Shown here: one piece after another, positions 1-64,000 of the stretch
Position numbering within the stretch: position 1 is the first letter of the stretch
Layout of the letters: each line of letters opens with the position of its first letter
Source: Acholeplasma brassicae
GTDB lineage: Bacteria; Bacillota_I; Bacilli_A; Acholeplasmatales; UBA5453
Assembly: GCF_000967915.1 (NCBI RefSeq)
Contig: NC_022549.1
Coordinates: forward strand, 531,522-595,521
Reading direction: 5' to 3'
DNA length: 64,000 nt
The notes under the pieces: model-generated
Told to the model about the DNA's origin: nothing
Seen by the model: the letters and a program-made list of their open reading frames with translations, nothing else
Databases searched by the model: none
Made by a program: the position numbers and the translations under genes

Positions 1-1
1 G

Positions 2-1060
2 GCAAGCTTAGAAGTTGCCTTAGAATCGGCAGTCTTGTTAAAAAATGACGGTGGCACACTGCCACTTAAAAAAGAGATGAGGGTAGCCCTGCTTGGAAAC
101 TACGCGACCTCAAAAGACACGATCGGTCCGTGGAGTTGGCATGGTAACCCTAGCGATAACAACAGCCTAGATGACGTCTTAAATGGTTATGCTGCCTCAC
201 TTTATGTGAATGACACCTTAGAAGCTCATTTGTTAGATGAAACAAGCATCAATGATTCAGACATACTTGTGGTTGCGATTGGTGAATCAAGAAGAGAAAG
301 TGGCGAAGCCCACAGCAAAACAAACATAAAGCTTTCGAACCAACAAGAACGCTTTATCAATGACTTAAAACAGTTCAATAAGAAGATTGTTTTAGTCTTG
401 TTTAATGGTAGACCCCTTGATTTAAGTGGGGTAATTGACCAATCAAATGCCATCCTAGAGACGTTCTTTTTAGGCACCTGTTCAAGTGAGGCGATTGCGA
501 TGCTTTTATATAATGAAAAAAACCCTTCAGGCAAACTGCCGATGAGTTTTCCACGAAACGTTGGTCAAGTACCAATCTACTATAACTATTTAAATACGGG
601 CCGTCCGTATAAAAACGATGGCAACGAATACACCTCATTCTACCTAGATGAAAAGAATGACCCACTGTTTAGTTTTGGCTATGGTTTATCGTATAGTCAA
701 TTTGAATTTTCGAACTTAATCGTCAAAAATGCTGTTTTTTATAAAGGCGAAACGTTTCAATTTTCAATTGATGTGACAAACACCTCAGCGTTTGATGGCT
801 ATGAAGTCGTTCAAGTGTACTTAAGGGATTTGGTCGCAGAAGTCTCAAGACCTGTCAAAGAGTTAAAAGCCTTTAACAAGGTATTCGTTAAGAAAAACGA
901 AACCGTCACACTAGAGTTTCTGCTAGACGATGAAGCATTTTCATACGTGCACAGAGATTTAAGCTTCGAGAGTGACGCTGGGGATTTCATCCTATACGTG
1001 GGTAATAGTTCAACAAGTACCCTAGAAACAAAAATAACAATGAAAGAAGGTAAGCTTTGA
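2..1060 (+). CDS. Glycoside hydrolase family 3 beta-glucosidase, C-terminal portion (5' end lies outside the window)
   Basis: The frame is open to the window edge. LLKNDGG-LPL, fibronectin-like C-terminal region and KLPMSFP motifs are typical of GH3 BglX-type enzymes. Its stop overlaps the next gene start by 4 nt. Confidence 0.7.
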   Translation, partial: ASLEVALESAVLLKNDGGTLPLKKEMRVALLGNYATSKDTIGPWSWHGNPSDNNSLDDVLNGYAASLYVNDTLEAHLLDETSINDSDILVVAIGESRRESGEAHSKTNIKLSNQQERFINDLKQFNKKIVLVLFNGRPLDLSGVIDQSNAILETFFLGTCSSEAIAMLLYNEKNPSGKLPMSFPRNVGQVPIYYNYLNTGRPYKNDGNEYTSFYLDEKNDPLFSFGYGLSYSQFEFSNLIVKNAVFYKGETFQFSIDVTNTSAFDGYEVVQVYLRDLVAEVSRPVKELKAFNKVFVKKNETVTLEFLLDDEAFSYVHRDLSFESDAGDFILYVGNSSTSTLETKITMKEGKL

Positions 1061-4000
1061 TGAGTATATTAAAAACAGCGTTTCAAACGACAAGTTTAAA
1101 CTCAGATAAACTTCAAATTGAATTATTAAAGACCGGGGATATTTTTAAAATTACCTCAGGTCATAACCAAATTAATCTACTATCTGGGAATTTAATCGAT
1201 GGGCAATTTTCAAATATTTACCTAAGAAGAAAAGACTTAGATGGGTATCAATACGAAAAACTGATTGGTGTCTTTTCTAAAGGTGGTTTTTGCCTAAAAG
1301 ACAACAAAGCCTACTATCAAGGCATCGCTCTAGGTGTTTCTTATCAAGTGGTTTTAAGCTTAGAGGATAACCTTTGGCACTACGATGTGACATTAAGTAA
1401 ACATGAAGGGACTTACGACTTAATCTACGCACAAGATTTAGGTATTGCGAGTAAGGGTTCAATTCAAAGCAGTGAGGCGTATACCGCGCAGTACATCGAC
1501 CATAAAGCATTTAAAGATGAGTTAGGGTATACCATTTGTTCAAGACAAAACCAAGGCGACCCACAATTTTTACAGATTGGGTCACTTAACAAAACCGTTG
1601 CTTATCAAACCGATGGGTTCCAATTCTTTGGGTTAAGCTATAAAGAAACCGGCATTCCTGAGGTATTATTAGAAGAAACACTTAAAAACGTCAATTACCA
1701 ATACGAGTTTCCATACATCGCCTTACAAACAGAGAGCTTTGAGCTTAAAAAAGAAGAAACCTTCTCGTTTTATGGCCTTTATTTGTCTTCACATGAAGAT
1801 GTGACGACAAAAATAGAGAAAGTAAAACCATATGAGGTAATTAAAGCCTTTGTTTCATTTAATGGGTTATATGATGAGAAAAACCGAATTGATTCGACAA
1901 ACGTATTACAAACAAAAGAAGTCAATCAAGCGTATTTTGAAGGTATTAACCTAAGACATGTTGAAGAAAAAGATGGCAAGTTATTATCATTTTTCAAGGA
2001 TGATCATGTCCACGTGGTCTTAAAAGAAAAAGAACGTTTGGTTGAACGTCCACATGGGCACTTGATACTACATGGGGATCTTTTACACGCGAGCGAAAAC
2101 GTGATGGCAACGACCAACTTCATTTATGGTGTATTTAACTCACATGTGGTTTTAGGTAACACTAATTTTCATAAACTAACCGGTGACGTGAGAAGCTTTT
2201 TAAACGTGACTAAAATTAGTGGGATGCGTATCTACGTTAAAATCGATGGTCGCTATGTGCTACTTGCGATGCCTTCTTTTTATGAGATAGGTATCAACTA
2301 CGCAAAATGGGTCTATGTCATCGAAGACGACGAATTGACGGTTTGTGTGTATTCAAACGAAGACACCCTAGTGGAAAAAACAACCCTTGAATCAAAGAAT
2401 CACAAAACCTACGACGTCATCGTTTCAAATCAACTGACGATGAATACCAACGAATACGAAACGAACATTTCATATACCCTTAACAAAGACACTTTGATTG
2501 TCGATGCCAAAGAAAATCAAATGATCATGGCGCACTACCCAAGTTTAAAATACCAGTTCAATACGTTTGGTTCAACCATAAAAATGGGACGAGATGTGTT
2601 TGGATTTGATGAAGATCAAAGTTTGATTTGTTTTACCTATGAAGGTGTTAGTAACCTACAAATCAATCTAGAAGCAACCTTCAATGACACATTTACAAAC
2701 CAAGACATCGACTTTGATAGATCCTTTAAAGAAGCCGTTTCATTCATTGATTTGTTAACGGGTATCCAAGTAAAAAACAAAGCAATGCATCAATTCATTG
2801 ATAAATTATCAGATACGGTCTTTTGGTATACCAACAACGCATTAACCCATTACGCAAGCCCACATGGACTTGAACAATATAACGGGGCCGCTTGGGGAAC
2901 TAGAGACGTGTGTCAAGGGCCAGTGGAACTCTTTATGAGTGCTCAACGATTCGATCTTGTCAGAGAAATTCTGCTTAAAGTCTTTTCACGTCAATTCATT
3001 GAAGATGGGGACTTCCCGCAATGGTTCATGTTTGACAAGTACTTTAGAATTCAAGCACATGAATCGCATGGGGATATTATCATGTGGCCAATCAGAACGC
3101 TTGCTCACTATTTGAAGATGACAAAAGATACCTCGATATTGATGGAACAAGTCGCTTATATGTCAAAGTCTAAAAATGAATTTACGAAAGAAACAGTAAG
3201 CTTGCTAGATCACGTGAAGTTCACACTTGAATCCATTAAAAAGAGTTTCATTCCAAACACAAACCTCCCACGCTATGGTGGGGGTGACTGGGACGATACC
3301 CTTCAACCGGCCAATCAAAAACTAACCGATAAAATGGTCTCTGGTTGGACTGTTGCCCTTTTCTATGACGCACTTGCGATCTTAGAAGAAGAGGTTAAAT
3401 CAGTAGATGACCGTTTTAGTTATGAGCTGAAGCAATTAAAAGAAGCGGTATCAACGGATTATAATAAATACTTAGTCAAAGAAAACGTACCTGCAGGGTT
3501 TGTGGTCATTGAAGACGATCACCTTGAGTACTTACTTCACCCAAGTGATTTAAACACCGGTCTGAATTACCGTTTGCTTGCGTTAAAACGTCCAATCATT
3601 TCACAAATGATCACAAAAGAACAAGCCAACAAGTATCATGACTTAATCAAAACACATTTAAAACACCCGGATGGGGTTCGTTTAATGAATACCGCTGTCA
3701 CGTATCAAGGTGGTAAAAAAACGTATTTCCAAAGAGCAGAAACTGCCGCTAACTTCGGTAGAGAAATTGGTATTCAATACGTACATGCTCACCTAAGATA
3801 CATTGAAGCAATGACCATCTTAGGCAAAGAAAAAGACGCATTTGACGCACTTTTTGAAGTTAATCCAATCAACATCAAAGACTCCGTTAAAAATGCCTCT
3901 TATCGTCAATCAAACGTGTATTTTTCATCCAGTGATGCGAAGTTTAACGACCGCTACGAAGCGAAGAAGAACTTCCATTTGGTTAAAGAAGGTAAGATTG

Positions 4001-4332
4001 AAGTCAAACAAGGCTGGCGCTTGTATTCCTCTGGTCCAGGTATCTACATCAATCAAGTGATCCGTAACATCTTAGGGATTAAAGTCTTAGATAATAAACT
4101 CTACCTTGACCCAATGCTAAAAGAAGCGTTTGATCAAACCGAAGTTACTTATCATTATCAGGGTAAGAAACTACACATTCGCTATCTCAAGAGTGAATCT
4201 GTAAGCCTAGAAATCAATGGCAAAAAGATTCCAATGACAAAGCAACAAAACCAATATAGAAACGCCGGGTTCTTGATTGATGATGCGTTCATCAATCAAC
4301 AAGAAACAATTAACATCACGTACTATTTTTAA
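1057..4332 (+). CDS. Large (1091 aa) glycoside hydrolase/glycan phosphorylase-like protein with an (alpha/alpha)6-barrel; family uncertain (GH94/GH149/GH161-like)
   Basis: Long single ORF coupled by ATGA to the GH3 gene. The size and context suggest a beta-glucan phosphorylase or hydrolase. No firm family assignment can be made without a search. Confidence 0.45.
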   Translation: MMSILKTAFQTTSLNSDKLQIELLKTGDIFKITSGHNQINLLSGNLIDGQFSNIYLRRKDLDGYQYEKLIGVFSKGGFCLKDNKAYYQGIALGVSYQVVLSLEDNLWHYDVTLSKHEGTYDLIYAQDLGIASKGSIQSSEAYTAQYIDHKAFKDELGYTICSRQNQGDPQFLQIGSLNKTVAYQTDGFQFFGLSYKETGIPEVLLEETLKNVNYQYEFPYIALQTESFELKKEETFSFYGLYLSSHEDVTTKIEKVKPYEVIKAFVSFNGLYDEKNRIDSTNVLQTKEVNQAYFEGINLRHVEEKDGKLLSFFKDDHVHVVLKEKERLVERPHGHLILHGDLLHASENVMATTNFIYGVFNSHVVLGNTNFHKLTGDVRSFLNVTKISGMRIYVKIDGRYVLLAMPSFYEIGINYAKWVYVIEDDELTVCVYSNEDTLVEKTTLESKNHKTYDVIVSNQLTMNTNEYETNISYTLNKDTLIVDAKENQMIMAHYPSLKYQFNTFGSTIKMGRDVFGFDEDQSLICFTYEGVSNLQINLEATFNDTFTNQDIDFDRSFKEAVSFIDLLTGIQVKNKAMHQFIDKLSDTVFWYTNNALTHYASPHGLEQYNGAAWGTRDVCQGPVELFMSAQRFDLVREILLKVFSRQFIEDGDFPQWFMFDKYFRIQAHESHGDIIMWPIRTLAHYLKMTKDTSILMEQVAYMSKSKNEFTKETVSLLDHVKFTLESIKKSFIPNTNLPRYGGGDWDDTLQPANQKLTDKMVSGWTVALFYDALAILEEEVKSVDDRFSYELKQLKEAVSTDYNKYLVKENVPAGFVVIEDDHLEYLLHPSDLNTGLNYRLLALKRPIISQMITKEQANKYHDLIKTHLKHPDGVRLMNTAVTYQGGKKTYFQRAETAANFGREIGIQYVHAHLRYIEAMTILGKEKDAFDALFEVNPINIKDSVKNASYRQSNVYFSSSDAKFNDRYEAKKNFHLVKEGKIEVKQGWRLYSSGPGIYINQVIRNILGIKVLDNKLYLDPMLKEAFDQTEVTYHYQGKKLHIRYLKSESVSLEINGKKIPMTKQQNQYRNAGFLIDDAFINQQETINITYYF

Positions 4333-4421
4333 ACCTGTTTTAGGACACAAAGTGCATTTGTGTCCTTTTTCACGTTTGAAATCAATACTTATTTGATATA
4401 ATAGAAATAGAGGTACACAAT

Positions 4422-5780
4422 ATGGAAAATAGATTAAACACAGGTTCACAAATTGAATTAGAAATCAAAAAATTAGGAATTAATGGGGAAGGCATCGGCT
4501 ATTATGAAAAAAAAGCCGTTTTTGTTGATTACGCCCTACCAGGCGAATTAGCCTACGTTGAAATCACGGATGATTTTAAAACATATTATAAAGCCAAACT
4601 GATTAAAACCATCAAAGAAAGCAAAAGTCGTATCACGCCATTTTGTCCAATCTACTTTGAATGTGGGGGATGTCAAACCCAACACATGGCGTATGAAGAT
4701 ACGTTACTACATAAAAGAGACTTAATTCTACAAGCGATTAAACGCTACGTCAAAGTACCGTTTAATACCAAAAAAGTAGATAAAGCGATTGGGATGGATA
4801 ACCCAAGTCACTACCGTAATAAAGCAAGCTTACCAGTTCAATATAAAGATGGTAAGAACGTCATCGGTATGTATCAAGCAGGCACAAATCACTTAGTTGA
4901 TTTTAAGGACTGCCCAGTACAAGACAATGACATCAACAAGTTTTTCAACTTGATTTTAAATCAAATGGAAAAACGAAAAATGAATGCCTTTAATCGTGGA
5001 GGCAACATCCGTTTTATCGTCATTCGTAAAACCAAACTAACCAATGAAATCCAAATCTCATTCATCGTTAATGAATCCTCAGAAGACGTCATTGAACTTG
5101 GTAAATACATGAAAGAAAAATTTGTTGAAGTTAGCTCGGTTTATGAAGTCATTAACAAAGATGTTAAATCTAGAGAATTCTTCACTAATGATAAAACATT
5201 AATTGCTGGTAATGAAACTGTCACTGAAGAAATGAACGGTATTACATTTAAGCTAAAACCAGACGCATTCTTCCAATTAAACACCACACAAGCAGACAAA
5301 CTTTATCAACTGATTGTTGAAAAAGGCGAATTTACTAAAAACGACATCGTTGTGGATGCTTATAGTGGGATCGCACCGATTGCCTTGTACGTTGCACCGC
5401 ATGTGAAAAAAGTGTACGCCATTGAAGCATTAAAAGCATCACACGAAAGTGCGATTGAGACCATTAAAGAAAATAATCAAGAAAACATTATACCAATGCT
5501 AGGTGATGTTAAAGAAGTACTTAATAAGAACAGAAACATCAAACCTGATGTGATTGTTTTTGATCCACCAAGAACTGGCTTAGGCCGTGCAGTGACGGAC
5601 TTCTTATTAAAACATAAACCGAAGAAGATTGTTTATGCTTCATGTAACCCATCGACATTAGCTAAAGACCTAGATGAGTTATTAAAAGCTTATGAAGTTA
5701 AATCAATCACACCACTCGATATGTTTCCTTATACAAGTCACGTTGAGAGTGTGACATTACTTACATTAAAAACGGCATAA
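4422..5780 (+). CDS. rlmD: 23S rRNA (uracil-C5)-methyltransferase RlmD/RumA family
   Basis: N-terminal TRAM domain. Fe-S cysteine cluster CPIYFECGGCQ. SAM-methyltransferase motifs VFDPPRTGL and ASCNPSTL. Confidence 0.85.
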   Translation: MENRLNTGSQIELEIKKLGINGEGIGYYEKKAVFVDYALPGELAYVEITDDFKTYYKAKLIKTIKESKSRITPFCPIYFECGGCQTQHMAYEDTLLHKRDLILQAIKRYVKVPFNTKKVDKAIGMDNPSHYRNKASLPVQYKDGKNVIGMYQAGTNHLVDFKDCPVQDNDINKFFNLILNQMEKRKMNAFNRGGNIRFIVIRKTKLTNEIQISFIVNESSEDVIELGKYMKEKFVEVSSVYEVINKDVKSREFFTNDKTLIAGNETVTEEMNGITFKLKPDAFFQLNTTQADKLYQLIVEKGEFTKNDIVVDAYSGIAPIALYVAPHVKKVYAIEALKASHESAIETIKENNQENIIPMLGDVKEVLNKNRNIKPDVIVFDPPRTGLGRAVTDFLLKHKPKKIVYASCNPSTLAKDLDELLKAYEVKSITPLDMFPYTSHVESVTLLTLKTA

Positions 5781-5880
5781 CAAAGACATAAATAAAATAG
5801 AACAAGAAGCATTTACCCCTTAAAAACTGGGTTAAATGCTTCTTTTTATAATTTTTGTGTAATGTGTAAACATAAATATA
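5720..5880. repeat. Junction repeat copy 1: native 3' end of rlmD (…DMFPYTSHVESVTLLTLKTA*) plus its terminator. This is the prototype of the direct repeats found at about 16.9, 23.1 and 26.1 kb.
   Basis: Contains the sequence cacgttgagagtgtgacattacttacattaaaaacggcataacaaag…agaagcatttacccc…gggttaaatgcttcttttt. It recurs with 80–90% identity three more times. Confidence 0.8.
5806..5847 (+). terminator. Rho-independent terminator of rlmD
   Basis: Hairpin gaagcatttacccc/gggttaaatgcttc followed by a T run. Confidence 0.7.
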
Positions 5881-5908
5881 TGCTTTAAGCATATATTTAT
5901 GTTTACAC
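5864..5908. repeat. Perfect 45-bp palindrome gtgtaaacataaatatatgcttt|aagcatatatttatgtttacac at the island junction
   Basis: Two 22-nt arms are exact reverse complements. The motif TGT(G/T)AAACATA recurs at the other junction copies. Confidence 0.8.
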
Positions 5909-6006
5909 TAAGTACAGGTTTTTGGTATCAGTTCACATTCGAAGTACTATTATTTATTCATAATTCGTTCACATTATTATTGTATATTGATTATGAGGTA
6001 TTCAAC

Positions 6007-6933
6007 ATGAAAGTAAAAAAAATACGTAAAAGGTTTTTTCTAATTGTACTTATTTTATCCGTTTCAATATTCTTGCAAGGACTTAATCAAAATATAAAAG
6101 TCAATCAGTTAATAAGAGATTTTAAAGAACGAGGTATAGAGGGAGAGACAGTAACCATCTATTTTGATAATGGGATGGAAGAAATAAGAATGTATCACCC
6201 AGTCGAAAGAATCAATGAATATGAGAAAGCGGATACACGTAGCCTTTTTTATACAACCAAAGATGAACCATTTATTGGTAAAAAAGGGGATATATTTGTG
6301 ACTCAGGAATCACCTTTTCCAAACATATTCGGTTTTCATCAATTGATGAGTTTTTTTGTTGGAGGACACGCTGCACTGAATAATGGTAACAATCAATTCA
6401 TTGAAGCTGTAGGCTTCCCAAAAGATGATGAAAGTATCTTTGATATAATCAAAGACCCTTCAGATGGTACACATGATTATTCAGTTGGTGTAAGACAATC
6501 TTCTACTAATTATTGGATGTTGCCATATTTTAGAGGAGAGAACGACTTGTCATATCCTTATTATGGTTCTTATTACAGAGAAAAATTCGTAGTATTAAGA
6601 GTAAATAATATAGATGAAGAAAAACTGGATCAAACTATGTCATATGCCAATGAACATTTAGAAAATCGTTCATTATATAATTTCCTTTTCATTATGGACA
6701 CAAAAAACAAATTCTACTTTACTGATTTTATAAGTCGTTCATACAGATATGGGTTAAGTAAGAATAGTTCAGATAAAAACTATCCAAAAACCCTAAATGA
6801 TAATGGTTTTGTAACAACTGTTAATGATCTTATCTTATCAAAGGATACATATATTACTGCTTATGTAGAAAACACAGATGGAATTAGACACATCTACTAT
6901 TTAGAAGATGAAGGATTGACATCTAATGAATAG
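6007..6933 (+). CDS. Hypothetical secreted/membrane-anchored protein; first gene of the inserted island
   Basis: Start taken at MKVKKIRKRFFLIVLILSVSIF (signal/TM). The annotated upstream start at 5899 overlaps the palindrome. No recognisable motif. Confidence 0.4.
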   Translation: MKVKKIRKRFFLIVLILSVSIFLQGLNQNIKVNQLIRDFKERGIEGETVTIYFDNGMEEIRMYHPVERINEYEKADTRSLFYTTKDEPFIGKKGDIFVTQESPFPNIFGFHQLMSFFVGGHAALNNGNNQFIEAVGFPKDDESIFDIIKDPSDGTHDYSVGVRQSSTNYWMLPYFRGENDLSYPYYGSYYREKFVVLRVNNIDEEKLDQTMSYANEHLENRSLYNFLFIMDTKNKFYFTDFISRSYRYGLSKNSSDKNYPKTLNDNGFVTTVNDLILSKDTYITAYVENTDGIRHIYYLEDEGLTSNE

Positions 6934-6953
6934 TTTGATATAGTATAGATTAC

Positions 6954-6972
6954 ACCCCACCACGGGAGGGGT
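6954..6972. promoter_or_regulatory. Putative CsoR operator, GC-rich pseudo-palindrome ACCCCACCACGGGAGGGGT, 20 bp upstream of copZ
   Basis: An identical 19-mer recurs at 13716–13734 in front of csoR. The CCCC…GGGG inverted repeat is typical of CsoR sites. Confidence 0.55.
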
Positions 6973-6991
6973 AAAAAAGGAGGAATTACTT

Positions 6992-7219
6992 ATGGCAACG
7001 CTAATTTATAGAATCGGAGATATCCATTGCATCGGATGCATCAATCGCATTACTTTAGCTTTAAAATCAGCGGGAGCAATCAATGTTGATATTAATTTTT
7101 CAACACATATTGCAAAAGTATTGACTGAAGAGGAAAAACCCAATTCAAGTATGTATCTTGAAGCAATTGTTCAAACAGGATATCAAGTCGAATACTTAAC
7201 GACCATCGAAGAGGAATAA
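6992..7219 (+). CDS. copZ: Copper chaperone CopZ (HMA domain)
   Basis: 75 aa with a CIGC metal-binding motif in an HMA fold, immediately upstream of copA. Confidence 0.75.
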   Translation: MATLIYRIGDIHCIGCINRITLALKSAGAINVDINFSTHIAKVLTEEEKPNSSMYLEAIVQTGYQVEYLTTIEEE

Positions 7220-7223
7220 TAAA

Positions 7224-9698
7224 ATGTCGAGTAATATTAAATATCGAGTGAATGGTATGACTTGTGCTTCGTGTGTCAACCATGTTGAAAAAGCATTAAG
7301 AAAAGTTGAAGGGATAATTGATGTTTCTGTGAATTTAGCAACTGAAACTGCAACAATTCAATTTGATGATAACAGTTTTAGTTCAAATCTTGCAATGAAT
7401 GCTGTTAAGGGGATAGGATATGAACTCATTACTATCGAAAACAATCATAAGACTGTGACTGCCAGAGTTGATGGAATGAGTTGTGCAACATGCGCAAACA
7501 GTATTGATAATACACTGTTGAAGATGGATGGGATTATTGATGCTCATGTTAATCTCGCTACGGAGAAAGTTACCATTCAATATGATGATCGCGTCATTCG
7601 TTTTAGTGACATCAAACACCGTATCCAAAACATTGGATATAAGATTAGTCTCGAAGTAACAAAGGATGAAACGGTTGATCCTGATACACTCAAGATGAAT
7701 TCCGCTAAAAAAAGAGTTCAATTGAGTTCAACAATAACTATTTTGATGATGTCACTCATGCTGATTCACATGTTTGTTGTTAAAATTCCATTATACACTT
7801 GGATCATTGCCATACTGGGTTTCCCAGTCATATTTATCATTGGCCGTCACGTGCACAGAGGAAGTTATTACTCTCTTAAATCATTGAAACCGAATATGGA
7901 TGTCCTTGTGTCACTCGGATCTATTCCACCCTATCTCATCGGTCTCACAGGATTGTTTTTCCCAATCACAACATTTATCGAAATGGCAACAACAATTATG
8001 ACATTTCACTTGATTGGAAAATTCCTGGAAAGTAAGGCTAAAGGAAAAGCATCCCAAGCCATCAAAAAATTAATGGAACTAGGTGCGAAAACTGCACGCA
8101 TTTTAGTCGATGGCAATGAGATCGAAGTTTTAACGAATGAACTCAGTGTTAAAGATATCATGATTATTAGACCAGGCGAAAAAATACCAACAGACGGAAT
8201 GATTATTGAAGGTAAAAGTTTAATTGATGAATCGATTGCAACAGGTGAATCGATGCCGGTCAAAAAGCATGTGGGTGACAATGTCATCGGAGCAACCATT
8301 AATAAAGATGGCTTGCTCAAAGTAGAAGTTACTAAAGTTGGTAAAGAAACATTCTTATCTCAAGTTATTGAAATGGTTGAAGCTTGTCAGGGGTCCAAAG
8401 TGCCTATACAAGAATTTGCCGATAGAATCACATCCTACTTTGTGCCAGCAATTATGGTTTTAACAGTACTCACGTTCAGTTCTTTTTTAATTTTTCAAAA
8501 TTTCCATCTGAGTATCTTAGAGTATATGGGAACTATCTTACCTTGGATTAACACAGATCAAACTCCATTAACGTTAGCATTTATTACTGCGACTGCTGTG
8601 TTAGTTATCGCATGTCCATGTGCACTTGGACTTGGAACGCCTACAGCGTTAATGGTTGGTAGTGGTGTTGGCGCAGAAAAAGGTATTCTGATTCGCAACG
8701 GTGAAGCAGTTCAAACACTTAAGGATATCAAAGCCATTGCTTTTGATAAAACTGGCACGTTAACATATGGGAAACCCGTAGTGACTGACAAGCATGCTAT
8801 AGGTATAAGTGAACATCAAATGATGCATGTCGCTGGATCACTTGAAACAGGATCAGAGCATCCATTAGCAATGGCAATTATCGAAGATGCCAAAAAAGCC
8901 AATCAAAAACTTTCAAATCCTATAGATTTTGAAGCCATATCTGGCATGGGTATAAAAGGTATTCTAGATAATAAGACATATTATTTTGGTAACAGAAAAC
9001 TAATCAAATCGATTGGTCATTCTTATGATGGATTAGAATCAACGATGCAACAACTAGAAAATGAAGCTAAAACGGTGATGATTCTAGCAGATGATCTAGA
9101 GATACTTGGAATCATTGCTGTTGCAGATGCATTAAAACCTGAGGCTACATATGTTATTCGGGCAATTGAAAATCTTGGTATAACGACTGCTATGATTACG
9201 GGAGACAATTCAAGAACTGCTCTTGCAATTGCGAAAAAAGCTGGTATAACGCGAATTATATCTGATGTTTTACCCGAAGGAAAAGTAAGCGAAATTTCAA
9301 AACTACAAAGCGAGTTTGGATTAGTTGCAATGGTCGGTGATGGTATTAATGACGCACCAGCGCTAAAACAAGCTAATGTGGGTATTGCAATTGGAACAGG
9401 TACTGATATTGCAAAAGAAGCAGCAGATGTTACATTGGTCTCTGGTGAGTTACATACACTGCTTACGTCCATTCAGTTATCGAAAGCGATCTTTACAAAG
9501 ATTAAACAAAACTATTTTTGGGCATGGTTTTATAATGCGATTGCAATCCCATTTGCGATGTTAGGCTTATTACATCCAATGATTGGTGCTGCTGCAATGT
9601 CAATCAGCTCACTTAATGTTATCTATAATTCACTTAGACTCAAAAAGCATTCATTCTTAAAAGTTGATAAGGAGTTAGTACATGCACACTCATCATAA
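7224..9698 (+). CDS. copA: Cu(I)-translocating P1B-1-type ATPase
   Basis: Two N-terminal HMA domains (GMTCASC, GMSCATC). CPC motif, DKTGTLT and GDGINDAP. Confidence 0.9.
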   Translation: MSSNIKYRVNGMTCASCVNHVEKALRKVEGIIDVSVNLATETATIQFDDNSFSSNLAMNAVKGIGYELITIENNHKTVTARVDGMSCATCANSIDNTLLKMDGIIDAHVNLATEKVTIQYDDRVIRFSDIKHRIQNIGYKISLEVTKDETVDPDTLKMNSAKKRVQLSSTITILMMSLMLIHMFVVKIPLYTWIIAILGFPVIFIIGRHVHRGSYYSLKSLKPNMDVLVSLGSIPPYLIGLTGLFFPITTFIEMATTIMTFHLIGKFLESKAKGKASQAIKKLMELGAKTARILVDGNEIEVLTNELSVKDIMIIRPGEKIPTDGMIIEGKSLIDESIATGESMPVKKHVGDNVIGATINKDGLLKVEVTKVGKETFLSQVIEMVEACQGSKVPIQEFADRITSYFVPAIMVLTVLTFSSFLIFQNFHLSILEYMGTILPWINTDQTPLTLAFITATAVLVIACPCALGLGTPTALMVGSGVGAEKGILIRNGEAVQTLKDIKAIAFDKTGTLTYGKPVVTDKHAIGISEHQMMHVAGSLETGSEHPLAMAIIEDAKKANQKLSNPIDFEAISGMGIKGILDNKTYYFGNRKLIKSIGHSYDGLESTMQQLENEAKTVMILADDLEILGIIAVADALKPEATYVIRAIENLGITTAMITGDNSRTALAIAKKAGITRIISDVLPEGKVSEISKLQSEFGLVAMVGDGINDAPALKQANVGIAIGTGTDIAKEAADVTLVSGELHTLLTSIQLSKAIFTKIKQNYFWAWFYNAIAIPFAMLGLLHPMIGAAAMSISSLNVIYNSLRLKKHSFLKVDKELVHAHSS

Positions 9699-10611
9699 TA
9701 CAAAGCATCAACATCATCAATATATGATCATGATTCACATCTTTTTGATGGTCTTGTTTCTTGCGATAGGAAGCCAGAGTAGCGCCCCCTATTCAAGAGT
9801 AGCAATTGATTTTGGTAGCATTCAAATCTATTGGTATGCAATTTTCATTTTGACAGGAGTATTTATAGCGGCATATTATAGTCAAAATGAACTCAATCGT
9901 TTAAATTATCCTAAGGATATTATCTATGACGGTCTCTTAATTGGGTTACCTTTAGCAATTTTAGGAGCTAGACTTTACTATGTGTTATTTGATCCAATTC
10001 CACATTATAAGACGTTTCTAGACATAATCAATATTTCAAAAGGTGGCTTAGCGATTCATGGAGCAATCATTACCACTCTAGTTTTTGTACCTATTTTTTG
10101 TAAGATCAAAAAAATTAAATTATTGCCACTTATAGATACGTTGATGATAGGATTTCTCATTGGACAAATCGTTGGTAGATTTGGAAATTTCATGAACCAT
10201 GAAGCCTACGGACCAGCAATTCAATCAGCCTGGGTTATTGACATATTGCCTAAATTCATTGTTGAACAAATGACTCTAGGTAATGTTGTTCATCATCCTA
10301 CCTTTTTATATGAAGGTTTGTGGAACCTATCTATGCTTGTCACACTGATCATTTTAAAGAAGAAACGTTTGCTCAAAGTAGGTGAAAATCTTGGACTTTA
10401 TTTGATATGGTACGGTTTAGGTAGAGGAATAATCATTGAGCCGATGAGAGTCAATGGTGCATATGGAGATGCACTGATGATTATGGATATTCCGGTAAAT
10501 ATAATAATGTCACTCGTTTTTGTTGCTCTAGGTGTAGTGTATTTGTTTTTTAGCCGACTAAAGATGAAAAATCTTCCCTATCAAGTAGATTTAGTCAATG
10601 TAACATCATAA
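9682..10611 (+). CDS. lgt: Prolipoprotein diacylglyceryl transferase (Lgt) homologue; exact start uncertain
   Basis: Polytopic membrane protein carrying the Lgt signature GQIVGRFGNFMNHEAYG. Confidence 0.65.
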   Translation: MHTHHNTKHQHHQYMIMIHIFLMVLFLAIGSQSSAPYSRVAIDFGSIQIYWYAIFILTGVFIAAYYSQNELNRLNYPKDIIYDGLLIGLPLAILGARLYYVLFDPIPHYKTFLDIINISKGGLAIHGAIITTLVFVPIFCKIKKIKLLPLIDTLMIGFLIGQIVGRFGNFMNHEAYGPAIQSAWVIDILPKFIVEQMTLGNVVHHPTFLYEGLWNLSMLVTLIILKKKRLLKVGENLGLYLIWYGLGRGIIIEPMRVNGAYGDALMIMDIPVNIIMSLVFVALGVVYLFFSRLKMKNLPYQVDLVNVTS

Positions 10612-10621
10612 CAATCAATAA

Positions 10622-10660
10622 CGAAATGCCAGAGATCAAAATTGTTCTCTGGCATTTTTA
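10622..10660. terminator. Bidirectional intrinsic terminator between lgt (+) and copB (-)
   Basis: Hairpin aatgccagaga…tctctggcatt flanked by A and T runs. Confidence 0.6.
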
Positions 10661-10704
10661 TATAGAAAAAGTGAGTTTATTAGACTCACTCTCTTATGAT
10701 AATT

Positions 10705-12831
10705 CTATATTTTTAGCAAACGGGCGTTGATTGCTACAATGACTGTACTAAGTGACATTAATACTGCTCCAACTGCAGGACTTAATAGAATACCGATAGA
10801 ACTTAAAACACCAGCAGCTAAAGGAATAGCAATAATATTATATCCTGTTGCCCATACGAGGTTTTGAATCATTTTCTTATAGGTTGATTTAGAAAGTTTT
10901 ATGATATTTACGACATCCATTGGATTACTCTTAACAAGGATGACATCTGCAGTTTCAATCGCGACATCTGTACCTGCTCCAATAGCAATACCAAGATGTG
11001 CTTTTGCTAATGCTGGTGCATCATTGATGCCATCACCAGTCATAGCTACTAGACGTCCCTCTTTTGTGAGTGATTCAATCTTATCCGATTTTTGATCAGG
11101 TAAAACCTCTGCAAATACATTTTTTATACCTATTTTTTTGGCAACTTCATTTGCAACTTTTTGATTATCCCCTGTAAGCATGTATGAATCGATGCCCATT
11201 TCTTTAAGTGATTCAATCGCTTCCTGCGAGGTTTCTCGAATCATATCATTTAAAGCGATATAGCCGATCAAGTTTTTATCCTTAAGGACAAAAATAACAG
11301 TGTTACCTTGATTCGCTAATGTTTCATATGTGCTGTTATCAAATGGTATATTTAACTCTTTAATATAACCCGGACTCACAATTTCGACAGTTGATTGTTG
11401 TACTATACCAACAAGGCCTTTACCAGGAATTGCTTTGATGTCTCTACCTTTTTGAAGTTGTACTTTTCTATCTTTTGCTGCTCTAACTATCGCTTTTGCA
11501 ATAGGATGCTCAGATTCATTCTCGATGGCATAAGCTAATGATAGAAGTTCGTTTTCACTTAGACTAAGACCTTCGATTTTTGAAATTCCAAATTCTCCTT
11601 TGGTGAGTGTGCCTGTTTTATCAAATACAATCGTATTGATTTTACGTGCATTTTCGAAGTTAGCCCTATTTCGAATGAGTAAACCATGCTTTGCACCAAT
11701 GCTTGATGAAACGGCAGTAACGAGTGGCGTAGCCAACCCAAGTGCATGCGGGCATGAAATGATGACAACAGTAACTGCTCTTTCCATAGCGAATCCAATA
11801 TCTTTACCTAGTAACGTCCAAATTACAAATGTTGATACTCCGCCCAATAAAGCAACATAGAATAAGTATTTTGCTGCAATATCTGCTATTCTTTGTGTTT
11901 TTGAACGTGTTTTTTGAGCATCCCTGACGAGTTTAATGACTTGAGAGAGAAATGTCTCATCACCAATACGTGTCACTTTATACTTCAGTGAACCTTCAGC
12001 ATTGATTGAGCCACCTATTAATTCGTCACCAGGTGATTTATCGACAGGAACGGATTCACCGGTTAACATGGATTCGTTTACAGATGACTTTCCTTCTATG
12101 ATTTTTCCGTCAATAGGAACCTTTTCTCCAGGTCTGACTAATAAAATCATACCTACTTTAACTTGAGTGATTGATATATCATTGATGTGACCATCTTGAT
12201 CGATGACGTGAGCTTCTTCAGGCATCAGTTTTAAGAGTTCTTCTAAAGCTCTTGATGCACCTAATACAGACTTCATTTCAATCCAGTGACCGAGTAGCAT
12301 GATTGAGATGAGTGTCGATAACTCCCAGAAAAAGTCTTGACCGGTTTGGAATATGACGGTATATGCACTATAGATATATGAGACGACAATAGCAAGGCCA
12401 ATGAGAGACATCATGGCTGGTGCTTTCTGTTTCATTTCTTCAAATGTACCCTTGAAAAATGGGGATCCTCCATAAATAAATAACACCGTACTGAGTATCA
12501 AAAGAATGTATAAGTCTCCAGTAAATCTTAGATTTAATTCAAGGAATTCTTGAATCATAGGTGATAGCGTTAAAATTGGAACTAATAATATTAGTGATAT
12601 CAAAAATCTTCTTTTAAAATCTTTAACCATCATAGCATGATGGTCGTGGTGATTATCATGATTTTGATGTTCAGTATGCTTTTGACTATCTTTGTGATGG
12701 TGATGATGAATTTCTTCATGGTGGTGATGATGTGCATCTTGTGTTTCATGATTCATGCCTACTTTGTTGTGATCGATATGCTCGTTTTTATTATCTTTGT
12801 GATGATGATGATTGTGTTCATGCTTGTCCAT
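10705..12831 (-). CDS. copB: Cu(II)/Cu-translocating P1B-3-type ATPase with a His-rich N-terminal tail
   Basis: N-terminus is extremely rich in H and HH runs. CPH transmembrane motif (SCPHALGLATP), DKTGTLT and GDGINDAP. Confidence 0.8.
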   Translation of the reverse strand: MDKHEHNHHHHKDNKNEHIDHNKVGMNHETQDAHHHHHEEIHHHHHKDSQKHTEHQNHDNHHDHHAMMVKDFKRRFLISLILLVPILTLSPMIQEFLELNLRFTGDLYILLILSTVLFIYGGSPFFKGTFEEMKQKAPAMMSLIGLAIVVSYIYSAYTVIFQTGQDFFWELSTLISIMLLGHWIEMKSVLGASRALEELLKLMPEEAHVIDQDGHINDISITQVKVGMILLVRPGEKVPIDGKIIEGKSSVNESMLTGESVPVDKSPGDELIGGSINAEGSLKYKVTRIGDETFLSQVIKLVRDAQKTRSKTQRIADIAAKYLFYVALLGGVSTFVIWTLLGKDIGFAMERAVTVVIISCPHALGLATPLVTAVSSSIGAKHGLLIRNRANFENARKINTIVFDKTGTLTKGEFGISKIEGLSLSENELLSLAYAIENESEHPIAKAIVRAAKDRKVQLQKGRDIKAIPGKGLVGIVQQSTVEIVSPGYIKELNIPFDNSTYETLANQGNTVIFVLKDKNLIGYIALNDMIRETSQEAIESLKEMGIDSYMLTGDNQKVANEVAKKIGIKNVFAEVLPDQKSDKIESLTKEGRLVAMTGDGINDAPALAKAHLGIAIGAGTDVAIETADVILVKSNPMDVVNIIKLSKSTYKKMIQNLVWATGYNIIAIPLAAGVLSSIGILLSPAVGAVLMSLSTVIVAINARLLKI

Positions 12832-12843
12832 AATTTGCCTCCT

Positions 12844-13413
12844 TTAGGCCAGTTTAAGTGTTGTAAGACACGTATTTGAACTAGTAAAAGTTGAAACTTC
12901 CTCAGTTGCAGTTAAATTCCCATATGATACGGTGACTTGAAAACGTTTATTTTCAGGTAACCAAATACCAGCAAATCCATTTGAACTGCTTATAATCGTT
13001 CTTTCAATGATGACAGTATTTGTTTGAGAATCAACAATCTTAACTTCAAAAGATTTGTTTTTTAACTCTCCACGACAGGTGACTAAATTATGATTACCAC
13101 AAGGATGTGTTTGATTGACATAAGGCGCAAATGAGAGATAAAACTGACCTTTAGGTAGTTCTAGTTCCACTTGCTGTTGAGAATCACCTAGAAGCAATTT
13201 GGATCCTGTTATTGCAGCACTAAAATTTGTGGGTTCATTCAAATCATTCTCTAAATAGGCTACTATTTCTTTTACCGTCATACCCTCTAAATCATATTTT
13301 GCCAAGAAATCATTTCGATTTGGTGAATTTGCTGCTACAAAAGCAATAACTCCAATAAATGCTATCAATATAGATAAACCGATTAGTACTTTCTTTTTCA
13401 TCATAGACCTCAT
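12844..13413 (-). CDS. Membrane-anchored extracytoplasmic protein of unknown function within the csoR–copB operon (putative metal-binding)
   Basis: N-terminal signal anchor. HPCGNHNLVTCRGE patch. Its start overlaps the csoR stop and copB follows 12 bp after. Confidence 0.4.
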   Translation of the reverse strand: MRSMMKKKVLIGLSILIAFIGVIAFVAANSPNRNDFLAKYDLEGMTVKEIVAYLENDLNEPTNFSAAITGSKLLLGDSQQQVELELPKGQFYLSFAPYVNQTHPCGNHNLVTCRGELKNKSFEVKIVDSQTNTVIIERTIISSSNGFAGIWLPENKRFQVTVSYGNLTATEEVSTFTSSNTCLTTLKLA

Positions 13414-13700
13414 CTTAAGTATTTCACTAAAATTTCAGTGATTTCATCAATTTTTTCTTTGCCCTTTTGTTCGAAAATAGCTTCTGTAACGCATGTACTA
13501 ATATGATCGTTTAATATTAATGCGTTAGCATTTTGAAGCACAGCAATAACTGATAGTATCTGCTTTGAGATATCTATACAGTATCTTCCTTCCTCATACA
13601 TTTTGAGTATGCCTTCCATTTGACCTCGTCCAGTTTTTAGTAACTGCTTGATTTTTTTCTCATTCATGTGTTTTGTGTTATGTTGATGCGATTGACTCAT
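13410..13700 (-). CDS. csoR: Copper-sensing transcriptional repressor, CsoR/RcnR family
   Basis: 96 aa, DUF156-like, with conserved Cys/His/Cys positions (YCIDISKQ…H…C). Confidence 0.75.
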   Translation of the reverse strand: MSQSHQHNTKHMNEKKIKQLLKTGRGQMEGILKMYEEGRYCIDISKQILSVIAVLQNANALILNDHISTCVTEAIFEQKGKEKIDEITEILVKYLR

Positions 13701-13715
13701 AGTTTTCCTCCTTGA

Positions 13716-13734
13716 ACCCCACCACGGGAGGGGT
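13716..13734. promoter_or_regulatory. Second copy of the putative CsoR operator (ACCCCACCACGGGAGGGGT), directly upstream of csoR
   Basis: Exact 19-bp identity with 6954–6972. Lies in the divergent promoter region between csoR (-) and the SHOCT gene (+). Confidence 0.55.
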
Positions 13735-13808
13735 ATACAAGTACATTATATCATGGTAATATAAAAATGCAATAATATTTTTACATTCATTTTATATTCA
13801 TAATTGTT

Positions 13809-14165
13809 TTGTATAATATAATCGAGGTGAGTAAGATGAATAAAAAACAAGGTATCTTTTTAGGGGTTTTTATAGGATTATTGGTTATCGTTGCTATCGT
13901 TTTTTGGTATTTTTCACCACAAAGGGCAAATAATAGTGATTATCCGTACTATGGTCATATGGTGGGAGGTTGGGGTATGCCGTTCGGAATGTTAGCAATG
14001 GGTATATTTTGGATTGGTGTGATTTACTTTGCTATAAATGGTTTTAGTTATCGCAGTGAATGCAGAAATGATCGAGCAATTGAGTTGTTAAAGTCTCGCC
14101 TTGCAAAAGGTGAGATAACTATTGATGAATATGAAAAATTAATAGAGAAATTGAGGGATAAATAA
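13809..14165 (+). CDS. SHOCT-domain small membrane protein
   Basis: Two TM segments plus the C-terminal motif LAKGEITIDEYEKLIEKL. Confidence 0.55.
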   Translation: MYNIIEVSKMNKKQGIFLGVFIGLLVIVAIVFWYFSPQRANNSDYPYYGHMVGGWGMPFGMLAMGIFWIGVIYFAINGFSYRSECRNDRAIELLKSRLAKGEITIDEYEKLIEKLRDK

Positions 14166-14166
14166 T

Positions 14167-14778
14167 ATGAGAAAAGGATTGATTGCTTTCGGACTAACTA
14201 TTGCTGTTGGGTTCTTAGGCGCGTTAACAATGGGTGCAGTGAATGCGTATTCACGTGATATTAACAGTGATACTATCAATTTCAACTACAGCCAACATGG
14301 CATGATGGGATCTGACTATATTCATAATAGTATGGAAGAAATTTATCTTCATCTACCCATTGAAGAACGAGAAAGGATAGATTTTGGTTTTGCTAATGAG
14401 ATAAAAACCGCAGATGTTCAACAAAAAAATATTGAACAAATTGTTGAATTGATTAATCAGATTAAATCTGAATTTTTAGATGATGTTCAATTCGATTACT
14501 CAACTTATCGATATGGCATGATGGGTGGTAACATGATGGGATATAGCGGAAATGATCCATATGTAAATTGTGGATACCAGAATGATTCTAGTACTTATGA
14601 ATGGTTGTATGTTCATTCGAATGATACTCAAAGAAGTAGATTGGATTTACAATTTGCAGAAGCTATTATGAATTTAGATTTATCAAATCTAACCGTTCAA
14701 GAACTTGTAGAGAACATAAAAGAAATTAAGTCAAATTTAGTTAAACAACTACTAATTTTGGTTCAACCGAATGAATAA
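14167..14778 (+). CDS. Secreted Met/His-rich protein of unknown function (possible copper-binding)
   Basis: Signal peptide. HGMMGSDYIHNSM and YGMMGGNMMGYSG Met-rich motifs. Coupled to the upstream gene. Confidence 0.4.
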   Translation: MRKGLIAFGLTIAVGFLGALTMGAVNAYSRDINSDTINFNYSQHGMMGSDYIHNSMEEIYLHLPIEERERIDFGFANEIKTADVQQKNIEQIVELINQIKSEFLDDVQFDYSTYRYGMMGGNMMGYSGNDPYVNCGYQNDSSTYEWLYVHSNDTQRSRLDLQFAEAIMNLDLSNLTVQELVENIKEIKSNLVKQLLILVQPNE

Positions 14779-14854
14779 ATAGGTTTTCGGTGGGTAAACA
14801 TACTCACCCATATTTTGTTGTTGTTGTATAATATTCACATAGGAAGTGATTTTA

Positions 14855-15535
14855 ATGAAAGTATTGGTTGTTGAAGATTATCCAAAAATCAATCAATTAT
14901 TAGCGATGTACGCACTCAAAGATGGTCATGTAGTCAAGCAAGTTTATAATGGAGAAGATGCACTTGCAGCAGTTCATCATGAAAAGTTTGATATTATTCT
15001 CTTAGATTTAATGCTTCCTGGAATACAAGGAGAAGAACTAATCAAACAAATACGCAAAGTATCCGATGTCTATATTATCGTATTATCAGCTAAAATTGAT
15101 ATCAAAGACCGTGTCGATGTCATCACACTTGGGGCAGATGATTATATGATTAAGCCTTTTTCAATTGATGAGGTCATGGCTAAACTCAAAAATGTTGAAA
15201 AAAGACTTGTTGTTAATCATCCAACAATCTACACATTTAATCATTCACATCTAAAAGTTCTACCCTTAAGTAGAGAGGTTTTTGTGAACAATCAATTAAT
15301 CAATTTAACACAGTATGAGTATGATGTCTTATTGCATTTGCTTTCAAATCCTAACGTTGTCTTTTCTAGAGACATGATTATTGAGCAGTGTTTTTCAAAT
15401 AGTGATGCTTATGACCGTGTAATAGACGTTTTCATAAAAAACATTAGAAAAAAAATAGATCCTGCTTCCGAACTATCATATATAAAAACGCATTATGGGA
15501 TTGGATATCAGTTTGTGGGGGTAAAGGATGAATAG
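14855..15535 (+). CDS. OmpR-family response regulator
   Basis: Receiver domain (LLDLMLPG) plus a winged-helix C-terminus. RBS aggaag sits upstream of the ATG at 14855. Confidence 0.8.
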   Translation: MKVLVVEDYPKINQLLAMYALKDGHVVKQVYNGEDALAAVHHEKFDIILLDLMLPGIQGEELIKQIRKVSDVYIIVLSAKIDIKDRVDVITLGADDYMIKPFSIDEVMAKLKNVEKRLVVNHPTIYTFNHSHLKVLPLSREVFVNNQLINLTQYEYDVLLHLLSNPNVVFSRDMIIEQCFSNSDAYDRVIDVFIKNIRKKIDPASELSYIKTHYGIGYQFVGVKDE

Positions 15536-16763
15536 TATAAAGAGCCTCCTTATTTCTCAAATCTTTAAAAAAGTACTCTTCATATTTCTATCAACCATTT
15601 TTATCCTGAATATTGCCTTTTATTTATTTTCAAATAACCAATTTCAAAAAGAAATTGCAAGACAATACGATGCACTATATAATATGACTGCTCATCTATC
15701 AACTGAAGAGAACTTCGACACTTTAATCATATATTTGGAGCACTATACACATAATAATGATGTAACAATTCATTTCAAAAACATTACAGAGCAAACCATT
15801 TTCTCTAATGATTTTGATGCGAGATTGCAAAAGTATGAACCTGTATATTATGATGACATTCTTCTTGGATATATCGCAGTCAACTTTGAGTCCTCCAAAT
15901 TAGGTATAGATATACTTTATGGATTCATTGGATTAAATTTAACCTCCATTATTTTGTTTGCCTTTGGTATGTATATTTTATATAAGTTTCTGAGGAATGA
16001 AAATACCAAGTTAAAGTTGGATTTAAACAATATTGAGTCAGAAAGTTCGGTTTTCTCGTATAAAGAAATAAAGCAATTGCACCTTCAACTAATGAATGGT
16101 CAAATCCAAAGAGAAAAACAAAGATCCGTTTATGAGTCTCATATCAAAAGTATTGCGCATGATATCAAAACACCCCTTTCAGTTATCCGAATTTATGCGG
16201 ATTCATTAGTTAATGAAAAACTGAATCCAACTAAAGATGTATTTTTGGACATTCAAGCAGAAACAGTTAAAATAATGAACCTAATCCCTAAGTTTATCGA
16301 ACTTGACTATGTTGAACTACCATATATACAGGATGTTTCTCTATTTATTAACAGATATGCAAATAAGTACAAGGAAATATTTGAAAGTAAACACATTACT
16401 ATATCGCTGGAACTAGACAGATTATCAATTAATATTTCTGATAAAGATCTAGAGCGTTTAATTGAACATCTATTATTCAATGCTTTTTATTATTCGAATC
16501 CTCAATCAAATATCTCAATCTCTGTTCATAATAAAAACAGAAAATTGGTTGTTGAAGATGAAGGGATTGGCATGACCATCGAAACAATACAAAATATCTT
16601 AAAAGGACCTTATCGTTCAGTAGAAGCAATGAAATTGAACGATAAAGGTAGTGGTTTGGGTTTACAGTTCGTAAAAGATATAGTTCAAAAATTAGGTGCA
16701 AACATGCAAATAGATAGTGTTATTGGATATGGAAGCAAGATAACAATTCAATTTCCTCAATAA
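15528..16763 (+). CDS. Sensor histidine kinase
   Basis: Two TM segments, H-box IAHDIKTPL, ATP-binding G-box GSGLGLQFV. Overlaps the response regulator by 8 nt. Confidence 0.8.
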   Translation: MNSIKSLLISQIFKKVLFIFLSTIFILNIAFYLFSNNQFQKEIARQYDALYNMTAHLSTEENFDTLIIYLEHYTHNNDVTIHFKNITEQTIFSNDFDARLQKYEPVYYDDILLGYIAVNFESSKLGIDILYGFIGLNLTSIILFAFGMYILYKFLRNENTKLKLDLNNIESESSVFSYKEIKQLHLQLMNGQIQREKQRSVYESHIKSIAHDIKTPLSVIRIYADSLVNEKLNPTKDVFLDIQAETVKIMNLIPKFIELDYVELPYIQDVSLFINRYANKYKEIFESKHITISLELDRLSINISDKDLERLIEHLLFNAFYYSNPQSNISISVHNKNRKLVVEDEGIGMTIETIQNILKGPYRSVEAMKLNDKGSGLGLQFVKDIVQKLGANMQIDSVIGYGSKITIQFPQ

Positions 16764-16899
16764 AAAGTAGAAATTCATCGAAGTATAAATCAAATGAGTG
16801 TAGCAAATGAATATGTTTCTCATCATTAATGTTAGATATATTATATAATATGTTCCCACACCAGAAAAAGTCTGGAATTGGGGAACATAAAATGGCTAA

Positions 16900-17100
16900 A
16901 AATATGTTTCCGACATACACGAACCGACAAATTTTCGAGCAATCAGATATACTCCACGCACGTTGAAAGTGTGACACTGCTTTCTTTAAAAACAGCTTAA
17001 CAAAGCCATTCATAAAATAGAAAAAGAAGCATTTATCCCTTAAAAACTGGGATAAATGCTTCTTTTTTACTTTTTGCCCAATGTGGAAACATATCGAAAT
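16900..17100. repeat. Junction repeat copy 2: degenerate rlmD 3' end (NMFPTYT…HVESVTLLSLKTA*) plus terminator
   Basis: Contains cacgttgaaagtgtgacactgctttctttaaaaacagcttaacaaagccattcataaaatag…agaagcatttatccc…gggataaatgcttc and ccaatgtggaaacatat. Confidence 0.8.
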
Positions 17101-17404
17101 CATTGTGGGTCATCAAACTATGCTCAAAGCATATATTTTCTTGAGTGTGAGCACATCTTTTTGCTAAAAAATTATATCACTACACCTAGGGTAAACATCT
17201 TAGTTAAGCCACCCTTTGTGTGATATGTTTCCACAATGATTGGTTCAGTTTTTAAGAACTCAAAACGTCGTTCTTTGAACTCATTGTCTGAATAATTCTT
17301 GGTTCCAGCAATACAGTATACGATCTCATTTGGACTGACTGGTATCATTTTATAGATGAATGTTATAAATGTACTCAATATATCAAAATCTAGCACATCG
17401 ATGA

Positions 17405-18307
17405 CTAAATTCTTTTACCTAAAATCTCACCTATTTTATCCATACGTTTTTTGGTGTCGTAATTTTTTACGTGTTCAAGTTCAAGCTTGTTAATCTCTGC
17501 GGTTAGAAATTTAAGTCGATCAGAATATTCTCTATACTTTGCATTAAATATTGATTCTGGAATATCTGGTGTTTTTACTTTTGTATCAATTAAGTTTGAT
17601 AATGCTATTTCGTTTTCATCTCTTTCTAATGTTAACCTTTCAATGATACCTTGGACATCATCGACTTTGATGGTTGATTTAATTACCCTTTGAATGGTTG
17701 ACATGATATCTAGATCTTTTAAGAAGACTTTGTTTAGCATATGGATTGTTGTTGCTTCAATAAGATCTTGACGACTCGCCTTGGCGCTACAGTTTGCCTT
17801 ACCATCAATGTAGCTACCGCACTGTTGCATCACCCTTTGTGATGGCTTACCGTAGTTCCAGTAACGTCTTTTTAATGTTCTGCCGCATTCACTACAAATA
17901 ATCATTGCTGTTAAAGGATACGTTCTACCATATTTTGAGAGGTTCTTATCTTCACCGATTCGTACCTTAGCTCTATCTTTTCTAATGCGTTGAGCTAGTT
18001 CAAATGTTTCTTTATCAATGATTGCCTCATGACTATTCTCTGTATAATAAGTAGGTGCATGATTTTTATTCTTAACTCTTGTGTGGTTCAGGTAGTCTAT
18101 ACTGATTGTTTTTTGCTGCAGCATATCACCCATGTATTTTTCATTTTTTAGAATGGTTGTAATCGTTGAAAGTCGCCACTTTCTTTTACCAGCACCTGTC
18201 TTTGCACCCATCTCAATGAGTTGCTCTGCAATTTTAGCTGGACCAAAATCACTAATGTACAAATTGAATATGAGTTTAACAATCTGTGCTTCCTCAGGTA
18301 CAACCAC
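17405..18307 (-). pseudogene. Large serine recombinase fragment: recombinase domain, zinc ribbon and coiled-coil only; catalytic N-domain missing
   Basis: Begins at VVPEEAQIVKLIF, the start of the recombinase domain. Zinc-ribbon CSECG…C present. No resolvase catalytic domain upstream. Confidence 0.7.
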
Positions 18308-19324
18308 AATCGATTTATGGGGTACACAAAAGATGAAGAAGGAAACCTAATCATTGTACCTGAAGAGGCTGAAATTATTAAGCGCATTTACAGAGAGTAC
18401 CTTGAGGGTAAAAGCCTAGCAGGCATTGGTAGGGATCTTTAGAAGGACGGTATTTCGACAGCTGCAGGAAAACCAAGATGGCGAATGGAGACCATCAAGA
18501 AGATTCTCTTGAATGAAAAGTACATCGGGGATGCCCTATTACACAAGACCTTCACCGTGGATTTTCTAACAAAGAAAAGAGTTAAGAATGAAGGCCATGT
18601 CCCACAGTATTATGTTGAAAATAGCCATGAAGCGACCATACCAAAGGAACTATTTTTACAGGCTCAGGAAGAACTTCATCGCAGGAATAATATTTACACA
18701 GGAACAGATAAAAACAAAAGAATCTATAGCAGTAAATATGCTTTGAGCACCATAACCTTCTGCGGGGATTGCGGGGACATTTACAGACGGGTGTATTGGA
18801 ATATACGCGGTAGAAAAGAGTTTGTATGGCGATGTGTCACAAGAATCGAGCAAGGCCCTGAAACGTGCAAGAACCGGACGGTAAAAGAAGGAGATTTATA
18901 TGATGCGGTTATGACTGCCATTAATAGACTCCTTGCCGGTGGAGATAACATGATAAGAACACTAGAAGAAAACATCCATGCGGTAATTGGCGACACCGTA
19001 GAATATAAGATTTCAGAGATTAATGCTTTGCTTGAAGAAAAGCAGAAAGAAGTGATCAGCCTTGCCAACAAGGGTAAAGATTACGATTTTCTCGCAGATG
19101 AGATAGATAGTCTTCGTGAAAAGCGTCAGAGTTTACTTGTGGAAGATGCATCCTTAAGTGGTGAGAATGATCGGATCGACGAACTTATAGGATTTATCCG
19201 CAGGAACAAATACCGTACTCTGAGATATGATGATACCCTAGTAAGGAAGATTATCCAGAATGTTAGTGTTTATGATGACCACTTTGTAATATGCTTTAAA
19301 TCTGGAATTGAAATGGAAGTATGA
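18221..19324 (+). pseudogene. Second, diverged large serine recombinase fragment, 5'-truncated and interrupted by an in-frame TAG at 18440–18442
   Basis: GYTKDEEGNLIIVPEEAEIIKRIY…GIGRDL*KDGISTAAGKPRW…, followed by zinc ribbon CGDCG. ORFs 18221–18442 and 18485–19324 share one frame. Confidence 0.7.
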
Positions 19325-19757
19325 TTTAATACTAATATAAACCGTCAATTAAGAGTTAGGTTCTCTTGATTGTCGGTTTTTGCATTGACTTTTACATGAT
19401 TTATACATGTGATATTATCAAAAATGTTGTTTATAAGGTTATTGATAAGGAGTTGACCACATGAGTGATGTAATAAGCTGCTAGATGAAGCTATTAAAGA
19501 AACCGAAAACTTGTACGAAGGTGAAGTCTTTATTTTTAAGGATTTGTTTAAAGGATATGTATGGAACAGGATACCGAGAAAGGATGGTACTAATGTCTTA
19601 GAAGATGTTTTTGAGATATTTTAAATAATATAAAAAACACTTGAATAAATGCTCATATAACTATTGACACAAGAGAAAAACAATAATATAATAAATATAC
19701 AACGTATGAATGCTTGTTCAAGTATTCAGATGAAATGATTTAAAAAGAGGTGATAAT

Positions 19758-20126
19758 ATGACTAAAAAATTTAATTCAATTGAAAGATGTGACTGCAATG
19801 TAATTCATGAGGATATTGTAAATCAAGTTAGAGATAAAATGCCTCAAGAAGAAAGCCTTTATGATCTAGCAGAATTATTTAAAGTATTTGGAGATTCAAC
19901 ACGAATCAGGATATTATGGGCTTTACATGAAGCTGAAATGTGTGTTTGTGATATCGCTGTATTACTTAACATGACACAATCAGCAATTTCCCATCAGCTG
20001 AGAGTCTTAAAACAAGCTAATTTAGTGAAAAACAGAAAAGAAGGCAAAGTAGTATATTATTCATTAGTTGATGATCATGTAAGAGAAATATTTGGCCAAG
20101 GTCTAATTCATATCAACGAGAAGTAG
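19758..20126 (+). CDS. cadC: ArsR/SmtB-family Cd/Zn-responsive repressor
   Basis: wHTH with the metal-sensing motif AEMCVCDI and the DNA-recognition helix SHQLRVL. Confidence 0.8.
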   Translation: MTKKFNSIERCDCNVIHEDIVNQVRDKMPQEESLYDLAELFKVFGDSTRIRILWALHEAEMCVCDIAVLLNMTQSAISHQLRVLKQANLVKNRKEGKVVYYSLVDDHVREIFGQGLIHINEK

Positions 20127-20271
20127 TAATGCGGTAGAATAGAATATTTTTTGAAGATATTTGGGCATATATTTAAGTCTTCATTTCAAATGAGCAATGC
20201 TTCAAGAAAATTTGAAAAAGACTTGTAGTATTCAAAATAAAATTACAAATAATATTTAGGAGGATTTAATA

Positions 20272-20493
20272 ATGAAAAAGAAATTTATACTTGAAGGTTT
20301 AGATTGTGCAAATTGCGCGGCAAAAATGGAAAAGGCTATTAATGAGCTTGATGGAGTAAAAGAAGCTACTGTTAACTTTATGACCACAAAACTCGTTATT
20401 GATGGTGAGGATGAAAAAATGCCAACAATAATAGCAGAGGCCGAAAAAATAGTTAAAAAAATCGAACCCGATACAACTATGAAAAAGGCTTAA
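20272..20493 (+). CDS. Stand-alone HMA metal-binding domain protein
   Basis: GLDCANCAAKMEKAI motif. Has its own stop, and the next gene has its own RBS. Confidence 0.7.
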   Translation: MKKKFILEGLDCANCAAKMEKAINELDGVKEATVNFMTTKLVIDGEDEKMPTIIAEAEKIVKKIEPDTTMKKA

Positions 20494-20508
20494 AGGAGGC
20501 TATTTAGT

Positions 20509-22353
20509 ATGACAAAACGACTATGGCGAATAATTATTGGTGCAGCCGTGTTAGCTACAGCAGTATTGCTTAATTTAAATAACGAATGGTTACAGATTGC
20601 TCTCTTTATAATAAGTTACATTATTGTAGGTGGAGATGTTGTAAAAAGAGCTGTAAAAAATATTTTTAAAGGTCAAGTTTTCGATGAAAACTTTTTAATG
20701 AGTATTGCAACAATTGGTGCATTTTTTATTGGTGAGTATCCTGAAGGTGTTGCAGTTATGCTGTTTTATCAAGTTGGAGAACTGTTTCAAAGCTATGCAG
20801 TTGGCAAGTCGAGAAAGTCAATTGCAAGCCTTATGGATATTCGACCAGATTATGCAAATGTTAAAAAAGGTGATGAACTTGTCAAAGTTGACCCAGATGA
20901 AGTACAAATTGGAGATATTATTGTAATTAAAGCAGGAGAAAAAATTCCTCTTGATGGCAAGGTAATTGAGGGAAGTTCAATGATTGATACATCGGCACTA
21001 ACAGGCGAATCTGTTCCTCGTGAAGTAGAAGTTGGAAGTGATATCCTAAGTGGGTGCATCAACATTAATGGGGTTATTACAGCAGAGGTTACCAAGGAAT
21101 TTGGAGAATCTACTGTAAGTAAAATTCTTGATTTAGTTGAAAATGCAAGTAGTAAAAAATCCAATTCAGAACAATTTATTACGAAGTTTGCGAGATATTA
21201 TACACCGGTTGTGGTTATAATTGCAGTTTTTCTAGCTATTATACCGCCTCTTGTTATAGACGGGGCGACTTTTAGTGATTGGATATATAGAGCACTAGCA
21301 TTCCTTGTGGTATCCTGTCCGTGTGCTTTAGTTATTTCAATTCCTTTGAGTTTCTTCGGTGGAATAGGTGGAGCCTCAAAAAAAGGTATTTTAGTCAAGG
21401 GGAGTAACTATTTAGAGGCATTAGCAGAAACTGAAATTGTTGTTTTTGATAAAACTGGAACACTAACGAAAGGTGTATTTAATGTACAGGAAATTCATCC
21501 AGAAGGAGTTTCCAAAGAAGAGCTACTAGAATTAACTGCATATGTTGAAAGCTATTCCAATCATCCGATTTCACTTTCACTGAAACGTGCATATGGTAAA
21601 GAAATAGACAATGGACGTATTTCAGATGTAGAAGAGATATCAGGTCATGGTGTTATTGCAACAGTAGATGGCAAAAAGGTTATGGCAGGAAATATCAAAC
21701 TTATGAAAATGATGGATATCCCTTATTTCAAGGGAGAGCTGATCGGTACTGTTGTACATGTTGCTGTTAATAACAAATATATAGGTTACATTGTAATTGC
21801 CGATGAGGTAAAGGAAGATTCAGCACAAGCAATCAAGGAACTTAAGGCAGCTAGTATTAAACAAACAGTTATGTTGACAGGTGATAATAAAAGTGTTGGT
21901 TCAAAAGTTGCTAAAGAGCTTGGTCTTGATAAGGTTTATGCAGAACTGTTGCCAGCAGACAAAGTTGATAAACTAGAAGAATTATTTTCGCAAAAATCTA
22001 AAAAAGGTAAACTTGCTTTTGTTGGTGACGGAATCAATGATGCACCTGTATTAGCTCGTGCAGACATTGGAATAGCAATGGGTGGTTTAGGTTCTGATGC
22101 GGCCATTGAAGCTGCTGATATTGTAATTATGACTGATGAGCCATCGAAAATAGCTACTGCAATGAAGATTTCTAAAAAGACACTAAAAATTGCACATCAA
22201 AACATAGTATTTGCAATTGGAATAAAAATAATTGTTCTTATTTTGAGTGCTTTTGGAATAACTACTATGTGGGCAGCAATATTTGCAGATGTAGGTGTAA
22301 CTATCATTGCAGTATTAAATGCTTTTAGAGCTTTGAATGTAAAGAATCTATAA
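20509..22353 (+). CDS. cadA: Cd/Zn-type P1B-2 ATPase lacking a fused HMA domain
   Basis: CPC (VSCPCALVISIP), DKTGTLT, GDGINDAP. Sits with cadC upstream. Confidence 0.85.
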   Translation: MTKRLWRIIIGAAVLATAVLLNLNNEWLQIALFIISYIIVGGDVVKRAVKNIFKGQVFDENFLMSIATIGAFFIGEYPEGVAVMLFYQVGELFQSYAVGKSRKSIASLMDIRPDYANVKKGDELVKVDPDEVQIGDIIVIKAGEKIPLDGKVIEGSSMIDTSALTGESVPREVEVGSDILSGCININGVITAEVTKEFGESTVSKILDLVENASSKKSNSEQFITKFARYYTPVVVIIAVFLAIIPPLVIDGATFSDWIYRALAFLVVSCPCALVISIPLSFFGGIGGASKKGILVKGSNYLEALAETEIVVFDKTGTLTKGVFNVQEIHPEGVSKEELLELTAYVESYSNHPISLSLKRAYGKEIDNGRISDVEEISGHGVIATVDGKKVMAGNIKLMKMMDIPYFKGELIGTVVHVAVNNKYIGYIVIADEVKEDSAQAIKELKAASIKQTVMLTGDNKSVGSKVAKELGLDKVYAELLPADKVDKLEELFSQKSKKGKLAFVGDGINDAPVLARADIGIAMGGLGSDAAIEAADIVIMTDEPSKIATAMKISKKTLKIAHQNIVFAIGIKIIVLILSAFGITTMWAAIFADVGVTIIAVLNAFRALNVKNL

Positions 22354-22496
22354 ACTATTTTTCCTATTCACCCCTTGAATGATACCGATAATTGACGATA
22401 CAATCAAGGGGTATTTTTTAATTTAAAAACTATAAATGAAAATTGGTTGGGATTTACCTTGAATTAAATGGTTTTAAAGATATGGAGGTTATGTAA

Positions 22497-22976
<480 letters not shown>

Positions 22977-23009
22977 TTTGAGTTGATATCTTCCCACAAA
23001 CGAGAGCCA

Positions 23010-23245
23010 ATGTTGGATATGTTTCCAACTACGAGTGTGGATATGTCCACCTTAACCATAGGGGTTGAGAACTCAGTTTTGATAGCTATCAAGGCAACTC
23101 GAAACACGTTGAGAGTGTGACATTACTTACATTAAAAACGGCTTAACAAAGCCATTCATATAATAGAACAAGAAGCATCAAATTCTTTAAATAGGATTAA
23201 ATGCTTCTTTTTTTGTTTTATGCGTAATGTGGAAACATCAAAAGA
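23010..23245. repeat. Junction repeat copy 3 (degenerate rlmD 3' end plus terminator)
   Basis: Contains gatatgtttccaactacgag…cacgttgagagtgtgacattacttacattaaaaacggcttaacaaagccattcata…agaagcatcaaattc…gattaaatgcttc and gtaatgtggaaacatc. Confidence 0.8.
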
Positions 23246-23351
23246 TGCATTAAACATATATTTTGCTTTAGCAAGGAAACACTCATCCGCCAATAATATA
23301 TTGATTTTCTCCAGATAATAGCATATAATAAAATTAAGTGGAGGAAATAAT

Positions 23352-23942
23352 ATGATTGTTACAACATTAAACTTAAAAGAAAAGTATAAGAGTTATACGG
23401 ATATTAATGGCAAAATCAAAAGAGATATTGATAATGGTTTCTTATTTCCTCTTGTACGAGGCATTTATGAAACAGAAAGCTCTGTTGATGGTTTTTTACT
23501 TGCTTCATATATTTATGGACCATCCTATTTATCTTTCGAATATGCACTTTCATATCATAATCTCATTCCTGAAAGAGTTGTTGTTTATACGAGTGCTACA
23601 TTCAACAAACGAAAAAGTAAGGTTTATCAAAATCATTTCGGACTTTATACCTATAGAGATGTTCCAAATGCTGCATTTCCTTATTCAGTAAAAGCTTATG
23701 AAGAAGACGGGTATGCTTGCTTTATAGCTAGCCCAGAAAAAGCACTATGTGATTTACTATATAACAGAAAACCAGTAACAAGTATCAAAGAATTAAAGAG
23801 ACTGCTTTTTGAGGATTTACGGGTAAATAAAGATATGTTTGAACAACTTAACTTTGATGAAATACTATTTTTATCTGATAAATACATATCGAACAATATG
23901 AAGTACTTAAGAAAATACATTGAAAGTGAGTATATGAAATGA
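23352..23942 (+). CDS. abiEi: AbiEi-like type IV toxin–antitoxin antitoxin (wHTH)
   Basis: Conserved LVRGIYE motif. Sits immediately upstream of, and overlapping, an AbiEii-type nucleotidyltransferase gene. Confidence 0.55.
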   Translation: MIVTTLNLKEKYKSYTDINGKIKRDIDNGFLFPLVRGIYETESSVDGFLLASYIYGPSYLSFEYALSYHNLIPERVVVYTSATFNKRKSKVYQNHFGLYTYRDVPNAAFPYSVKAYEEDGYACFIASPEKALCDLLYNRKPVTSIKELKRLLFEDLRVNKDMFEQLNFDEILFLSDKYISNNMKYLRKYIESEYMK

Positions 23943-24820
23943 CAATTATAGAGCAAATGATTAATAAGTATAATCCCATAACATTAGAAGATAAGAAGCA
24001 TGCAATAAAAGAAGTTTTACAAGAAGTGGTGTTGGCTGGTCTTTCTAAAACTGACTTTTTTAATCACGCTGCTTTTTATGGTGGAACAGCTTTAAGGATT
24101 TTTTACGGAATGGATAGATTTAGTGAGGATTTGGACTTTAGCTTACTTGTATCAGATGATACTTTCGATATAGATAAATATTTTAAACCAATAAGTGACG
24201 CTGTAAACTCACTTGGACTCAATTTTGAAGTTTCCAAAAAGGATAAGACGCTAAACTCAAATATTGATTCAGCTTTCATCAAAGGTAATACAAAAGAAAC
24301 CTTGATTACGATTTATTCAAGTTCATCAGATTCTAGACTTATTATTCATAACGAAAAGATTATCATCAAGTTTGAAGTTGATGTAAATCCCCCACTATAC
24401 GCACAGACAGAAATTAAGTTTCGATTATTACCATTCCCATACCAAGTTCGAGTTTATGATGCCTCATCGTTATTTGCTGGCAAAATTCATGCTGTGATTG
24501 CTAGAAGTTGGAAGAACCACATAAAGGGCAGAGATTTGTATGATTATGTCTATTATTTAAGTTTAGATACAAAAGTGAATTTAAAACATTTAGAAGCTAG
24601 ATTGAAACAAACTAAAACAATTGACGAAAACATCAAATTGTCAAAGGATTTTTTAATTAATATATTGGAAAAACGATTCGATGAGATTGATTATGATATT
24701 GCGAAATCAGACGTTAGACCATTTATTAAGGATCAGGCTACCTTAGACCTTTGGAGCAATAATTTTTTTAAATCCATTACGGAACAAATTAAAGTCGATT
24801 TGGAGGAAACTAATGATTAA
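23939..24820 (+). CDS. abiEii: AbiEii/AbiGii-family nucleotidyltransferase toxin (DUF1814)
   Basis: YGGTALRIFYGMDRFSEDLDFS nucleotidyltransferase motif. 4-nt overlap with the upstream gene. Confidence 0.7.
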   Translation: MTIIEQMINKYNPITLEDKKHAIKEVLQEVVLAGLSKTDFFNHAAFYGGTALRIFYGMDRFSEDLDFSLLVSDDTFDIDKYFKPISDAVNSLGLNFEVSKKDKTLNSNIDSAFIKGNTKETLITIYSSSSDSRLIIHNEKIIIKFEVDVNPPLYAQTEIKFRLLPFPYQVRVYDASSLFAGKIHAVIARSWKNHIKGRDLYDYVYYLSLDTKVNLKHLEARLKQTKTIDENIKLSKDFLINILEKRFDEIDYDIAKSDVRPFIKDQATLDLWSNNFFKSITEQIKVDLEETND

Positions 24821-25883
24821 ACCTAAGAAACTGAAAAAAGGTGATAAAGTAGCTATTGTTAGCCTGTCTTCAGGCATTTTAGGTGAACCTGAAGTAAAAC
24901 ATCAATTAGAACTAGGTATAAGAAGATTAAAAGAACTTGGTCTTGAACCTGTTTTTATGCCCAATACGCTAAAAGGTTTAAACTTTATAAAAAACAATCC
25001 CAATTATAGAGCAGACGATTTAATGCTTGCATTTAAAGATCCAACTATAAATGGTATTATTTGTGCAATAGGTGGTGATGATACTTATAAAACGATACCA
25101 TATCTCATGAATGAGGAGTTTAAAAAAACAGTACATTCAAATCCGAAAGTTTTTGTGGGGTTTTCAGATTCAACCAATAATCATTTAATGCTAAATAAAT
25201 TGGGATTAGTTACTTATTACGGGTTAAATTTTTTATCAGATCTTTGTGAACTACAAAAGGAAATGATTCCATATACACGAAAAAGCTACGAGAGACTGTT
25301 TATAAACGATGAATCATTTGAAATAGAATCTAGTCCGAAATGGTACTTGAATAGATCAAACTATGATGTTGATCAAATGTTTGTGCCACTTAACGAAATA
25401 GATGAAGACAAAGGGCATGAGTTTTTAAATGGATCGGGTGTCATTGATGGTGTTTTTTGGGGTGGTTGTCTAGAAAGTATCTATGATTTGTATACAAGTG
25501 AGAGGTATCTAGATCAAAGGCATATTTATAATCGTTATGGGTTAATTCCTAACAATGATTATTTTTCCGACAAAATCATATTCCTTGAAACAAGTGAAGA
25601 AAAACCAACGCCAGAAAAGTTTCATAGAATGCTATACTTTTTAATCGAAGAAGGTGTCATAAGTCGTGCCAAGTGTTTATTAGTTGGTAAACCATACGAT
25701 GAGGTCTATTATCACGAATATAAAGAAGTATTATTGAAGATATCAAATGATATGGGTTTACCCATAGTATATAACTTAAACTTTGGACATGCACTTCCAA
25801 GAACCATTATTCCTTACGGGATTAAAGGGAAAGTTGATTTTTATAACAAGTCAATTTCAGTAGTAGAAAAAATATTTGAATAG
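24813..25883 (+). CDS. S66-family serine peptidase (LD-carboxypeptidase / MccF-like)
   Basis: N-terminal LKKGDKVAIVSLSSG and a nucleophile motif VGFSDSTN. Overlaps the abiEii stop by 8 nt. Confidence 0.65.
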   Translation: MIKPKKLKKGDKVAIVSLSSGILGEPEVKHQLELGIRRLKELGLEPVFMPNTLKGLNFIKNNPNYRADDLMLAFKDPTINGIICAIGGDDTYKTIPYLMNEEFKKTVHSNPKVFVGFSDSTNNHLMLNKLGLVTYYGLNFLSDLCELQKEMIPYTRKSYERLFINDESFEIESSPKWYLNRSNYDVDQMFVPLNEIDEDKGHEFLNGSGVIDGVFWGGCLESIYDLYTSERYLDQRHIYNRYGLIPNNDYFSDKIIFLETSEEKPTPEKFHRMLYFLIEEGVISRAKCLLVGKPYDEVYYHEYKEVLLKISNDMGLPIVYNLNFGHALPRTIIPYGIKGKVDFYNKSISVVEKIFE

Positions 25884-25934
25884 TGATTGATATCTACTAT
25901 ATTTTATAACATAAGTAAATGTTTGTTGTGTTGA

Positions 25935-26190
25935 CCAAGTATACGATATAATTTATGTTGCTTTGGTATTATGATCAAGTTTCAACCTAATAAAGTTAAA
26001 CATATTTTGGCTCATTTTGATGTTTCTTCAATACATACAAGGTTGATTTTGCAAGCAATCTAGTCGTATCAACGCACGTAGAGAGTGTGACATTGCTTAC
26101 ATTAAAAACGGATTAACAAAGCCATTCGTACAATAGAACAAGAAGCATCTAACCCCCTAAATAGTAATTAAATGCTCCTTTTTTTAGATG
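25935..26190. repeat. Junction repeat copy 4: about 125-bp inner arm plus degenerate rlmD 3' end plus terminator
   Basis: Contains cacgtagagagtgtgacattgcttacattaaaaacggattaacaaagccattcgta…agaagcatctaaccccc…taattaaatgctcc. The inner arm is repeated at 27535–27665. Confidence 0.8.
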
Positions 26191-26359
26191 TTCAATCGTT
26201 TATAGAATGTAAAAAAAATCTAAAAACGAATAACTCGTATAGTTATAACGTGACTAAATAATGTCGAAAACTATCCTCGAAGACTTGACGTGACTATTTT
26301 TGTGTGATAATATGATGATGAGGATAAAAAAAACAAATTATTAGTCACGAGGTGATAAT

Positions 26360-27409
26360 GTGAATAAACTGCCCTTTAATATAGATTTAAATGAAATAGA
26401 AATATTAAAAGAACTCAACACTGCGAATCATCATATAGGCGAGTTAAAAGGTGTACTTAGAATACTTCCAAACTCTGGAATTGTTTTGAGTTTAATTAAT
26501 CTTAGTGAGTCAAAAGACTCATCAGCTATCGAAAATATCATTACGACCTATGATGAAATATTCAAAGAGATTGTATCAAAGACACCTATTGGAGGAAAAC
26601 CTAAAGAAGTCATAAATTACAAGCATGCAATCGATCATGGATTATTGATCATGAGACAAAAAGGATATATCAGTACAAATATACTTGTAGACATTCAAAA
26701 TGTCATCGAGCCGAATAAAGGTGGCATTAGAAAACTTCCTGGAACAGTAATCATTAACGATAAAACCAATGAAGTTGTACACACACCGCCACAAAATGAA
26801 ACAGAGATTCGTGAACTCATGCATAATCTTGAGTTATTCATCAATCAAAATAATGATTACGACCCATTGATTCAAATGGCTTTAATCCACTTCCAATTTG
26901 AGAGTATTCATCCATTTTATGATGGAAATGGTAGAACAGGCAGAATATTAAATATACTGTATTTAGTGTTAAAAGAAAAGTTGTCTGAACCGATACTCTA
27001 TTTAAGCAAGTACATTATTGAAAACAAGTCACAATATTACGATCTTTTGAAAAAATGCAATGATGACATATTAAATATAAAAGATTTTGTTGTATACATT
27101 TTAAAAGGTATTTCTGAAACTTCTAAACATACAATCAATCTCATATTAAGAATCAATCAATCGATAGAGTTAACAAATGAAATGCTGAAAAAACGATTGC
27201 CAGATATTTATCGTTATGAGATAGTCGAGCATTTGTTTTCTTACATGTATACAAAAAATGAGTTTTTTAGAGAAAACTTGAATATATCTAGAGCAACTGC
27301 AACTAAGTACTTAAAGCTGCTTGAAAAAGAAGGCTTCATTGTTTCTGAGCAATTAGGCAAAGAAGTAATCTATAAAAATGTCCAATTGCTAAATCTTGTT
27401 AAGGAATAA
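26360..27409 (+). CDS. fic: Fic-family AMPylase/adenylyltransferase
   Basis: Canonical motif HPFYDGNGRTGR. N-terminal SSAIEN matches the (S/T)xxxE(G/N) auto-inhibitory motif. Confidence 0.8.
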   Translation: MNKLPFNIDLNEIEILKELNTANHHIGELKGVLRILPNSGIVLSLINLSESKDSSAIENIITTYDEIFKEIVSKTPIGGKPKEVINYKHAIDHGLLIMRQKGYISTNILVDIQNVIEPNKGGIRKLPGTVIINDKTNEVVHTPPQNETEIRELMHNLELFINQNNDYDPLIQMALIHFQFESIHPFYDGNGRTGRILNILYLVLKEKLSEPILYLSKYIIENKSQYYDLLKKCNDDILNIKDFVVYILKGISETSKHTINLILRINQSIELTNEMLKKRLPDIYRYEIVEHLFSYMYTKNEFFRENLNISRATATKYLKLLEKEGFIVSEQLGKEVIYKNVQLLNLVKE

Positions 27410-27534
27410 AATCATCAATGAGCAAAAGGTGAATTGGTTATGGTGTATTAGGTAGGGCTTAGGAACATATGTTTAGAAATGATTTACATGATAAACGATC
27501 AATTGACGAAAAACATGAGAAGTATCACTAATTG

Positions 27535-27665
27535 ATACTGAATTAGGTTGCTTTGGTTTTTTGATGGTTTTCAAGCCTGTAAAGGCAAATATATATCGGT
27601 CGATTTTGATGTTACTGTGATACACAAAAGGTTCAATTCACAAGCAGTTCGGTCGTATCAGCGGT
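27535..27665. repeat. Partial junction repeat (inner arm only), homologous to 25935–26070
   Basis: ggttgctttggttttttgatggttttcaagcctgtaaagg…caagcagttcggtcgtatcagcgg matches gttgctttggtattatgatcaagtttcaacctaataaag…caagcaatctagtcgtatcaacgcacg. Confidence 0.6.
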
Positions 27666-27669
27666 TTTT

Positions 27670-28134
27670 ATGTCATTTCATCGTTCGTTAAGAGATTTGA
27701 AGAATAGAACAAGTTGCATCAAGAAAGAAGGTCTAGTTATGGGATTATTTGTTAAAAAAGCACCAAAAAACACTTTTTTAGGTAAAAGTAAAGCAAAGAA
27801 ATATTTGAAGACCGTTAATAAAGACGAAAGTCCTCAAATAGATTTATTAAGTATGTACGTGAATGGCGAATTAGAAATAATACTTCAAGGACACGATTTT
27901 GACTTAATCGAAGTGTTTGTCGATAAGCTTAAAAATGGTACGCTAGATTTACAAATTAATTTGCGCTTTGGTAATAAGAATATAGGGTTAGATTTTTTTC
28001 ATGATCATTATGAATATTGTTATTACCTGGCTGGGTGCACACCTGATGAAGTCGAGAACTCAATCATTAGACATGAGTATAAGGCGTTTGATTTCAATGG
28101 GTTATTAAAAGAAATGGCATCTAGATTGCACTAA
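27670..28134 (+). CDS. Hypothetical protein (start possibly at 27739, MGLFVKK)
   Basis: ORF only. No recognisable motif. Low GC. Confidence 0.35.
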   Translation: MSFHRSLRDLKNRTSCIKKEGLVMGLFVKKAPKNTFLGKSKAKKYLKTVNKDESPQIDLLSMYVNGELEIILQGHDFDLIEVFVDKLKNGTLDLQINLRFGNKNIGLDFFHDHYEYCYYLAGCTPDEVENSIIRHEYKAFDFNGLLKEMASRLH

Positions 28135-28181
28135 AAAAGCCTTAAAGCGTTACATAAAACTTAAGACTGAGGTTCTAGCAA

Positions 28182-28598
28182 ATGAAGAATTTTATGTATA
28201 CATATCCTGATTCAAGAAAACAGTTTATTGAAAATTGCAAAATAGTAGATAAAGATCCTCAAACGGATTATCGAATCCGTTTTGTTTGTGATGATGAGAT
28301 TTTATTTGGTGTTCAAAGAGCAGGTCATTCTAGTGGATACTGGTTCAAATCAAACATAATTGAAAAAGAAGATGGACTTCATATACTTGGAGAATTAATC
28401 CTTATGGACTATAACAATAAGAAAATAGAGTTATCGAAAAAAGATAAACTAATTGAGACACTTTTTATGGCGATCTTTATCCTGCTAACTTGGTGGCTTA
28501 TTTTCATTTTTTGGCTTACTAAATCAATACGCTGGTTATCTAACAAAATTGTTGGAAAGAAATATGAGCCCAATCGAACCAAAGAAGAATTAGATTGA
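28182..28598 (+). CDS. Hypothetical protein with a C-terminal TM helix
   Basis: ORF with RBS. Hydrophobic segment LFMAIFILLTWWLIFIFWL. Confidence 0.35.
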   Translation: MKNFMYTYPDSRKQFIENCKIVDKDPQTDYRIRFVCDDEILFGVQRAGHSSGYWFKSNIIEKEDGLHILGELILMDYNNKKIELSKKDKLIETLFMAIFILLTWWLIFIFWLTKSIRWLSNKIVGKKYEPNRTKEELD

Positions 28599-28754
28599 TT
28601 AATGATCAATCGGTTAGGTTGTAAGAAAGTGTCATGATAGAAATCAAAATAAGTGATTTGATGTCTCTATTTTAAACGACATAGATTGATTATTGAGTAA
28701 TGGGAATCTAAATAAAAAGTCATTTAGAAATGGGATAACAATTGAGGGAGTCAT

Positions 28755-29480
28755 ATGAAGAAGATGTTTGTGTTTGATTACGATGGGACGTATTATCGGA
28801 ATTTTTTGGAGTTAAAAGAAAATATGAATTTAATGAATTCCGTTCGTTCACAAGGTCATTTACTTGTGATTGCTACAGGCAGAAGTTATGAGAGTTTTAT
28901 GAAAGAAGCAAACCGATTTTCATTAAATTATGACTACTTGATACTAGCAAGCGGAGCACTGGTTTTAGATCAAGAAAAAGTGATTCGTTCTTATCCAATG
29001 GCAATGGATTTAGTGATTGGTGTGGATCAGTTGTTAGAACCATTAAAGAAACGATGTCATTCACACCTTTTTATTGATGAATTTAAGAATAGTTCAGTCC
29101 TTAGTGAGTTAGATCAAGTCATCAAGATGAGCTATACGCTCTTTAAAGAAGAAGGTAGTTTTGAGGTAAGAGCGTTAATTAATGACTACACAAAAGAGAA
29201 GCTTAAAACCTACGTGGTCAGTGGAGAAACACAAGACTACATAGAAATCATTTCAAGCGATACGAATAAAGCCGTTGCCATTAAAGTTTTATTAGATTAT
29301 CTCGAGGAAGATTATCGTGTCATTACCGCTGGTGACAGTGAAAATGACCTAGAGATGTTAGAAGCTTTTGATGGCTATCTGATGAGTAATCACGATAAGA
29401 GACTACAAACCAAAGGCTTAAAAGTGATTGATTCGATTGAGGCAATTATCAATTTAGAGTTAAAGAATCAATCGAAGTAA
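28755..29480 (+). CDS. HAD-superfamily (Cof-type) hydrolase
   Basis: Motif I FVFDYDGT and motif IV GDSENDLEML. Confidence 0.7.
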   Translation: MKKMFVFDYDGTYYRNFLELKENMNLMNSVRSQGHLLVIATGRSYESFMKEANRFSLNYDYLILASGALVLDQEKVIRSYPMAMDLVIGVDQLLEPLKKRCHSHLFIDEFKNSSVLSELDQVIKMSYTLFKEEGSFEVRALINDYTKEKLKTYVVSGETQDYIEIISSDTNKAVAIKVLLDYLEEDYRVITAGDSENDLEMLEAFDGYLMSNHDKRLQTKGLKVIDSIEAIINLELKNQSK

Positions 29481-29497
29481 TCTAAACATGATTTAAG

Positions 29498-30193
29498 TTG
29501 AAAAAGAGTAAAGGGGTGATTCGATTGTCAACGAACAAAGATTATATCGAATTTGTAGTAGAGCAACTCAGTGGGTATACTAACGTTAGGTACAAAAATA
29601 TGTTTGGTGAGTACATGGTTTATGTGGATGATAAACCAATGTTTTTGGTTTGTGATAACACCGTCTATGTGAAGAAACTAGATGAAATTAAGTCGTTTTT
29701 TCAGCCAAATGAGGTAGGGTTCCCCTACGTTGGTGCCAAAGAACACTACATACTAGACATTGAGAACAAGGCATTAACTTTAGAGGTTTCTAGACAGCTA
29801 GCATGCCTTATTGATGTAGCTAAGCCTAAAAGGAAAAAGGTGATGAGTAGTCAAACAGGTGAAGTTCTAGCTTATATTGAAAATCTAGATGAAGAAAATC
29901 AAGTAATTATGAACCACCTAAGAGAAAGACTAAAACAAGTCTTTCCTAACGCGGTAGAACGCCTTCACTACGGGGTACCAAGTCTCTTTGATGAAAAACC
30001 ATTTTTTTATTACGCAGCATTTAAAAAACACATTAGTATTTTCCCGCCATTACCTCAAGAGCATCCACTGAGTGATAAAATCGCACCTTATAAAAACGAT
30101 AAAGGCAACTTATTGTTTCTAAAGAAAAACACAATACCTTATGATTTAATCGTTGAAGTCGCGCTTGCGCTAAGGGAGTGCTACACTAATTAA
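29498..30193 (+). CDS. TfoX N-terminal-domain protein fused to a DUF1801/YdhG-like domain
   Basis: N-terminal NMFGEYMVYVDDKPMFLVCDN, as in the TfoX_N domain. The C-terminus resembles YdhG-like domains. Confidence 0.45.
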   Translation: MKKSKGVIRLSTNKDYIEFVVEQLSGYTNVRYKNMFGEYMVYVDDKPMFLVCDNTVYVKKLDEIKSFFQPNEVGFPYVGAKEHYILDIENKALTLEVSRQLACLIDVAKPKRKKVMSSQTGEVLAYIENLDEENQVIMNHLRERLKQVFPNAVERLHYGVPSLFDEKPFFYYAAFKKHISIFPPLPQEHPLSDKIAPYKNDKGNLLFLKKNTIPYDLIVEVALALRECYTN

Positions 30194-30214
30194 TTCAAAT
30201 TCGAAGCAATTTGA

Positions 30215-31111
30215 TTGAATCAAGGATATCCAACTGTTAAAATGAAATTGAAAGTAGGGGATCTTATGAATCAATTTCATCAAAAACCAACCACGCACTT
30301 AGGTGTCATTACACTTGAGGTTGTGAATTTAGAAAAAATGACAAAATATTACGAAACGGTTTTAGGGCTAACCACCTTAGAAGAATCAAGTGATGAGGTT
30401 TTATTAGGTGTATCCAATAAACCACTCATTAAGCTCTATAATAATAAAAACACGATAAAAGCTTACGAAAGACAAAGTGGGTTATACCACTTAGCCATCT
30501 TACTACCAACCATGAAAGACTTTGCGTCTTACTTATTATACCTTAATGACTTAAAGTTAATTGAGGGCTTATCAGATCACGGGGTATCTAATGCCGTGTA
30601 TTTTACCGACATTGAAGGTAATGGGATTGAGGTCTATGCGGATAATGAACCACAGTTATGGCCAAGAAAAAACGGTCAAATTGAAATGGTGACAGAACAA
30701 GTTGATGTGGAAAAACTCATGAAGTTAAACCCACGACCATTTACGAAATTACCAGAAGAAACCGTCTTAGGTCACATTCATTTGCATGTGTCTAATTTAG
30801 AAGAAGCGAAAGCTTTTTATGTGGGACTTCTTGGACTTGATTTGATTCAAGCTTACGGCAATCAAGCGTTATTTTTAAGTTTTGGTGGGTATCACCACCA
30901 CATTGGCTTAAATACGTGGCTTGGGACAAACATTAAAAATAGACAAAACAATCAATCAGGCATCAAGAGTTACCGTCTAATCTTCAATGACGAAGAAACA
31001 AGAAGTAATGTGGTCAAACGGTTGGTTGCCTCAGGCTATAACGTCGACCAATCAACTTCTGTTTATCAGGTTACCGATCCATTTGGGCTAACGATTCAAT
31101 TAGCATTGTAA
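30215..31111 (+). CDS. VOC-family (glyoxalase/ring-cleaving dioxygenase-like) two-domain protein
   Basis: Two βαβββ modules, each with an H/E metal-ligand pattern (GHIHLHVSNLEEAKAFY). Confidence 0.55.
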   Translation: MNQGYPTVKMKLKVGDLMNQFHQKPTTHLGVITLEVVNLEKMTKYYETVLGLTTLEESSDEVLLGVSNKPLIKLYNNKNTIKAYERQSGLYHLAILLPTMKDFASYLLYLNDLKLIEGLSDHGVSNAVYFTDIEGNGIEVYADNEPQLWPRKNGQIEMVTEQVDVEKLMKLNPRPFTKLPEETVLGHIHLHVSNLEEAKAFYVGLLGLDLIQAYGNQALFLSFGGYHHHIGLNTWLGTNIKNRQNNQSGIKSYRLIFNDEETRSNVVKRLVASGYNVDQSTSVYQVTDPFGLTIQLAL

Positions 31112-31294
31112 ATCAAAAATCAATAGCTTAATACAAGTAGAGCCCATGAGGTTCTATTTTTTTTACCGCTCGTTAAGCGTTGCACTTAACCAACAAAAAG
31201 ATAAAAAAGAGTGATTAAAAAGTCCTAGATGGTTAAAAAAACGATTGATAAAAAATAATGATTAATATATAATTTAGACAGGAGGATTTTAACA

Positions 31295-32707
31295 ATGACC
31301 GATGTATTGATTATTTTAGGTTTAGTAGCTGTTCTACTAATCATCTTATTTGCGGCATCCTACGTAAAAGTAAGACCGGATAAGGCCGTGATTATTACAG
31401 GACCAAGAGGCTCAAGAATCGTAACAGGTAAGGCAACCATACGTATTCCATTTATTCAACGAATCGATATGTTACCACTTGATTTGATTCAAGTCGACAT
31501 TCGTACGAGTTCAGCGGTACCAACCAATGAATTCATTAACATCTTCGTGGATGGGGTGGCAAACATCAAGATTCAATCCGATGAAGCATCGATTAGACTT
31601 GCGGGCGAAATCTTTTTGACAAGATCCTTAGAAGATGTTAAACAAATTGCAAAAGAAGTCTTAGAAGGTAACATGCGTGAAATCATTGGGCAAATGAAAC
31701 TACGCGAGTTGGTTCAAAACCGTGATAAGTTTGCTGAACAAGTGAAACTCTCAGCGCTTGCCGATATGAAGAAAATGGGGTTAGATATCGTTAACATCAC
31801 CATTCAAAACTTCGCAGATAAAAATGGCGTCATTGATGACCTTGGGGTTGACAACATCGCACAAATTCGTAAAGACGCGAGCATCGCAAGAGCAAACTCT
31901 GAAAAAGAAGTTGAAATTGCAACCTCAAAAGCCAAAGAGTTAGCCAACGACGCAAGAATCAAAGCTGAGTTAGAAATTGAACAACAAAATAACTCACTTG
32001 CCTTAAGACAAGCTGAGTTAAAACAAAAGGCCGACGTTGCCAAAGCAACTGCGGACGCTTCATATGAAATTCAGTTTGCCAACGAAGCGAAAACCATCAA
32101 TATCTCCAAACAAAACGCTGAAATTGCGAAGCGTGAAAAAGAAATTGAACTTCGAACCAAAGAAGTTGAAGTTGAAGAAAAAACATTAGAAGCACGCATT
32201 AAAAAAGCGGCAGAAGCCGAACGTTACGCCAGAGAACAAAAAGCTGAAGCTGAATTATTTGTTAGAACCAAAGAAGCAGAAGCAACCCTAGCCGAAGAAG
32301 AACGTAGAGCTCAAGCGGTAAAACTACAAGCCGAAGCTGAACGTTTCCAACAAGAACAAAAAGCCATCGGTATTCAAGCGGTTGGTTTGGCTGAGGCCGA
32401 AGCGATTCTAAAGAAAGCCGAAGCCATGAAAAAAATGGAAAGTGCTGCGGTATTAGAATTAGTTCTAAACTCAAATGTGCTTCCGAACATCGTTAAAGCA
32501 GCGGCTGAACCACTAACGAAGGTCGATAAGATCGTTATGTATGGTGATGGTAATAACACGAAACTAATGTCTGATGTGATTAATTCATCGACTCAAGTAC
32601 TTGAATCGGTTAAAGAAGCCACAGGACTTGATCTAGCTTCATTACTGGCTGGGTTTGGTGCAGCTAAACTAACCAAAGACGCAAGTAAAAAGGAAAGTGA
32701 CCAATGA
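31295..32707 (+). CDS. floT: Flotillin (SPFH-domain) protein, FloT/YuaG-like
   Basis: N-terminal TM, SPFH domain, and long Ala/Glu-rich coiled-coil repeats (EAERYAREQKAEAE…). Confidence 0.8.
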   Translation: MTDVLIILGLVAVLLIILFAASYVKVRPDKAVIITGPRGSRIVTGKATIRIPFIQRIDMLPLDLIQVDIRTSSAVPTNEFINIFVDGVANIKIQSDEASIRLAGEIFLTRSLEDVKQIAKEVLEGNMREIIGQMKLRELVQNRDKFAEQVKLSALADMKKMGLDIVNITIQNFADKNGVIDDLGVDNIAQIRKDASIARANSEKEVEIATSKAKELANDARIKAELEIEQQNNSLALRQAELKQKADVAKATADASYEIQFANEAKTINISKQNAEIAKREKEIELRTKEVEVEEKTLEARIKKAAEAERYAREQKAEAELFVRTKEAEATLAEEERRAQAVKLQAEAERFQQEQKAIGIQAVGLAEAEAILKKAEAMKKMESAAVLELVLNSNVLPNIVKAAAEPLTKVDKIVMYGDGNNTKLMSDVINSSTQVLESVKEATGLDLASLLAGFGAAKLTKDASKKESDQ

Positions 32708-33177
32708 AAAAGACCATACAAGTGGTAACGATATTTTTACTGCTTTCTTTGATGGTTGGTTGTCAAACAGAAAAGAAAACGTTTGAAAAAAATGGGGTAA
32801 GTATCACACTTACTGATAGATTCATTGAAAAAGAAGTGGTGCAAGTGGGTTTTTACTTGGAATCGAATGACCACATCTTTATGTCAAATCGCGAAAGTAA
32901 AGAATCACTTTCTTATATTGGCGTGTCTAGCTTAAGTCAGTACACCACACAAGTATTAGCATCAGCAGGAAAAACAGCTGAGGTTCACACAAGTGAGGAT
33001 GGGTATCGTTACGCGTATTATGAATCGGTGGTCAATGACCAAAGTTTTGGTTATATGTTACTGACATTTGAAGGCGAAGATCATTTCTACACCATGAACT
33101 TTGGTTGTTTATCTAAAAACTTGGAAAAGAACAAATCACTTTATTTCCAATGGGCAAAGACCATCGTCATCGAGTAA
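32704..33177 (+). CDS. Lipoprotein of unknown function
   Basis: Signal peptide with a lipobox LMVGC. Coupled to the flotillin gene. Confidence 0.5.
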   Translation: MKKTIQVVTIFLLLSLMVGCQTEKKTFEKNGVSITLTDRFIEKEVVQVGFYLESNDHIFMSNRESKESLSYIGVSSLSQYTTQVLASAGKTAEVHTSEDGYRYAYYESVVNDQSFGYMLLTFEGEDHFYTMNFGCLSKNLEKNKSLYFQWAKTIVIE

Positions 33178-33267
33178 CACATACAGAAGTTGACCGCAAG
33201 GTTAACTTCTTTTCATTTAAAAAACAAAGCTGTGATAAAATAGAATCAATGAAAAGAGGGATTAGCG

Positions 33268-33666
33268 ATGAGTGATTATTTTGTATCAATGACGTTTAAT
33301 GACCAGTTCAAAGGGACCTTAGAAACGAACCAAGCGAGCCTATCAATCGGTATGGAACAAGGGGACTTTAGACCATATCAACTGCTTTTTGGGGCCTTAG
33401 GGTCTTGTTTTTACGCCACTTTCTTAAGTGTGTCAAAAAAGATGAGACTATCTTTTGATGAAGCGATTGTGACGGTTGATGGTAAAAAGAGAACCACCAT
33501 ACCTGAAACCTTAGAAGTGGTCGATTTAACACTAACGATTAAAGGCGGGTCTGACCATGAAAAACTAAAAAAAGCGGCCAAACTTGGCGCGGATTATTGT
33601 TCGATTCATGAAACCATCAAGCAAGTCGCACAGATTAACTTAGAAGTCATCTTTATAAACGAATGA
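33268..33666 (+). CDS. OsmC/Ohr-family peroxiredoxin-like protein
   Basis: Carries the family motif FGALGSCF. Confidence 0.65.
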   Translation: MSDYFVSMTFNDQFKGTLETNQASLSIGMEQGDFRPYQLLFGALGSCFYATFLSVSKKMRLSFDEAIVTVDGKKRTTIPETLEVVDLTLTIKGGSDHEKLKKAAKLGADYCSIHETIKQVAQINLEVIFINE

Positions 33667-34127
33667 AAAAGACAACGCTTTGTTATCTAATTAAGGACGA
33701 TTCGTACTTAATGTTAAAACGAGATAAAAAAACAAATGACCCCAACCACAGTAAGTACATTGGTGTGGGTGGAAAAGTTGAGCCATGCGAGTCAGTTACC
33801 GAATGTCTATTAAGAGAAGTTTATGAGGAAACCGGATTTAAATTGACTGGTTATCATTACCACGGCATCGTCTATTTTCATTCCGATACGTTTGAGTCTG
33901 AAGAAATGCACTTGTTTACCTCAAGTGAGTATCTAGGCACCTTAAAAGAAACCATTGAAGGTAGTTTTTATTACGTCAATCAATCAGAGGTCTATGAGCT
34001 CAATTTATGGGAAGGCGATCCAATCTTCTTAAAGGCAATCGAAGAAAAACGACCATTTTTTAGACTAAACCTATACTATGAGAAAGATAAACTGATTAGT
34101 CATCAGTTTTTAGAAACACATGAATAA
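33663..34127 (+). CDS. Nudix hydrolase (MutT-like)
   Basis: Nudix box GGKVEPCESVTECLLREVYEETG. Confidence 0.75.
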   Translation: MKKTTLCYLIKDDSYLMLKRDKKTNDPNHSKYIGVGGKVEPCESVTECLLREVYEETGFKLTGYHYHGIVYFHSDTFESEEMHLFTSSEYLGTLKETIEGSFYYVNQSEVYELNLWEGDPIFLKAIEEKRPFFRLNLYYEKDKLISHQFLETHE

Positions 34128-34584
34128 AGACATATTTTTTGAAAATGAAGGGCAACAATTTCGCCTAAGAGCGTGTGGTATTATCATTAGAGACCAACAG
34201 GTGCTCATGGTAAAAAACGAACAGGATCGTTATTATTACGCGGTCGGTGGTGCAGTCAAACAAAACGAAACCACCGAAGAAGCCGTCATAAGAGAAGTGT
34301 TTGAAGAAACCGGACTTAGACTTGAAATCGATCGGCTATTATATGTTCATCAAAACTTTTTCACGTTTCGTGATAAGCCATTTCATGAACTTGCTTTTTA
34401 TTACTTAATGAAAGATAATCTAGGTGCCATTCAAAGTGACTCTTATAGCTTTGAAGGCGTAAAAGAACACATGGTATTCCTACCCATTAATACCTATCAT
34501 ACCTTTGAGGCTTACCCCAAGTTTTTTGCAGAAGCGTTAAAAAACATCAAAGACGATGTTAGTTTTATTACAACAAGAGAATAA
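34120..34584 (+). CDS. Nudix hydrolase
   Basis: Nudix box GGAVKQNETTEEAVIREVFEETG. Confidence 0.75.
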   Translation: MNKDIFFENEGQQFRLRACGIIIRDQQVLMVKNEQDRYYYAVGGAVKQNETTEEAVIREVFEETGLRLEIDRLLYVHQNFFTFRDKPFHELAFYYLMKDNLGAIQSDSYSFEGVKEHMVFLPINTYHTFEAYPKFFAEALKNIKDDVSFITTRE

Positions 34585-34598
34585 AAACGACTAATTTT

Positions 34599-35435
34599 TT
34601 AGTCGTTTTTTAAATGATTATTCATTTTTGTATGTTTACTTAAGAGTCTAGATAGCGCTTGACCAAATAAGAGCATTAGATAAGCAACTAAGCTAAATCC
34701 GAAGAAGTAAATGAGGACAAATAAGGTATGTGGTACGTGAGGCTCAATTAACGATAATACTGGTAACCCATTTTCAAATCGTGAGTTGATAAAAAACATA
34801 TTGAATGTACCATCGTTGATCAATAGATTAAATAGCCCGTTTAACACAATGGCGCTAAGAACTAAAACACCAAAGGTCGTCATGGCTTGTTTCATGGTTT
34901 TGAAGGTAAATTGAACCTTTGATAACAATAAACTCACGCCAACGATAGCCATAAATCCATGATGGACCATGGTTTGGATGTTAATACCAATGGTTTCAAC
35001 AAAAACAGTCGATGGGTACAACATGACTGCGATGCCTGCAAAAAAGCCGTAAGTGGACTAAAAAAGATAATAAGTGCCCTTCAAGTCGTTCGTTTTGGAT
35101 ATACCATAAAGGACAAACAAATACATTGGGGTTGAACAAAATTGGAAGGGAAACGCATACCACTGATAGTCGTTTGCCTCAAAGGTAAAAATAACTTGTT
35201 TGTATATCTCAAAAACTATCATGAATAAGCCTAAAAGCAGTAAGGTTTTCTTAAGTTCTTTTGTGGTGGTTTTCCTAGCGTATTTGACACCCAAAAACAT
35301 CATCAGAAACATCAATACTAAAAACAAGTAATGAAACCAACTCTCAGAAAATGATTCATAAGCAATGGGGGTTTTCATTTTGTAATCTAAAAATTCTAAA
35401 ATTTGTTGCATAACAGTTCTCCTCATATAATACAT
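34599..35435 (-). pseudogene. Polytopic membrane protein split into two adjacent same-strand ORFs (35435–35058 and 35024–34599); possible frameshift or authentic gene pair
   Basis: Both ORFs are hydrophobic and separated by only about 30 bp containing an A6 run. Neither has an obvious independent RBS. Confidence 0.3.
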
Positions 35436-35536
35436 TTATAAAATAAAATAGATTATAGCATTAGGGCAGAAATAAGCATAGATGAATCAAACAAAAACGC
35501 ATTTTTCACACGAGAAATGTAAAAAAATGCGTTAAT

Positions 35537-35731
35537 TTATAACTCTCTTTCAAACGTCAAATAAAATAGATATGTATCTACCGTGGTAATCTTATTTAAA
35601 CGGTAGCCAAGTCTGGCTTGTTCATTGATGGCTTCTTCAAGCACTTTTGCGTTTTCTTCCTTATTTTTGAGCATTTTGATTCGTATCGCAACGACTTTGT
35701 AATCGTACATATGTGACCTCCTTTGATTCAT
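35537..35731 (-). CDS. Small DUF4177-like protein
   Basis: 64 aa with the motif YDYKVVAI…LGYRL. Confidence 0.4.
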   Translation of the reverse strand: MNQRRSHMYDYKVVAIRIKMLKNKEENAKVLEEAINEQARLGYRLNKITTVDTYLFYLTFEREL

Positions 35732-35811
35732 TATCTAAGCATAGTTTAGCATAAAAATACGGATTAATAAAGATTGTTTTATGATTTTTTATAAAAAAAG
35801 AAAAGTGAGGT

Positions 35812-36354
35812 TCACTTTTCGATTAATAGCACAAATGGCGCATCCGTCTTATTGAGCATTTGGTAGGTACTCACTTGAAATGGTTTTTCTAAGGTTTTTA
35901 GATAAGAAAGCAGAAGTAGAGATTCTTTCTTACCTTCCTCATGCCCTTGGTAACAAGTCACTAGAATGAAACGAAGATCAGGTTCTTCTAAGAGTCGTTT
36001 GATTGTTTCTAGGGTTATCGTCGCTTTGGTTGTGATGGTTTTATCGCCACTTGGTAAGTAGCCTAGATTAAAGACGGCCCCATCGACGTGATTAACATAG
36101 TTTTGGTAATTTTCATGTGAGTCACAAACGAGTCTCACATTTTTGATGTTATGCTCATCCAAACGTTCTTTTGAGATTGAAATGGCTTTTTCTTGAATGT
36201 CGAATGCCGTGACGACAGACGCAAGCGTCGATAGTTTTAGTGTATCATAACCATTGCCTAAGGTTAAATCAAGCACATGGTCATCTTTTTTGACGTGGGT
36301 GTTTAAATAATAATCAACAAAAAATAGCATCTCATAATGCTTCATAAAGATCAC
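35812..36354 (-). CDS. ytqB: Class I SAM-dependent methyltransferase, YtqB/MnmM-like
   Basis: Motif VLDLTLGNGYDT. Gene pair with the upstream radical-SAM ytqA, as in Bacillus. Confidence 0.55.
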   Translation of the reverse strand: MIFMKHYEMLFFVDYYLNTHVKKDDHVLDLTLGNGYDTLKLSTLASVVTAFDIQEKAISISKERLDEHNIKNVRLVCDSHENYQNYVNHVDGAVFNLGYLPSGDKTITTKATITLETIKRLLEEPDLRFILVTCYQGHEEGKKESLLLLSYLKTLEKPFQVSTYQMLNKTDAPFVLLIEK

Positions 36355-37270
36355 CTTGAAAGAAGTTTTCTTTTCTCATGAGTTTGTCAATTTCGTTTTG
36401 AACCACAAATTTCTTTATGGTCCATTTGGGTTCAATTAAGAGTTTTAAAGGCGCATCACCAGTCACACGGTGAACGATGATGTCTTTTCTTAGATGTCTT
36501 AATTGTAATACCGTGATATCGACATAGTCTTCTAAGGATAAAATCGGAAATGGGTTCTTTTTATAATCAAACCCCATTTTGGTTTTTTCCATCACATGTA
36601 GCATGTGAATCTTGATGCCTTGGATGTCTAGCGTGTTTAGATGTTTTAGGGTGTCAAGCATCATTTCTTTGGTTTCATAAGGTAGGCCATTAATGATGTG
36701 AACGACGACCTCAATGCCTCTGTTTCTTAAGGCGAAAACAGCCTCATCAAAACAGGCAAGATCATGCGCCCTGTTAATCAAATCTGAGGTTTCTTGGTGT
36801 ATCGTTTGAAGCCCAAGCTCAACTTGCACTGGCATCTTTTGGTTTAATTCTTCTAAGTAGTCTAGGACGTCTTTGCCTAGGCTATCTGGTCTTGTTGCTA
36901 TCGAGATCATTTTGATGTTTGGATCGAGTGTGATTGCCTCATCAAAGAGTGCTTTTATCTTTTCGATTGGGCCGTGTGTGTTGGTATTGGCTTGGAAGTA
37001 TACGACATAAAATGCCTCATCTTTCCATTTGAGGTGCATCATTTCTTTGATGTTTGTAAATTGTTCTTTTAGTGGCTGATATTTATTACCTGCAAAATCC
37101 CCACTACCAAGCGGCGTACAAAACGTACAGCCGCCACGGGCGACGGTACCATCGATATTTGGGCAAGTAAAGTTGCCATTTAATGCGATTTTAAAGACTT
37201 TTTTTTGATATTTGGTTCGATAATAATTGTTTAATGTGTTATAATGTTTTTCAGTATTCATCAGATTCAT
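36332..37270 (-). CDS. ytqA: TIGR01212-family radical SAM protein (YtqA-like)
   Basis: Cysteine motif ARGGCTFCTP in a TIM-barrel radical-SAM fold. Overlaps ytqB. Confidence 0.7.
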   Translation of the reverse strand: MNLMNTEKHYNTLNNYYRTKYQKKVFKIALNGNFTCPNIDGTVARGGCTFCTPLGSGDFAGNKYQPLKEQFTNIKEMMHLKWKDEAFYVVYFQANTNTHGPIEKIKALFDEAITLDPNIKMISIATRPDSLGKDVLDYLEELNQKMPVQVELGLQTIHQETSDLINRAHDLACFDEAVFALRNRGIEVVVHIINGLPYETKEMMLDTLKHLNTLDIQGIKIHMLHVMEKTKMGFDYKKNPFPILSLEDYVDITVLQLRHLRKDIIVHRVTGDAPLKLLIEPKWTIKKFVVQNEIDKLMRKENFFQGDLYEAL

Positions 37271-37319
37271 AAAATCACCAATTGTATTTTAACACACCAA
37301 CACAAATATGTTATAATAA

Positions 37320-38123
37320 ATGATAAGAGGTTTTGATATGATTAAACGATTAAACATCAGTTTGTTTTCCCCAGGTAAAATTGCATTCTTTTTAAAAGAT
37401 AAGAAAAGATACGTATTAGGCTATCTTTTCCTTTTAACTATGGTGCTTACGATACCAACGGCCATTGAACTCTCATTTGATTCAGGGTTAAGTTCAAGTG
37501 AGCTGTCACAATTAAGTACGCAAGTAGAAAAACAAAATATCGACTGTAACATCACCTCAGGCGTTCTATCAAATGCGTGTGAGATTACACCGTTTAACCT
37601 TGGGCCGTTTGTCGTTACGACTACTGCGTCAAACGACAGCGAATACTATTTGGTGTTAGCTCAAAACGGGGTTCAATTTTCGTTTATGAACCAAACGCTA
37701 ATTGAACTGAGTTATCAAGATTTAAACCTAGAAAACATTGACTTATCACTAACAAATGAAACCGATAAAGAGACGTTTGAACAAGCGATTGTGACGTTAT
37801 TTGACAACACAAGAACACAAAGAAATACGATTTTTGTGATTTCAAGCTTTTTTGCAGACTACACACTTTTTATCATTCTAGCGTTATTGATTGCGTTTGT
37901 TTATGGCATGATGCCACAACGACTCAAATACCCATACCGCTTTAAGATGGCAGTCTATAGTTTAAGTCCTTACGTGGTGATTTTGTTAATTGGAAAGCTT
38001 TATGGGGTAGATGAGTTATTCTTTATTGGGTTATTCTTACCTTATATTTATATGCGCCTAGCCTACACTGGGCTACTAAACATGTCAAAAATAGTGATTA
38101 AAAAAGAAGAATCAAAAGACTAA
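37320..38123 (+). CDS. Membrane protein of unknown function (DUF1189-like)
   Basis: Several TM helices. Conserved position upstream of polC in Firmicutes. Confidence 0.4.
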   Translation: MIRGFDMIKRLNISLFSPGKIAFFLKDKKRYVLGYLFLLTMVLTIPTAIELSFDSGLSSSELSQLSTQVEKQNIDCNITSGVLSNACEITPFNLGPFVVTTTASNDSEYYLVLAQNGVQFSFMNQTLIELSYQDLNLENIDLSLTNETDKETFEQAIVTLFDNTRTQRNTIFVISSFFADYTLFIILALLIAFVYGMMPQRLKYPYRFKMAVYSLSPYVVILLIGKLYGVDELFFIGLFLPYIYMRLAYTGLLNMSKIVIKKEESKD

Positions 38124-38146
38124 ATAATACGATCAGGAGGGGTCAT

Positions 38147-41100
38147 GTGGATAAGTTTGAATTATTTATAAAACAGTCTAATTTTAAAGATGCCGTGTTA
38201 AATACCGCAACACTTACAACGGTTGAGGTCAATCCAAACCTCAAAAAATGGACCTTTAAACTCGTATTTGATCAAGCACCAAGTCCAAATAGTTTGGACT
38301 TGTTTTTAAAGCAGTTATCGCTTTACTTTAAAGTCCCAAGCCACGTCTTGCATATGGATTGGTTTATCTCGTTTAAAGATAAAGAGTCTTGGAAAAAAGA
38401 CGCGATGCTCTATTATCAGTGGATGATTAATCAAATTGTCGAAGAAAAAGGATCTATCTCAGTATTTAAAAATTACGAAGTCACGTTTAAAGAAAACAAG
38501 TATTTAATCTACATCGATCAAAGCTCGACGCATTTAAATAGACATATTAAGACCTTTGATCAGTTTTTTAACAAATACGGACTACAAGCGACCTTTGAAT
38601 TAGTCGTCAAACAAGAATTGGTTGAGACAAAAACACTGATTGAAGCAGATGAAATCAATACAATCAAAGAAATTGAAACCAGGGTCACACAAAAAAGAAG
38701 TTATAAAGAAGAACCAAAACAAGATTTAAAGAACTTCAAACGGGTGTATAAAGCAACCAAAGTCTCACCAATCAATCAAGTACCAAAAGACAATTACGAA
38801 TTAGATAAGCATCAAAACACCGTTGGGGATGCTAGTTTCGCCATTGAAGGTGAAATCATCAAACAAGAAATTCGTACACTTAAGAACTCGTCACTCTTAA
38901 CCTTAACGGTTGCTGATGAGGACGATGCGATTGTTGTTAAGCAGTTTTTATATAAAGAAAAAGACATTGAAGAAGCCTCAAAATATAAAATTGGCGATAT
39001 CGTCAATTGTAATGGCCGTGCGACTTATGACACGTTTGCCAAAGACGTGGTCATCATTGCTAATTTGATTGCATTTATTGAAAAAACATCAAAAAAAGAA
39101 CGTAAAGATACAGCAAAAGAAAAGCGCATTGAATTTCATTTACATACCAAGATGTCGAACATGGACGGGCTGACTGAACCAAGTGATTACGTCAACCAAG
39201 CACTTAAATGGGGACATAAAGCCATCGCATTTACCGATCACGACGGTTTGTATGCTTACCCTGATATTTACAAAGCCACCAAAGGCAAAGACATCAAACC
39301 CATTTATGGGGTGGAACTCAATTTCATTGATGAAAAAGGATTTAAGATGGCCTTTGATGACAAAGACATCTTACTAAAAAACGCGACCTATGTGGTCTTT
39401 GATATTGAAACCACAGGGCTTTCTAATCAACGAGATAAAATCATTGAAATTTCTGCGGTCAAAATTGAAAATTTAGCCATCACTGATTCATTTAGCTATT
39501 TCATCAACCCAGAACAAAAATTATCGGATTTTACCACCTCACTTACAAGCATCACCGATGATGACTTGAAAGACGCACCAACCATTAATGAGGTACTACC
39601 TAAGTTCATCGAATTTATCTCTGATGCGATTTTAGTTGCACATAACGCCTCGTTTGATATTGGCCATTTATACGCCAATATGGAAAAATTAGGCTTAGAA
39701 GAAAAGAGATTTCCAGTCATTGATACACTAAATGTCGCTAGATATTTTTACAGCGACCAATTAAAACGATTTAACTTAAAAGCGGTATCCAAACTCTTTA
39801 AAGTCAAATTAGAACAACACCACAGAGCCATTGCCGATGCGAAAGCAACGGCAGATGTGTTCATTCAAATGCTTCAAGACTTCTTTAAAAAAGAAATCTA
39901 CTTGCATTCGGATATCAATAAAGTGATTAATACAGAAGAAGCTTGGAAACACGGGTTTCCAAACCACATCAACTTGTTGGTTCAAAACCAAGTGGGTTAT
40001 AAAAACCTATTTAAACTGGTCTCAGACACACTAACGACACATTTCTTTAAAGGTCCAAGACTTTTAAAGAGCGTGCTTGATACCTTTAGAGAAGGCATTT
40101 TAGTCGGTAGTGGTTGTTACAAAGGCGAAGTCTTTGAAACAGCACTTAACCGAAGTGATGAGGAATTATCAGAGGTGATTGCGTATTATGACTACATCGA
40201 GGTTCAACCACCTCAAGCGTATCGTCATTTAAGACAAGACTTAGGCGTCGATGCAGATCGCATCATTCAAGGCTTAATTAAAAAGATCATTAACGAAGCC
40301 AAACGACAAAAGAAAATTATTATTGCCACAGGTGACGTCCATTACTTAAATGAATCGGATGCCATCTACCGTGACATCTACATTAGAACTAAGCTCGTTG
40401 GTGGGGGTATTCACGACTTGGCTTCCTACGACGAAGCCCCACTTCAATATTTCTTAACCACCGATGAAATGCTTAAAGCCTTTGAATTCTTAGGCAGTGA
40501 ACTCGCCCATGAAATCGTGGTTAAAAATACGAACCTATTAAATAACAAGATTGATCTCATTCAAGCCTTCCCTAAATCACTTTATTCACTTAGAGACGAT
40601 GCGTTTAGAGATAAGCTTGGTGTTACCTCAATTAAAACCGAAATTGACCGATTGGTCTATAGTAAAGCCCATGAACTATACGGCAAAACACTACACCCAA
40701 TCGTTTCAGCTAGAATCACTAGAGAACTAAAAAACATCATTGAAAATGAATTTGGACCGATTTATTATATTTCATACTTACTGACGAAAAAATCACTTGA
40801 TGACGGCTACTTAGTTGGTTCAAGAGGCTCGGTGGGCTCTTCTTTAGTAGCAACTCTAATGGAGATTACCGAAGTTAATCCTCTAAAACCACATTACCGT
40901 TGTCCAAATGGGGATTTTAGCGTCTTTAAGATGAGTAAAGAAGAAATAGAACAATATGGTATCAGTGATGATGAAAAAGCATTTCAACCCTATTTAAGTC
41001 AAATCCAATCAGGCTTTGATTTAGAAGACCGTGTGTGTCCGAAGTGTGGGGCTAAAATGCAAAAGGATGGTCATGACATCCCGTTTGAAACCTTCTTAGG

Positions 41101-42610
41101 TTTTAATGGGGATAAAGTGCCAGACATTGACCTTAACTTCTCAGGTGAATACCAAGCAAAAGCACACAATTACGTTAAAGAACTATTAGGCGCAGATCAC
41201 GCCTTTCGTGCGGGGACCATTCAAACGGTGGCCGAACGAAACGCCTTTGGTTATGTCAAAGGCTATCTAGAAGATAAACAAATCGCAAACGTTAGAAACG
41301 CTCAAGTCGAACGCTTGGCTAAAAACATTGAAGGCGTCAAACGAAGCTCAGGTCAACACCCGGGTGGGATTGTGGTGGTACCTGAGGAAAAAGAAATCTT
41401 TGATGTCACACCAATTCAGTTTCCAGCCGATGACGTCAACGCTGAGTGGAAAACCACACACTTTGACTACCACTCATTTGAAGATAACTTACTAAAACTA
41501 GACATCCTAGGTCACGATGACCCAACGATGATCAAGTTCTTAATGGACTATGTCTACAAATATCCAGAAGAATTTCCATTTAAACGTGCGCAAGACATCC
41601 CAGTGGATGACAAAAAAGTCTACGAACTGTTTTGTTCAACCGAAGTCATTGGTGTCTCAAAAGAAGACATCAACAGTGAGGTTGCCTCTTATGGGATTCC
41701 AGAGCTTGGGACAAACTTTGTTCGTCAAATGTTATCAGACACTAAACCAAGTTCGTTTGGTGGATTAGTTAAAATATCGGGTCTTTCTCACGGGACTGAC
41801 GTGTGGTTAAAAAATGCCCAAGACTTGGTCTTAGGCAAAAAAGAAGAGTATGGCCAAATTGAATTCGATAAGGTGATTGGCTGTCGTGATGACATCATGG
41901 TAAACTTAATGCAGTTTGGGATGGACCCATTCAAATCGTTTGAGATTATGGAGTTCGTTAGAAAAGGTAAACCAGCCAAAGATAAAGAAAAATGGGCGAA
42001 ATACGAAGCAGAAATGAATCGTAATAACGTGCCTAAGTGGTATATTTGGAGCTGCAGTCAAATCAAGTACATGTTTCCAAAAGCGCACGCGACGGCTTAT
42101 GTTTTAATGGCCATGCGTATTGCTTGGTTTAAAGTGTATCACCCAGTGTTATTCTATAGTGCGTTTTTCTCAAAACGTGCCACTCAGTTTGAACATGAGA
42201 CGATGGTCGCAGGATCAAATGCAATTAGAAATCGCATTAGAGACTTAGAAGGTCAGTTTAATTTATCAGTGAAAGACGAAGCAATCTTAACGACGTTACT
42301 GATTTCACTAGAAATGACCAGACGTGGACATAAGTTCTTAAAAGTTGACATCAACTTGAGTGAGGCAACCGAATTTAAGATTGAAGGCAGAAACCTAAGA
42401 ATGCCATTTACCTCGGTCGATGGCCTTGGTGAGAACGTTGCTTACGACATCGTTGAAAAACGAAATGAAAAACCATTTACCTCGAAAAAAGAAGTCAAAG
42501 AGCGCACGAGAATCAACAAAACCGTCTTTGAAAAGATGGAAGATTATGGGTCTTTTGATGACCTAATTGAGGAAAATGATGTGATTGAACAAGGATTGTT
42601 TGCACTTTAG
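38147..42610 (+). CDS. polC: DNA polymerase III PolC-type (Gram-positive alpha subunit with intrinsic 3'-5' exonuclease)
   Basis: 1487 aa. Exonuclease motif VVFDIETTGLS embedded in a PHP/polymerase architecture. Zn-finger CPNG…CPKCG. Confidence 0.95.
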   Translation: MDKFELFIKQSNFKDAVLNTATLTTVEVNPNLKKWTFKLVFDQAPSPNSLDLFLKQLSLYFKVPSHVLHMDWFISFKDKESWKKDAMLYYQWMINQIVEEKGSISVFKNYEVTFKENKYLIYIDQSSTHLNRHIKTFDQFFNKYGLQATFELVVKQELVETKTLIEADEINTIKEIETRVTQKRSYKEEPKQDLKNFKRVYKATKVSPINQVPKDNYELDKHQNTVGDASFAIEGEIIKQEIRTLKNSSLLTLTVADEDDAIVVKQFLYKEKDIEEASKYKIGDIVNCNGRATYDTFAKDVVIIANLIAFIEKTSKKERKDTAKEKRIEFHLHTKMSNMDGLTEPSDYVNQALKWGHKAIAFTDHDGLYAYPDIYKATKGKDIKPIYGVELNFIDEKGFKMAFDDKDILLKNATYVVFDIETTGLSNQRDKIIEISAVKIENLAITDSFSYFINPEQKLSDFTTSLTSITDDDLKDAPTINEVLPKFIEFISDAILVAHNASFDIGHLYANMEKLGLEEKRFPVIDTLNVARYFYSDQLKRFNLKAVSKLFKVKLEQHHRAIADAKATADVFIQMLQDFFKKEIYLHSDINKVINTEEAWKHGFPNHINLLVQNQVGYKNLFKLVSDTLTTHFFKGPRLLKSVLDTFREGILVGSGCYKGEVFETALNRSDEELSEVIAYYDYIEVQPPQAYRHLRQDLGVDADRIIQGLIKKIINEAKRQKKIIIATGDVHYLNESDAIYRDIYIRTKLVGGGIHDLASYDEAPLQYFLTTDEMLKAFEFLGSELAHEIVVKNTNLLNNKIDLIQAFPKSLYSLRDDAFRDKLGVTSIKTEIDRLVYSKAHELYGKTLHPIVSARITRELKNIIENEFGPIYYISYLLTKKSLDDGYLVGSRGSVGSSLVATLMEITEVNPLKPHYRCPNGDFSVFKMSKEEIEQYGISDDEKAFQPYLSQIQSGFDLEDRVCPKCGAKMQKDGHDIPFETFLGFNGDKVPDIDLNFSGEYQAKAHNYVKELLGADHAFRAGTIQTVAERNAFGYVKGYLEDKQIANVRNAQVERLAKNIEGVKRSSGQHPGGIVVVPEEKEIFDVTPIQFPADDVNAEWKTTHFDYHSFEDNLLKLDILGHDDPTMIKFLMDYVYKYPEEFPFKRAQDIPVDDKKVYELFCSTEVIGVSKEDINSEVASYGIPELGTNFVRQMLSDTKPSSFGGLVKISGLSHGTDVWLKNAQDLVLGKKEEYGQIEFDKVIGCRDDIMVNLMQFGMDPFKSFEIMEFVRKGKPAKDKEKWAKYEAEMNRNNVPKWYIWSCSQIKYMFPKAHATAYVLMAMRIAWFKVYHPVLFYSAFFSKRATQFEHETMVAGSNAIRNRIRDLEGQFNLSVKDEAILTTLLISLEMTRRGHKFLKVDINLSEATEFKIEGRNLRMPFTSVDGLGENVAYDIVEKRNEKPFTSKKEVKERTRINKTVFEKMEDYGSFDDLIEENDVIEQGLFAL

Positions 42611-42653
42611 ATTACAAAAGATTATAATATATTCTAGTAAGGAGTGATTTTAC

Positions 42654-43424
42654 ATGAAAAATAATAATCCAGTATTTTCAAAAATCGAACGCCAAAGCGT
42701 CTATGACAATGTAGGTGAGGCCGCAAGCTACACCGGCGTGATGGCAAAAACATTAATTTTATTTGCTCTAGCGATTGGCTCTGCCTTTGGTTCCTTAATG
42801 ATTGCAGGATCAAACCCATCGTTATACATGGGCTTACTGGTTGCTTCTATCATCACAGGGCTTATTGGGGTGTTTGTCTCAACATTAAAACCGAATGTGG
42901 CTCATATTTTTGGACCAGTTTACGCGATCTCAGAAGGCTTCTCACTTGGCATCATTTCACTCGTCTATAGTGCGGCATTTGGTGATGCGTTTGGTGGCCC
43001 TGGTATTGTGGGTCTTGCAGTCATCATTACGATGAGTATTTTTGGTGGGATGTTGTTTGTCTATTCCTCACGCATCATTCGTGTAACTGATCGTTTTAGA
43101 CGATTTGTGATTGGGGTAGGTATGGGCATCTTATTAACGTTCTTACTGACTTGGATTGTCTCATTCTTTGATGGTGGACAAATGAGCTACACTTTGTTTG
43201 GTAACCCAAACAGTGGCTTAGTCTTGTTCTTATCACTGGTCTTAATTATGTATGGGGCATTTATGTTACTTTTACAATTTGACCACGTTGAACGTGCAGT
43301 TGATCAAGGCATGCCAAAGCGCTATGAATGGACTGTAGGGGTTGGTTTAATGGTATCAATCGTATACATTTATTATCAAGTCCTAAGATTATTAGCAATT
43401 TTAGCAAGCAGAAGTAGAGATTAA
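42654..43424 (+). CDS. Seven-TM membrane protein, possibly Bax-inhibitor-1/YccA family
   Basis: 256 aa with about 7 predicted helices. Confidence 0.4.
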   Translation: MKNNNPVFSKIERQSVYDNVGEAASYTGVMAKTLILFALAIGSAFGSLMIAGSNPSLYMGLLVASIITGLIGVFVSTLKPNVAHIFGPVYAISEGFSLGIISLVYSAAFGDAFGGPGIVGLAVIITMSIFGGMLFVYSSRIIRVTDRFRRFVIGVGMGILLTFLLTWIVSFFDGGQMSYTLFGNPNSGLVLFLSLVLIMYGAFMLLLQFDHVERAVDQGMPKRYEWTVGVGLMVSIVYIYYQVLRLLAILASRSRD

Positions 43425-43444
43425 ATCAAAGATAAAAGAAGTAG

Positions 43445-43645
43445 TAAATCTATGTAATTGAAGTGCCAAGAGAACATACGGTTGGTGAGAGTATGAGACT
43501 TCAATGGATTGAATTCATCTTTTTAGAGGTGTTAATCACACCCGCAGACGCTGCGTTAAAGCATTCAAGTGCTAAGTAATCATACTTAGAACTAAGGTGG
43601 TACCGCGATTAGTCGTCCTTAGATTTTTAAATCTAGGGACTTTTT
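43445..43645 (+). promoter_or_regulatory. T-box riboswitch leader for pheST
   Basis: T-box sequence aactaAGGTGGTACCGCG at 43588–43606, followed by terminator hairpin gtccttagattt/aaatctagggac and a T7 run just before pheS. Confidence 0.7.
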
Positions 43646-43666
43646 TTATGAAAAATGGAGGATAAA

Positions 43667-44674
43667 ATGAAAGAACAATTAGTTGAAATCAAACAAAAGA
43701 TTGAACAACAAATCAATCAGATTCAAGACTTAAACGACTTACAACTGCTTCGTTCAAGTGCGCTTGGTAAAAAAAGCGAATTACAAGGCTTGATGATTCA
43801 TTTAAAAGACTTACCAAATGACGAAAAACCAATGGTGGGAAAATTAATCAATGAAACCAAACAAGCACTAGAACTCATCTTTGATGAGCGTAAAGGCGTA
43901 TTAGAAGAAAAAGCGTTAAATGAAAAACTTGAAAAAGAACAAGTCGATGTGACACTGCCTGGTTTAAAGTTAGTCACTGGGTCAACACACTTACTTACCC
44001 AAGTTCAAGAAGACATTGAGCAATTCTTTATTGGGTTAGGTTATGAAATCAAAGACGGACCAGAAGTGGAATCCGATCACTATAACTTTGAAATGTTAAA
44101 CTTAGAAAAAGACCATCCGGCTAGAGCGATGCAAGACTCGTTCTACATTGACGTTAACCGTTTGTTAAGAACGCACACCTCACCTGTTCAAGCAAGAACG
44201 ATGCTTGAGTCAGAGGGGAAAAACATCAAAATCATTTGCCCAGGCAAGGTCTACAGAAGAGACGATGACGACCAAACACACAGCCATCAATTCATGCAAA
44301 TTGAAGGTTTAGTGATTGGAGAGTCAGTTTCATTTGCGGATTTAAAAGGCACGCTTTTAGCAGTCATTAGACATTTCTTTGGCAGTGAACGTACAATTCG
44401 TTTGAGACCGTCTTATTTTCCATTTACTGAACCTTCAGTTGAAGTCGATGTCTTCTCAGAAGATGGTCGCTTCATTGAAGTTTTAGGGGCTGGTATGGTT
44501 CATCCAAATGTTCTTAAAATGGGTGGATATGACCCGCAAAAAGTTCAAGGGTTTGCCTTTGGCATTGGGATTGAACGCTTGGCAATTTTAAAATACGCCG
44601 TTGATGACATTAGACAATTCTACACCAACGACGTTCGTTTCTTAAATCAATTTAAAGGAGGCTTGGAAAAATGA
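43667..44674 (+). CDS. pheS: Phenylalanine–tRNA ligase alpha subunit
   Basis: Class II aaRS motifs (FPFTEPS, GAGMVHP). Start taken at the ATG after RBS ggagga. Confidence 0.95.
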
Positions 44675-47016
44675 AAATAGCCACAAATTTGTTAAAAAAC
44701 TTCATTAATCCAGTACCTGAAAACTTATATGAATTAACCAATCAGTACATCACTGAAGTAGAGTCTTACCAAACGTGGGTGAGTGCTAAAGGCATTGTTA
44801 CAGGTAAGGTCCTGACGTGTGTCGATCATGAAAATAGCGATCATCTTCACGTGACAACCGTTGATTTTGGTGATGGTGAGGTTGATCAAATCGTCTGTGG
44901 GGCTAAAAACGTCGCAGCAGGTCAATACGTCGTTGTTGCAAGACCAGGGGCAGTTTTACCAGGGGATTTTGTGATCAAGCATTCTAAAATCAGAGGCGTT
45001 GAATCCAACGGGATGATCTGTTCATTAAGAGAACTAGGGATTGAAGACAAATACGTCAGTGAAAAGTTTAAAGATGGGATTTATTACTTTGAACAAGACG
45101 TACCACTTGGGGTTGACCCAAGACCTTATTTAGGTCTAGATCAAGACACCATCGAATTATCACTGACACCAAACCGTGCAGATCTATTAAGTGTTTTAGG
45201 CTTTGCTCATGACTTAGGGGCGGTCTTAGAACATAAAGTCGTTTATGAAGAAAAACCAGTCGTTGAATCCGATGAGTTAAACCCAGTGGTGGTTAAACTC
45301 GATACCGATAAGTGTACAAAATACTACGCAAGACACGTCTCACAAGTCGTTGTTAGAGAATCCCCTGAATGGTTAAGAGGGATCTTAATCGCCTCAGGCA
45401 TTCGTCCAATCAACAACGTCGTTGACGTAACCAATTACGTGTTATTAGAACTTGGTACACCACTACACGCGTTTGACGCGAAGAAATTAAGAACCAATAA
45501 AATCGTGGTTAGAAATGCCAAAGAAGGCGAAGAAATCATTACCTTAGATGATGTTAAAAGAAGTTTAACCCAAGACGACATCTTGATCACCAACGGTGAA
45601 GTGCCGATTTGTCTAGCTGGCGTGATGGGACTATCTAATACAGCGGTTGATTTTCAAACCACTGAAGTGATTTTTGAGGCCGCAAGTTTTGATAAAAATA
45701 GCATCAGAAGAACCTCGAAACGTCTAGACTTAAGAAGTGATTCATCGCTTCGATTTGAACGTGGTATTGATGAAACCAGATTAAGACTTGCGATTAACAG
45801 AGCTGCATCGCTCTTACAAGAAATTACCATGGCAACCGTCTCAAAAGAGATTACATTTGTTGGTACGGCATTTCAACGGCCGACTAGGATTGAATTAACA
45901 CTAGAACGTGTGAATAAAACCTTAGGAATTAACTTAAAACAAGAAGAGCTTTACGGTTTACTAAAACGCCTAAACATCATGCACGTGTCAAATCAAGTGT
46001 ATTTGATCCCAACTTACCGAGACGATTTAAAAATTGAGGCAGACTTAATTGAAGAGGTTGCACGTATCTATGGGTATAACAACATCCCAATGACACTACC
46101 TAAAGAAGTCACACAAGGTAAATACACCTTCAAACAAAAAAACATCATTGAGTTAAGAAAACAATTAAGAGCGCTCGGATTTAATGAAGTCATTAATTAT
46201 TCTTTACTACCAGAAGAAAGCATTCATTTATTCTGTCCAAAATCAGAAGACATCATCAAGTTGTTACACCCAATGAGTGATGATCGTAAAGTCTTAAGAC
46301 ACTCACTCATTAATGGTCTATATGAAAACGTGGTTTACCACGAATCCAGACAATTTGACAACCTCAAGTTCTTTGAAATTGGACGTAAGTATTTCCACAA
46401 CGAAGAACCAACGTACCTAGGGATGATTCTAACAGGAGACTACATCGAATCCAACTGGCAAAAGAGACCACTTGGATCAGATTTCTTCTTGTTAAAAGGG
46501 ATGGTTGAAAAACTATTTAGTTTCTATGAAATCACCCCAAGTTTTGAAAAAACAACCGACATTGATGGATTCCATCCAGGCATTCAAGCCAAGATTACTT
46601 ACCAAAAACAAACGCTTGGATACATTGGTAAACTTCACCCAAAATTAGAAAGTGATGCCGTCGCGGTTGAGTTCAATCTAGACTTGTTATTTAAGTTAGT
46701 TGAAAAACAATCAAACTTTAAAACAATTTCAAAATACCCTGCCATCACAAGAGACATTGCGTTTGTTGTTGATAAGCACATTGAGACAAGTAAGATTGAA
46801 GCCTTGATTGTTCAAACCGCACGAAAATTTTTAACAGACATCAAACTCTTTGACGTCTACATGGATGAAAAAATAGGTACTGATAAGAAATCACTTGCCT
46901 ACACGATGACGTTTAATTCGGTAGAAAAAACCTTAGAGACTCAAGATATTGATAAGATTGTTAAAAGCATATTTAACCGTCTACAATTCGAATTTAAAGC
47001 CGAAGTCAGAAGCTAA
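44671..47016 (+). CDS. pheT: Phenylalanine–tRNA ligase beta subunit
   Basis: 781 aa with tRNA-binding, B3/B4, B5 and FDX-ACB domains. ATGA overlap with pheS. Confidence 0.95.
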
Positions 47017-47021
47017 TTTAA

Positions 47022-47070
47022 ACGCACACAACACCAGTTGAAAGCATGGTTTTGTGTGCGTTTTTTTTTA
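47022..47070 (+). terminator. Intrinsic terminator after pheT
   Basis: Hairpin aacgcacacaa…ttgtgtgcgtt followed by a T9 run. Confidence 0.7.
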
Positions 47071-47152
47071 GTCTTTTTGCCTGTAATCGCTGATCTTTTT
47101 TTAAATGCTTTATATGGCTCTTTTTTTAGTGTATAATATCTTTGGTGATAAA

Positions 47153-48172
47153 ATGAAAAGTATTTATGATTTAAGTTTAGAAGATTTACAAGATTTGATG
47201 GTTAAAAACAACGAAAAAAAGTTTCGTGCTGAACAAATCTTTGACTGGATATACAAAAAGAAAGTGACGTCGTTTGATGACATGAAAAACGTTTCAGGTA
47301 GTGTCATTGAATTATTAAAGAATAACTATGTGATTGACACACTTGAAAAAGTCATGGAAGTCAAGAGTGTGGATGGGACAATTAAATACCTATATGCACT
47401 AGAAGATGGTAACTTAATTGAAACCGTCTTAATGAATCATGACTATGGATATTCCATTTGTGTGACCTCACAAGTGGGTTGTAACATGGGCTGTAAGTTC
47501 TGTGCCTCAGGGGTATTAAAGAAAAAAAGAAACCTAACAGCTGGTGAAATCATGAGCCAAATCGTTCAGACCGAACGAAGCTTTGGCAATCGCATTAGCT
47601 ATGTGGTTGTTATGGGCATTGGTGAACCATTTGATAACTATGAGAACCTAATGACGTTCTTACGAAATGCTAACCACCCGAAAGGCTTAGAGATTGGGGC
47701 AAGGCACATGACGGTATCGACGTGTGGGATTGTACCTAAGATCAAAGAATACGCCGATGAACAACTACAAATCAACTTAGCAATTAGCCTTCACGCACCG
47801 AATAATGACGTGCGTAATCAAATCATGCCAATCAATAAGGCTTACCCAATCGAACAAGTGATTGAGGCCATTCGTTATTATATGTCTAAGACCAATCGTC
47901 GTGTGACAATTGAATACATCATGATTAAAGACTTAAACGATCAAAAAGAACACGCACTTGAGCTATTGAGACTCTTAAAGGGCTTAAATGTGTATGTGAA
48001 CTTAATTCCTTATAATGAAGTGTTAGAAGCACCGTTTAAACGCTCTTCTAGAGAAGACATGGACGCATTTTATGACACCTTGAAAAAAGGCAACATGAAC
48101 TGTACGTTAAGAAAAGAACAAGGCCATGACATTAATGCGGCTTGTGGGCAATTAAGAAGTCAAAATTTATAA
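47153..48172 (+). CDS. rlmN: 23S rRNA/tRNA adenosine-C2 methyltransferase (radical SAM)
   Basis: Cysteine motif CNMGCKFCAS and a C-terminal catalytic Cys. A -10 tataat sits at 47133. Confidence 0.9.
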   Translation: MKSIYDLSLEDLQDLMVKNNEKKFRAEQIFDWIYKKKVTSFDDMKNVSGSVIELLKNNYVIDTLEKVMEVKSVDGTIKYLYALEDGNLIETVLMNHDYGYSICVTSQVGCNMGCKFCASGVLKKKRNLTAGEIMSQIVQTERSFGNRISYVVVMGIGEPFDNYENLMTFLRNANHPKGLEIGARHMTVSTCGIVPKIKEYADEQLQINLAISLHAPNNDVRNQIMPINKAYPIEQVIEAIRYYMSKTNRRVTIEYIMIKDLNDQKEHALELLRLLKGLNVYVNLIPYNEVLEAPFKRSSREDMDAFYDTLKKGNMNCTLRKEQGHDINAACGQLRSQNL

Positions 48173-48187
48173 TGGAGGACTGTTTAT

Positions 48188-49135
48188 TTGAGAAAAGCTA
48201 GAATTATCAAATCCATCGGAGGGCTTTATGAGCTAATTGATTTAGACTCTAATGACGTGATTGTCGCAAGACCTTCAGGTAAACTTCGAAACGTCAAATT
48301 GACAGAGGATAGTTCCTTTTTAAAACAAACAACCAAAAAGACGAAATTAGAAAAAACAACGATGCAAATCTCACCCAAAGTGGGTGATTTTGTCTCTTAC
48401 GATGAAACGGATGAAAACCATCCGATTCAAGAAATCTTTGAACGAAAAAACGAACTTTACCGTCCGGATGTCGCAAACGTTGATCAAGTCCTCTTAATCT
48501 TCGCAGCGAAAAATCCAACGTTTAGTTTTATGTTATTAGATCAATTCTTAGTGTTAATTGAACAGGCGAAAATCACGCCTGTTTTAATTGTTACTAAAAT
48601 TGATTTGGTGACGAATGAAGAACTTGATTTACTCAAAGAAAAGCTTACCTACTACAATAAAATAGGCTACACCATTCATTACGTCAACTCCAAACAAAAG
48701 ATTGGTTTTGATGTCCTTGAGGACTTGTTTGTAGATAAGGTATCAGTTTTAGCTGGTCAAACAGGCGCAGGCAAATCAACGTTTTTAAATGCGTTAATGC
48801 CTAACTTAGAACTAAAAACACAAGAAATTTCAAAAGCCCTTGGTAGAGGTAAACACACCACAAGACATTCTGAACTCTTTCTTTTTGGTGGTGGACTTGT
48901 TGCCGATACCCCAGGGTTCTCAAAGCTCGAACTCAAGTTTTACGATAAATCCGATTTAAAAGAATTCTTTATTGAATTTAGACAACAAAACGATTTATGT
49001 CGTTTTAAAAATAAATGTGACCACATTCATGAGCCTGGGTGTTACTTTAAAACACCAGGGGTTATGTTAGACTCAAGGTATGAAAACTATCAAAAACTTT
49101 ACGAAGAAATCAAACAACAAAAGGAGAAATACTAA
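48188..49135 (+). CDS. rsgA: Ribosome small-subunit-dependent GTPase A
   Basis: G-motif GQTGAGKSTFLNAL and a C-terminal zinc-finger CRFKNKCDHIHEPGC. TTG start after RBS ggagga. Confidence 0.9.
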   Translation: MRKARIIKSIGGLYELIDLDSNDVIVARPSGKLRNVKLTEDSSFLKQTTKKTKLEKTTMQISPKVGDFVSYDETDENHPIQEIFERKNELYRPDVANVDQVLLIFAAKNPTFSFMLLDQFLVLIEQAKITPVLIVTKIDLVTNEELDLLKEKLTYYNKIGYTIHYVNSKQKIGFDVLEDLFVDKVSVLAGQTGAGKSTFLNALMPNLELKTQEISKALGRGKHTTRHSELFLFGGGLVADTPGFSKLELKFYDKSDLKEFFIEFRQQNDLCRFKNKCDHIHEPGCYFKTPGVMLDSRYENYQKLYEEIKQQKEKY

Positions 49136-49767
49136 TGAAAATTGCACCATCTATTTTAACCGCGGACTTCTTGAAGCTAGAAGAAGAAATCAAGTCGATT
49201 GAACAAGAAAGTGACTATCTTCATCTAGACGTCATGGATGGACACTTCGTACCAAACATCTCGTTTGGTTCTCACGTTTTAAGTGGCCTTAAACGAATCA
49301 CAAACGTGCCTTTAGACACGCACTTAATGATTTCAAATCCAATCGATTACATCAAGGATTTTGCAGGCATCAATTCAAGCTTCATTACCATTCACGTCGA
49401 GGCGAATAAAGTCAAAGAAACCCTTGATTTGATTCACTCTTATGGGATAAAACGTGGGCTATCTTTAAAACCAAAAACGTCAATTGAAGAATTAAAGCCT
49501 TACTTAAGTGAGTTAGAACTGGTTTTAGTTATGTCAGTAGAACCTGGTTTTGGTGGACAGTCCTTTATGGTAGATCAATTAGATAAAGTCAGAGAATTGG
49601 TTCGCCTTAGAGATGAGCATCACTACAACTACGTCATTGAAATTGATGGTGGCATCAATTTTAATACCGCGAAACTCGCCAAAGAAGCAGGCGTTGATAT
49701 CGCTGTTGCAGGCAGTTATGTCTTTAACGCAAAAGATAGAAACGAAGCCATTAGAGGAATTAAATAA
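49135..49767 (+). CDS. rpe: Ribulose-phosphate 3-epimerase
   Basis: Carries the epimerase motif HLDVMDGHFVPN. Confidence 0.9.
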   Translation: MKIAPSILTADFLKLEEEIKSIEQESDYLHLDVMDGHFVPNISFGSHVLSGLKRITNVPLDTHLMISNPIDYIKDFAGINSSFITIHVEANKVKETLDLIHSYGIKRGLSLKPKTSIEELKPYLSELELVLVMSVEPGFGGQSFMVDQLDKVRELVRLRDEHHYNYVIEIDGGINFNTAKLAKEAGVDIAVAGSYVFNAKDRNEAIRGIK

Positions 49768-50366
49768 TGCGTTTTATTGTGGTTTGTCCAAAAGTACCTC
49801 AAAACTTAAAACAACTCATCGCATTTGAAAACGTGTTTGTCATTGCTGTAGACGCTGCCTTAAAAGACTTAGTAAAAAACCACATCCATGTGGATGCGGC
49901 CATTGGTGATTTTGATTCGCTTGAGAATCCTCAATTACTTGAGAATCTACCAACGATTAAACTAAACCCCGTAAAAGACGTTTCAGATGCCTTTAGTGCG
50001 CTTGAATACGCATTTAGTAATAGCGAGGACGTCGTGATGGTAGGTGGGCTCTTTGGCTCAAGAATTGATCACCTATATGCGAACCTCCTATTATTCCATC
50101 ATTACCCTAAATTAACGATCATTGATGAAGGTAATAAAATTCAGTCATTTACTGAGGGAACATACACATTTGAAAAAGATGAGTATGATTATTTTTCTAT
50201 ATTTTCGATAAATGAGTCTTTAATCAGTACCTCTGGTAGTAAATACAATTTAACTGACTTTCGGATGAAAACCTCTGATCCGCTGGGGCTATCAAACGAG
50301 ATAGAAGACACATTAACTTTAACTGTAAAACAAGGTCATGTGATTGTCATCAGGTCAAAAAAATGA
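49767..50366 (+). CDS. thiN: Thiamine pyrophosphokinase
   Basis: Motif AIGDFDS. Conserved rsgA–rpe–thiN order. Confidence 0.8.
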   Translation: MRFIVVCPKVPQNLKQLIAFENVFVIAVDAALKDLVKNHIHVDAAIGDFDSLENPQLLENLPTIKLNPVKDVSDAFSALEYAFSNSEDVVMVGGLFGSRIDHLYANLLLFHHYPKLTIIDEGNKIQSFTEGTYTFEKDEYDYFSIFSINESLISTSGSKYNLTDFRMKTSDPLGLSNEIEDTLTLTVKQGHVIVIRSKK

Positions 50367-50369
50367 AAA

Positions 50370-50395
50370 AAAAAAGGCTTCGGCCTTATTTTTTT
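50370..50395. terminator. Bidirectional terminator between thiN and rpmB
   Basis: aaaaaaaaaaggcttcggccttatttttttt is a perfect hairpin flanked by A and T runs. Confidence 0.75.
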
Positions 50396-50583
50396 TAAGC
50401 TCTTGTAAGTGTACCTTTTTTAAGTGCACGTGCAGAAACCTTAACTCTTTTCACGTTCCCGTTTTCATCAACGATACGAACGCTTTGTAAGTTAGCTTTC
50501 CAAGTGCGACGATTTGCATTTAAGGCGTGGCTTCTAGAATTCCCAAAAGACGTACTCTTACCTGTTACATAACATTTTGCCAT
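50395..50583 (-). CDS. rpmB: 50S ribosomal protein L28
   Basis: 62 aa, [33 protein letters not shown]. Confidence 0.95.
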
Positions 50584-50924
50584 AGTTTCACTCCTCTACT
50601 TTACGCATATAAAACTATAACATAATAAATTTTAAAAAGCAACTAGTAAGTCATAAAAGTTTGTAAAAAAGATTAAAATGAGAGATTCAAACCAAAAGCT
50701 TCGAAACGCAATTGAAAGAATAATATTTGCTTTTTAGAAAAATATGATATAATAATGTCGTATATCCACCTATTGCAAATGACTTGCACACGTGATATAC
50801 TATAAAAAGCCAATAACAAAACATGATTAGTGAACATTAAACTCAAGTAACTTGAGTATCTAAACTTATACCGACAATTAAATATCTAATGCTCATTTTG
50901 AAATCATTTAGGAGGATCTTAGAA

Positions 50925-52604
50925 ATGGCAAATACACTCAGTGGATCACTGTTTAAAAAAATGGTAACAAACGGCGCAATTAACCTTAAGAATAATCATC
51001 AAGAAATCAATCACTTAAACGTGTTTCCAGTACCCGATGGGGATACAGGAACCAATATGCAAATGACCATGATGGCGGGAATTAAAGAAGTAAACAACTT
51101 AAATTCGAAATCCATCGTAGATGTATCAAAAATACTATCAAGAGGCCTACTTATGGGCGCAAGAGGTAACAGTGGTGTTATCTTATCGCAGTTCTTCCGT
51201 GGGGTCTATAGCGAAATTGCTAAAATTAAAAATGGTTCTGCAACCGTAGACGAATTCATCACAGCACTTGTGGGTGGCTATCAAATGGCTTACCGTGCGG
51301 TAATGACACCAGTTGAGGGAACAATTCTAACAGTCGTTAGAGAAGCAGCAGAACAAGTGTTAAGAGAAAGAAAAAATCTTCGTTCAATCGAGGATGTTTT
51401 ACAATGCTATTTAACACAAGCAAAAGTAAGTTTAGACCGTACACCAGATTTACTACCTGTCTTAAAACAAGCAGGTGTTGTCGATTCAGGTGGGGCTGGC
51501 TTTATTAAGATTATTGAAGGCATGTTACTTGCCGCACAAGGTCAATTATTAGCGCTCGAACAAGAACAAGTTGTTGAACATCATCACGAAGAAGGTTTCC
51601 AAGGTAGAAACATTGAAAACGTCGATATTCAATTTGGTTATTGTACAGAGTTCATTGTCAAACTGCACAACCAAGAAGACTTTGATCAAGACAACCTAAG
51701 AAACATCTTATTATCGATGGGGGATTCACTTGTCTTAGTACAAGATGAAGAACTAGTAAAAGTACACGTACACACGAACCAACCAGGTGTGGCAATCACA
51801 CTGGGGCAAAAATATGGGGATTTACAAACCATGAAAGTTGAAAACATGCGCATTCAACACGAAGGCGTGGTGCAATCACTTGGTCATGATCACAATCATG
51901 AAGCAGAAGAGAAACTAGACTTTCAACCTGTTAAAAAAGAAAAAACCACGTATGGCGTGATTGCTGTATGCTTTGGTGATGGCATTAAACAAGCATTTAA
52001 AGAGCTTGGCGTTGATTACATCATCGATGGTGGACAAACAATGAACCCACCAACCGAAGAGTTCGTAAAAGCCGTTGAAGCGGTTAATGCTGAAAACGTC
52101 ATTATCTTACCAAACAACTCAAACGTTATTTTATCCGCAGAACAAACCGTTAACCTTTGTGAAGGCACAAACGTTCGCGTTTTAAAAACAAAGAGCATCG
52201 GACAAGGTTATGCGTCATTAATGGTCTTTGATTCAACCAGAGAATTAGACGATAACTTAGAATCAATGAGTGAAATTATTTCAAACATGAAGACTGCTGA
52301 ATTAACTTATGCGGTTAGAGACACTGAAATGAATGGTGTTAAGATTAAAAATGGCGATTTTATCGGTATTCAAGGTAAAAACATCTTAGTTTCCCTACCA
52401 GACCGTATTTCAGCAATCAAAGAATTGCTAGCTAAAACCATTGATGAAAACTCAGAAATCGTCACTGTATTCTTTGGTAAAGACGTTTCTGAAAATGAAG
52501 CGAAGTTAGTTAAAGGTTACATTCAAGAATTAAACGAAGATTTAGAAATTGAAATGATCAACGGCAAGCAAGACATTTATGCCTACATCATTGCAGTAGA
52601 ATAA
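50925..52604 (+). CDS. yloV: DAK2-domain fusion protein YloV (DhaL-like N-terminus plus DegV-like C-terminus)
   Basis: N-terminal DAK2 motifs (PDGDTGTNM). Start taken at the ATG after aggagg (50911); the 50889 start is probably too long. Confidence 0.8.
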   Translation: MANTLSGSLFKKMVTNGAINLKNNHQEINHLNVFPVPDGDTGTNMQMTMMAGIKEVNNLNSKSIVDVSKILSRGLLMGARGNSGVILSQFFRGVYSEIAKIKNGSATVDEFITALVGGYQMAYRAVMTPVEGTILTVVREAAEQVLRERKNLRSIEDVLQCYLTQAKVSLDRTPDLLPVLKQAGVVDSGGAGFIKIIEGMLLAAQGQLLALEQEQVVEHHHEEGFQGRNIENVDIQFGYCTEFIVKLHNQEDFDQDNLRNILLSMGDSLVLVQDEELVKVHVHTNQPGVAITLGQKYGDLQTMKVENMRIQHEGVVQSLGHDHNHEAEEKLDFQPVKKEKTTYGVIAVCFGDGIKQAFKELGVDYIIDGGQTMNPPTEEFVKAVEAVNAENVIILPNNSNVILSAEQTVNLCEGTNVRVLKTKSIGQGYASLMVFDSTRELDDNLESMSEIISNMKTAELTYAVRDTEMNGVKIKNGDFIGIQGKNILVSLPDRISAIKELLAKTIDENSEIVTVFFGKDVSENEAKLVKGYIQELNEDLEIEMINGKQDIYAYIIAVE

Positions 52605-52653
52605 CAAACAAAGAATTAAAACCCTTGGGTATATTAATTTATACCCTTTTTAT

Positions 52654-52739
52654 GTGGGCGTGGCGGAATGGTAGACGCGCATGTTTGAGGGGCATGTGGC
52701 TTAAAGGCTGTGTGAGTTCAAGTCTCATCGTCCACACCA
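52654..52739 (+). tRNA. tRNA-Leu (anticodon GAG), class II tRNA with a long variable arm
   Basis: Acceptor stem gtgggcg/cgtccac with one G·U, 3-bp D stem, anticodon stem catgt/gcatg with loop ttGAGgg, long variable arm, T arm gtgag-ttcaagt-ctcat, and a 3' ACCA. Confidence 0.8.
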
Positions 52740-52909
52740 TATTGAATGAAATGGTTTGATACAAAAGCGATTTACTAATCGCCTAAGGTATCGAATCTTT
52801 TTTTTGTTTTCTACCGCCATATATAATTACGTTTTAACAAACTTAAAAAAAGTGCTTGACATTTAAATTACGTTTGTGTAAACTTAAATTATGAAAGTGA
52901 GAGGTAGTT

Positions 52910-54589
52910 ATGGAAAATAAAAATTTAGTATGGGAATTTGCAAACAAAGTCAGAGGACGTGTGCCTGAAGAAATGGCAGTTGAATTTGTTATTTCATTTG
53001 CATATGATTATTGCAACAGAAATGATTTAATACCAGGAAGTGATACAGAATTACTTAACATCGCTGGAGAATCATTGGAACGAATACCAAGTGATCTAAA
53101 ATTTGATTTAGAAAATCTGTTTGTGGACTTAAGTTTCAATGAAATAAAAGGAATCGTTTCTAGTTCTCTATTTATAAAACAGAGATTTATGGATAATTCG
53201 AATGATAATCTGTTGGCTTTAGCTTCGGAGTTACTTGAACTATCGAATGGTGATTCACTTTTTGATTTAGGTAGTGGATTAGGTAGTTTTTTAATTGGTA
53301 CATTGAAATTAGCTCAGGAACGTTCAATTGAGTTGTCTGCTTTATATGGTGTGGAGATTAACTATAATCAACATGCACTTTCTAAGATGATACTAGAAAT
53401 ATTCACCTTTGATTCTTCGGTAAAAAGCAAGATTAACTATGCTAATATCCTAACCGATAAATACGAACTAACTTATAATAAAGGGTTTGTCTATCCACCT
53501 TTAGGTATGAAGTTGATGGGTAATGATCTAAACTATATTTCTATTTTCAAAAACATTGTTCTATCGACTCGAAACTCTGTTGAATGGATATTTATAGATA
53601 AATTATTGAATAATTTAAAAGGTGACGATGCTAGAGCGGTAGCACTTGTTACTGGTCGTACGTTATTTAGTGCAGTTGATAGAGATTATAGGGACGAAAT
53701 ACTAAAGAGTGGCATGCTTGAAGGTATCATTGAGTTACCACAAGGAATTGTCGATAATACATCGATCAAGTTATTCTTACTTATCTTTAGTAAAAATAAT
53801 AAGAATGTTCGTCTATTTGATGCGAGTATGTTCTCATCAAAAAGAAAGTTTAATGAAACTATTAAAGTAGATGTGAAACAAATTATAGATTTCTATTATG
53901 GAAAAGATGTAGCTAAAAAAGATGTTTCAGATTTAACTGATTTATCTAACTGGATTCCTTCGACAGCACTATTAACAATAGATTCACCAAAAAATGGTGT
54001 TAAATTGAGTGAAGTTGCACATGTTTTTACAGGCTCTCAATATACAGTCAGAAACTTTCAAGAAGTATTGACTGATAAAAAAACCGGTTATAAACTTCTC
54101 ACATCGAGTGATATACAAGATGGACTCATTGATGAATCAAATCTGCAAAACATCGATAATAAAGATGGTAAGTTAGATAAATTTGCATTGGAATATGATG
54201 ATGTCATTATGACAAGCAAATCATCGAAGGTTAAAATAGCAGTCATCGATTTTGAACCAAAGGATAAAATTATTGTAACTGGTGGTATGATTATTGTTCG
54301 TGTTGAGAAGAGTAAATTAAATCCAACATTTCTTAAGGTTTTCTTAGAATCAGATCAAGGACAATTATTATTAAAGAGTATTCAAAAAGGTATATCGATA
54401 ATTACAATTAACGCTACAGAACTTTCGAATATAATTATCCCACTACCTCAACTTGATGTTCAATATAATATATCTAAAAAATATAATAGAAAACTATCTT
54501 CTTTAATGGCACTTAAGGCAGAAATTCTAAAGATAGAAGACGAACTCAAAAACTTCTATTATGAAGAAATTGAGGAGGTACTATCTTAG
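52910..54589 (+). CDS. Type I HsdM-like N6-adenine methyltransferase fused to a single HsdS-type target-recognition domain; non-canonical motif IV
   Basis: HsdM_N-like start (VWEFANKVRG). Motif I DLGSGLGSFL. FVYPPLG where NPPF/Y is expected. LLIFSKNNKNVRLFDAS parallels the IVSKNKNKERLGKIQLIDAS segment of the adjacent hsdM. C-terminal TRD plus conserved HsdS-type coiled-coil. Confidence 0.6.
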   Translation: MENKNLVWEFANKVRGRVPEEMAVEFVISFAYDYCNRNDLIPGSDTELLNIAGESLERIPSDLKFDLENLFVDLSFNEIKGIVSSSLFIKQRFMDNSNDNLLALASELLELSNGDSLFDLGSGLGSFLIGTLKLAQERSIELSALYGVEINYNQHALSKMILEIFTFDSSVKSKINYANILTDKYELTYNKGFVYPPLGMKLMGNDLNYISIFKNIVLSTRNSVEWIFIDKLLNNLKGDDARAVALVTGRTLFSAVDRDYRDEILKSGMLEGIIELPQGIVDNTSIKLFLLIFSKNNKNVRLFDASMFSSKRKFNETIKVDVKQIIDFYYGKDVAKKDVSDLTDLSNWIPSTALLTIDSPKNGVKLSEVAHVFTGSQYTVRNFQEVLTDKKTGYKLLTSSDIQDGLIDESNLQNIDNKDGKLDKFALEYDDVIMTSKSSKVKIAVIDFEPKDKIIVTGGMIIVRVEKSKLNPTFLKVFLESDQGQLLLKSIQKGISIITINATELSNIIIPLPQLDVQYNISKKYNRKLSSLMALKAEILKIEDELKNFYYEEIEEVLS

Positions 54590-55110
54590 TGTATAATGCA
54601 AAGCAGTTATCCGAGATAAAACAAAAAATTATTAGAAAAATCACGAGTGAAGTTGACCGTGCTAATGAAGATGGATTAATTGAAGAGATTTTAGAACGAT
54701 ATGGCATTGTATTTGAGGAAACAAGCATTTCTGTAAACACAAGACTAATGAAAATCCTAGTATTCGGATCATTAGCTGGAAAGAAAAAAGACTTCCAAGG
54801 GGTATTAAATAGACTAGGTATTAACCTAAACAATGTCGAGTTTATTAATGACTATTCAGAACTCAAGAGATACCCTGTTGATACACTTAGGTTTTCAACA
54901 AAGTATTCAGACTTACTAATAGGACCTGTTCCGCATAGTCAAACAGGCATGGGTGATAATTCTAGTCTTATAGCGACAATAAAAAGTAATCCAGCAGAGT
55001 ATCCACGTGTACAACTTTTAGAAGCAAATAACAAATTAAAAATTACTAAAACAAACTTCGAAAAAGCCATAACATCAACACGTTATTTTGATGCATTAAA
55101 TGAATATTAG
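54589..55110 (+). CDS. Hypothetical 173-aa protein, translationally coupled to the M·S-fusion gene (taGTG overlap)
   Basis: GTG start overlaps the upstream TAG by 1 nt. No recognisable motif. Confidence 0.45.
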   Translation: MYNAKQLSEIKQKIIRKITSEVDRANEDGLIEEILERYGIVFEETSISVNTRLMKILVFGSLAGKKKDFQGVLNRLGINLNNVEFINDYSELKRYPVDTLRFSTKYSDLLIGPVPHSQTGMGDNSSLIATIKSNPAEYPRVQLLEANNKLKITKTNFEKAITSTRYFDALNEY

Positions 55111-55252
55111 ACTATCAATAGGTTTTATAAAAATAGAAGAATGATATTGTTTAATAAACAATTAAAGGTAAAAGTTGCTAAAATATGTTATAATTTTTTT
55201 AATATGAAGAAAGATTATTGTATTGCTAATGAAATAAGAAAGAAGAGATAAT

Positions 55253-57034
55253 ATGACAACTGCAGAGATAGGTAAATTAACTACAACAAATATTCAAGAA
55301 AAAGCAAATCTAATATGGGCAATCGCTAATCATCTTGTTGGATTGTTTAAGCCACATGAGTACGGTAAGGTTATCTTACCGATGACGGTACTAAAAAGAT
55401 TCGATGACGCTTTAAAAGAAACGAAACAGGAAGTTTTATCACTCAATAAGAAATTAAATGAACAAAAAACAATTGATACCATTAGAGATGGATTATTATG
55501 CAAAACTACGGGATATGATTTTTATAATGTTAGTCCATTTACATTTGCAAACCTTTTAGCTGATCCAGATAACATCGCATCTAATTTTGATACATACTTA
55601 AAAGGATTTTCGGATAATGTAAAAGATATTATTTCCAACTTTAAATTTGAACAAGTCCTAGAAACGATGCATAAAGGGAATGTCCTTTATGTTGTTATAC
55701 AGGAGTTTAATTCTAAGAAAGCTGATATGCATCCGGATAAAATCACCTCCATGGACATGGGCTATATTTTTGAAGAACTTATCCGTAAGTTCTCTGAATC
55801 CTATGATGAACAAGCAGGAGCACACTTTACTTCAAGAGACATCATATATTTAATGGCTGAGCTATTAGTCGCAAATGAAAAAGAATACATTAAACAAAAT
55901 GGTGTCGTTAAAACCGCATATGATATGGCCATGGGTACATCCCAAATGTTAGGGTGCTTAGATGAAAAAATGATAGAAATCAACCCGGATTCAAAGTTAT
56001 CTCTATTTGGTCAAGAATTTAACCCAGAAACATATGCAATCGCAAAAGCTGACATGCTAATCAAAGGTGGAAATGCTCAAAATATGAAGTTTGGTGATAC
56101 ATTGAATGATGACCAATTTTCTAACTATGAGTTTGATTACATAATTTCAAATCCTCCATTTGGTATTGACTGGAAAAAAGAAGAAAAAGAAGTTAAACAA
56201 GAATATTCAAAGCTTGGATATGAGGGTAGATTTGGACCAGGCTTGCCTGCAATTAGTGATGGACAAATGCTCTTCCTACTTAATGGTGTAAAGAAATTAA
56301 AAGAAGGTTCTGGTAGAATGGCAATCATTCAAAACGGGTCTTCACTCTTTACTGGAGATGCTGGTAGTGGTCCGAGTGAAATTAGAAAATACTTAATTGA
56401 AAGTGATTTGTTAGAAGCAATTATTCAATTACCAACTGACCTTTTCTACAATACTGGTATATCAACATATATTTGGATAGTTTCTAAAAATAAAAATAAA
56501 GAACGATTAGGAAAAATTCAACTCATTGATGCGTCTAATTGCTATGTGAAAAGAAGAAAAAACATTGGTAAGAAGCGTGTTGACCTAGATGATACATCAA
56601 TTGACTTAATTACTAAAGCCTATTTAGATTTCAAAGAAGTAAAATATGAAGAAAATGACTTAGTTGTTGAATCGAAAATCTTTGATAATGATTTCTTTGG
56701 GTACACAAAAGTAACTGTTGAATCACCAATTACAGATGAAAATGGTAAACCAATTCTTAAAAAAGGAAAACTTCAAGCAGACTCTAAGAAACGTGATACT
56801 GAATTGGTACCATTACAAGAAAATATTGAAGCTTTCTTTAAAGATAATGTATTACCTTTTAATTCATCAGCTTGGATGGATCGAAGCAAAGATAAAGTCG
56901 GATATGAAATACCATTTACAAGACTGTTTTATAAGTTTATTCCACCAAAGGCATCTTCAGATATATTCGCTGAAATCAAACAACTTGAAGAAGAAGAAAC
57001 ACTACTTATGAAGGAGTTGTTTGGGGATGAATAA
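55253..57034 (+). CDS. hsdM: Type I restriction-modification system methyltransferase subunit
   Basis: HsdM N-terminal domain, motif I, NPPFGIDW, and the conserved IWIVSKNKNK…LIDAS block. Confidence 0.9.
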   Translation: MTTAEIGKLTTTNIQEKANLIWAIANHLVGLFKPHEYGKVILPMTVLKRFDDALKETKQEVLSLNKKLNEQKTIDTIRDGLLCKTTGYDFYNVSPFTFANLLADPDNIASNFDTYLKGFSDNVKDIISNFKFEQVLETMHKGNVLYVVIQEFNSKKADMHPDKITSMDMGYIFEELIRKFSESYDEQAGAHFTSRDIIYLMAELLVANEKEYIKQNGVVKTAYDMAMGTSQMLGCLDEKMIEINPDSKLSLFGQEFNPETYAIAKADMLIKGGNAQNMKFGDTLNDDQFSNYEFDYIISNPPFGIDWKKEEKEVKQEYSKLGYEGRFGPGLPAISDGQMLFLLNGVKKLKEGSGRMAIIQNGSSLFTGDAGSGPSEIRKYLIESDLLEAIIQLPTDLFYNTGISTYIWIVSKNKNKERLGKIQLIDASNCYVKRRKNIGKKRVDLDDTSIDLITKAYLDFKEVKYEENDLVVESKIFDNDFFGYTKVTVESPITDENGKPILKKGKLQADSKKRDTELVPLQENIEAFFKDNVLPFNSSAWMDRSKDKVGYEIPFTRLFYKFIPPKASSDIFAEIKQLEEEETLLMKELFGDE

Positions 57035-58301
57035 ACTAAATATCGAAATCCCATATATTGAAAACCTTCCTAAATCATGGCGAATAATACCTAATCGATA
57101 TCTTTTCATCGAAAACAAGAATAGTGTTGGAAAAGACTTTTCTAAGTATCAATTATTATCTCTAACAACTACTGGTGTAAAAGAAAAAGATATTAATAGT
57201 TCTGGTGGCAAGGTGCCTGAATCATATGAAAAATATTTATCCATCAATAAAAATCAGTTGATTTTTTGCTTATTTGACCTGGATTTATCGGCAGTTTTTT
57301 CAGGTATTTCTAAGTTTGACGGGATGATTACTTCAGCATATAATGCTTATGATTCGACTTCATTAATATGTAATGAATATGCTGATTATTGGTTTCAGTA
57401 TGTTTTTACTAATAGATACTATATGATTTATTCGAAAAACATCAGATACTCAGTAACTGGTCAAGCATTTAAGGCTATATATACGCCTGTTCCACCTATA
57501 AATACTCAAAAAGAAATAGCACTTTTCTTAGATAATAAAACTAATAAGATAGATCAACTTATCAATAATCAACAGCAACAAATCGAAAAACTTAAAGAAT
57601 ATAAGCAATCACTAATTAGTGAGGTTGTTACTAAAGGATTAGATCCAAATGTTGAATTTAAGGATAGTGGAATTGAAATTATTGATAAGATTCCAAAAGA
57701 TTGGGGAATTATTAAAATGAAATATTTAGGCGAATCTCGTAATGGCTTAACGTACAATCCGAGTGATATGGTCGATGATGGTGAAGGAATTCTAGTTTTG
57801 AGATCGTCCAATGTTAGGGATGGGAAATTAATCTTTGATGATAATGTTTATCTTAAAATGCAGATTAAAGAAGACTTAATGCTAAAAAACGGTGATATTC
57901 TTATTTGTTCAAGAAATGGTAGCAGAGATTTAATAGGAAAAAATGCAATCATCGAAAATGTTGGACTATGTTCATTTGGTGCCTTTATGATGGTGTTTAG
58001 AGTTTCAAAAGCAAATCCGAAGTACATTAAGTATATCCTAGATAGCTTTATATTTAACTACTATCTTGGGACATATTTAACAGCGACAATTAACCAGTTA
58101 ACCTTATCTAATTTCAACAACATGAAAGTTATTTATACGACTAATTCCGATGAGCAAGAGAAAATAATTAGTTATTTAGATGAAAAATGTCAAAAGATTG
58201 ACCAATTAATCGAGTTAAAAGCAAAAAAACTACTAAATCTTGAGGAATTCAAAAAATCTCTCATCTATGAATACGTAACAGGTAAGAAAGAAGTATCATA
58301 A
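57021..58301 (+). CDS. hsdS: Type I restriction-modification specificity subunit (two TRDs)
   Basis: 426 aa with two variable TRDs separated by conserved coiled-coil repeats (…LKEYKQSLISEVVTKGL… and …LEEFKKSLIYEYVTGK). Overlaps hsdM by 14 nt. Confidence 0.85.
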   Translation: MGMNKLNIEIPYIENLPKSWRIIPNRYLFIENKNSVGKDFSKYQLLSLTTTGVKEKDINSSGGKVPESYEKYLSINKNQLIFCLFDLDLSAVFSGISKFDGMITSAYNAYDSTSLICNEYADYWFQYVFTNRYYMIYSKNIRYSVTGQAFKAIYTPVPPINTQKEIALFLDNKTNKIDQLINNQQQQIEKLKEYKQSLISEVVTKGLDPNVEFKDSGIEIIDKIPKDWGIIKMKYLGESRNGLTYNPSDMVDDGEGILVLRSSNVRDGKLIFDDNVYLKMQIKEDLMLKNGDILICSRNGSRDLIGKNAIIENVGLCSFGAFMMVFRVSKANPKYIKYILDSFIFNYYLGTYLTATINQLTLSNFNNMKVIYTTNSDEQEKIISYLDEKCQKIDQLIELKAKKLLNLEEFKKSLIYEYVTGKKEVS

Positions 58302-58724
58302 ATGAGAGATGCTAAATCAATTATTGGAGGAATTATATTATTGATACTTATTGCTACTGGAGTATTCTCGGTCCTACTAGATTTGACTAGTGAATTCATT
58401 AAACTGACTCTATGGATATTTCAATTAAGTTTAACTGATTTTGGATTATCTCCATCAATTGAAATCATTGTTAAATCACTGACTTTCATTCTATCTTATG
58501 CTTTGGTCGGTATTATATTTAGTGCAATTAGACTATTTAATTCAGATGTAATGAAATATGCTTATTTTGTAGTTTCAACGATGATTGGATTTGCATTGAG
58601 TGCACTCATTATGTTTTTACAAGAACATATCATCATAATTTCTTGGAGTATTTTAGGGATAACTATCATTACGATTTTCACAATAGTATTTTTAGTAAAG
58701 AAAAGAAACACTTTAAAGGGGTGA
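58302..58724 (+). CDS. Small 4-TM membrane protein inserted between hsdS and hsdR
   Basis: ATG immediately follows the hsdS stop (taaATG). Its stop is 4 nt before the hsdR start. 140 aa with four hydrophobic helices. Confidence 0.5.
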   Translation: MRDAKSIIGGIILLILIATGVFSVLLDLTSEFIKLTLWIFQLSLTDFGLSPSIEIIVKSLTFILSYALVGIIFSAIRLFNSDVMKYAYFVVSTMIGFALSALIMFLQEHIIIISWSILGITIITIFTIVFLVKKRNTLKG

Positions 58725-58728
58725 ATCT

Positions 58729-61722
58729 ATGAAAGATAATGAAAAAAGGTTTGAAGAGGATATAGAGTCTCATTTGATCAATCATGAGTATAGAAAACTG
58801 TCTATGCAAGGCTATGATGTATCAAAAGGTATTTATCTAGATATCCTTGTAGAGTTTATCAAAAAGACTCAAAGTAAATCATGGGAACGATATGAAAAAT
58901 ATTATGGTGATGAAGCACCTAATAAACTATATCGTAGACTAGAAGATTCTATTAGTCATCACGGGCTTCTTCATGTATTAAGAAATGGCATAAAAGATAT
59001 GGGGATAGACCTTTTTATCTGTTTCTTTAAACCTGAATCAGAGTTGAATCCAACTTTAGTTGAACGTTATGAAGGTAACATATTAGGTGTAACAAGACAA
59101 TTTGCATATTCACCTTTCAATAACAATACGATTGATATGGTCCTATCCATTAATGGTATTCCTTTTATTGCAATCGAGCTGAAAAACCAACTAAAGGGAC
59201 AAGATTATCGAAATGCCATGCATCAATGGCGTTACAATCGTGATCCAAAAGAACTGATATTCAGATTCAATCATAGAATATTGGTTTATTTTGCTGTAGA
59301 CCTATATGAAACATGGATGACGACAGAACTTAAAGGTACTGATACACATTTCTTACCTTTCAATCAAGGATCTAATGGTTCTGGTGTCAGTGGTGGCGCT
59401 GGTAATCCGCAAAACCCTTATGGTTATACCACATCATATCTTTGGGAAGATATATTGTCAAAAGCCTCTATTATAGATATACTTCATCGTTTTATTTCTA
59501 ACCCTAAGGATTCTAAAAAAATTATATTTCCTAGATATCATCAGTATGATGTCGTTAAGAAAGTATTAGCGGATGTTAAAGATAATGGTGTTGGTCAAAA
59601 GTATTTAATTGAGCATAGTGCAGGTTCTGGTAAATCAAATTCTATCGCTTGGATTGCATATAGATTGGCATCTGTCCATGATATAGATGATAAACCAATA
59701 TTTGATTCAGTTATCATTGTTACTGACCGTGTAGTACTTGATTCACAACTACAAGATACGATTAACGGCTTTGAACATAGAGCCGGATTAGTTGAAGCAA
59801 TTGATGATAAAAAGCGTTCAAGAGGCCTTACGGAAGCAATTAACGATAAGAAACGTATTATTATTTGTACCATTCAAAAATTCTTGTTTGCCTATAAAGA
59901 TTTCGATGAAATGGAAGGTAGAAAGTTTGCGATTATCGTGGATGAAGCGCATCAAGGTCAAACTGGTGCAAGTGCTAAGACCTTAAGAAGAGCACTGATT
60001 GATAAGAAAGTTGCAATTAAAGAGTATGCAGAGATGGAAGGTATTGAAGAAGATGAAGTTGACGATACGGATGAACTTGTTGCAGAAGTATTAGCCCAAG
60101 GACAACACAGTAATCAATCTTTCTTTGCATTCACTGCAACGCCTAAAAATAAGACAATTGAACTTTTTGGCAGAAGAAATCCATCCACTGGCAAATATGA
60201 ACCATTTCATGTCTACTCGATGAGACAAGCCATTGAAGAAGGATTTATTTTAGATGTACTCAAATACTATACAACCCTTCAAGATCAATTTAAGATAGTT
60301 AGAACCACAAGGGATAATCCTGAGGTCATAGAAGGACAAGCTAAGAGAGTCTTAGTTCGCTATTATAAAGAACATGGGTTTACCATTCACAAGAAAACCG
60401 AACTTATAATGGATAACTTCTTAAATAATGGTCAATTTAGAATTGATGGTAAGGCAAAGGCTATGGTAATTGCAGATTCTAGACCAAATGCAGTCAGATA
60501 CTATCAGGCTATTCAAGAATACATAAGAAACAATCCAGAGATAACTTCAAAGATTGGTGTTTTAGTTGCGTTTTCTGGAGAGGTTAAGCTAGATGGTAAA
60601 TCATATAGAGAAGCTGAGATGAATATCGATAGTGACGGCCATTTAATTAACTCAGATAAGAAACTTAGAAAAGCATTTAGAAGTGATAAATTCAATATTT
60701 TAGTGGTTGCAAATAAATATCAAACAGGATTTGATGAACCGTTACTACATTCCATGTATGTTGATAAAAAACTTCATGGTGTGAATGCTGTTCAAACGCT
60801 TTCTAGATTGAATCGCGTATATCCAGGTAAAGTAGACACTTTTGTCATGGATTTTGTAAACACGCATGAAGACATGAAAAAGTCATTCCAACCATTCTTT
60901 GAAACAACCTATTTAGATGGCCAAACAGATTATAATCGTGTCTATGATTTAAGAACTAAGATACACAGTTATATGCTATATAACGATCAAGATGTGGATC
61001 TTTTTGCCAAAATCAAAATAGATGCAGCAAAGAAACAAGACGATAAAGCACTTGGTCGTGTAACAAGTATACTAAAACCTGTCACAGATCAGTATCTTGA
61101 GTTGGATGAGAAGCAAAAATATGAATATAGGGATCTATTAAGAAAATTCAATCATGCCTATTCATATATCACCCAAATCGTAAGAATTAATGATAAAGAA
61201 CTATTTAAAGAGTTTATGTTCATTTCTTATCTAATCAATCTATTACCTAAAGATACTGCAGAAAAAATTAGTATTGATGACAAGATTAATCTAGAGTTTG
61301 CCAAACTTAAAGAGACATATAAAGGAAGCATAGAACTAGAAAAAACATCAGTTGATTTAAAACCTGAGCAATCAGTAGATGCAAAAAGAAAACCTAAATC
61401 TAAAGACACTCTTCAAAGTATCATTGATAAGGTTAATGAGCAATATATGGGACAATTCACTGATAGTGATAAAGTCATTATTTCTGGTATTTTTGAGATG
61501 TTTATGAATGATCCAGAAGTTAAAAAATATGCTCAATATGCCAAAGAAAATAATCCAGAAATGTTCATTAAGAGTTTATTCCCTGATAAATTCAAGGATA
61601 TAGCCTTAAGATTATTTACAGAAAATCACGAGTCATTTGAAAAATTATTTACAGACACATCCTTTTACGAAAGAGTAATGGATGCAATGGCTAAAGAATT
61701 GTACAAGAAATTAAGAAAGTAG
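58729..61722 (+). CDS. hsdR: Type I restriction enzyme endonuclease/helicase subunit
   Basis: N-terminal restriction domain and SF2 helicase motifs (EHSAGSGKS Walker A, DEAH-like IIVDEAHQG). 997 aa. Contains an in-frame 11-aa tandem duplication at about 59795–59860. Confidence 0.9.
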   Translation: MKDNEKRFEEDIESHLINHEYRKLSMQGYDVSKGIYLDILVEFIKKTQSKSWERYEKYYGDEAPNKLYRRLEDSISHHGLLHVLRNGIKDMGIDLFICFFKPESELNPTLVERYEGNILGVTRQFAYSPFNNNTIDMVLSINGIPFIAIELKNQLKGQDYRNAMHQWRYNRDPKELIFRFNHRILVYFAVDLYETWMTTELKGTDTHFLPFNQGSNGSGVSGGAGNPQNPYGYTTSYLWEDILSKASIIDILHRFISNPKDSKKIIFPRYHQYDVVKKVLADVKDNGVGQKYLIEHSAGSGKSNSIAWIAYRLASVHDIDDKPIFDSVIIVTDRVVLDSQLQDTINGFEHRAGLVEAIDDKKRSRGLTEAINDKKRIIICTIQKFLFAYKDFDEMEGRKFAIIVDEAHQGQTGASAKTLRRALIDKKVAIKEYAEMEGIEEDEVDDTDELVAEVLAQGQHSNQSFFAFTATPKNKTIELFGRRNPSTGKYEPFHVYSMRQAIEEGFILDVLKYYTTLQDQFKIVRTTRDNPEVIEGQAKRVLVRYYKEHGFTIHKKTELIMDNFLNNGQFRIDGKAKAMVIADSRPNAVRYYQAIQEYIRNNPEITSKIGVLVAFSGEVKLDGKSYREAEMNIDSDGHLINSDKKLRKAFRSDKFNILVVANKYQTGFDEPLLHSMYVDKKLHGVNAVQTLSRLNRVYPGKVDTFVMDFVNTHEDMKKSFQPFFETTYLDGQTDYNRVYDLRTKIHSYMLYNDQDVDLFAKIKIDAAKKQDDKALGRVTSILKPVTDQYLELDEKQKYEYRDLLRKFNHAYSYITQIVRINDKELFKEFMFISYLINLLPKDTAEKISIDDKINLEFAKLKETYKGSIELEKTSVDLKPEQSVDAKRKPKSKDTLQSIIDKVNEQYMGQFTDSDKVIISGIFEMFMNDPEVKKYAQYAKENNPEMFIKSLFPDKFKDIALRLFTENHESFEKLFTDTSFYERVMDAMAKELYKKLRK

Positions 61723-62075
61723 TAGTAACGGCGATTAATTCTGTAAAGAATCAATAGCTTTTTATATAAGTTTATAAATTTATATTGTAGTTATGAGAAA
61801 GGCTACTTGTTGTTATTATCGAGCATTAGGCACGAAGAGTATAAATCTTTCTTATACTAAAATAAGCTCTTCAAAATAGATTATAGTAACCACAGTTTAT
61901 TTTAATTGACTATAAAGTATCAAGAAGCAGTTGATATCATTAATGAAGAATAAGACGAAATGTGAATATCAAATATTACTAATTTAAATTTTAGTATAAT
62001 CTAATTAGATGATATAATTAAGATAAATTCAATGGTTTCTGTATTTTATTAATTATTAAAGAATGGAAGATAGTC

Positions 62076-63578
62076 ATGGCAAGTATACCAATAGCTCATC
62101 ATACAATTGAGAAAAAGCATATGGATGTTTATGAATATGAAAAGTATTTAAGAAAGTATCCTCACCGAAGAAGCATTAATGCGATTAAATGTATCGAATG
62201 TGGGGATTTTTTGATATATTGCAAAGGCGATTATAATGTTCCATATTTTAAACATTCGCCATCGGAAAAGAAGCACATTTCTTGTTCTTTATATACAGAA
62301 GGAAAAGAATCGAAAACATTTGAAGGATTGTTTCGAAAGAGATTGTTAAAAGAAGAAGACATTTCTTTTAACTACGAACTTCTTTATAAGAATGGTAGTT
62401 GGAAAAGCGTAATTACAATACCACCACTCGATCAGAAAGAAATCAAAGATAATGAAAGAAATCAAACTTTAATCACTATAATTGATGGAAATAATACTAT
62501 TAAAACCCCAATTGATAACGGGCATTTGAACCCTGGAGATATTAAAAAAATACCCCTTACAAGGCTATCAAGTACGGTTGGAATAAGGATTGATGGAAAT
62601 GGTTCTGGAAACAATATTTTATATGATATGGAAGGCTTTCGTCCGAATGAGCAGTTATATTCAAATCTTATAATTCAAAAGTATGTACCTCTATCAAACG
62701 AGAAAGAGATAGATCTGAAAAATATAGGTTCATTAGTGTGTAAAAGAATCAGTGGGAAAGTTTACACCGGAAGACACTATATAATCTTTTCAAGCAACCC
62801 AAATTTTCATTTGAAAAATAACAGGAACGGCAATATTGAGATTAAAAGACTAAATGTGAAAAGAGATAACAAGTTCAACTATTATCCATTTGATATAGTG
62901 TTTAATAATGCGAACAATGAATCAAGAGATTTTTGTTACAATCGAAAATGTATTCTGACAGAGAAAAACGATGCAGTTATACTATGGCCACCACTAAAAT
63001 CCGTTGGCAATTATCGTTTCTATCCCAAAAACAAGAAAAAAATGTTCGTTTCGTTCGAAAATGAAAATAAAACGTTAGAATTACAAGAATATAATCTACA
63101 AAAATACACAAAAATTAATCCATTCTTTATGATTAAAGATTTTTACTCGAGCTATAATTATTATTATGTTAGTCTTGATAAATCAAAAAGAGATGCTAAA
63201 AATACTTTTACAACTGAAACCGATTATCTAGATAATCTAGAATTGGATACATTCGACAAAATATTTCATTTAAAGAGAGAGTTGTTCATAGGAATATTCA
63301 ATCGAAATGATAAATTATACATGAAAAGCACACTGCTGCTCTTTAACAATCAATTAGATAGAGTGATGGGTATCAAAAATAGGACAAATGAAGATGATAA
63401 CAAACTTTTAGATGCAATAAGATACTCAAAACAATTTGTAAGATTCGATACAAGGTTTTATGAAAAACTAAAAGATAAATATTCAAAAAATAATATTATT
63501 CTAGAGTATCTCGAACATTGTAAAAGAGTTGGGACTATTAAGATAAAGGCATTTGAGATGCTTTTAGAAGAGGGGTAA
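62076..63578 (+). CDS. Hypothetical 500-aa protein with an N-terminal Cys/His zinc-finger-like motif, in an AT-rich segment distal to hsdR
   Basis: CIECGDFLIYCKGDYNVPYFKHSPSEKKHISC. Preceded by a 350-bp AT-rich gap. No recognisable catalytic motifs. Confidence 0.45.
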   Translation: MASIPIAHHTIEKKHMDVYEYEKYLRKYPHRRSINAIKCIECGDFLIYCKGDYNVPYFKHSPSEKKHISCSLYTEGKESKTFEGLFRKRLLKEEDISFNYELLYKNGSWKSVITIPPLDQKEIKDNERNQTLITIIDGNNTIKTPIDNGHLNPGDIKKIPLTRLSSTVGIRIDGNGSGNNILYDMEGFRPNEQLYSNLIIQKYVPLSNEKEIDLKNIGSLVCKRISGKVYTGRHYIIFSSNPNFHLKNNRNGNIEIKRLNVKRDNKFNYYPFDIVFNNANNESRDFCYNRKCILTEKNDAVILWPPLKSVGNYRFYPKNKKKMFVSFENENKTLELQEYNLQKYTKINPFFMIKDFYSSYNYYYVSLDKSKRDAKNTFTTETDYLDNLELDTFDKIFHLKRELFIGIFNRNDKLYMKSTLLLFNNQLDRVMGIKNRTNEDDNKLLDAIRYSKQFVRFDTRFYEKLKDKYSKNNIILEYLEHCKRVGTIKIKAFEMLLEEG

Positions 63579-63581
63579 CAC

Positions 63582-64000
63582 ATGAATATATTAGACCTAA
63601 GTGATGACGACTTAAAACTTTTTTTAGAAGAAGGTATACCAGAAAACATTCATAGAGACTTATACGTCCACAACAACAAGTTTGCTCAAAAGATAAAGGG
63701 ATTTAGACCATCTAAGGCACCTATTGCAAAGCTATCTAGTACATCATTCAACTTGATAAGAAAAGAAAAAAATAATTTTATAATTAAGTATTACACGAAT
63801 TTTTATAGCAGTTACAAGGATGATTTAGAACTAGACATAAAAAAGATGATTGATGAAGGATATCCGGATTCAGTTGCTAGTTCGATTGCTGTGAAAAGAG
63901 CATTTAGTGATAAATTTCTACCAATTTATTTTAAGTTGGAAAATATAAGTTTAGATACACAGAGTAAAATAATTCATGATTATAAAGTTTTAGTATTAAT
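63582..64000 (+). CDS. Hypothetical protein, 3' end outside the window
   Basis: Open frame from the ATG at 63582 to the window end (MNILDLSDDDLKLFLEEG…). Begins 4 nt after the upstream stop. Confidence 0.4.
   Translation, partial: MNILDLSDDDLKLFLEEGIPENIHRDLYVHNNKFAQKIKGFRPSKAPIAKLSSTSFNLIRKEKNNFIIKYYTNFYSSYKDDLELDIKKMIDEGYPDSVASSIAVKRAFSDKFLPIYFKLENISLDTQSKIIHDYKVLVL

Follow-up and report, generated by a model that had tools for sequence, protein, structure and literature searches.

Features of the rlmD locus

We analysed a 64-kb stretch of DNA (hereafter, the window) in which rlmD is followed by a series of islands bounded by direct repeats (Table 1). The RlmD protein passed the NCBIfam equivalog TIGR00479 (353.6 bits, cutoff 183.55). 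A repeat search of the window gave four direct repeats starting at 5739, 16959, 23105, and 26075 (spacings of 11220, 6146, and 2970 nt), each consisting of the last 13 codons of rlmD and a terminator. The four copies were pairwise 81–88% identical across ~110 nt, and the expected number of chance matches to their 38-mer core was 0 (100 shuffles). The encoded rlmD-end peptides, each closed by a stop codon, were HVESVTLLTLKTA in copies 1 and 3, HVESVTLLSLKTA in copy 2, and HVESVTLLTLKTD in copy 4. The terminator hairpins were strong in copies 1–3 (z = -5.0 to -9.3; z = -6.5 in copy 1), and that of copy 4 had decayed (z = -1.0). The P' arm of copy 1 also contains a perfect 45-nt hairpin at 5864-5908. 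A fifth junction (27559-27663) retained the left arm only, with 72% identity to the arm left of copy 4. These results bear out an earlier note on this DNA, which had claimed a fourfold direct repeat of the rlmD end with 80–90% identity and in-frame remnants, as well as a fifth, inner-arm-only copy at 27535-27665; all four copies encode the mimic and the fifth is real.

Table 1. Positions of the rlmD gene, junctions, arms, and islands in the window.
Feature	Position	Strand	Evidence or remark
rlmD (rumA), 23S rRNA U1939 methyltransferase	4422..5780	+	Pfam TRAM and tRNA_U5-meth_tr
J1, attL-type: host B arm, CA, P' arm	5739..5740	+	symmetry 7/22 (background level)
P' copy 1: HVESVTLLTLKTA and stop, terminator, AATGTGTAAACAT motif	5739..5932	+	nhmmer E = 4.5e-46
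Island A, copper module, 11,220 bp	5739..16958	+	
Phage-type P arm, island A right end	16877..16958	+	
J2 core CA (16959-16960) and P' copy 2	16959..17182	+	nhmmer E = 1.8e-50; hairpin z = -9.3
Decayed phage large serine recombinase (LSR) integrase	17220..18313	-	tblastn 58% identity; Pfam Recombinase and Zn_ribbon_recom only
Second LSR fragment, unrelated to first	18485..19324	+	head-to-head with first; 34% identity to first
Island B cadmium module	19758..22976	+	Pfam
P arm, strongly degenerate, island B right end	23075..23104	+	17/30 against type-1 arm, by eye
J3 core CA and P' copy 3	23105..23297	+	nhmmer E = 3.7e-46; hairpin z = -5.0
Island C cargo	23352..25883	+	Pfam
Type-1 P arm, island C right end	25965..26074	+	nhmmer E = 3.5e-27
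J4 core CA and P' copy 4 (HVESVTLLTLKTD and stop, decayed terminator)	26075..26277	+	symmetry 14/22
Fic gene, island D cargo	26360..27409	+	Pfam
Remnant of second gene (259-aa) of Fic cassette	27412..27530	+	translation against L001 ORF
Type-1 P arm, island D right end (fifth copy)	27559..27663	+	nhmmer E = 3.6e-19
Distal junction, decayed	27664..27722	+	symmetry 4/22

Island A encodes a 344-aa ORF, CopZ, CopA, Lgt, a SHOCT protein, a response regulator, a histidine kinase, and, on the minus strand, a His-rich P1B ATPase, CueP, and CsoR; no recombinase was present among its genes. The cadmium genes of island B encode ArsR/CadC, a CadA-like P1B ATPase, and a zf_CopZ/BFD protein; the module also holds an unannotated 73-aa ORF. 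Island C contains AbiEii and an S66 LD-carboxypeptidase, preceded by a 196-aa ORF (23352..23942) that was labelled AbiEi from its position only, because it had no Pfam match. In island D, the remainder of the 259-aa gene that follows Fic is deleted. The proposed division into copper, cadmium with serine recombinase fragments, AbiE/S66, and Fic modules was thus confirmed, with AbiEi assigned by position.

Both serine recombinase fragments lacked the catalytic domain (Pfam), and the window held no intact LSR. The first aligned, with frameshifts, to residues 196-557 of a 572-aa protein, and its 3' end adjoined P' copy 2. Identification of the recombinases as Ccr was rejected, since they scored 65-136 bits against the CcrB model cutoff of 900. 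The distal junction has lost both its core CA and its HVE codons and retains only a 76% remnant of the post-stop segment (27690-27722); it probably represents the original rlmD end (attR) after displacement.

Anatomy of the attachment site

In each full junction, the dinucleotide CA separated a conserved P arm from a P' arm. The CA begins the His codon of an HVE motif located 13 codons before the rlmD stop, and the P' arm contains the in-frame rlmD-end mimic, the terminator, and GTGGGAACATA-like motifs; P' copy 2, for example, carries HVESVTLLSLKTA with its stop codon, the terminator, and the GTGGAAACAT and GGGTAAACAT motifs. In the elements, the repeats serve as the left (P') attachment arm, and the sequence shared to the left of copies 2, 4, and 5 is the right (P) arm. 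Their description as copies of the rlmD terminus therefore holds for the mimic that they contain but not for their nature. The final 13 codons of the present rlmD (5739-5780) were themselves supplied by the first island's P' arm.

An imperfect palindrome of 46 bp spans P-CA-P' (AAGCAATatggttttTTCAACG-CA-CGTTGAAActatcacATTGCTT as the consensus of the most frequent junctions), as expected for the attP of an LSR. The symmetry of these junctions was 14–18/22 against a background of 6.0 ± 2.1, and values ≥14/22 occurred at only 0.07% of random positions, whereas attL-type junctions scored 4–7/22. Alignment of the copies, which had been proposed for defining the core crossover sequence, gave the dinucleotide CA, the only sequence that host and element share on both sides. 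Of 31 metagenome loci, 30 reached the junction, and in 29 of these the P arm ended in ...CAACG and then CA; this conservation is inflated because the loci were picked by a conserved P-arm pattern. Past the CA, the flanks split immediately into differing H[VI]E... rlmD-end remnants, and the host B arms varied between hosts right up to the CA. The conserved lengths of the P (~110 nt) and P' (~200 nt) arms are far beyond the requirement of an LSR, and recurring GGnAACATA motifs are unexplained; an additional protein or function may therefore take part.

Phage integrases and integrase-less cassettes

In IMG/VR contigs, the same P' arm adjoins intact 572–585-aa LSR integrases of ~40–50-kb temperate phages, which are located directly after rlmD of hosts just 34–63% identical to the window host. 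Intact LSRs converge on rlmD via the P' arm in L035, L107, L111, and L108 (RlmD identity to the window of 63, 44, and 34% in the last three, respectively), and a P-CA-P' junction is followed by an intact LSR in L104, L105, L106, L109, L116, and L124. These LSRs matched the PHROG integrase family phrog_95 (E = 1e-124 to 1e-130) and neighboured repressor, anti-repressor, and replication initiator genes; many homologues were 5'-truncated. The P arm of island A (16877..16958) was near-identical to that preceding P'-LSR in the viral contigs L105, L106, and L125. That the right end of the phage carries the P arm is supported by L125, in which tail proteins extend to the arm, and by L109, L124, and one 52-kb contig read as tandem prophages; no complete prophage joined to host DNA at both ends was seen in the contigs. 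Sequence comparison across independent genomes thus establishes the site anatomy and links the LSR to the P' arm and rlmD. The claimed involvement of large serine recombinases is supported by these intact LSRs and by the remnant next to P' copy 2. A tyrosine-integrase-like gene was also observed in the early region of the L101 prophage and in the L035 element, ~7 kb from its LSR.

More than 30 metagenome contigs contained cassettes that carry the same arms but no integrase. A 3.4-kb cadCA cassette was 98–100% identical between two hosts (L012 and L013) and ended exactly at the CA, where identity broke to 50–61% and 35–45% in the flanks; in L020, this cassette follows another one. These comparisons establish identical cassettes with divergent flanks and exact boundaries. 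The Fic cassette occurred in five contexts (L001, L010, L019, L124, and L027), being located within a phage and adjoining attP in L124, and cassette arrays were present in L008, L010, L018, L027, and L124.

Formation of the array and comparison with known systems

We conclude that the region is very probably an array built by accretion where a temperate phage family of Acholeplasma-like bacteria has its attachment site, with islands stacked behind rlmD because phages and arm-bearing cassettes insert there via a serine integrase. The phages would integrate into rlmD at the CA of the HVE His codon, where we infer that their LSR catalyses the crossover. The phage P' arm runs up to the 3' end of the integrase gene, whose transcription is directed towards rlmD, and its mimic keeps rlmD intact after integration. 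As P' mimics the host end that was displaced, the left junction formed by integration (host B arm, CA, P') resembles attB, so that a further element could use the same site; starting from the rlmD side, any run of units could also be deleted by the LSR. Many small units of 1.6–11 kb have no more than the two arms and cargo, and may be moved in trans by the phage integrase and travel docked beside attP in phage genomes. In the window, four units are bounded by five junctions. Island B (P' and a dead integrase) is what remains of a prophage or LSR element, and islands A, C, and D lack an integrase. Growth was probably from the rlmD side, because decay rises with distance from rlmD, and the presumed order of arrival follows this gradient. 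Without a helper phage, the array is probably now immobile. We found no empty rlmD site and saw no excised circle. The earlier proposal of serial site-specific integration, each unit regenerating the gene end, is supported by the CA-bounded units, the LSR-P'-rlmD link elsewhere, and the in-frame 13-codon mimic in each P' arm.

It is unlikely that homologous recombination between the ~200-nt P' repeats, unequal crossing-over, or transformation with related arrays mainly built the array, a recombinase having placed only the first element. The arms (81–88% identical across 110–200 nt) are sufficient for RecA, every LSR copy in the window is dead, and the colinearity between the window and L019 crosses the entire J2 and stops at the end of P' (17184) rather than at the CA. 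However, cassette boundaries lie exactly at the CA in unrelated hosts, whose flanks (35–61% identity) offer no homology to recombine on; moreover, the P arm is fused to >10 different host rlmD ends, and the palindromic core is retained at P-CA-P' junctions. Such recombination could also reshuffle units within an array formed by site-specific accretion.

Classical tyrosine-integrase islands, with the repeat as the attP/attB identity segment and the serine recombinases as passengers, typically show direct repeats through which the target gene recovers its 3' end, and L101 and L035 carry tyrosine-integrase-like genes. This origin is nevertheless very improbable: the domain was absent from all array ORFs run through Pfam (two small ORFs lay outside the scan), no tyrosine recombinase was seen adjoining any junction, and the gene adjoining P' was an LSR in all informative loci. 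On the left side host and element share just the CA, and the 46-bp palindrome of the core is centred on a dinucleotide that is itself non-palindromic. We regard as extremely improbable a generic terminator or REP-like family without a role in mobility that resembles the rlmD end by chance. Each copy does contain a terminator-like hairpin, but nhmmer profiles matched P' at the four places only and P at 25965-26076, 27559-27663, and weakly 16877-16959, with neither arm found elsewhere in the 64 kb; the repeats are thus not a scattered terminator family, the outcome that would have spoken against the earlier proposal. Furthermore, each copy keeps the in-frame 13-codon mimic, and the arms in other genomes are limited to rlmD ends, cassette junctions, and LSR-adjacent positions.

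In regards to the target, rlmD had been presented as distinctive, but under the name rumA it is known from published work on Firmicutes as an insertion hotspot of serine-integrase ICEs, IMEs, and prophages, among them vanG elements, ICE-r, ICESp2905, CTn5, and S. suis phi-Ssu..._rum phages in streptococci, enterococci, and clostridia (PMC4120198, PMC4701971, PMC5357655, PMC7168690), with tandem insertions also described (PMC4120198, PMC4701971, PMC7168690). These elements share with the array the target gene and its conserved HVE-coding stretch near the 3' end, an LSR, hosts with divergent rumA genes, tandem or composite insertions, and resistance-gene cargo; the left end of an S. suis _rum phage record likewise has a rumA end, a terminator, and GTGGG-type motifs. 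In contrast, the array crossover falls on CA in the 13th-last codon, whereas GA in the 11th codon, 4 nt downstream, is reported for streptococci. The array-type integrase gene occupies the left end, reads towards rlmD, and terminates before the core, whereas the streptococcal integrase gene is found at the right end, has the same direction as rumA, and crosses attR (from the S. suis phage record, and from the papers for ICEs). In the array, RlmD regains its C-terminus in frame from the P' arm, which also brings a terminator, whereas streptococcal insertions alter the C-terminus. The array-type LSRs are only ~38–40% identical to those of named phages, and the host is Acholeplasma-like. The cited rumA literature does not describe the abundant cassettes that have both arms but no integrase, which are a new twist at this known hotspot.

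The proposed analogy with SCC, psi-SCC, and composite islands at rlmH/orfX holds for the arrangement: direct repeats bound each unit, recombinase-less units are present, and the cargo includes metal and other resistance. It does not extend to the recombinases, which are not Ccr, to the target, which is rlmD instead of rlmH, or to the autonomous partner, a tailed temperate phage. The array repeats (~110–200 nt) are also longer than those of SCC, which are ~15–20 nt. CIMEs resemble the array in having att-flanked units without an integrase, mobilised in cis or trans by the integrase of a related element, and in tandem accumulation at a single site. Such site-specific accretion (ICESt1/ICESt3 at fda in Streptococcus thermophilus) and tandem IME/ICE arrays have been reviewed (PMC5704250); those systems use tyrosine integrases and conjugative helpers, whereas the array uses an LSR and a phage helper. 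Integron cassettes are similar in their small cargo units, imperfect palindromic sites, and a recombinase supplied from outside the cassette. However, the array has no IntI tyrosine recombinase, attI, or common promoter, its sites are double-stranded LSR-type att sites, and, unlike integron cassettes, its cassettes bring their own regulators and terminators.

The repeated rlmD end and the islands it delimits

The window protein encoded by rlmD passed the RlmD equivalog model TIGR00479 of NCBIfam (353.6 bits against a cutoff of 183.55). A repeat search of the window gave one four-copy family of direct repeats, whose members lie in register at spacings of 11220, 6146, and 2970 nt (Table). The copies encode HVESVTLL(T/S)LKT(A/D)* with 81–88% identity over ~110 nt, and 0 occurrences of a 38-mer from the repeat core are expected by chance. 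The repeat search and the alignment bore out the four direct copies of the rlmD terminus and its terminator described in the earlier note, and a fifth, left-arm-only copy, which it had also described, was recovered at 27559–27663 by the repeat search and nhmmer. Profiles of both arms (nhmmer) had no match in the rest of the 64-kb window. The description as copies of a gene terminus holds for the 13-codon mimic of the rlmD end, but the repeat is more than that end and represents a junction of two arms.

The reading of the region as a tandem array of integrative islands is correct in outline, and the feature is real. The cargo modules were found as previously described, with one reservation: the 196-aa ORF in the place of AbiEi has no Pfam hit. 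All other details of the description agreed. The terminator hairpins are strong in copies 1–3 (z = −5.0 to −9.3), weak in copy 4 (z = −1.0), and gone at J5. Decay therefore rises with the distance from rlmD, which fits the entry of new units on the rlmD side. A near-perfect palindrome of 45 nt (GTGTAAACATAAATATATGCTTTAAGCATATATTTATGTTTACAC) lies at the end of the right-hand arm of copy 1 (5864–5908), and weaker forms are present in copies 2 and 3. Rfam searches over the whole array gave only spurious sub-threshold matches of miRNA models to the 5864–5908 hairpin and one sub-threshold Histone3 stem-loop at 23135–23178.

In regards to the copper island, a 26-nt repeat (ACCCCACCACGGGAGGGGTA...) occurs in two copies that are 92% identical. 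These repeats resemble CsoR operators and are candidate CsoR binding sites, in which case the island would carry its own regulatory circuit. The second P1B ATPase has a very His-rich N-terminus (HHHHKD, HHHHHEEIHHHHHKD), which accounts for the short direct repeats in its gene.

Table. Features of the rlmD array (window coordinates; J, junction; LSR, large serine recombinase; CA, crossover dinucleotide; P' and P, left and right arms of an element).
Feature	Position	Strand	Description
rlmD	4422..5780	+	TRAM and tRNA_U5-meth_tr domains (Pfam)
J1	5739		attL-type junction; start of copy 1
Island A	5739-16958		Copper genes; phage-type P arm at end
26-nt repeat	6954-6979		Upstream of copZ/copA
Second P1B ATPase gene	10705-12831	-	Copper island
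Short direct repeats	12680-12825		Within the second P1B ATPase gene
26-nt repeat	13716-13741		Upstream of csoR
J2	16959		P-CA-P'; start of copy 2
Island B	16959-23104		P', dead LSR, second unrelated LSR fragment, cadCA; degenerate P arm at end
First LSR fragment	18313 to 17220	-	End directly adjoins P' of copy 2
Second LSR fragment	18263-19324	+	Head-to-head with the first
J3	23105		P-CA-P', P arm degenerate; start of copy 3
Island C	23105-26074		AbiE-like pair and S66
J4	26075		P-CA-P'; start of copy 4
Island D	26075-27663		Fic; second gene a stump at ~27412-27530
J5	27664		CA and HVE codons lost

Junction anatomy and the crossover dinucleotide

The repeat copies change character at a fixed point. 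To its right, copies 1–3 have ~200 nt in common (the 13-codon mimic, the terminator, a AATGTGGAAACAT motif, and an AT-rich palindrome), which form the P' arm. To its left, copies 2, 4, and 5 share ~80–110 nt that are unrelated to rlmD and form the P arm. We scanned metagenome contigs with a P-arm pattern and obtained 31 loci. The P arm is nearly invariant among them, which is partly a result of selecting the loci by that pattern; it ends in ...TCAACG, and of the 30 loci that extend to the junction, 29 have CA next. Beyond CA, the flanks diverge immediately (CGTTGA, TATTGA, TGTTGA, GATTGA, GGTTGA, and others), and most of these flanks are the H[VI]E... ends of different rlmD genes. The B arms, the host rlmD half-sites that precede P', likewise vary between hosts as far as this CA. 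These results indicate that host and element share no dinucleotide on both sides other than CA, which opens the His codon of the conserved HVE motif and lies 13 codons ahead of the rlmD stop. The junction comparison and the dyad centre agree in putting the crossover at CA. On these sequence grounds, we propose that an LSR would catalyse the exchange at CA.

The P-CA-P' junctions form imperfect palindromes (such as AAGCAATATGGTTTTTTCAACG-CA-CGTTGAAACTATCACATTGCTT), in which 14–18 of 22 positions are symmetric. The background in the window is 6.0 ± 2.1, and a score of 14 is attained at only 0.07% of random positions. The symmetry of the B-CA-P' (attL-type) junctions is 4–7 of 22. An LSR attP has ~40–50 bp with an imperfect dyad around a non-palindromic central dinucleotide, and its attB is much less symmetric, which is the pattern found here. 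Host and element of an LSR need share only the crossover dinucleotide; on the left side the B and P arms share CA only, and several attR flanks diverge right after it. Judged by its symmetry, its non-palindromic dinucleotide, and the weakly symmetric attB, P-CA-P' carries the signature of an LSR attP.

The arms are much longer than an LSR requires. A GGnAACATA(t/a) motif (for example, AATGTGGAAACATAT and CAGTGGGAACATATTTTAGT) occurs 1–3 times per P' arm and once per P arm in constant orientation, outside the ~46-bp core that an LSR needs. Read from the sequence, it lies approximately at 5866–5878, 17083–17095, 17185–17197, and 23231–23243 in the window; in the P arms it stands ~85 nt left of each core, and in the loci L010, L035, and L036 it stands between the terminator and the LSR stop. 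The motif could be a candidate binding site for a directionality or host factor.

Recombinases and phages linked to the arms

Both LSR fragments of the window (n = 2) lack the catalytic domain and are pseudogenes, since only the Recombinase and Zn_ribbon domains (Pfam) remain. The two are 34% identical, and their head-to-head layout suggests that a second LSR element, one with cadCA, either entered the first integrase gene or recombined with it. Intact homologues show the domain composition of an LSR (Resolvase catalytic, Recombinase, and zinc-ribbon domains): the protein P0007 and the LSRs of the loci L002, L101, and L102 have all three domains or match the PHROG integrase phrog_95. In L035, an intact LSR gene converges on the rlmD 3' end, with a terminator and three GTGG(G/A)AA(C/T)ATA motifs between them, and in L036–L038 and L010 a P-CA-P' junction is followed by the LSR. 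IMG/VR viral contigs carry intact LSRs of 572–585 aa directly behind P'. This P' follows rlmD in L107, L111, and L108 (RlmD identity to the window protein of 63%, 44%, and 34%, respectively) and a P arm in L104, L105, L106, L109, L116, and L124. The LSR gene of L104 ends 8 nt beyond the P' arm, ~210 nt from the core.

More distant viral homologues (35–50% identity, 60 loci) had neither rlmD nor the core nearby, so rlmD specificity appears to be confined to the closer LSR clade (at least 55–60% mutual identity). The identity of named-phage LSRs to these LSRs is at best ~38–40%. Many copies within the clade are truncated at residues 74–88. Homology stops at residue 74, 77, or 86 in L036–L038, L018, and L010, where the catalytic-serine segment is missing, and five gene calls start at Met89 (P0001, P0003, P0004, P0005, and P0014), of which at least P0003 starts at a contig end. 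In L018, an LSR fragment lies on the opposite strand directly behind a P' arm cut at position 111. The recurrent truncation point may reflect a further hotspot of recombination or insertion, one within the integrase gene.

The LSRs belong to a temperate phage, which is the autonomous element. They match phrog_95 with E = 1e-124 to 1e-130, and a divergent cI-like repressor, an anti-repressor, a replication initiator, and a tyrosine-integrase-like gene lie beside them on viral contigs of ~17–52 kb. In L125, tail-protein genes extend up to a P arm, and CA, P', and the LSR come next, an order that amounts to an intact attP with the late region on one side and int on the other. The P arms of L125, L105, L106, and L109 are near-identical to that of copy 2 in the window (16877–16958). 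The 52-kb viral contig UViG_3300002219_000849 (L109, L117, and L151) reads, in rlmD orientation, P', LSR2, ~46 kb of phage, P, CA, P', and LSR1; with two different rlmD-type LSRs, one near each end, it probably represents tandem prophages at rlmD. A search of viral contigs with loose core patterns for phage far ends returned contigs of the phages described above and one new viral contig (L146), and the rest were chance matches lacking arm similarity.

Integrase-less cassettes and related systems

Most metagenome loci have no recombinase between P' and P. Their units measure 1.7–6.7 kb and carry Fic with a 259-aa gene, cadC-cadA, an AAA ATPase, MerA, or PadR, and arrays of at least two units are common. 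A cadCA unit of 3.4 kb is 98–100% identical between L012 and L013, whereas the flanks are 50–61% (left, rlmD) and 35–45% (right) identical, and the change occurs exactly at CA on both sides. The same unit stands behind another unit's P arm in L020. The Fic unit follows rlmD (L001), an ATPase unit (L010), the histidine-kinase unit (L019), or S66 (the window and L027). It was also found within a phage (L124), whose genome therefore has two attP-like junctions. On the reverse complement of L124, P', Fic, a 262-aa gene, and P occupy 7281–9992 between tail-fibre-like late genes and the P'-LSR that belongs to the phage itself. The presence of near-identical cassettes in unrelated hosts indicates that a phage integrase appears to spread non-phage cargo.

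An empty rlmD site was not found and no circle junction was seen among the loci, and exact-protein look-ups of the window RlmD, flotillin, and HAD for sister strains or empty sites had nothing on record. The sole related strain found (L027) is 97% identical and has the same layout of copy 4, Fic, and copy 5. In single-cassette loci, the B arm and the displaced B' end, the host half-site right of CA, join into an in-frame RlmD C-terminus, which in L013 reads ...VDMFSQTY|HVETVTLLTLK*; these rejoined ends stand in for the empty site.

We infer that the P' half-site is a mimic of the host B' half-site, as HVExxxLL is encoded by both. The B-CA-P' junction on the rlmD side would consequently be attB-like again after each integration, and all downstream junctions (P-CA-P' or P-CA-B') would be attP-like, so that repeated integration at one place would be possible. 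By the same logic, a run of units of any length, counted from rlmD, could be excised by the integrase alone, and phages with two junctions, such as L124, could pick up or drop off cassettes. It is possible, if on balance somewhat doubtful, that the integrase-less units are a distinct kind of mobile cassette, in which phage arms frame cargo that is moved in trans, docked in phages, and dropped or picked up at rlmD. Such units would dock beside attP in a phage genome for transfer from host to host, and recombination between alternative junctions would release or collect them at rlmD. This would work because the P' arm mimics the host half-site, so that every occupied site would stay an attB. The long arms and the GGnAACATA motifs might then have an additional role, for example in directionality control or in packaging. 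If so, the rlmD end of Acholeplasma-like bacteria would be an integron-like cassette platform serviced by phages.

The target and the principle are not new, because rumA (rlmD) is a published hotspot of serine-integrase ICEs, IMEs, and prophages in streptococci, enterococci, C. difficile, and Roseburia, with tandem insertions and element starts that resemble the rumA end (PMC4120198, PMC4701971, PMC5357655, PMC7168690). The present elements carry this hotspot beyond streptococci and clostridia into the wall-less Acholeplasma-like bacteria and represent a different solution at the same target. Like the streptococcal rumA elements (Ser_4, PMC5357655), they integrate within the 3' end of the gene, here 13 codons before the stop. 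[quoted passage not shown] The streptococcal integrase gene lies at the right end, co-directional with rumA, and contains attR (PMC4701971); here the LSR gene lies at the left end on the opposite strand, and an ORF upstream of the P arm was found in none of the 31 loci. In addition, insertion here restores an in-frame RlmD C-terminus and brings a terminator, and integrase-less cassettes with both arms are numerous; these cassettes are the most interesting part of the feature. In the S. suis _rum phage, the LSR gene stands behind the lysis genes on the rumA strand, at the opposite end and in the opposite orientation to the phages described here. The LSRs of S. suis _rum prophages are among the best matches from named phages (38–40% identical) and are no closer than the LSRs of phages with other names. 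The present LSRs may or may not belong to the Ser_4 cluster, whose integrases share at least 40% identity (PMC5357655).

Several other assignments were considered and rejected. The P arm is not a decayed integrase 3' end as in the streptococcal rumA ICEs: no recombinase ORF lies upstream in the 31 loci, the cargo there is variable, and stops occur in the rlmD-phase frame. A 520-aa relative from Streptococcus parasuis sits in a multi-LSR module and not at rumA. The rlmD end in L002 was considered as an empty site, but its downstream flank recurs after the P arms of L010, L019, and L021, where other genes follow, and its terminator has another copy beside the LSR of L002 itself, so this end is a second type of P' arm. 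The likeness to SCC elements drawn in the earlier note is retained for the organisation of units and arrays, in that direct repeats with the target-gene end delimit the units and composite arrays include recombinase-less ones; this is resemblance and not membership. It does not extend to the target, which is rlmD and not the rlmH (orfX) 3' end, or to the recombinase, which is not of the Ccr type (ccrAB/ccrC). The LSRs score 26–136 bits with the CcrB, CcrC, and CcrA models of NCBIfam (CcrB best, 65–136) against cutoffs of 700–900, so the comparison is an analogy only. Pfam tyrosine-recombinase domains were absent from all scanned ORFs of the array. Unlike integrons, which have IntI and attI with attC-bounded promoterless cassettes, the units here carry their own regulators and terminators.

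In practical terms, these small integrase-less cassettes carry metal-resistance, abortive-infection or toxin, and Fic genes. Those who use serine integrases for genome engineering could find the 46-bp attP of interest, as well as the attB, which is conserved, nearly universal, and located in a non-essential gene.

The second P' arm type (ACTTGTTATATACTTGACA..., with the terminator GCCATCAGATGACC...GATGGCTTTTTTT) accompanies a 572-aa LSR and occurs in L002 (~11440 and ~18890) and L039. In L002, two copies of the terminator lie 7.4 kb apart on either side of ABC-transporter, DegV, TetR, patatin, and glycosyltransferase genes, a layout which suggests that cargo was inserted between the rlmD mimic and the integrase. 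IS genes lie in or beside several arrays (IS1595-like ORFs of 299–302 aa in L023 and L026, a TnpB-like C-terminus in L015, and an rve transposase in L036) and are probably secondary insertions that add to the decay of the units.

What the first reader, a model, noticed from the sequence alone, without database searches (positions are those of the whole stretch)
5864..5908. Perfect 45-bp palindrome at the first island junction; shared ATATGTTTCC/TGTGGAAACAT motifs at every junction copy
gtgtaaacataaatatatgcttt|aagcatatatttatgtttacac is an exact 22+22-nt inverted repeat placed exactly where island DNA starts. Related half-sites recur at the other junctions: aatgtggaaacatat at 17078 with its inverse gatatgtttccacaatg at 17221 (enclosing a 125-bp segment with an internal ctatgctcaaagcatat core), atatgttcccaca/tggggaacat at 16846–16890, and atgtggaaacatc at 23228. 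A motif also sits inside the rlmD end (gatatgtttcc, 5720). These look like recombinase-binding arms of an att site, or a MITE-like mini-element.
Basis: seen in the sequence. Interest (0 to 1): 0.55.

Follow-up and report, generated by a model that had tools for sequence, protein, structure and literature searches.

The report
Collapsed end of rlmD-targeting island
The perfect 45-bp palindrome is real, but it is a genome-specific scar left where a serine-recombinase gene was lost from the end of a mobile island inserted in the rlmD gene; it is not the recombination site, which lies 146 bp upstream inside rlmD.

Summary
The palindrome (5864-5908, 22+1+22, perfect) and every listed motif copy are present and far beyond chance. 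The window holds a tandem array of at least four cassettes behind rlmD. Each junction repeats the rlmD tail, a terminator and a motif region. Relatives in Acholeplasmataceae-like genomes carry an intact 572-aa large serine recombinase (LSR) convergent with rlmD. Their island end reads: replacement tail, terminator, M1, M2 (AATGTGGAAACAT, 21-nt phase), short hairpin, M3, LSR stop, then an inverted M inside LSR codons (VETYH). In window copy 1 the LSR is gone. The 86 bp between the hairpin and the inverted M are deleted, and the right arm is the exact complement of the left. The palindrome was found nowhere else. The recombination core is a 50-bp dyad centred on CA of the rlmD His codon (5739-5740). 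It is the best symmetry centre in 13 of the 14 island-island junctions scored. The "MITE" at 17078-17237 is not one, because its right arm is LSR coding sequence. The M motif equals the rlmD DMFP codons and sits at fixed offsets on both sides of each core. It may bind the recombinase, but this is untested. Overall this is a new member of a known kind (SCC-like, rumA-targeting elements).

The parts
4422..5780 (+). rlmD, 23S rRNA m5U methyltransferase (TRAM + tRNA_U5-meth_tr domains); target gene of the islands
   Evidence: the closest public RlmD proteins are named Acholeplasmataceae/Tenericutes
5719..5728 (+). ATATGTTTCC, the D-M-F-P codons of rlmD; outer part (-20..-11) of the attB-type left arm; same 10-mer as motif M
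5715..5764 (.). attL-type recombination core; inferred crossover dinucleotide CA at 5739-5740 (His codon of HVES)
   Evidence: by homology to 13 island-island junctions whose best dyad centre is this CA
5741..5849 (+). Junction copy 1: last 13 rlmD codons plus stop, then a long stem-loop with T-run (about 5804-5849) that looks like a two-way terminator. The module recurs at 16961-17069, 23107-23214 and 26077-26184
   Evidence: (D1, D2, I19); the terminator function is inferred and the scan tool did not call it (9-nt loop)
5861..5873 (+). M(rev) copy AATGTGTAAACAT; its last 10 nt form the outer part of the left palindrome arm
5864..5908 (.). The perfect 45-bp palindrome: M(rev) + extended family hairpin + inverted M; a collapsed remnant of the M2-hairpin-M3-LSR stop-M4-M5 region
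5899..5908 (+). Right-arm end ATGTTTACAC, at the position of M5 (LSR codons VETYH in relatives) but now the exact complement of the left arm
   Evidence: everywhere else M5 reads ..TTTCCAC..
5921..5935 (+). TTTGGTATCAGTTCA, a 15-nt remnant of the LSR 3' coding region. It is shared exactly with L149, where it follows M5
6007..6933 (+). First cargo gene of island 1 (YycO-like, 308 aa), followed by copZ, copA, lgt-like, a P-type ATPase, CueP, CsoR and a two-component system
16848..16889 (.). Right-end module type A of island 1: M(fwd) ATATGTTCCC, an inner hairpin, then M(rev) GGGGAACATA. The geometry is M-10-AA-10-M
   Evidence: -11.8 kcal/mol, z -5.1
16902..16923 (+). M(fwd) plus 10 nt (ATATGTTTCCGACATACACG-AA), resembling an rlmD left arm
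16935..16984 (.). att core of junction 2 (right end of island 1 joined to left end of island 2); CA at 16959-16960
   Evidence: 12/24 symmetry; near-identical junctions in L141, L137 and L145 score 14-15/24
17080..17157 (+). Uncollapsed left-end module of island 2: M1 17080-17092, degenerate M2 17101-17113, hairpin 17119-17133, M3 17145-17157
17172..18307 (-). Remnant of the large serine recombinase: Recombinase and Zn-ribbon domains, a frameshift near 17400, and no N-terminal catalytic domain. It contains M4 (17189-17199) and M5 (17222-17236)
23017..23026 (+). M(fwd) in the right-end module of island 2 (type C)
23081..23130 (.). att core of junction 3; CA at 23105-23106
23226..23258 (+). Decayed left-end module of island 3: M(rev) 23226-23238 plus a degenerate hairpin
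   Evidence: (D4, D9)
26051..26100 (.). att core of junction 4 (type B right arm GCAAGCAAT..TCAACG-CA-CGT); CA at 26075-26076; 15/24 symmetry
27569..27663 (+). Right-end module (type B) of the Fic cassette. The arm ends at 27663 and is joined to sequence that is not an rlmD tail
   Evidence: (D3)

Best explanation
The window carries a tandem array of cassettes inserted into the 3' end of rlmD by a 572-aa large serine recombinase (LSR) family: copper island 5.7-16.96 kb, LSR/cadmium island to 23.1 kb, AbiEii/LD-carboxypeptidase cassette to 26.07 kb, and Fic cassette to 27.66 kb. Recombination takes place at a roughly 50-bp dyad centred on the CA of the rlmD His codon. Each island brings its own copy of the last 13 codons plus a terminator, so rlmD stays intact and each junction repeats that module (shown). 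In intact relatives the island end next to rlmD then reads M1, M2 (AATGTGGAAACAT, 21 nt apart), a short hairpin (TATGCTYTAAGCATA), M3, the LSR stop codon, and the LSR C-terminal codons, which contain an inverted M (GATATGTTTCCACA = VETYH) (shown). The palindrome at 5864-5908 is that module after decay. The LSR gene is lost except for 15 nt, one M unit is gone, and the 86 bp between the hairpin and the inverted M are deleted. The right arm has been rewritten as the exact complement of the left arm. This most likely happened by an intrastrand template switch on the quasi-palindrome (inferred). It is therefore a scar with no required present function. The M motif itself is probably a protein-binding site, and the LSR is the best candidate. 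The reasons are that M equals the conserved DMFP-codon part of the rlmD arm the LSR must recognise, and that it occurs in fixed, oppositely oriented sub-terminal sets on both sides of each core (inferred, untested).
For: Array and repeated module.

LSR remnants and intact homologues.

Intact LSR convergent with rlmD: in L005-L008, L151, L152/L153, L154 and L156, where the LSR is 41-68% identical to the window remnant.

Cassettes reshuffled between genomes: Fic, AbiEii-LDcp, the copper-island end and the LSR occur in different orders in other contigs. L141 has the same copper-island end followed by an intact LSR.

Left-end consensus: found at 14 junctions in 12 contigs, and none is palindromic.

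L149/L150: an island-1 relative (YycO-like protein 84% identical, then CopZ) sits behind the rlmD of another host and keeps M1-M2-hairpin-M3-stop-M4-M5 followed by TTTGGTATCAGTTCA. The window shares that exact 15-mer 12 nt after the palindrome. The missing stretch is 86 nt.

L103: its left half, GTGGAAACATAAATATATGCTT, matches the window arm at 21 of 22 positions, but its right side is normal.

Uniqueness: the palindrome is absent from viral contigs and from all 156 fetched loci.

att core: CA is the best of 100 candidate symmetry centres in 13 of the 14 island-island junctions scored, at 14-19 of 24 against a background of about 6. rlmD-proximal junctions score 3-8.

Native-looking tail: the last junction of L001 has a right arm, CA, then a different tail that looks native.

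M enrichment and position: 53 hits in 12 kb of junction zones against 19 in 168 kb elsewhere, at fixed offsets. GGAAACATAT-type sites occur 9 times against 0.38 expected, all in one orientation, in the rlmD-LSR spacers of seven loci.
Against: - No intermediate between the L149 state and the palindrome was found.
- The spacer between the right arm and the 15-nt anchor is 12 nt in the window and 5 nt in L149.
- Apart from that anchor, the right flank shows no significant alignment to the LSR 3' region (score 38 against a shuffle mean of 34.5).
- All four window tails carry a window-specific variant. Copies 1 and 3 are identical for 37 nt after CA, and a sister-strain contig has the copy-3 type tail. 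So the exact crossover used here is uncertain: it could be homogenisation between copies, or a second site near +35.
- Nothing shows what binds M.
- M does not clearly co-vary with the host rlmD arm.
- M decays in cassettes that lack the LSR.
Confidence: 0.72

Rival explanations
1. The palindrome is itself a functional recombinase site: an att site or accessory site where two recombinase subunits bind the two arms.
For: Both arms end in the family motif M. The symmetry is perfect, including a paired G>T / C>A change relative to other copies, which could reflect selection.
Against: It is unique to this genome. Its centre is a single base rather than a 2-bp core. Its M copies point outward, the opposite of the attB arrangement. 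The homology switch and the dyad lie 146 bp upstream. No intact cognate LSR is present in the window.
Confidence: 0.08
2. The M copies are non-functional relics: fragments of rlmD arms accumulated by repeated integration, excision and illegitimate joining. The palindrome would then be a chance by-product.
For: The copy at 16902-16923 resembles a whole rlmD left arm over 20 nt. M decays where the LSR is lost (copies 3 and 4 of the window, L011). There is no clean co-variation with host arms.
Against: GGAAACATATTT sites keep their place just before the LSR stop in LSR lineages only 55-68% identical, while the surrounding spacer diverges. Three otherwise different right-end module types all keep M copies. 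The left-end copies are inverted relative to rlmD and 21-nt phased, which relic accumulation does not explain.
Confidence: 0.25
3. The palindrome is an operator or regulatory hairpin for the downstream YycO-like and copper-resistance genes.
For: It lies about 100 bp upstream of the first cargo gene.
Against: The same cargo in L149/L150 and L148 has no palindrome upstream. The motif follows the island end, not the cargo. No promoter-like or terminator-like site was called on the + strand here.
Confidence: 0.05
4. It is a MITE-like mini-element bounded by ATATGTTTCCACA inverted repeats.
For: A 14-nt inverted repeat at 17080/17223 encloses about 130 bp with an internal hairpin.
Against: In relative L004 the right repeat lies within the intact 572-aa LSR gene, and the same sequence recurs in the other close relatives. 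There are no target-site duplications and no dispersed copies: the hits outside junction zones are at background density.
Confidence: 0.02
5. It is an assembly artefact at a repeat.
For: Several public short-read contigs break exactly in this module (L004, L150, L157, L158).
Against: Both flanks are collinear with homologous loci, and the arms differ from all other copies in the window, so a collapse of other copies cannot produce them.
Confidence: 0.03

Closest known systems
SCC / SCCmec composite islands at rlmH (orfX) mobilised by Ccr large serine recombinases (from established knowledge, not tested here)
   Same: A large serine recombinase integrates at the extreme 3' end of an rRNA methyltransferase gene, which stays intact. 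Elements with and without a recombinase gene form tandem arrays, separated by repeated att-containing sequences.
   Different: The target is rlmD, not rlmH. There is a single 572-aa recombinase at the very end of the element, convergent with the target. The repeated junction module is long (about 200 bp: tail, terminator, M repeats) instead of a repeat of about 15 bp. The hosts are Acholeplasmataceae-like.
rumA/rlmD-targeting elements of streptococci, enterococci and Erysipelothrix (vanG elements and ICE-r, PMC4120198; phiEr670 and GI_Er147, PMC12785378)
   Same: The same target gene and region (the last 11-13 codons), a serine recombinase, tandem insertions, and restoration of the reading frame by element sequence.
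   Different: In those elements the recombinase sits at the right end and is translationally fused to the rumA 3' codons, and GA is the proposed target dinucleotide. Here the recombinase is at the left end and convergent, and the dyad centre is CA, 6 nt upstream. Those papers describe 28-30-bp terminal inverted repeats and no sub-terminal motif sets.
Accessory sub-sites of res sites of small serine recombinases (Tn3/gamma-delta; Sin site II with direct-repeat half-sites), from established knowledge; a functional analogy only
   Same: Extra recombinase-type half-sites tens to about 150 bp from the crossover site, some as direct repeats about two helical turns apart.
   Different: No such sites are known for large serine recombinases. 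Binding here is untested, and distances to the core vary between lineages.
Quasi-palindrome template-switch mutagenesis (Ripley model), from established knowledge
   Same: An imperfect inverted repeat is converted into a perfect one, with the new arm copied from the other arm. This explains the paired G>T / C>A change and the exact symmetry.
   Different: Here it is coupled to an 86-bp deletion. The mechanism is inferred from the product only.

Membership tests
Large-serine-recombinase att site (asked of the palindrome) | Imperfect dyad of about 40-50 bp around a 2-bp non-palindromic crossover core | tested here: not met
   The centre is a single T (5886) and the arms are 22+22. The true dyad with a CA core lies at 5715-5764 and its homologues.
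Large-serine-recombinase att site (asked of the palindrome) | Lies at the point where host and element (or element and element) sequence switch | tested here: not met
   The tail, terminator and motif region on both sides of the palindrome position recur together at the junctions and behind unrelated rlmD genes. The switch is at or near CA.
Large-serine-recombinase att site (asked of the palindrome) | Conserved in related elements | tested here: not met
   No other locus has it.
MITE / miniature transposon | Non-coding unit with terminal inverted repeats, target-site duplication and dispersed copies | tested here: not met
   The right repeat is LSR coding sequence. Copies occur only in junction zones. 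No duplications were seen.
Intrinsic terminator | G+C-rich stem followed by a T-run | tested here: not met
   No terminator-like site was called at 5600-6100. The stem is A+T-rich and no T-run follows.
Known RNA family (Rfam 15) | Score at or above the gathering threshold | tested here: not met
   Only generic hairpin (miRNA) matches were found, at 19-31 bits against thresholds of 44-211.
rlmD/rumA-targeting serine-recombinase island (asked of the whole array) | Large serine recombinase gene (Resolvase + Recombinase + Zn-ribbon domains) at the element end | tested here: met
   A remnant lies at 17172-18307. Intact 572-aa homologues occupy the same position in relatives.
rlmD/rumA-targeting serine-recombinase island (asked of the whole array) | Insertion in the 3' end of rlmD with the reading frame restored by element sequence | tested here: met
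   rlmD is intact. The tail is repeated at each junction. The same tails occur behind rlmD genes only 32-34% identical (L049, L138).
rlmD/rumA-targeting serine-recombinase island (asked of the whole array) | Excision to a circle and re-integration by the recombinase | not testable with these tools
   Only static assemblies were available. The shuffled cassette order between genomes is indirect support.
Accessory (res-like) recombinase binding sites (asked of motif M) | Specific binding of the recombinase and an effect on recombination | not testable with these tools
   Only positional conservation and enrichment could be shown.

The most novel reading that the evidence does not exclude
The sub-terminal M repeats are true accessory binding sites for this large serine recombinase. 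They are copies of the rlmD DMFP-codon arm motif, set in opposite orientation on the two sides of every att core. They would build a higher-order, res-like synapse that controls direction, or lets recombinase-less cassettes be moved in trans. That would make this the first large serine recombinase system with accessory sites. A second dyad at the rlmD stop codon might add a second exchange point for cassette shuffling.
Probability: 0.2. Interest if true: 0.7.

Novelty: new member of a known kind. Interest (0 to 1): 0.35.

Why it matters
The palindrome itself is a decay product and matters little. Its context is more useful. It reveals an undescribed, widespread family of serine-recombinase cassettes that stack behind rlmD in Acholeplasmataceae-like bacteria. 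These cassettes carry copper and cadmium resistance, toxin-antitoxin and Fic genes, much as SCC elements stack behind rlmH in staphylococci. The att core can be read directly from many junctions. The conserved, oriented motif sets offer a concrete, testable question: do some large serine recombinases use accessory sites? That bears on how direction is controlled in these enzymes, which are used as genome-engineering tools.

Tried and rejected
- **DnaA box.** TGTGGAAAC resembles TGTGNAWAA, but the TGTG part is not conserved in the L151, L152 and L156 copies, whereas ..AAACATATTT is.
- **dif/Xer site.** The palindrome has only a loose resemblance to TTATGTAAACT arms and is not at a dif-like position, so this was dropped.
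- **Terminator or known RNA.** Neither was found.
- **Direct homology of the palindrome's right flank to the LSR 3' region.** The local alignment was not significant. Only the 15-nt anchor shared with L149 supports it.
- **Crossover placed from mosaic patterns of the tails.** This was inconclusive, because the tails differ mainly at synonymous positions and look homogenised within genomes.
- **Co-variation of M with each host's rlmD arm.** There were suggestive cases (L151 GCAAACAT, L005 TAAACAT) but also counter-examples (L156, L154, L002).
- **Loose DNA pattern in metagenome and viral contigs.** The pattern ATGCTNNAAGCATATATTT returned mostly chance hits. Real relatives had to be pulled out by blastn.
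- **Annotated phage and plasmid collections.** No match.
- **Exact-protein look-up of the window's RlmD.** Not on record.
- **Nearest-strain contigs.** They stop at the tail, so no empty site was obtained.

Full report
**Observation.** The sequence at 5864-5908 is GTGTAAACATAAATATATGCTT-T-AAGCATATATTTATGTTTACAC, a perfect 22+1+22 palindrome (I20). It is the longest perfect hairpin-type inverted repeat in the window, and block shuffles give arms of 9-12 nt. As single-stranded DNA it folds at -20.3 kcal/mol, z = -8.3. ATATGTTTCC occurs exactly 5 times, all at junctions, against 0.20 expected. With one mismatch allowed the count is no longer significant (12 against 7.9). These copies are parts of one repeated module and are not independent occurrences.

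**Surroundings.** rlmD is at 4422-5780. Its last codons, a long stem-loop with a T-run and about 60 bp beyond recur at about 16.9, 23.1 and 26.1 kb, and partly at 27.6 kb. Four units lie between the copies:
- a copper-resistance island (YycO-like, CopZ, CopA, Lgt-like, P-type ATPase, CueP, CsoR, two-component system);
- a unit with two truncated large serine recombinases plus ArsR/CadC-like and CadA-like genes;
- an AbiEii/LD-carboxypeptidase cassette;
- a Fic cassette.

The recombinase remnant at 17172-18307 (minus strand) lacks its catalytic domain and has a frameshift.

**Relatives.** The remnant has intact 572-aa homologues at 55-91% identity, from Tenericutes, Acholeplasmataceae and Izemoplasmatales metagenome genomes. 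The recombinase gene is convergent with rlmD in L005-L008, L151, L152/L153, L156 and L154 (Acholeplasma equirhinis, recombinase 41% identical), separated by 170-410 bp. One 46% homologue (L155) is not next to rlmD. A loose DNA pattern scan gave mostly chance hits. Blastn against the fetched contigs then pulled out 15 real relatives of the junction module.

In those relatives the same cassettes occur in other orders and next to rlmD genes as little as 32-34% identical to the window's (L049, L138):
- the Fic cassette directly behind rlmD in L001;
- the AbiEii cassette directly behind rlmD in L011;
- the copper-island end followed by an intact recombinase in L141.

This is a modular array of cassettes, some with and most without their own recombinase.

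**Where recombination happens.** I scored dyad symmetry (24-nt arms around a 2-nt centre) at 100 candidate positions in each of 25 junctions. The CA of the His codon in ..CA-CGTTGA.. was the best centre in 13 of the 14 island-island junctions scored, at 14-19 of 24 against a background of about 6. Junctions next to rlmD scored 3-8, as expected for a different host arm. The consensus element site is GCAAGCAAT-N6-GTTTCAACG-CA-CGTTGAAAC-N5-ATTGCTTTC.

Two further observations fit this core. In L001 the last junction is a right arm, CA, then a different, native-looking tail. In window copy 5 the arm ends at that same point and continues into non-tail sequence.

In the window the cores are at 5739/40, 16959/60, 23105/6 and 26075/6. 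By this logic island DNA begins inside rlmD, 146 bp before the palindrome centre. The tail and terminator in front of the palindrome belong to the repeated junction module. This matches published rumA-targeting elements, where serine-recombinase elements insert in the last 11 codons, in tandem, and restore the frame (PMC4120198). rlmD is also the flank of Erysipelothrix prophages (PMC12785378).

One caveat concerns the crossover actually used in this genome's history. All four window tails share a window-specific variant, and copies 1 and 3 are identical for 37 nt after CA. A sister-strain contig (RlmD 99% identical) has the copy-3 type tail. A weaker second dyad sits near +35. So the crossover could have been at that second site, or the copies were homogenised.

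**What the palindrome is.** At 14 junctions in 12 contigs, the island end between the terminator and the recombinase stop reads TTTTTGCCC-AATGTGGAAACAT-ATCGAAATC-AATGTGGAAACAT-CAAAC-TATGCTYTAAGCATA-TATTTTCTTGA-GTGTGAGAACATC-..-stop. That is M1, M2, a short hairpin and M3, all in one orientation. This region is not significantly structured (z -0.3 and -0.7). The last recombinase codons contain a further M-like site and an inverted copy, GATATGTTTCCACA, which encodes V-E-T-Y-H. This explains the '125-bp segment between inverted repeats' at 17078-17237. It is the recombinase 3' end and its downstream region, not a mini-element.

The decisive comparison is L149/L150. This is a relative of island 1 (YycO-like protein 84% identical, then CopZ) sitting behind the rlmD of another host. 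It has lost the recombinase but keeps M1-M2-hairpin-M3-stop-M4-M5, followed by ACGA-TTTGGTATCAGTTCA and the cargo. The window has the same 15-mer at 5921-5935, 12 nt after the palindrome. So the right arm of the palindrome occupies the M5 position. The 86 nt between AAGCATATATTT and ATGTTTCC are missing, and one M unit is missing too.

L103 has a left half, GTGGAAACATAAATATATGCTT, that matches the window arm at 21 of 22 positions, but its right side is normal. In every other locus M5 reads ..TTTCCAC... In the window it reads ..TTTACAC.., the exact complement of the left arm's GTGTAAACAT. The simplest account is that the natural imperfect inverted repeat (M2 + hairpin ... M5) was turned into a perfect one by a template switch that copied one arm from the other and removed the intervening 86 bp. 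This is inferred from the product only. The palindrome occurs in no other fetched locus or viral contig. An almost identical cargo gene (98%) has unrelated upstream sequence in L148.

**The motif.** M equals the D-M-F-P codons of rlmD, which occupy -20..-11 of the host arm of the site. Hits within one mismatch of ATATGTTTCC number 53 in 12 kb of junction zones and 19 in 168 kb elsewhere. They fall at fixed offsets from the CA core:

| Orientation | Offset from CA | Location |
|---|---|---|
| forward | about -20 | rlmD DMFP codons |
| forward | about -50 | right-end module |
| forward | about -110 | right-end module |
| reverse | about -70 | right-end module |
| reverse | about +125 | left-end M1 |
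| forward | about +265 | recombinase codons |

Three different right-end module types all keep M copies. In recombinase lineages only 55-68% identical, GGAAACATATTT-type sites persist between the terminator and the recombinase stop, with the last one about 25 nt before the stop, while the rest of the spacer diverges. Across seven spacers there are 9 sites against 0.38 expected, all in one orientation. The pattern was defined after the fact, and three of the lineages are 75-80% related.

This argues for a protein-binding role. The recombinase is the obvious candidate, because it must read the same sequence in rlmD. The alternative, that these are relics of rlmD arms, remains open.

**Comparison and verdict.** The array works like SCC composite islands at rlmH and like the rumA elements of streptococci. 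It differs in target or layout: a single recombinase at the left end, convergent with the target, and a long repeated module with motif sets. The recombinase's catalytic domain is closest to a conjugative-transposon recombinase structure (3g13). No annotated phage or plasmid record matches the module.

The palindrome fails every defining feature of an att site, a MITE, a terminator and a known RNA. It is a genome-specific scar in a new member of a known kind of element. The unanswered and more interesting question is what the conserved motif sets do.

Noticed in passing
window 18485-19324 (+), next to 17172-18307 (-): A second truncated large serine recombinase lies back-to-back with the first. 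It is only about 32% identical to it (Recombinase + Zn-ribbon domains, no catalytic domain). It is followed by ArsR/CadC-like, P-type ATPase and zf-CopZ genes. It is probably the stump of a different element that replaced the 5' half of the first recombinase.
   Followed up: partly
about +33 to +35 nt from each CA core, e.g. window 5756-5800 and 16976-17020: A second dyad symmetry lies around the rlmD stop codon (ATTGCTTTCTTTAAAAAC-AG-CTTAACAAAGCCAT). Its mean is 10/24 against a background of about 6, and it is present in rlmD-proximal junctions too. It could be a second exchange site or only a coding constraint. Intact relatives also carry a Xer-like tyrosine recombinase.
   Followed up: partly
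window 5741-5777, 23107-23143, 26077-26113; L157 3443-3491: All window copies of the rlmD tail share a variant (..AGTGTGACA..) seen in no other genome. Copies 1 and 3 are identical for 37 nt. A sister-strain contig has the copy-3 type tail. This suggests homogenisation between tandem copies, or a crossover right of +37.
   Followed up: partly
window 16848-16889: The right-end hairpin has the same geometry as the host site (M, 10 nt, 2 nt, 10 nt, inverted M) but with AA in place of CA. In two relatives the paired bases change together (TTCCC/GGGAA against TTTCC/GGAAA). It may be a pseudo-attB.
   Followed up: partly
L004, L005-L008, L141, L156 (islands with an intact recombinase): Intact islands share a module of SHOCT-like small ORF, HTH_3 regulators, a Xer-like tyrosine recombinase, ANT/Bro-N and HTH_17. 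L005-L008 additionally show a Lin1244_N gene and a type I R-M system. Several are filed as viral contigs in IMG/VR. They may be phage-satellite-like or mobilisable islands.
   Followed up: no
L004, L150, L157, L158 (contig ends): Public short-read contigs end exactly inside the repeated tail or hairpin. This module therefore systematically breaks assemblies, and such arrays are probably under-reported.
   Followed up: no
window 52654-63578: tRNA-Leu(GAG) is followed by a low-G+C block (0.29-0.33). The block holds a fused methylase-specificity gene and a type I restriction-modification system (HsdM, HsdS, HsdR). It may be another island at a tRNA gene.
   Followed up: partly
L002 11360-19000: In this Acholeplasma genome a 7-kb recombinase-less cassette sits between rlmD and a 59%-identical recombinase. 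A different terminator is repeated at both junctions, and the island tail supplies only a stop codon. This shows the same array logic in a diverged lineage.
   Followed up: partly

Follow-up and report, generated by a model that had tools for sequence, protein, structure and literature searches.

The AbiE pair and its coupled peptidase gene

The window analyzed here (the whole 64,000-nt stretch of Acholeplasma brassicae DNA, from NC_022549.1) carries three tightly packed genes on its forward strand: abiEi (23352-23942), predicted to encode a 196-aa antitoxin and transcriptional regulator; abiEii (23939-24820), for a 293-aa DUF1814 nucleotidyltransferase toxin; and a gene (24813-25883) for a 356-aa serine peptidase from the MccF-like clade of family S66. 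The first two overlap by 4 nt (ATGA) and the last two by 8 nt; the list of open reading frames agrees exactly with the first-pass annotation on these boundaries, and its family calls for all three proteins were borne out by PADLOC and Pfam profiles. AbiEi matches PADLOC PDLC02230 over its full length (residues 3-192; 2.8e-63). AbiEii matches both PF08843 (2.5e-30; 106.6 bits against a cut-off of 22.5 bits) and PDLC02293 (2.3e-106) and has an intact nucleotidyltransferase (NTase) motif (G-G/S … D-x-D) at about residues 46-67 (GGTAL…RFSEDLDF). Its segment YGGTALRIFYGMDRFSEDLDF aligns with the NTase motif of the DUF1814 structures 4o8s and 4ok0, and the translation also has a C-terminal KGRDLYD. 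AbiEii shows 100% identity to a protein from Paracholeplasma brassicae. PDB sequence searches with AbiEi and AbiEii returned nothing significant beyond this motif.

The best promoter-like match (10/12) lies upstream of abiEi on the same strand (23301-23344), where a -35 box (TTGATT, 23301-23306) and a -10 box (TATAAT, 23324-23329) precede a GGAGG ribosome-binding site (23340-23344), in a window whose promoter-like matches, 28 in all, are no more numerous than chance predicts (29.6). In the alignment of relatives, this promoter and its Shine-Dalgarno (SD) sequence are near-invariant throughout, and the -35 box marks the exact start of homology. For the S66 gene, no separate promoter is conserved; its SD sequence (GGAGG, 24802-24806) lies within the abiEii 3' end and is retained in the relatives, where the spacing between abiEii and S66 is always -23 to +13 nt. 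With a single conserved promoter ahead of abiEi, the three-gene operon proposed in the first pass holds up: the genes are probably cotranscribed from that promoter, with S66 likely translationally coupled to abiEii. Promoter-like hexamers inside abiEii (24638-24666) were considered as an internal S66 promoter and rejected, since the site is not conserved in the relatives. Purifying selection acts on all three genes (dN/dS of 0.12-0.21 for abiEi, 0.06-0.13 for abiEii, and 0.10-0.23 for S66).

With AbiE from Lactococcus lactis and Streptococcus agalactiae and MenAT from Mycobacterium tuberculosis, the locus shares a 4-nt overlap between the genes for a COG5340-type antitoxin and a DUF1814/PF08843 toxin, the NTase motif, one upstream promoter, and carriage on mobile DNA among other defense genes. 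Unlike these characterized two-gene systems, part of the lineage described here has a third, coupled S66 gene; AbiEi has no Pfam match at E ≤ 0.01, close solved relatives are lacking for both proteins, and the host, a mollicute, has no cell wall. Toxins of the AbiEii type attach pyrimidine nucleotides to tRNA; their neutralization is by autophosphorylation, which yields phospho-threonine (bioRxiv 10.64898/2026.01.19.700257). By analogy, AbiEi and AbiEii would make up a complete, self-sufficient toxin-antitoxin (type IV/VII)/abortive-infection pair. AbiEii probably acts as a toxin at this locus and would modify tRNA 3' ends, leading to translation arrest; AbiEi would bind AbiEii and induce its inactivating autophosphorylation, and probably also represses the operon promoter.

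The third gene product contains both the N- and C-terminal S66 domains (PF02016, 4.9e-29; PF17676, 1.6e-18). Its Ser-His-Glu triad, i.e., S118 (GFSD), E259 (ETSEE), and H326 (NFGH), is invariant in 21 homologues, both AbiE-linked and unlinked, and a long interdomain insertion holds an invariant tryptophan, W177. In Escherichia coli MccF, W186 is the tryptophan of the nucleotide-recognition loop and stacks on the adenine base. The triad residues and W177 are among the 51 invariant residues common to the AbiE-linked proteins and their unlinked homologues. Neofunctionalization of the AbiE-linked clade was rejected because only three positions (L42, Q148, and C288) are specific to it, none of them at the triad or W177.

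The ranking of solved structures places this peptidase nearest 4e94/4eys (4.3e-102), followed by Ba3275 (2e-70), a Bacillus anthracis MccF-like protein (4e-23), E. coli MccF (~6e-15), and, as the weakest match, LdcA (1e-9). The two-domain S66 fold, the invariant triad, and the long insertion are shared with MccF and its stand-alone homologues (BA_5613, 4e94/4eys, and Ba3275), and W177 is a candidate counterpart of W186. LdcA, the murein tetrapeptide LD-carboxypeptidase, likewise belongs to family S66 and has the same catalytic triad. However, an LdcA identity was rejected: the protein scores 38.4 bits against the 378-bit cut-off of the NCBIfam LdcA equivalog NF008424, over residues 253-343 only, and LdcA ranks last among the structures. 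Moreover, the host is a wall-less mollicute with no peptidoglycan of its own, which makes an LdcA-type role in peptidoglycan recycling implausible.

No MccB/ThiF-type gene lies near S66, and the neighbors of the locus are AbiE, SoFic, metal-resistance, HAD, TfoX, and glyoxalase genes. Like most MccF homologues, this one is therefore of the stand-alone type, outside any mcc biosynthetic cluster. Unlike the characterized MccF proteins, to which it is only distantly related, it has a predicted substrate and is embedded in a toxin-antitoxin operon, an arrangement that we found in no paper. Our literature search turned up no functional study of Ba3275, 4e94, or 4eys. MccF cleaves the carboxamide bond of aminoacyl- and peptidyl-nucleotides, and resistance conferred by stand-alone MccF homologues is documented (PMC8323819; bioRxiv 10.1101/2022.03.27.485901); LdcA gives no protection against McC (PMC8323819).

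Junction repeats derived from the rumA 3' end

The operon lies between two direct repeats (23077-23214 and 26047-26184, 79% matching). The junction repeats reported in the first pass are real rather than chance occurrences, as their 30-nt core is present in three copies in the window against 0.00 expected, and blastn revealed one further, more diverged copy. They originate from the 3' end of a rumA-like gene at 4422-5780 (its last 14-17 codons plus the terminator). The left, att-derived repeat (23105-23265, forward strand) comprises the last 14 rumA codons (…KHVESVTLLTLKTA*), the terminator, with its hairpin at 23172-23214, and ~50 nt of rumA-downstream DNA. The right repeat (26075-26185, forward strand) copies the rumA 3' end again (…STHVESVTLLTLKTD*); its terminator hairpin is slightly degenerate. 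In four related loci (L005, L067, L068, and L095), the genuine rumA 3' end stands where the window has the left copy.

A 122-nt element, here called X, forms the right end of the islet (25953-26074, forward strand) and is repeated at 27543-27663. All cassette junctions of the related loci retain it, and its core is present in five IMG/VR viral contigs. In the viral contig L108, the core lies 214 nt from the gene for a full-length large serine recombinase (LSR), in the order X-DR, the 585-aa LSR, and a cI-like HTH_3 gene; in L107, also viral, the distance is 215 nt, and the HTH_3 gene (cI-like) comes first, then a 572-aa LSR, and then X. The window itself holds a fragment (17405-18307) with 93% identity to the L108 LSR. 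We interpret X as the arm of the right att junction that lies on the side of the element. Two other identities proposed for the junction sequences were rejected: a structured or known RNA, in view of a folding z-score of +0.39 and no Rfam match at E ≤ 1, and, for X, a decayed rumA coding sequence, as the RumA match is confined to the last 14-17 codons in the repeat part and does not extend to X.

Between 23215 and 25952, the only open reading frames are the three of the operon, so the islet lacks a recombinase of its own. The trio's description as a discrete module between repeats is supported both in the window and at the junctions of related loci. These sequences identify the repeats as att remnants of an LSR-using prophage or integrative element that targets the rumA 3' end. 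We found no AbiEii relatives in viral contigs and therefore no sign that the trio itself is phage-borne. The SoFic unit lies downstream of the AbiE unit in the window and upstream of it in L066, a difference in order that would agree with movement of the units.

Tandem accretion at the 3' ends of conserved genes is known from SCC elements at rlmH/orfX and from ICE/IME/CIME arrays at tRNA or rumA genes, and toxin-antitoxin cassettes stabilize integron arrays. As in the accretion arrays, the target gene's 3' end recurs in the direct repeats described here, several units stand in series downstream of rumA, and some units lack a recombinase while a related full-length serine recombinase adjoins the same junction elsewhere. 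The presence of a toxin-antitoxin pair inside the rumA array recalls the stabilized integron arrays. Unlike known arrays, this one belongs to the Acholeplasmataceae/Izemoplasmatales clade, its repeat unit is long (about 250 nt, X plus the rumA 3' end), and its small units are putatively mobile.

Linkage and loss across relatives

S66 genes at 66-97% identity have AbiEi-AbiEii immediately upstream in 16 of 16 loci (12 sequence clusters), in about nine different flanking contexts. The flanks, upstream or downstream, include rumA, a UvrD-like helicase gene, IS110 with a type I restriction-modification system, APH/GNAT, FtsX, and SoFic genes; in L060, genes for APH and a GNAT acetyltransferase come next after the trio. 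The three proteins have diverged in parallel (AbiEi 70-99%, S66 66-97%, and AbiEii 65-98% identity, the 65% values being from loci with only a C-terminal AbiEii fragment on the contig), and synonymous divergence among the relatives is saturating. Among S66 loci at ≤61% identity, tblastn, Pfam, and PADLOC searches of 73 upstream open reading frames from 39 loci found no AbiE neighbor, with no AbiE among the top 25 families listed. The unlinked paralogues at 61% identity are found among ordinary chromosomal genes of Acholeplasma-like genomes, repeatedly beside a Peptidase_C39_2 gene.

The trio thus recurs in other genomes (at least 12 sequence clusters), a recurrence on which the first-pass annotation had made its proposal depend. 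It is real but restricted to one lineage, and its pattern points to the descent of a single cassette lineage rather than to independent association. No paper joining AbiEii with MccF was found in the literature, where the sole match for AbiEii plus LD-carboxypeptidase was an unrelated text-mining paper; the AbiE-S66 association appears to be previously undescribed.

A complementary view comes from 27 assessable AbiE relatives, found through AbiEii at ≥77% identity. The S66 gene is intact in 8, present as remnants in 5, and absent from 14, and hence gone or decayed in about 70% of them, with AbiEi and AbiEii intact; some of the pseudogenes come from metagenome contigs, in which assembly errors are possible. 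Homology to the window stops at 24780-24800, 24844-46, 24862, 24886-88, 25001, 25413, and 25644, i.e., at differing deletion end-points, and in L096 only 11 S66 codons are left before a different gene with its own ribosome-binding site. In the AbiEii tree, both deep branches include S66-bearing loci. These alignments show that the S66 gene has been deleted or pseudogenized many times and is dispensable to the AbiE pair. Because it is so often lost, the peptidase is better seen as optional cargo than as an added functional component of AbiE.

Cargo or component of the AbiE system

Our preferred reading, to which we assign a probability of roughly 0.5, is that the locus is a ~3-kb recombinase-less islet between att remnants, combining a self-sufficient AbiE pair with an MccF-like detoxifying enzyme as cargo. 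The S66 gene would have entered this AbiE lineage by a single capture, in the ancestor. By analogy, its activity is most likely that of its stand-alone MccF-like relatives: the Ser-His-Glu triad would hydrolyze the carboxamide bond of toxic aminoacyl- or peptidyl-nucleotide antibiotics, a role in resistance or detoxification that would not depend on AbiEii chemistry, and the toxin-antitoxin pair may incidentally stabilize S66 on the islet. The first pass had favored a peptidase that reverses or processes an AbiEii product, as a new layer on the system; apparent descent in one lineage, repeated S66 loss, and the unchanged active site all speak against this. There is also no obvious AbiEii product for an MccF-type enzyme, because AbiEii-type toxins add nucleotides to tRNA and are neutralized by phosphorylation, whereas MccF cleaves carboxamide bonds. 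The fallback offered at the same time, MccF-type immunity encoded by an independent gene, is the better reading.

Two observations weigh against the peptidase being cargo. The linkage outlasts saturating synonymous divergence and moves into unrelated contexts, for which guilt by association favors a functional tie, and all close relatives known for this S66 clade are linked to AbiE. A further point against the preferred reading is that, to our knowledge, this habitat has no known producer or cluster of the microcin C kind, and none is encoded near the locus.

A tentative and rather improbable alternative is that S66 is a hitch-hiking general hydrolase, copied from a mollicute housekeeping paralogue and tied neither to antibiotics nor to AbiE, which might, for example, trim exogenous peptides or muropeptides as nutrients. 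Such an origin would fit the 61%-identity paralogues among ordinary genes, with their recurrent Peptidase_C39_2 neighbor and identical active site, and redundancy would suit the frequent loss of the gene. However, a redundant copy is not expected to remain under purifying selection across saturating divergence, the protein is far closer to MccF-like solved proteins than to LdcA, the host lacks peptidoglycan of its own, and the APH and GNAT genes in L060 are resistance-type company.

We consider it unlikely that S66 is a genuine third component of the AbiE lineage, tuning toxin activation or reset or acting on a nucleotide-linked molecule tied to AbiEii, e.g., by stripping the amino acid from the 3' ends of aminoacyl-tRNA and so exposing substrates of AbiEii, or by destroying an aminoacyl-nucleotide made during infection. 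The strictly conserved order and tight coupling at 66-97% identity in about nine contexts, the shared promoter with none conserved for S66, the purifying selection on all three genes, a close S66 clade found only with AbiE, and the fact that both enzymes deal with substrates linked to nucleotides would all agree with such a role. Yet the AbiE genes persist intact where S66 has been lost or has decayed, distant S66 genes lack AbiE neighbors, and the linked clade shows no active-site change. Furthermore, characterized AbiE systems function as two genes, and AbiEii products (phosphodiester-linked tRNA extensions and phospho-threonine) are not of the bond types cleaved by S66/MccF enzymes. More doubtful still is the narrower version in which S66 is a conditional component, acting on an aminoacyl- or peptidyl-nucleotide or on the aminoacylated tRNA 3' end to govern the timing of AbiEii; it could then expose or protect acceptor ends or destroy an aminoacyl-nucleotide derived from a phage or competitor. 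Finally, an accident of adjacency in one genome, with an unrelated S66 gene transcribed separately from the hexamers inside abiEii, is highly improbable, as that site is not conserved, promoter-like matches are at chance level, and the trio is found again in 12 or more sequence clusters and about nine contexts.

Relatives with an intact S66 gene, with a remnant, and with none provide a natural contrast and a ready-made experimental design. Should the peptidase modulate AbiE, the AbiE/MenT nucleotidyltransferase toxins would gain their first accessory enzyme, and a conditional third component would be the first tie between a peptidase and a nucleotidyltransferase toxin-antitoxin/abortive-infection system. 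For annotation, such S66 genes in mollicutes should not be named LdcA. If, as we favor, the peptidase is only cargo, the locus would represent a toxin-antitoxin/abortive-infection pair and a probable antibiotic-detoxifying enzyme that, in bacteria without a cell wall, are packaged and shuffled together in a mini-cassette located at an att hotspot of prophages, and it bears on how islets of defense and resistance genes form.

A three-gene AbiE operon

The AbiE locus of P. brassicae consists of three forward-strand genes: abiEi (23352-23942, 196 aa), abiEii (23939-24820, 293 aa) and an S66 serine peptidase gene (24813-25883, 356 aa). ORF calling reproduced exactly the positions and the 4-nt (abiEi/abiEii) and 8-nt (abiEii/S66) overlaps of the first-pass annotation, and its family calls were borne out. 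PADLOC recovers AbiEi at full length (2.8e-63; no Pfam model matched this ORF), AbiEii matches PF08843 (2.5e-30) and PADLOC (2.3e-106), and the peptidase carries both S66 domains (PF02016 and PF17676). The window AbiEii shares 100% identity with a Paracholeplasma (Acholeplasma) brassicae protein, which makes the host a wall-less mollicute.

The top promoter-like site of the region, TTGATT-17-TATAAT (23301-23329), is followed by GGAGG and the abiEi ATG. This promoter-Shine-Dalgarno block is nearly invariant in an alignment of eight relatives, whose similarity begins exactly at the -35 box; the DNA upstream is unrelated in all of them. The single promoter-like site 5' of the S66 gene (24638-24666) was rejected as a promoter, since both hexamers drift at synonymous positions, the site is unconserved among relatives, and promoter-like matches overall are at chance level (28 versus 29.6 expected). 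A Shine-Dalgarno sequence 7-9 nt 5' of the S66 ATG is retained in most relatives, and at the abiEii-S66 junction the two genes overlap by at most 23 nt or are spaced by at most 13 nt. The near-invariant abiEi promoter, unconserved S66 site, retained Shine-Dalgarno and tight junction suggest that the trio is best read as cotranscribed and translationally coupled.

Capture and repeated loss of the S66 gene

S66 homologs came from protein-database searching and from a scan that covered a single genome of each species. AbiEi and AbiEii lie directly upstream, in the same order, at every locus with 66-97% S66 identity (16 loci in 12 distinct sequence clusters), and in none of the 39 assessable loci at ≤61% identity (tblastn). 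AbiE was likewise absent from the families listed in Pfam and PADLOC scans of 73 ORFs upstream of distant S66 loci. The linked genes diverge in parallel (AbiEi, 70-99%; AbiEii, 65-98%; S66, 66-97%), the 65% AbiEii values coming from loci with just a C-terminal fragment on the contig. Thus, the association noticed in the first-pass annotation recurs within one lineage; it is real and long-lived, and represents the descent of one captured gene, with no repeated independent pairing. The hosts are Acholeplasmataceae, Izemoplasmatales and other Mycoplasmatota/Bacilli MAGs. The nearest unlinked paralogs (61% identical; L062-L064 and L105 among the compared loci) are Acholeplasma-like and adjoin ordinary non-defense genes, repeatedly Peptidase_C39_2, which may point to a housekeeping setting, concerned with peptide processing, for the ancestral S66 in wall-less bacteria.

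Trio flanks vary widely, with rumA directly upstream in five loci (L005, L067, L068, L095 and L060), a UvrD-like helicase and a PAS/EAL gene in L003, and FtsX downstream in L100. In the 73%-identity trio of L060 (5650-7936), the genes 3' of S66 encode an APH phosphotransferase and GNAT acetyltransferases. Among the latter is Acetyltransf_3, the RimL/MccE-type family, which also detoxifies processed microcin C; these neighbors are resistance-type company for S66. The most divergent full trio (L097-L099, about 650-8600; S66, 68%) has an IS110-family transposase on one side and a type I restriction-modification system on the other. Neither rumA nor X repeats (see below) are present there, so the three genes also move together outside the rumA hotspot.

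An S66-blind metagenome scan with AbiEii returned 32 loci (77-98% identity), 27 of them with enough downstream sequence to assess S66, which is intact in 8, a remnant or pseudogene in 5 and missing from 14. In L070, a deletion that extends to the repeat leaves 216 aa of S66; the other remnants are frameshifted (L071) or reduced to 23 aa (L075) or 63 aa (L081 and L082). S66 is also truncated in L024, from the S66-first set. AbiEi and AbiEii keep their full length in all these loci, whatever the S66 state. DNA homology with the window ends variously at 24780-24800, 24844-46, 24862, 24886-88, 25001, 25413 and 25644. L096 keeps the first 11 S66 codons, after which comes an unrelated gene of 127 aa that has its own RBS, and diverse genes lie 3' of AbiEii, across intergenic gaps, in S66-less loci (HTH_3 protein, Fic, AAA_14/DUF4143, GroEL, BtrH_N). 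In the AbiEii tree, loci with S66 fall on each of the two deep branches, mixed with remnant and S66-less ones; trios L097-L101, more divergent still (AbiEii identity 65-77%, the minimum coming from a partial fragment), also have S66. Most parsimoniously, an ancestral trio would have undergone at least seven independent S66 losses. The AbiE pair therefore does not need S66.

Junction repeats and probable cassette mobility

The trio is flanked by copies of the rumA 3' end (23077-23270 and 26047-26185). Of two others, one (5739-5898) straddles the end of the rumA-like (uracil-5) methyltransferase gene (4422-5780) and one lies at 16951-17092. Each copy retains the last 14-17 RumA codons (…HVESVTLLTLKTA, stop) and the terminator hairpin; in L005, L067, L068 and L095, the left repeat is the genuine rumA 3' end. 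Each unit has at its right a conserved element of 122 nt, X, which runs straight into the rumA copy, with the boundary between …TCAACG and CACGTTGAGAG. X is found at 25953-26074, 3' of the trio, and at 27543-27663, 3' of a SoFic gene. The related array L001 has X at 901-1022, 4171-4291, 7141-7262 and 8733-8847; its X-repeat junctions (901-1133, 4171-4402 and 7141-7371) and last X delimit units of 3.0, 2.7 and 1.35 kb. In Acholeplasmataceae arrays, every small cassette, whether AbiE-S66, SoFic, AAA_14/DUF4143 or another, ends in X on its right. The X junction gave no Rfam match and no unusual or significant fold. X is probably the element-side arm of an att site.

The X core matches five IMG/VR viral contigs. 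In L108, an IMG/VR viral contig of 43.6 kb, X and the repeat precede a 585-aa large serine recombinase (LSR) encoded at the contig start, and after the LSR comes a cI-like HTH gene; L107 has the order HTH gene, 572-aa recombinase, X. The window holds two LSR gene fragments without the resolvase domain, at 17405-18307 (minus strand; 93% identical to residues 211-509 of the L108 LSR) and 18485-19324 (plus strand), and the DNA from repeat to recombinase gene likewise matches L108. X beside full-length LSRs in viral contigs, together with the 93% fragment, indicates that the repeats are att-site remnants of a prophage or integrative element using an LSR and targeting the rumA 3' end. The discrete mobile module proposed in the first-pass annotation is thereby supported and explained. 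A 154-aa ORF right after the last X (27670-28134; no Pfam family) has a 74% DNA counterpart in L110 (1756-2151), an X-bearing IMG/VR viral contig.

The window carries a tandem array (4422-27722) downstream of the rumA/rlmCD-like gene, its units separated by the four rumA 3'-end copies in the order rumA, metal-resistance island A, repeat, decayed LSR element (island B, with cadC, cadA and a CopZ-like Zn-binding protein), repeat, trio, X-repeat, SoFic, X. The two heavy-metal islands jointly encode Cu and Cd P-type ATPases, CueP, Lgt and a two-component system besides these island B genes. The AbiE islet has both ends and no recombinase; it may move with the help of a recombinase acting in trans, or by homologous recombination between the repeats. 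The SoFic-type Fic protein adenylyltransferase (26360-27409; PADLOC defense gene, 2.6e-95) is a separate unit with its own promoter region; in L088 an AbiE pair lacking S66 lies about 3 kb upstream of it. Its location downstream of the trio in the window, L001 and L002 versus upstream in L066 argues that array units are shuffled. The X-ended cassettes could be recombinase-less, shuffled defense cassettes. Farther away, a T-box leader (43420-43623, 103 bits; upstream of ORF 43655-44674) and a tRNA-Leu(GAG) gene (52654-52739) are ordinary chromosomal features unrelated to the trio.

The S66 enzyme and its relation to AbiE

Pairwise dN/dS falls within 0.06-0.23 across the three genes (S66 alone, 0.10-0.23), indicating that S66 is functional where intact. 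In L066 (4001-5945), S66 is much closer to the window copy (dS 0.14, 93% aa) than are AbiEi/AbiEii (dS about 0.5), pointing to recombination inside the operon; its first 12 residues differ from those of the window S66.

Among proteins of solved structure, S66 matches 4e94/4eys best (4e-102), then the Ba3275 proteins of B. anthracis (about 2e-70); both carry the deposition name 'MccC family protein', and no functional data on either were found in the literature. After them come the MccF-like BA_5613 of B. anthracis (4e-23), Lmo1638 of Listeria and E. coli MccF (about 6e-15). LdcA ranks last among the PDB matches (1e-9), and its equivalog model scores 38 bits against a cutoff of 378. P. brassicae is a wall-less mollicute, and mollicutes have no peptidoglycan, so murein recycling is implausible and an LdcA identity was rejected. 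The substrate would instead be MccF-type. MccF cuts the carboxamide bond by which the aminoacyl or peptide part of microcin C, intact or processed, is joined to the nucleotide part; it accepts adenylates and cytidylates, and stand-alone MccF homologs, not LdcA, confer resistance (PMC8323819; bioRxiv 10.1101/2022.03.27.485901).

The first-pass annotation had envisaged the peptidase as a new layer on AbiE, reversing or processing a product of AbiEii. The long persistence of tight linkage is the one real argument for such a role. The AbiEii of S. agalactiae is a pyrimidine-specific nucleotidyltransferase that modifies tRNAs, like MenT toxins, and AbiEi binds it and induces autophosphorylation at T65, which a Ser/Thr phosphatase reverses (bioRxiv 10.64898/2026.01.19.700257). 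The bonds at issue are thus phosphodiester and phospho-threonine, whereas S66 enzymes cut amide bonds. Nor does the linked active site differ from that of unlinked homologs: 51 residues are invariant across 11 linked and 10 unlinked proteins, including Ser118 (GFSD), Glu259 (ETSEE), His326 (NFGH) and Trp177. The linked clade has just three fixed residues of its own (L42, Q148 and C288), all outside the triad and Trp177, and this alignment offers no hint of altered specificity. Added to the repeated S66 losses beside a persisting AbiE pair, this makes a direct functional role for S66 in AbiE unlikely, and an AbiE system modulated by S66 is quite improbable.

Characterized AbiE systems function as two genes (bioRxiv 10.64898/2026.01.19.700257), whereas the lineage of the window adds S66 as a third. 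This three-gene operon is a genuine and recurrent variant of the AbiE locus, apparently undescribed in the literature, in which S66 would behave as dispensable MccF-like cargo rather than as a mechanistic layer of the toxin system.

What the first reader, a model, noticed from the sequence alone, without database searches (positions are those of the whole stretch)
52910..55110. Solitary HsdM–HsdS-fusion-like protein with a non-canonical motif IV plus a coupled 173-aa unknown protein, upstream of a complete Type I R-M system
The 559-aa protein has an HsdM N-domain, SAM motif I (DLGSGLGSFL), the HsdM block LLIFSKNNKNVRLFDAS, and one HsdS-like TRD with the conserved HsdS coiled-coil. The catalytic tetrapeptide reads YPPL, where a canonical gamma-class enzyme would have (N/D/S)PP(F/Y/W). 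It is therefore either an unusual single-chain M+S enzyme or a catalytically dead DNA-recognition module. The 173-aa ORF with no recognisable motif overlaps its stop (taGTG). Together they sit between tRNA-Leu and an intact hsdMSR operon. This is a plausible undescribed two-gene defence or epigenetic-regulatory module, e.g. a DNA-targeting sensor plus effector.
Basis: partly seen in the sequence, partly recalled or inferred. Interest (0 to 1): 0.75.

Follow-up and report, generated by a model that had tools for sequence, protein, structure and literature searches.

The report
Dead methylase-like regulator guarding Type I restriction
A widespread, unstudied two-gene cassette sits in front of Type I restriction systems; its main protein looks like a fused Type I methylase and specificity subunit that has lost its catalytic residue, and it most likely works as a DNA-binding switch on its own promoter rather than as an enzyme.

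Summary
Both ORFs are real: 559 aa at 52910-54589 and 173 aa at 54589-55110, with a 1-nt stop/start overlap. Both evolve under purifying selection (dN/dS 0.09-0.16).

The 559-aa protein is an N6_Mtase domain fused to one TRD and a coiled-coil helix. In 121 of 121 family members motif IV reads [FY]PP[LF], never N/D/S. The AdoMet-binding motifs I-III are nearly invariant. The TRD is the most conserved region, the opposite of real specificity subunits.

The pair is not solitary:
- The 173-aa gene follows in 65 of 75 related loci.
- A complete Type I system follows on the same strand in 45 of 52.
- Cassettes 97-99% identical sit before Type I systems only 20-29% identical.

The main new finding is two copies of an 18-bp palindrome (TAAGTTT-N4-AAACTTA). 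One abuts the -35 and the other overlaps the -10 of the cassette promoter. They are conserved across the family, found almost nowhere else, and change together with the protein clade.

Best reading (confidence about 0.5): a catalytically dead, AdoMet-binding M·S homodimer that represses its own operon and, by read-through, the Type I genes. The 173-aa Rossmann-like protein is probably a regulatory partner. No DNA binding was tested, and I found no description in the literature.

The parts
52654..52739 (+). tRNA-Leu(gag). It marks the upstream edge of the island. Related cassettes also often lie just downstream of a tRNA gene.
   Evidence: ARAGORN
52828..52845 (.). Operator box 1, TACGTTTTAACAAACTTA. 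It is an 18-bp palindrome of class A (TAAGTTT-N4-AAACTTA) and ends 10 nt before the -35 hexamer.
   Evidence: Exact-pattern and PWM scans find only this box and box 2 in the 64-kb window. It is conserved at the same position in related loci.
52856..52861 (+). -35 hexamer TTGACA of the cassette promoter.
   Evidence: Promoter scan gives 10 of 12 matches with a 17-nt spacer. TTGACA is conserved across loci.
52869..52886 (.). Operator box 2, TACGTTTGTGTAAACTTA. Its right half contains the -10 hexamer TAAACT (52879-52884).
   Evidence: Box centres are 41 bp apart here and 39-41 bp apart in six measured class A loci.
52910..54589 (+). The 559-aa pseudo-methyltransferase/specificity fusion ('MS-like'). 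Its parts are: a helical N-terminus (residues 1-100); an N6_Mtase domain (101-345) with motif I at nt 53264-53293 and motif IV YPPL at nt 53492-53503; a TRD (346-512, nt 53945-54445); and a coiled-coil CR helix (515-558, nt 54452-54583).
   Evidence: Pfam, PADLOC and NCBIfam hits. AlphaFold model with pLDDT 87. Foldseek best match is 7eew_A, a single-chain M-S methyltransferase. hhalign against HsdM. Motif frequencies. Regional conservation.
54589..55110 (+). The 173-aa partner ('p173'), translationally coupled to the MS-like gene. It has an N-terminal long helix and a Rossmann/flavodoxin-like alpha/beta domain. Y89 and H116 are invariant, the latter in a GPxPH loop.
   Evidence: It lies directly downstream of the MS-like gene in 65 of 75 loci.
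55111..55252 (+). Intergenic region before hsdM. It has no terminator and no operator box. It holds a local palindrome ATTGTTTAATAAACAAT (55146-55162) and an extended -10-like TGTTATAAT (55186-55194). The region is shared with L001, although a different Type I system follows there.
55253..61722 (+). Complete Type I system: hsdM (55253-57034, canonical NPPF), hsdS (57021-58301, two TRDs), a 140-aa membrane ORF (58302-58724) and hsdR (58729-61722). It is the swappable cargo downstream of the cassette.

Best explanation
The 559-aa protein is a pseudoenzyme derived from a fused Type I methyltransferase and half specificity subunit. It keeps the AdoMet pocket but has lost the catalytic Asn/Asp.

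Proposed mechanism, step by step:
1. It dimerises through its C-terminal conserved-region helix, as half-HsdS proteins and Esub1 do.
2. The dimer presents two identical TRDs about one DNA turn apart.
3. These TRDs bind the 18-bp palindromes that flank the -35 and overlap the -10 of its own promoter.
4. Binding represses an operon that contains p173 and, by read-through, the downstream Type I hsd genes.
5. p173 is a small Rossmann-like regulatory partner (co-repressor, anti-repressor or ligand sensor).

Shown here:
- the domain architecture;
- family-wide loss of the catalytic residue with retention of the AdoMet motifs;
- an unusually conserved TRD;
- conserved, promoter-specific palindromes that co-vary with the protein clade;
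- obligate cis linkage to interchangeable Type I systems.

Inferred, not shown:
- dimerisation;
- that this protein, through its TRD, is what binds the boxes;
- that binding represses;
- read-through into hsd in loci with longer gaps;
- the role of p173;
- the signal sensed.
For: 1. Catalysis lost, cofactor site kept.
- Motif IV position 1 is F (110), Y (9), V (1) or C (1) in 121 sequences. It is never N, D or S.
- D119, G123 and G125 of motif I, E/D149 of motif II and N/D179 of motif III are present in at least 98%.
- The F/Y aligns with the N of NPPF.
- All 16 neighbouring HsdM proteins checked have NPP[FY].

2. The TRD is the most conserved region. Mean pairwise identity is 63%, against 48% for the MTase domain and 30% for the N-terminus. 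This implies one conserved target.

3. Two palindromic boxes in a fixed promoter geometry recur in nearly all loci.
- 111 of 113 PWM hits in 951 kb fall in the 280-bp promoter window.
- The only two hits in the 64-kb window are the promoter boxes.

4. The box sequence tracks the protein clade.
- Class A is AAGTTT-N4-AAACTT.
- Class B is GGTTTT-N2-AAAACC, confined to two subclades.
- A third form, TTGGTT..AACCAA, occurs in a distant member.
- Positions that switch between classes include Q377P and Y378L in an otherwise invariant TRD motif.
- One MAG carries a class A and a class B cassette (L011 and L018).

5. The boxes persist where p173 is absent (L020, L052, L067, L070, L073) and where no HTH gene is present.

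6. A cis requirement.
- The cassette is always upstream and on the same strand as the Type I system.
- Gaps go down to a 17-nt overlap (L018) or 14-15 nt (L067, L070).
- There is no terminator in the window.
- Cassettes 97-99% identical precede hsdM/hsdR only 20-29% identical.

7. The best PDB sequence match of the TRD is Esub1 (profile E=5.5e-16). Esub1 is a half-S homodimer whose authors propose a transcription-factor role (PMC11754733).

8. Precedents exist for dedicated repressors of Type I loci: RptR (PMC12255303) and a C-protein in Mycoplasma gallisepticum (PMC12707154).
Against: - No binding data exist. The link between protein and box is correlative.
- The PWM was trained on the promoter sites, so only its rarity elsewhere is independent evidence.
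- The window has a separate promoter-like element before hsdM. The median gap from p173 to the first hsd gene is 259 bp, and 17 of 54 loci carry their own XRE-HTH gene there. Control of hsd may therefore be indirect or absent in many loci.
- No boxes occur before hsd.
- It is unclear why a repressor would need a full AdoMet-binding MTase domain.
- 7 of 52 loci lack a Type I system downstream.
- The function of p173 is undefined.
Confidence: 0.5

Rival explanations
1. Ronin-like decoy or guard. The dead M·S dimer mimics a Type I methyltransferase and holds p173 inactive. Phage DNA mimics such as Ocr or ArdA bind the decoy and release p173 as an abortive-infection effector.
For: - Ronin is an HsdMS pair plus a small effector, and it acts independently of methyltransferase catalysis.
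- The best structural match, 7eew, is an M-S fusion crystallised with Ocr.
- A phage protein (paratox) binds the related Esub1 on its DNA-binding face.
- The two genes are translationally coupled.
Against: - p173 has no toxin, nuclease or membrane feature and no PADLOC hit.
- p173 is absent from several clades that keep the MS-like gene, the boxes and the Type I system.
- A trans-acting guard does not explain the strict upstream, same-strand position or the conserved operators.
Confidence: 0.15
2. The boxes are real operators, but another factor binds them: p173, a host regulator, or RNA polymerase-associated elements. The MS-like protein then has a different, unknown role linked to Type I function, for example assembly or modulation of the enzyme.
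For: - No direct evidence shows which protein binds.
- The p173 domain occurs fused to a WYL-WCX regulator (P0252).
Against: - The boxes persist in loci without p173 and without the HTH gene.
- The box class follows the MS-like clade across unrelated hosts, and two classes coexist in one genome.
- The conserved TRD otherwise lacks a conserved target.
Confidence: 0.15
3. Alternative recognition subunit. The dead M·S dimer recruits the neighbouring HsdR to restrict DNA carrying a fixed target, such as a modified base. Host protection by methylation would then be unnecessary.
For: - The TRD is conserved and catalysis is lost.
- An hsdR gene is always nearby.
Against: - The neighbouring HsdR proteins belong to different families, at 20-29% identity, beside near-identical cassettes. 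Specific docking is therefore unlikely.
- The only good target sites found are in its own promoter, which would be self-restriction.
Confidence: 0.08
4. An active but unusual orphan methyltransferase. It would methylate the palindrome, or another site, using [FY]PP[LF] in place of NPPF, as an epigenetic switch.
For: - All AdoMet-binding motifs are intact.
- Databases annotate the protein as 'N-6 DNA methylase'.
Against: - From my own knowledge, no N6-adenine or N4-cytosine methyltransferase works without a polar N/D/S at this position. Paralogues lacking it, such as METTL14 with EPPL, are inactive scaffolds.
- The substitution is family-wide.
Confidence: 0.07
5. A decaying duplicate of hsdM/hsdS with a frameshifted remnant ORF.
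For: The only support is the degenerate catalytic motif.
Against: - dN/dS is 0.09-0.16 for both genes.
- More than 200 full-length homologues have a conserved length.
- The p173 profile search returned 752 cluster representatives at E<=1e-3.
- The promoter is conserved.
Confidence: 0.01

Closest known systems
Single-chain M-S fusion Type I methyltransferase of Vibrio vulnificus YJ016 (PDB 7EEW)
   Same: It has the same overall architecture: an HsdM-like domain fused to one TRD and a conserved helix, expected to act as a homodimer equivalent to M2S1. It is the best Foldseek match (E=2.4e-20).
   Different: Sequence identity in the Foldseek alignment is only 13%. The family here has [FY]PP[LF] at motif IV. 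Its TRD is conserved rather than variable. It sits upstream of a complete, separate hsdMSR and carries cognate palindromes in its own promoter.
Esub1 of Streptococcus pyogenes (PDB 8VSQ/8VSR; PMC11754733)
   Same: It is the best sequence match of the TRD-plus-helix part. It is a half-S homodimer with two identical DNA-binding heads. Its authors propose a transcription-factor role, and a phage protein blocks its DNA-binding face.
   Different: Esub1 is a stand-alone protein of about 200 aa with no methyltransferase-like domain. It is not next to a Type I system and has no known target site.
R-M transcriptional controllers: C proteins, RptR (PMC12255303) and regulatory methyltransferases such as SsoII, Ecl18kI and EcoRII (PMC12707154)
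   Same: A dedicated regulator is encoded at the head of an R-M locus. Conserved repeated or palindromic operators overlap its own promoter. [quoted passage not shown]
   Different: Those regulators use small HTH proteins, or an HTH fused to an active methyltransferase. Here the putative DNA reader is a TRD on a catalytically dead methyltransferase scaffold, accompanied by a Rossmann-like partner.
Ronin decoy system (bioRxiv 10.1101/2023.04.06.535777)
   Same: It uses Type I HsdM/HsdS-like proteins for something other than methylation, with a tightly linked small gene. Methyltransferase catalysis is dispensable.
   Different: Ronin has separate hsdM and hsdS genes with an intact NPPF, a 61-aa transmembrane effector, and usually no hsdR in the genome. 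Here the genes are fused, the motif is dead, the partner is a soluble 173-aa protein, and an hsdR is always adjacent.
METTL3-METTL14 type pseudo-methyltransferase partners (from my own knowledge)
   Same: A methyltransferase paralogue has lost the polar residue of the (D/N)PP(W/F/Y) motif (EPPL in METTL14) and serves as a nucleic-acid-binding scaffold.
   Different: It belongs to a different methyltransferase class, is eukaryotic, acts on RNA, and has no TRD.

Membership tests
HsdM / gamma-class N6-adenine DNA methyltransferase (PF02384) | Sequence homology to the N6_Mtase catalytic domain | tested here: met
   Pfam N6_Mtase E=1.2e-20 over residues 102-341. hhalign against an HsdM alignment gives probability 99.4.
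HsdM / gamma-class N6-adenine DNA methyltransferase (PF02384) | AdoMet-binding motifs I (DxGxGxG), II (acidic residue) and III (N/D) | tested here: met
   D119, G123 and G125 are present in 120 of 121 rows (the remaining row has a gap). E/D149 is present in 121 of 121 and N/D179 in 119 of 121.
HsdM / gamma-class N6-adenine DNA methyltransferase (PF02384) | Catalytic motif IV (N/D/S)PP(F/Y/W) | tested here: not met
   The window protein has YPPL. The family has F/Y/V/C at position 1 in 121 of 121 sequences. This position aligns to the N of NPPF.
HsdM / gamma-class N6-adenine DNA methyltransferase (PF02384) | HsdM_N N-terminal domain (PF12161) | tested here: not met
   No PF12161 hit even at E<=1 on N-terminal fragments of six members. 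The N-terminus does not align in hhalign.
HsdM / gamma-class N6-adenine DNA methyltransferase (PF02384) | DNA adenine methylation activity | not testable with these tools
   This needs a methylome or an enzyme assay.
HsdS specificity subunit (PF01420) | TRD followed by a conserved-region coiled-coil helix | tested here: met
   PADLOC Specificity_I E=4e-19. Pfam Methylase_S scores 21.3 bits against a cut-off of 22. The model has a helix at 515-558.
HsdS specificity subunit (PF01420) | Two TRDs in one chain, and hypervariable TRDs between relatives | tested here: not met
   There is a single TRD. It is the most conserved region of the family, at 63% mean pairwise identity.
Single-chain M-S fusion Type I methyltransferase (7EEW type) | M domain, one TRD and a CR helix in one polypeptide | tested here: met
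   The best Foldseek match 7eew_A aligns over 571 columns.
Single-chain M-S fusion Type I methyltransferase (7EEW type) | A functional methyltransferase active site | tested here: not met
   Motif IV is degenerate.
R-M controller or repressor (C protein, RptR) | Conserved repeated or palindromic operators overlapping the regulator's own promoter at the head of an R-M locus | tested here: met
   Two 18-bp palindromes flank the -35 and overlap the -10. They are conserved across loci and are promoter-specific.
R-M controller or repressor (C protein, RptR) | Small HTH DNA-binding protein | tested here: not met
   Neither protein has an HTH. A separate XRE-HTH ORF exists in only 17 of 54 related loci and not in the window.
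R-M controller or repressor (C protein, RptR) | Demonstrated operator binding and repression | not testable with these tools
   This needs EMSA, footprinting or reporter assays.
Ronin decoy system | A RonA-like small transmembrane effector linked to hsdMS, with hsdR absent | tested here: not met
   The p173 model is an N-terminal helix plus an alpha/beta domain with no membrane-protein match, and it has no PADLOC hit. An hsdR gene is adjacent in most loci.
Esub1-like half-S homodimers | Sequence similarity of the TRD and dimerisation helix | tested here: met
   Profile E=5.5e-16 and single-sequence E=4e-8 against 8vsr/8vsq.
Esub1-like half-S homodimers | Stand-alone protein of about 200 aa, distant from R-M genes | tested here: not met
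   Here it is fused to a methyltransferase-like domain and sits next to a Type I system.

The most novel reading that the evidence does not exclude
The cassette is a counter-counter-defence switch. The AdoMet-loaded dead M·S dimer sits on its operators as a structural stand-in for a Type I methyltransferase. Phages disable Type I enzymes with DNA mimics such as Ocr or ArdA, or by destroying AdoMet as T3-type SAM lyases do. Either attack would also strip this repressor from DNA. That would induce p173 and boost or renew the Type I system downstream.

This reading would explain three things:
- why the regulator keeps a full methyltransferase scaffold and AdoMet pocket;
- why it must be catalytically dead;
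- why it accompanies any family of Type I system.
Probability: 0.2. Interest if true: 0.9.

Novelty: new variant of a known kind. Interest (0 to 1): 0.75.

Why it matters
Transcriptional control of Type I restriction systems is poorly understood. The known controllers are small helix-turn-helix proteins.

This looks like a large family that public annotation calls 'N-6 DNA methylase' or 'type I restriction enzyme M protein'. The partner protein alone gives 752 cluster representatives. In this family a Type I methyltransferase/specificity fusion has apparently been turned into an AdoMet-binding, non-catalytic DNA reader with its own operators.

Consequences if this is confirmed:
- It would be, to my knowledge, the first regulator to use a TRD as its DNA-reading head.
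- It would correct a systematic annotation error that inflates counts of active methyltransferases and predicted methylation motifs.
- It would mark a conserved genomic 'dock' where Type I systems of different families are exchanged.
- It would make testable the idea that bacteria sense anti-restriction attack through a mimic of the attacked enzyme.

Tried and rejected
- The afdb50 fold library was unavailable.
- A p173 search of viral contigs found no relatives.
- Operator boxes in front of hsdM or hsdR are not enriched: 7 loose matches against 3 expected, and four of them are one palindrome shared by the window and its close relatives L001, L002 and L021.
- An HsdM_N or HTH domain in the N-terminal 100 residues: none found.
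- The boxes as RNA hairpins. Box 1 lies upstream of the -35, so it is not transcribed from this promoter, and the stems are AT-rich and only 7 bp long. I rejected this by reasoning, not by test.
- The boxes as a known global operator. From my own knowledge they resemble no LexA, CodY, Rex or cre site, and they occur nowhere else in 951 kb.
- Longer proteins carrying the p173 domain. One is a WYL-WCX fusion (P0252). Two contigs with other contexts (L085, L086) gave no clear lead.
- Literature searches for a described equivalent found only the analogues listed under closest known systems.
Full report
**The observation**

The window carries a 559-aa ORF (52910-54589) and a 173-aa ORF (54589-55110). 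The second starts at a GTG that shares one base with the TAG stop of the first, and it has its own GGAGG 10 nt upstream. tRNA-Leu(gag) lies 170 bp upstream. A complete Type I system follows: hsdM, hsdS, a 140-aa membrane ORF and hsdR. By protein identity (94.6-97.1% for the 559-aa protein), the window comes from Acholeplasma laidlawii or a close relative.

**The 559-aa protein**

- Pfam finds N6_Mtase (E=1.2e-20, residues 102-341) and a sub-threshold Methylase_S match. PADLOC Type I specificity models reach 4e-19 over residues 347-535.
- The AlphaFold model is confident (pLDDT 87, pTM 0.82) and ends in a 44-residue helix.
- The best Foldseek match is 7eew_A, the single-chain M-S methyltransferase of Vibrio vulnificus in complex with Ocr. 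HsdM subunits and monomeric gamma-class enzymes (CamA, M.BseCI, M.TaqI) follow.
YPPL aligns with the NPPF of HsdM in a profile-profile alignment (probability 99.4).
- The claimed HsdM N-domain is not detectable by sequence.

**The family is a conserved pseudoenzyme, not a decaying copy**

- More than 200 homologues of about 560 aa exist, mostly from uncultured Bacilli and Mollicutes-like gut and environmental bacteria.
- In 121 aligned sequences, motif IV position 1 is F (110), Y (9), V (1) or C (1). It is never N, D or S.
- The AdoMet-binding residues of motifs I-III are essentially invariant.
- All 16 adjacent true HsdM proteins checked have NPP[FY].
- dN/dS between close orthologues is 0.09-0.16 for both genes.
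- Unlike real specificity subunits, the TRD is the best conserved region: 63% mean pairwise identity, against 48% for the methyltransferase domain and 30% for the N-terminus. The protein therefore reads one conserved target.
- The closest solved relative of the TRD-plus-helix part is Esub1, a streptococcal half-S homodimer. Its authors suggest it is a transcription factor, and phage paratox blocks its DNA face (PMC11754733).

**The 173-aa protein (p173)**

- It has no hit in any profile library.
- A profile search of 1.84 billion cluster representatives finds 752 relatives at E<=1e-3, almost all stand-alone proteins of 165-185 aa. Only Y89 and H116 are invariant.
- One relative has the domain fused behind WYL and WCX domains. 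From my own knowledge this resembles the architecture of defence-island regulators such as BrxR/CapW.
- A distant member (P0262) again lies between an N6_Mtase-like gene and hsdMSR.

**Genomic context**

I fetched 83 loci carrying relatives of the 559-aa protein from genomes and metagenomes and labelled their ORFs with locally built profiles.

- p173 directly follows the MS-like gene in 65 of 75 loci that have enough downstream DNA.
- An hsdM or hsdR gene follows on the same strand in 45 of 52 loci with at least 3.5 kb downstream. The first gene is hsdM in 31 and hsdR in 14.
- Gaps range from a 17-nt overlap upward. 16 of 54 are at most 100 bp.
- In L067 and L070, p173 is absent and hsdM starts 14-15 nt after the MS-like stop.
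- 17 of 54 loci add a small XRE-HTH gene before the hsd genes. The window does not.
- The cassette and its cargo are modular. The window and L001 share 97% (MS-like) and 98% (p173) identity, but their hsdM and hsdR are 23-24% identical. L023/L025, L033/L034, L047/L048 and L014/L050 behave the same way.

The pair is therefore not solitary. It is a conserved head module for interchangeable Type I systems.

**The operator pair**

Comparing upstream regions shows a strongly conserved promoter:

- an 18-bp palindrome, consensus TAAGTTT-N4-AAACTTA;
- 7-10 nt further on, TTGACA;
- then a second copy of the palindrome whose right half supplies the -10 (TAAACT).

In the window these are 52828-52845, 52856-52861 and 52869-52886. 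The promoter scan scores 10 of 12 matches.

- The exact consensus pattern occurs only at these two places in 64 kb. In the loci it occurs only within about 170 bp upstream of MS-like genes.
- A PWM finds 113 sites in 951 kb, and 111 of them lie in the 280-bp promoter window. The PWM was trained on those sites, so only its rarity elsewhere is independent evidence.
- No boxes occur before the hsd genes.
- Box sequence follows protein phylogeny. A GGTTTT-N2-AAAACC class is confined to two subclades. A distant member has TTGGTT..AACCAA in the same two positions.
- Residues switched between the classes include Q377P and Y378L, in a TRD motif that is otherwise invariant.
- L011 (class A) and L018 (class B) come from the same MAG. 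This argues for orthogonal protein-operator pairs rather than a host factor.
- The boxes persist in loci that lack p173 (L020, L052, L067, L070, L073) and in loci without the HTH gene. The MS-like protein is the only constant candidate binder.
- Half-site centres are 11 bp apart. That suits two TRDs of a coiled-coil dimer.

**Mechanism proposed**

A catalytically dead, AdoMet-binding M·S homodimer binds the two palindromes and represses its own promoter. That promoter drives p173. Where gaps are short or absent, it certainly also drives the Type I genes. In the window, read-through is possible because there is no terminator, although an extended -10-like element also precedes hsdM.

A cis-acting control function explains why the cassette is always immediately upstream on the same strand, whatever family of Type I system follows. 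I take p173 to be a regulatory partner.

The steps from 'conserved TRD plus conserved co-varying operator' to 'this protein binds and represses' are inference. I put the confidence at about 0.5.

**Rivals**

- A Ronin-like decoy with p173 as effector fits the dead methyltransferase. It does not fit the operators, the strict cis position, the dispensability of p173, or the bland fold of p173.
- An alternative HsdR-recruiting specificity subunit is unlikely. The adjacent HsdR families differ, and the only good target sites are in the cassette's own promoter.
- An active enzyme with an [FY]PP[LF] motif has no precedent that I know of.
- The pseudogene reading is excluded.

**Comparison with known systems, and novelty**

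Dedicated repressors of Type I loci exist: RptR (PMC12255303) and a C protein in Mycoplasma gallisepticum. Some Type II methyltransferases also act as repressors through a fused HTH (PMC12707154). A regulator built from an inactivated Type I M·S fusion that reads DNA with a TRD has not, as far as my searches show, been described. I rate it a new variant of a known kind.

The most novel reading still open is that it senses anti-restriction attack, because DNA mimics or AdoMet depletion would dislodge it as they disable the real enzyme.

Noticed in passing
window 58302-58724 (+): A 140-aa ORF sits between hsdS and hsdR. It reads as hydrophobic and membrane-like, has no family hit, and has homologues at the same position in L002, L008, L018, L021, L030 and L071. 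It recalls the 'restriction-linked ORFs' found inside some Type I loci.
   Followed up: partly
window 62076-63578 (+): A 500-aa ORF directly after hsdR has no Pfam, NCBIfam or PADLOC hit. Its only match is a weak PHROG hit (E=0.0011). It could be a further island gene.
   Followed up: partly
window 55146-55194; also L001, L002, L021: A perfect palindrome ATTGTTTAATAAACAAT and an extended -10-like TGTTATAAT lie between p173 and hsdM. L001 shares them although a different Type I family follows there, so the exchange junction lies just before the hsdM start (about 55230-55250).
   Followed up: partly
L003, L011, L012, L023-L029, L032, L033, L035, L043-L045, L047, L048, L059 (between p173 and hsd): A 64-88-aa XRE-type HTH_3 ORF (LSQxELAxxLGVSxxTVNRWExG) lies between p173 and the hsd genes in 17 of 54 loci. 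It is probably a C-protein-like controller of the Type I genes. The window has none.
   Followed up: partly
L023-L029, L032, L041, L048, L050, L059: Several downstream Type I systems carry extra inverted hsdS fragments next to an ORF of about 280-320 aa. This looks like a phase-variable hsdS shufflon. I did not verify that the ORF is a recombinase.
   Followed up: no
L002 15787-18780: In the complete A. laidlawii 8195 genome, hsdR is split into ORFs of 793 and 168 aa. This is probably a frameshift or an inactivated restriction subunit. The cassette and hsdM are intact.
   Followed up: no
L011 and L018 (same MAG, CALBHT01): One genome carries two paralogous cassettes with different operator classes, A and B. 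Each has its own Type I system.
   Followed up: partly
window 52654-52739; L011, L012, L021, L057, L065: The cassettes often lie 150-600 bp downstream of a tRNA gene (Leu, Ser, Asn or Glu). This suggests island insertion or exchange at tRNA loci.
   Followed up: partly
P0252 (L084 128-1390): A 420-aa protein has WYL and WCX domains followed by a C-terminal p173-like domain. This links the p173 fold to a family that, from my own knowledge, includes defence-island transcription regulators.
   Followed up: partly
L006, L044, L046: In these loci the cassette is followed by genes with no hsdM or hsdR match. Three ORFs in L006 have no Pfam hit. They may be other cargo or remnants.
   Followed up: partly
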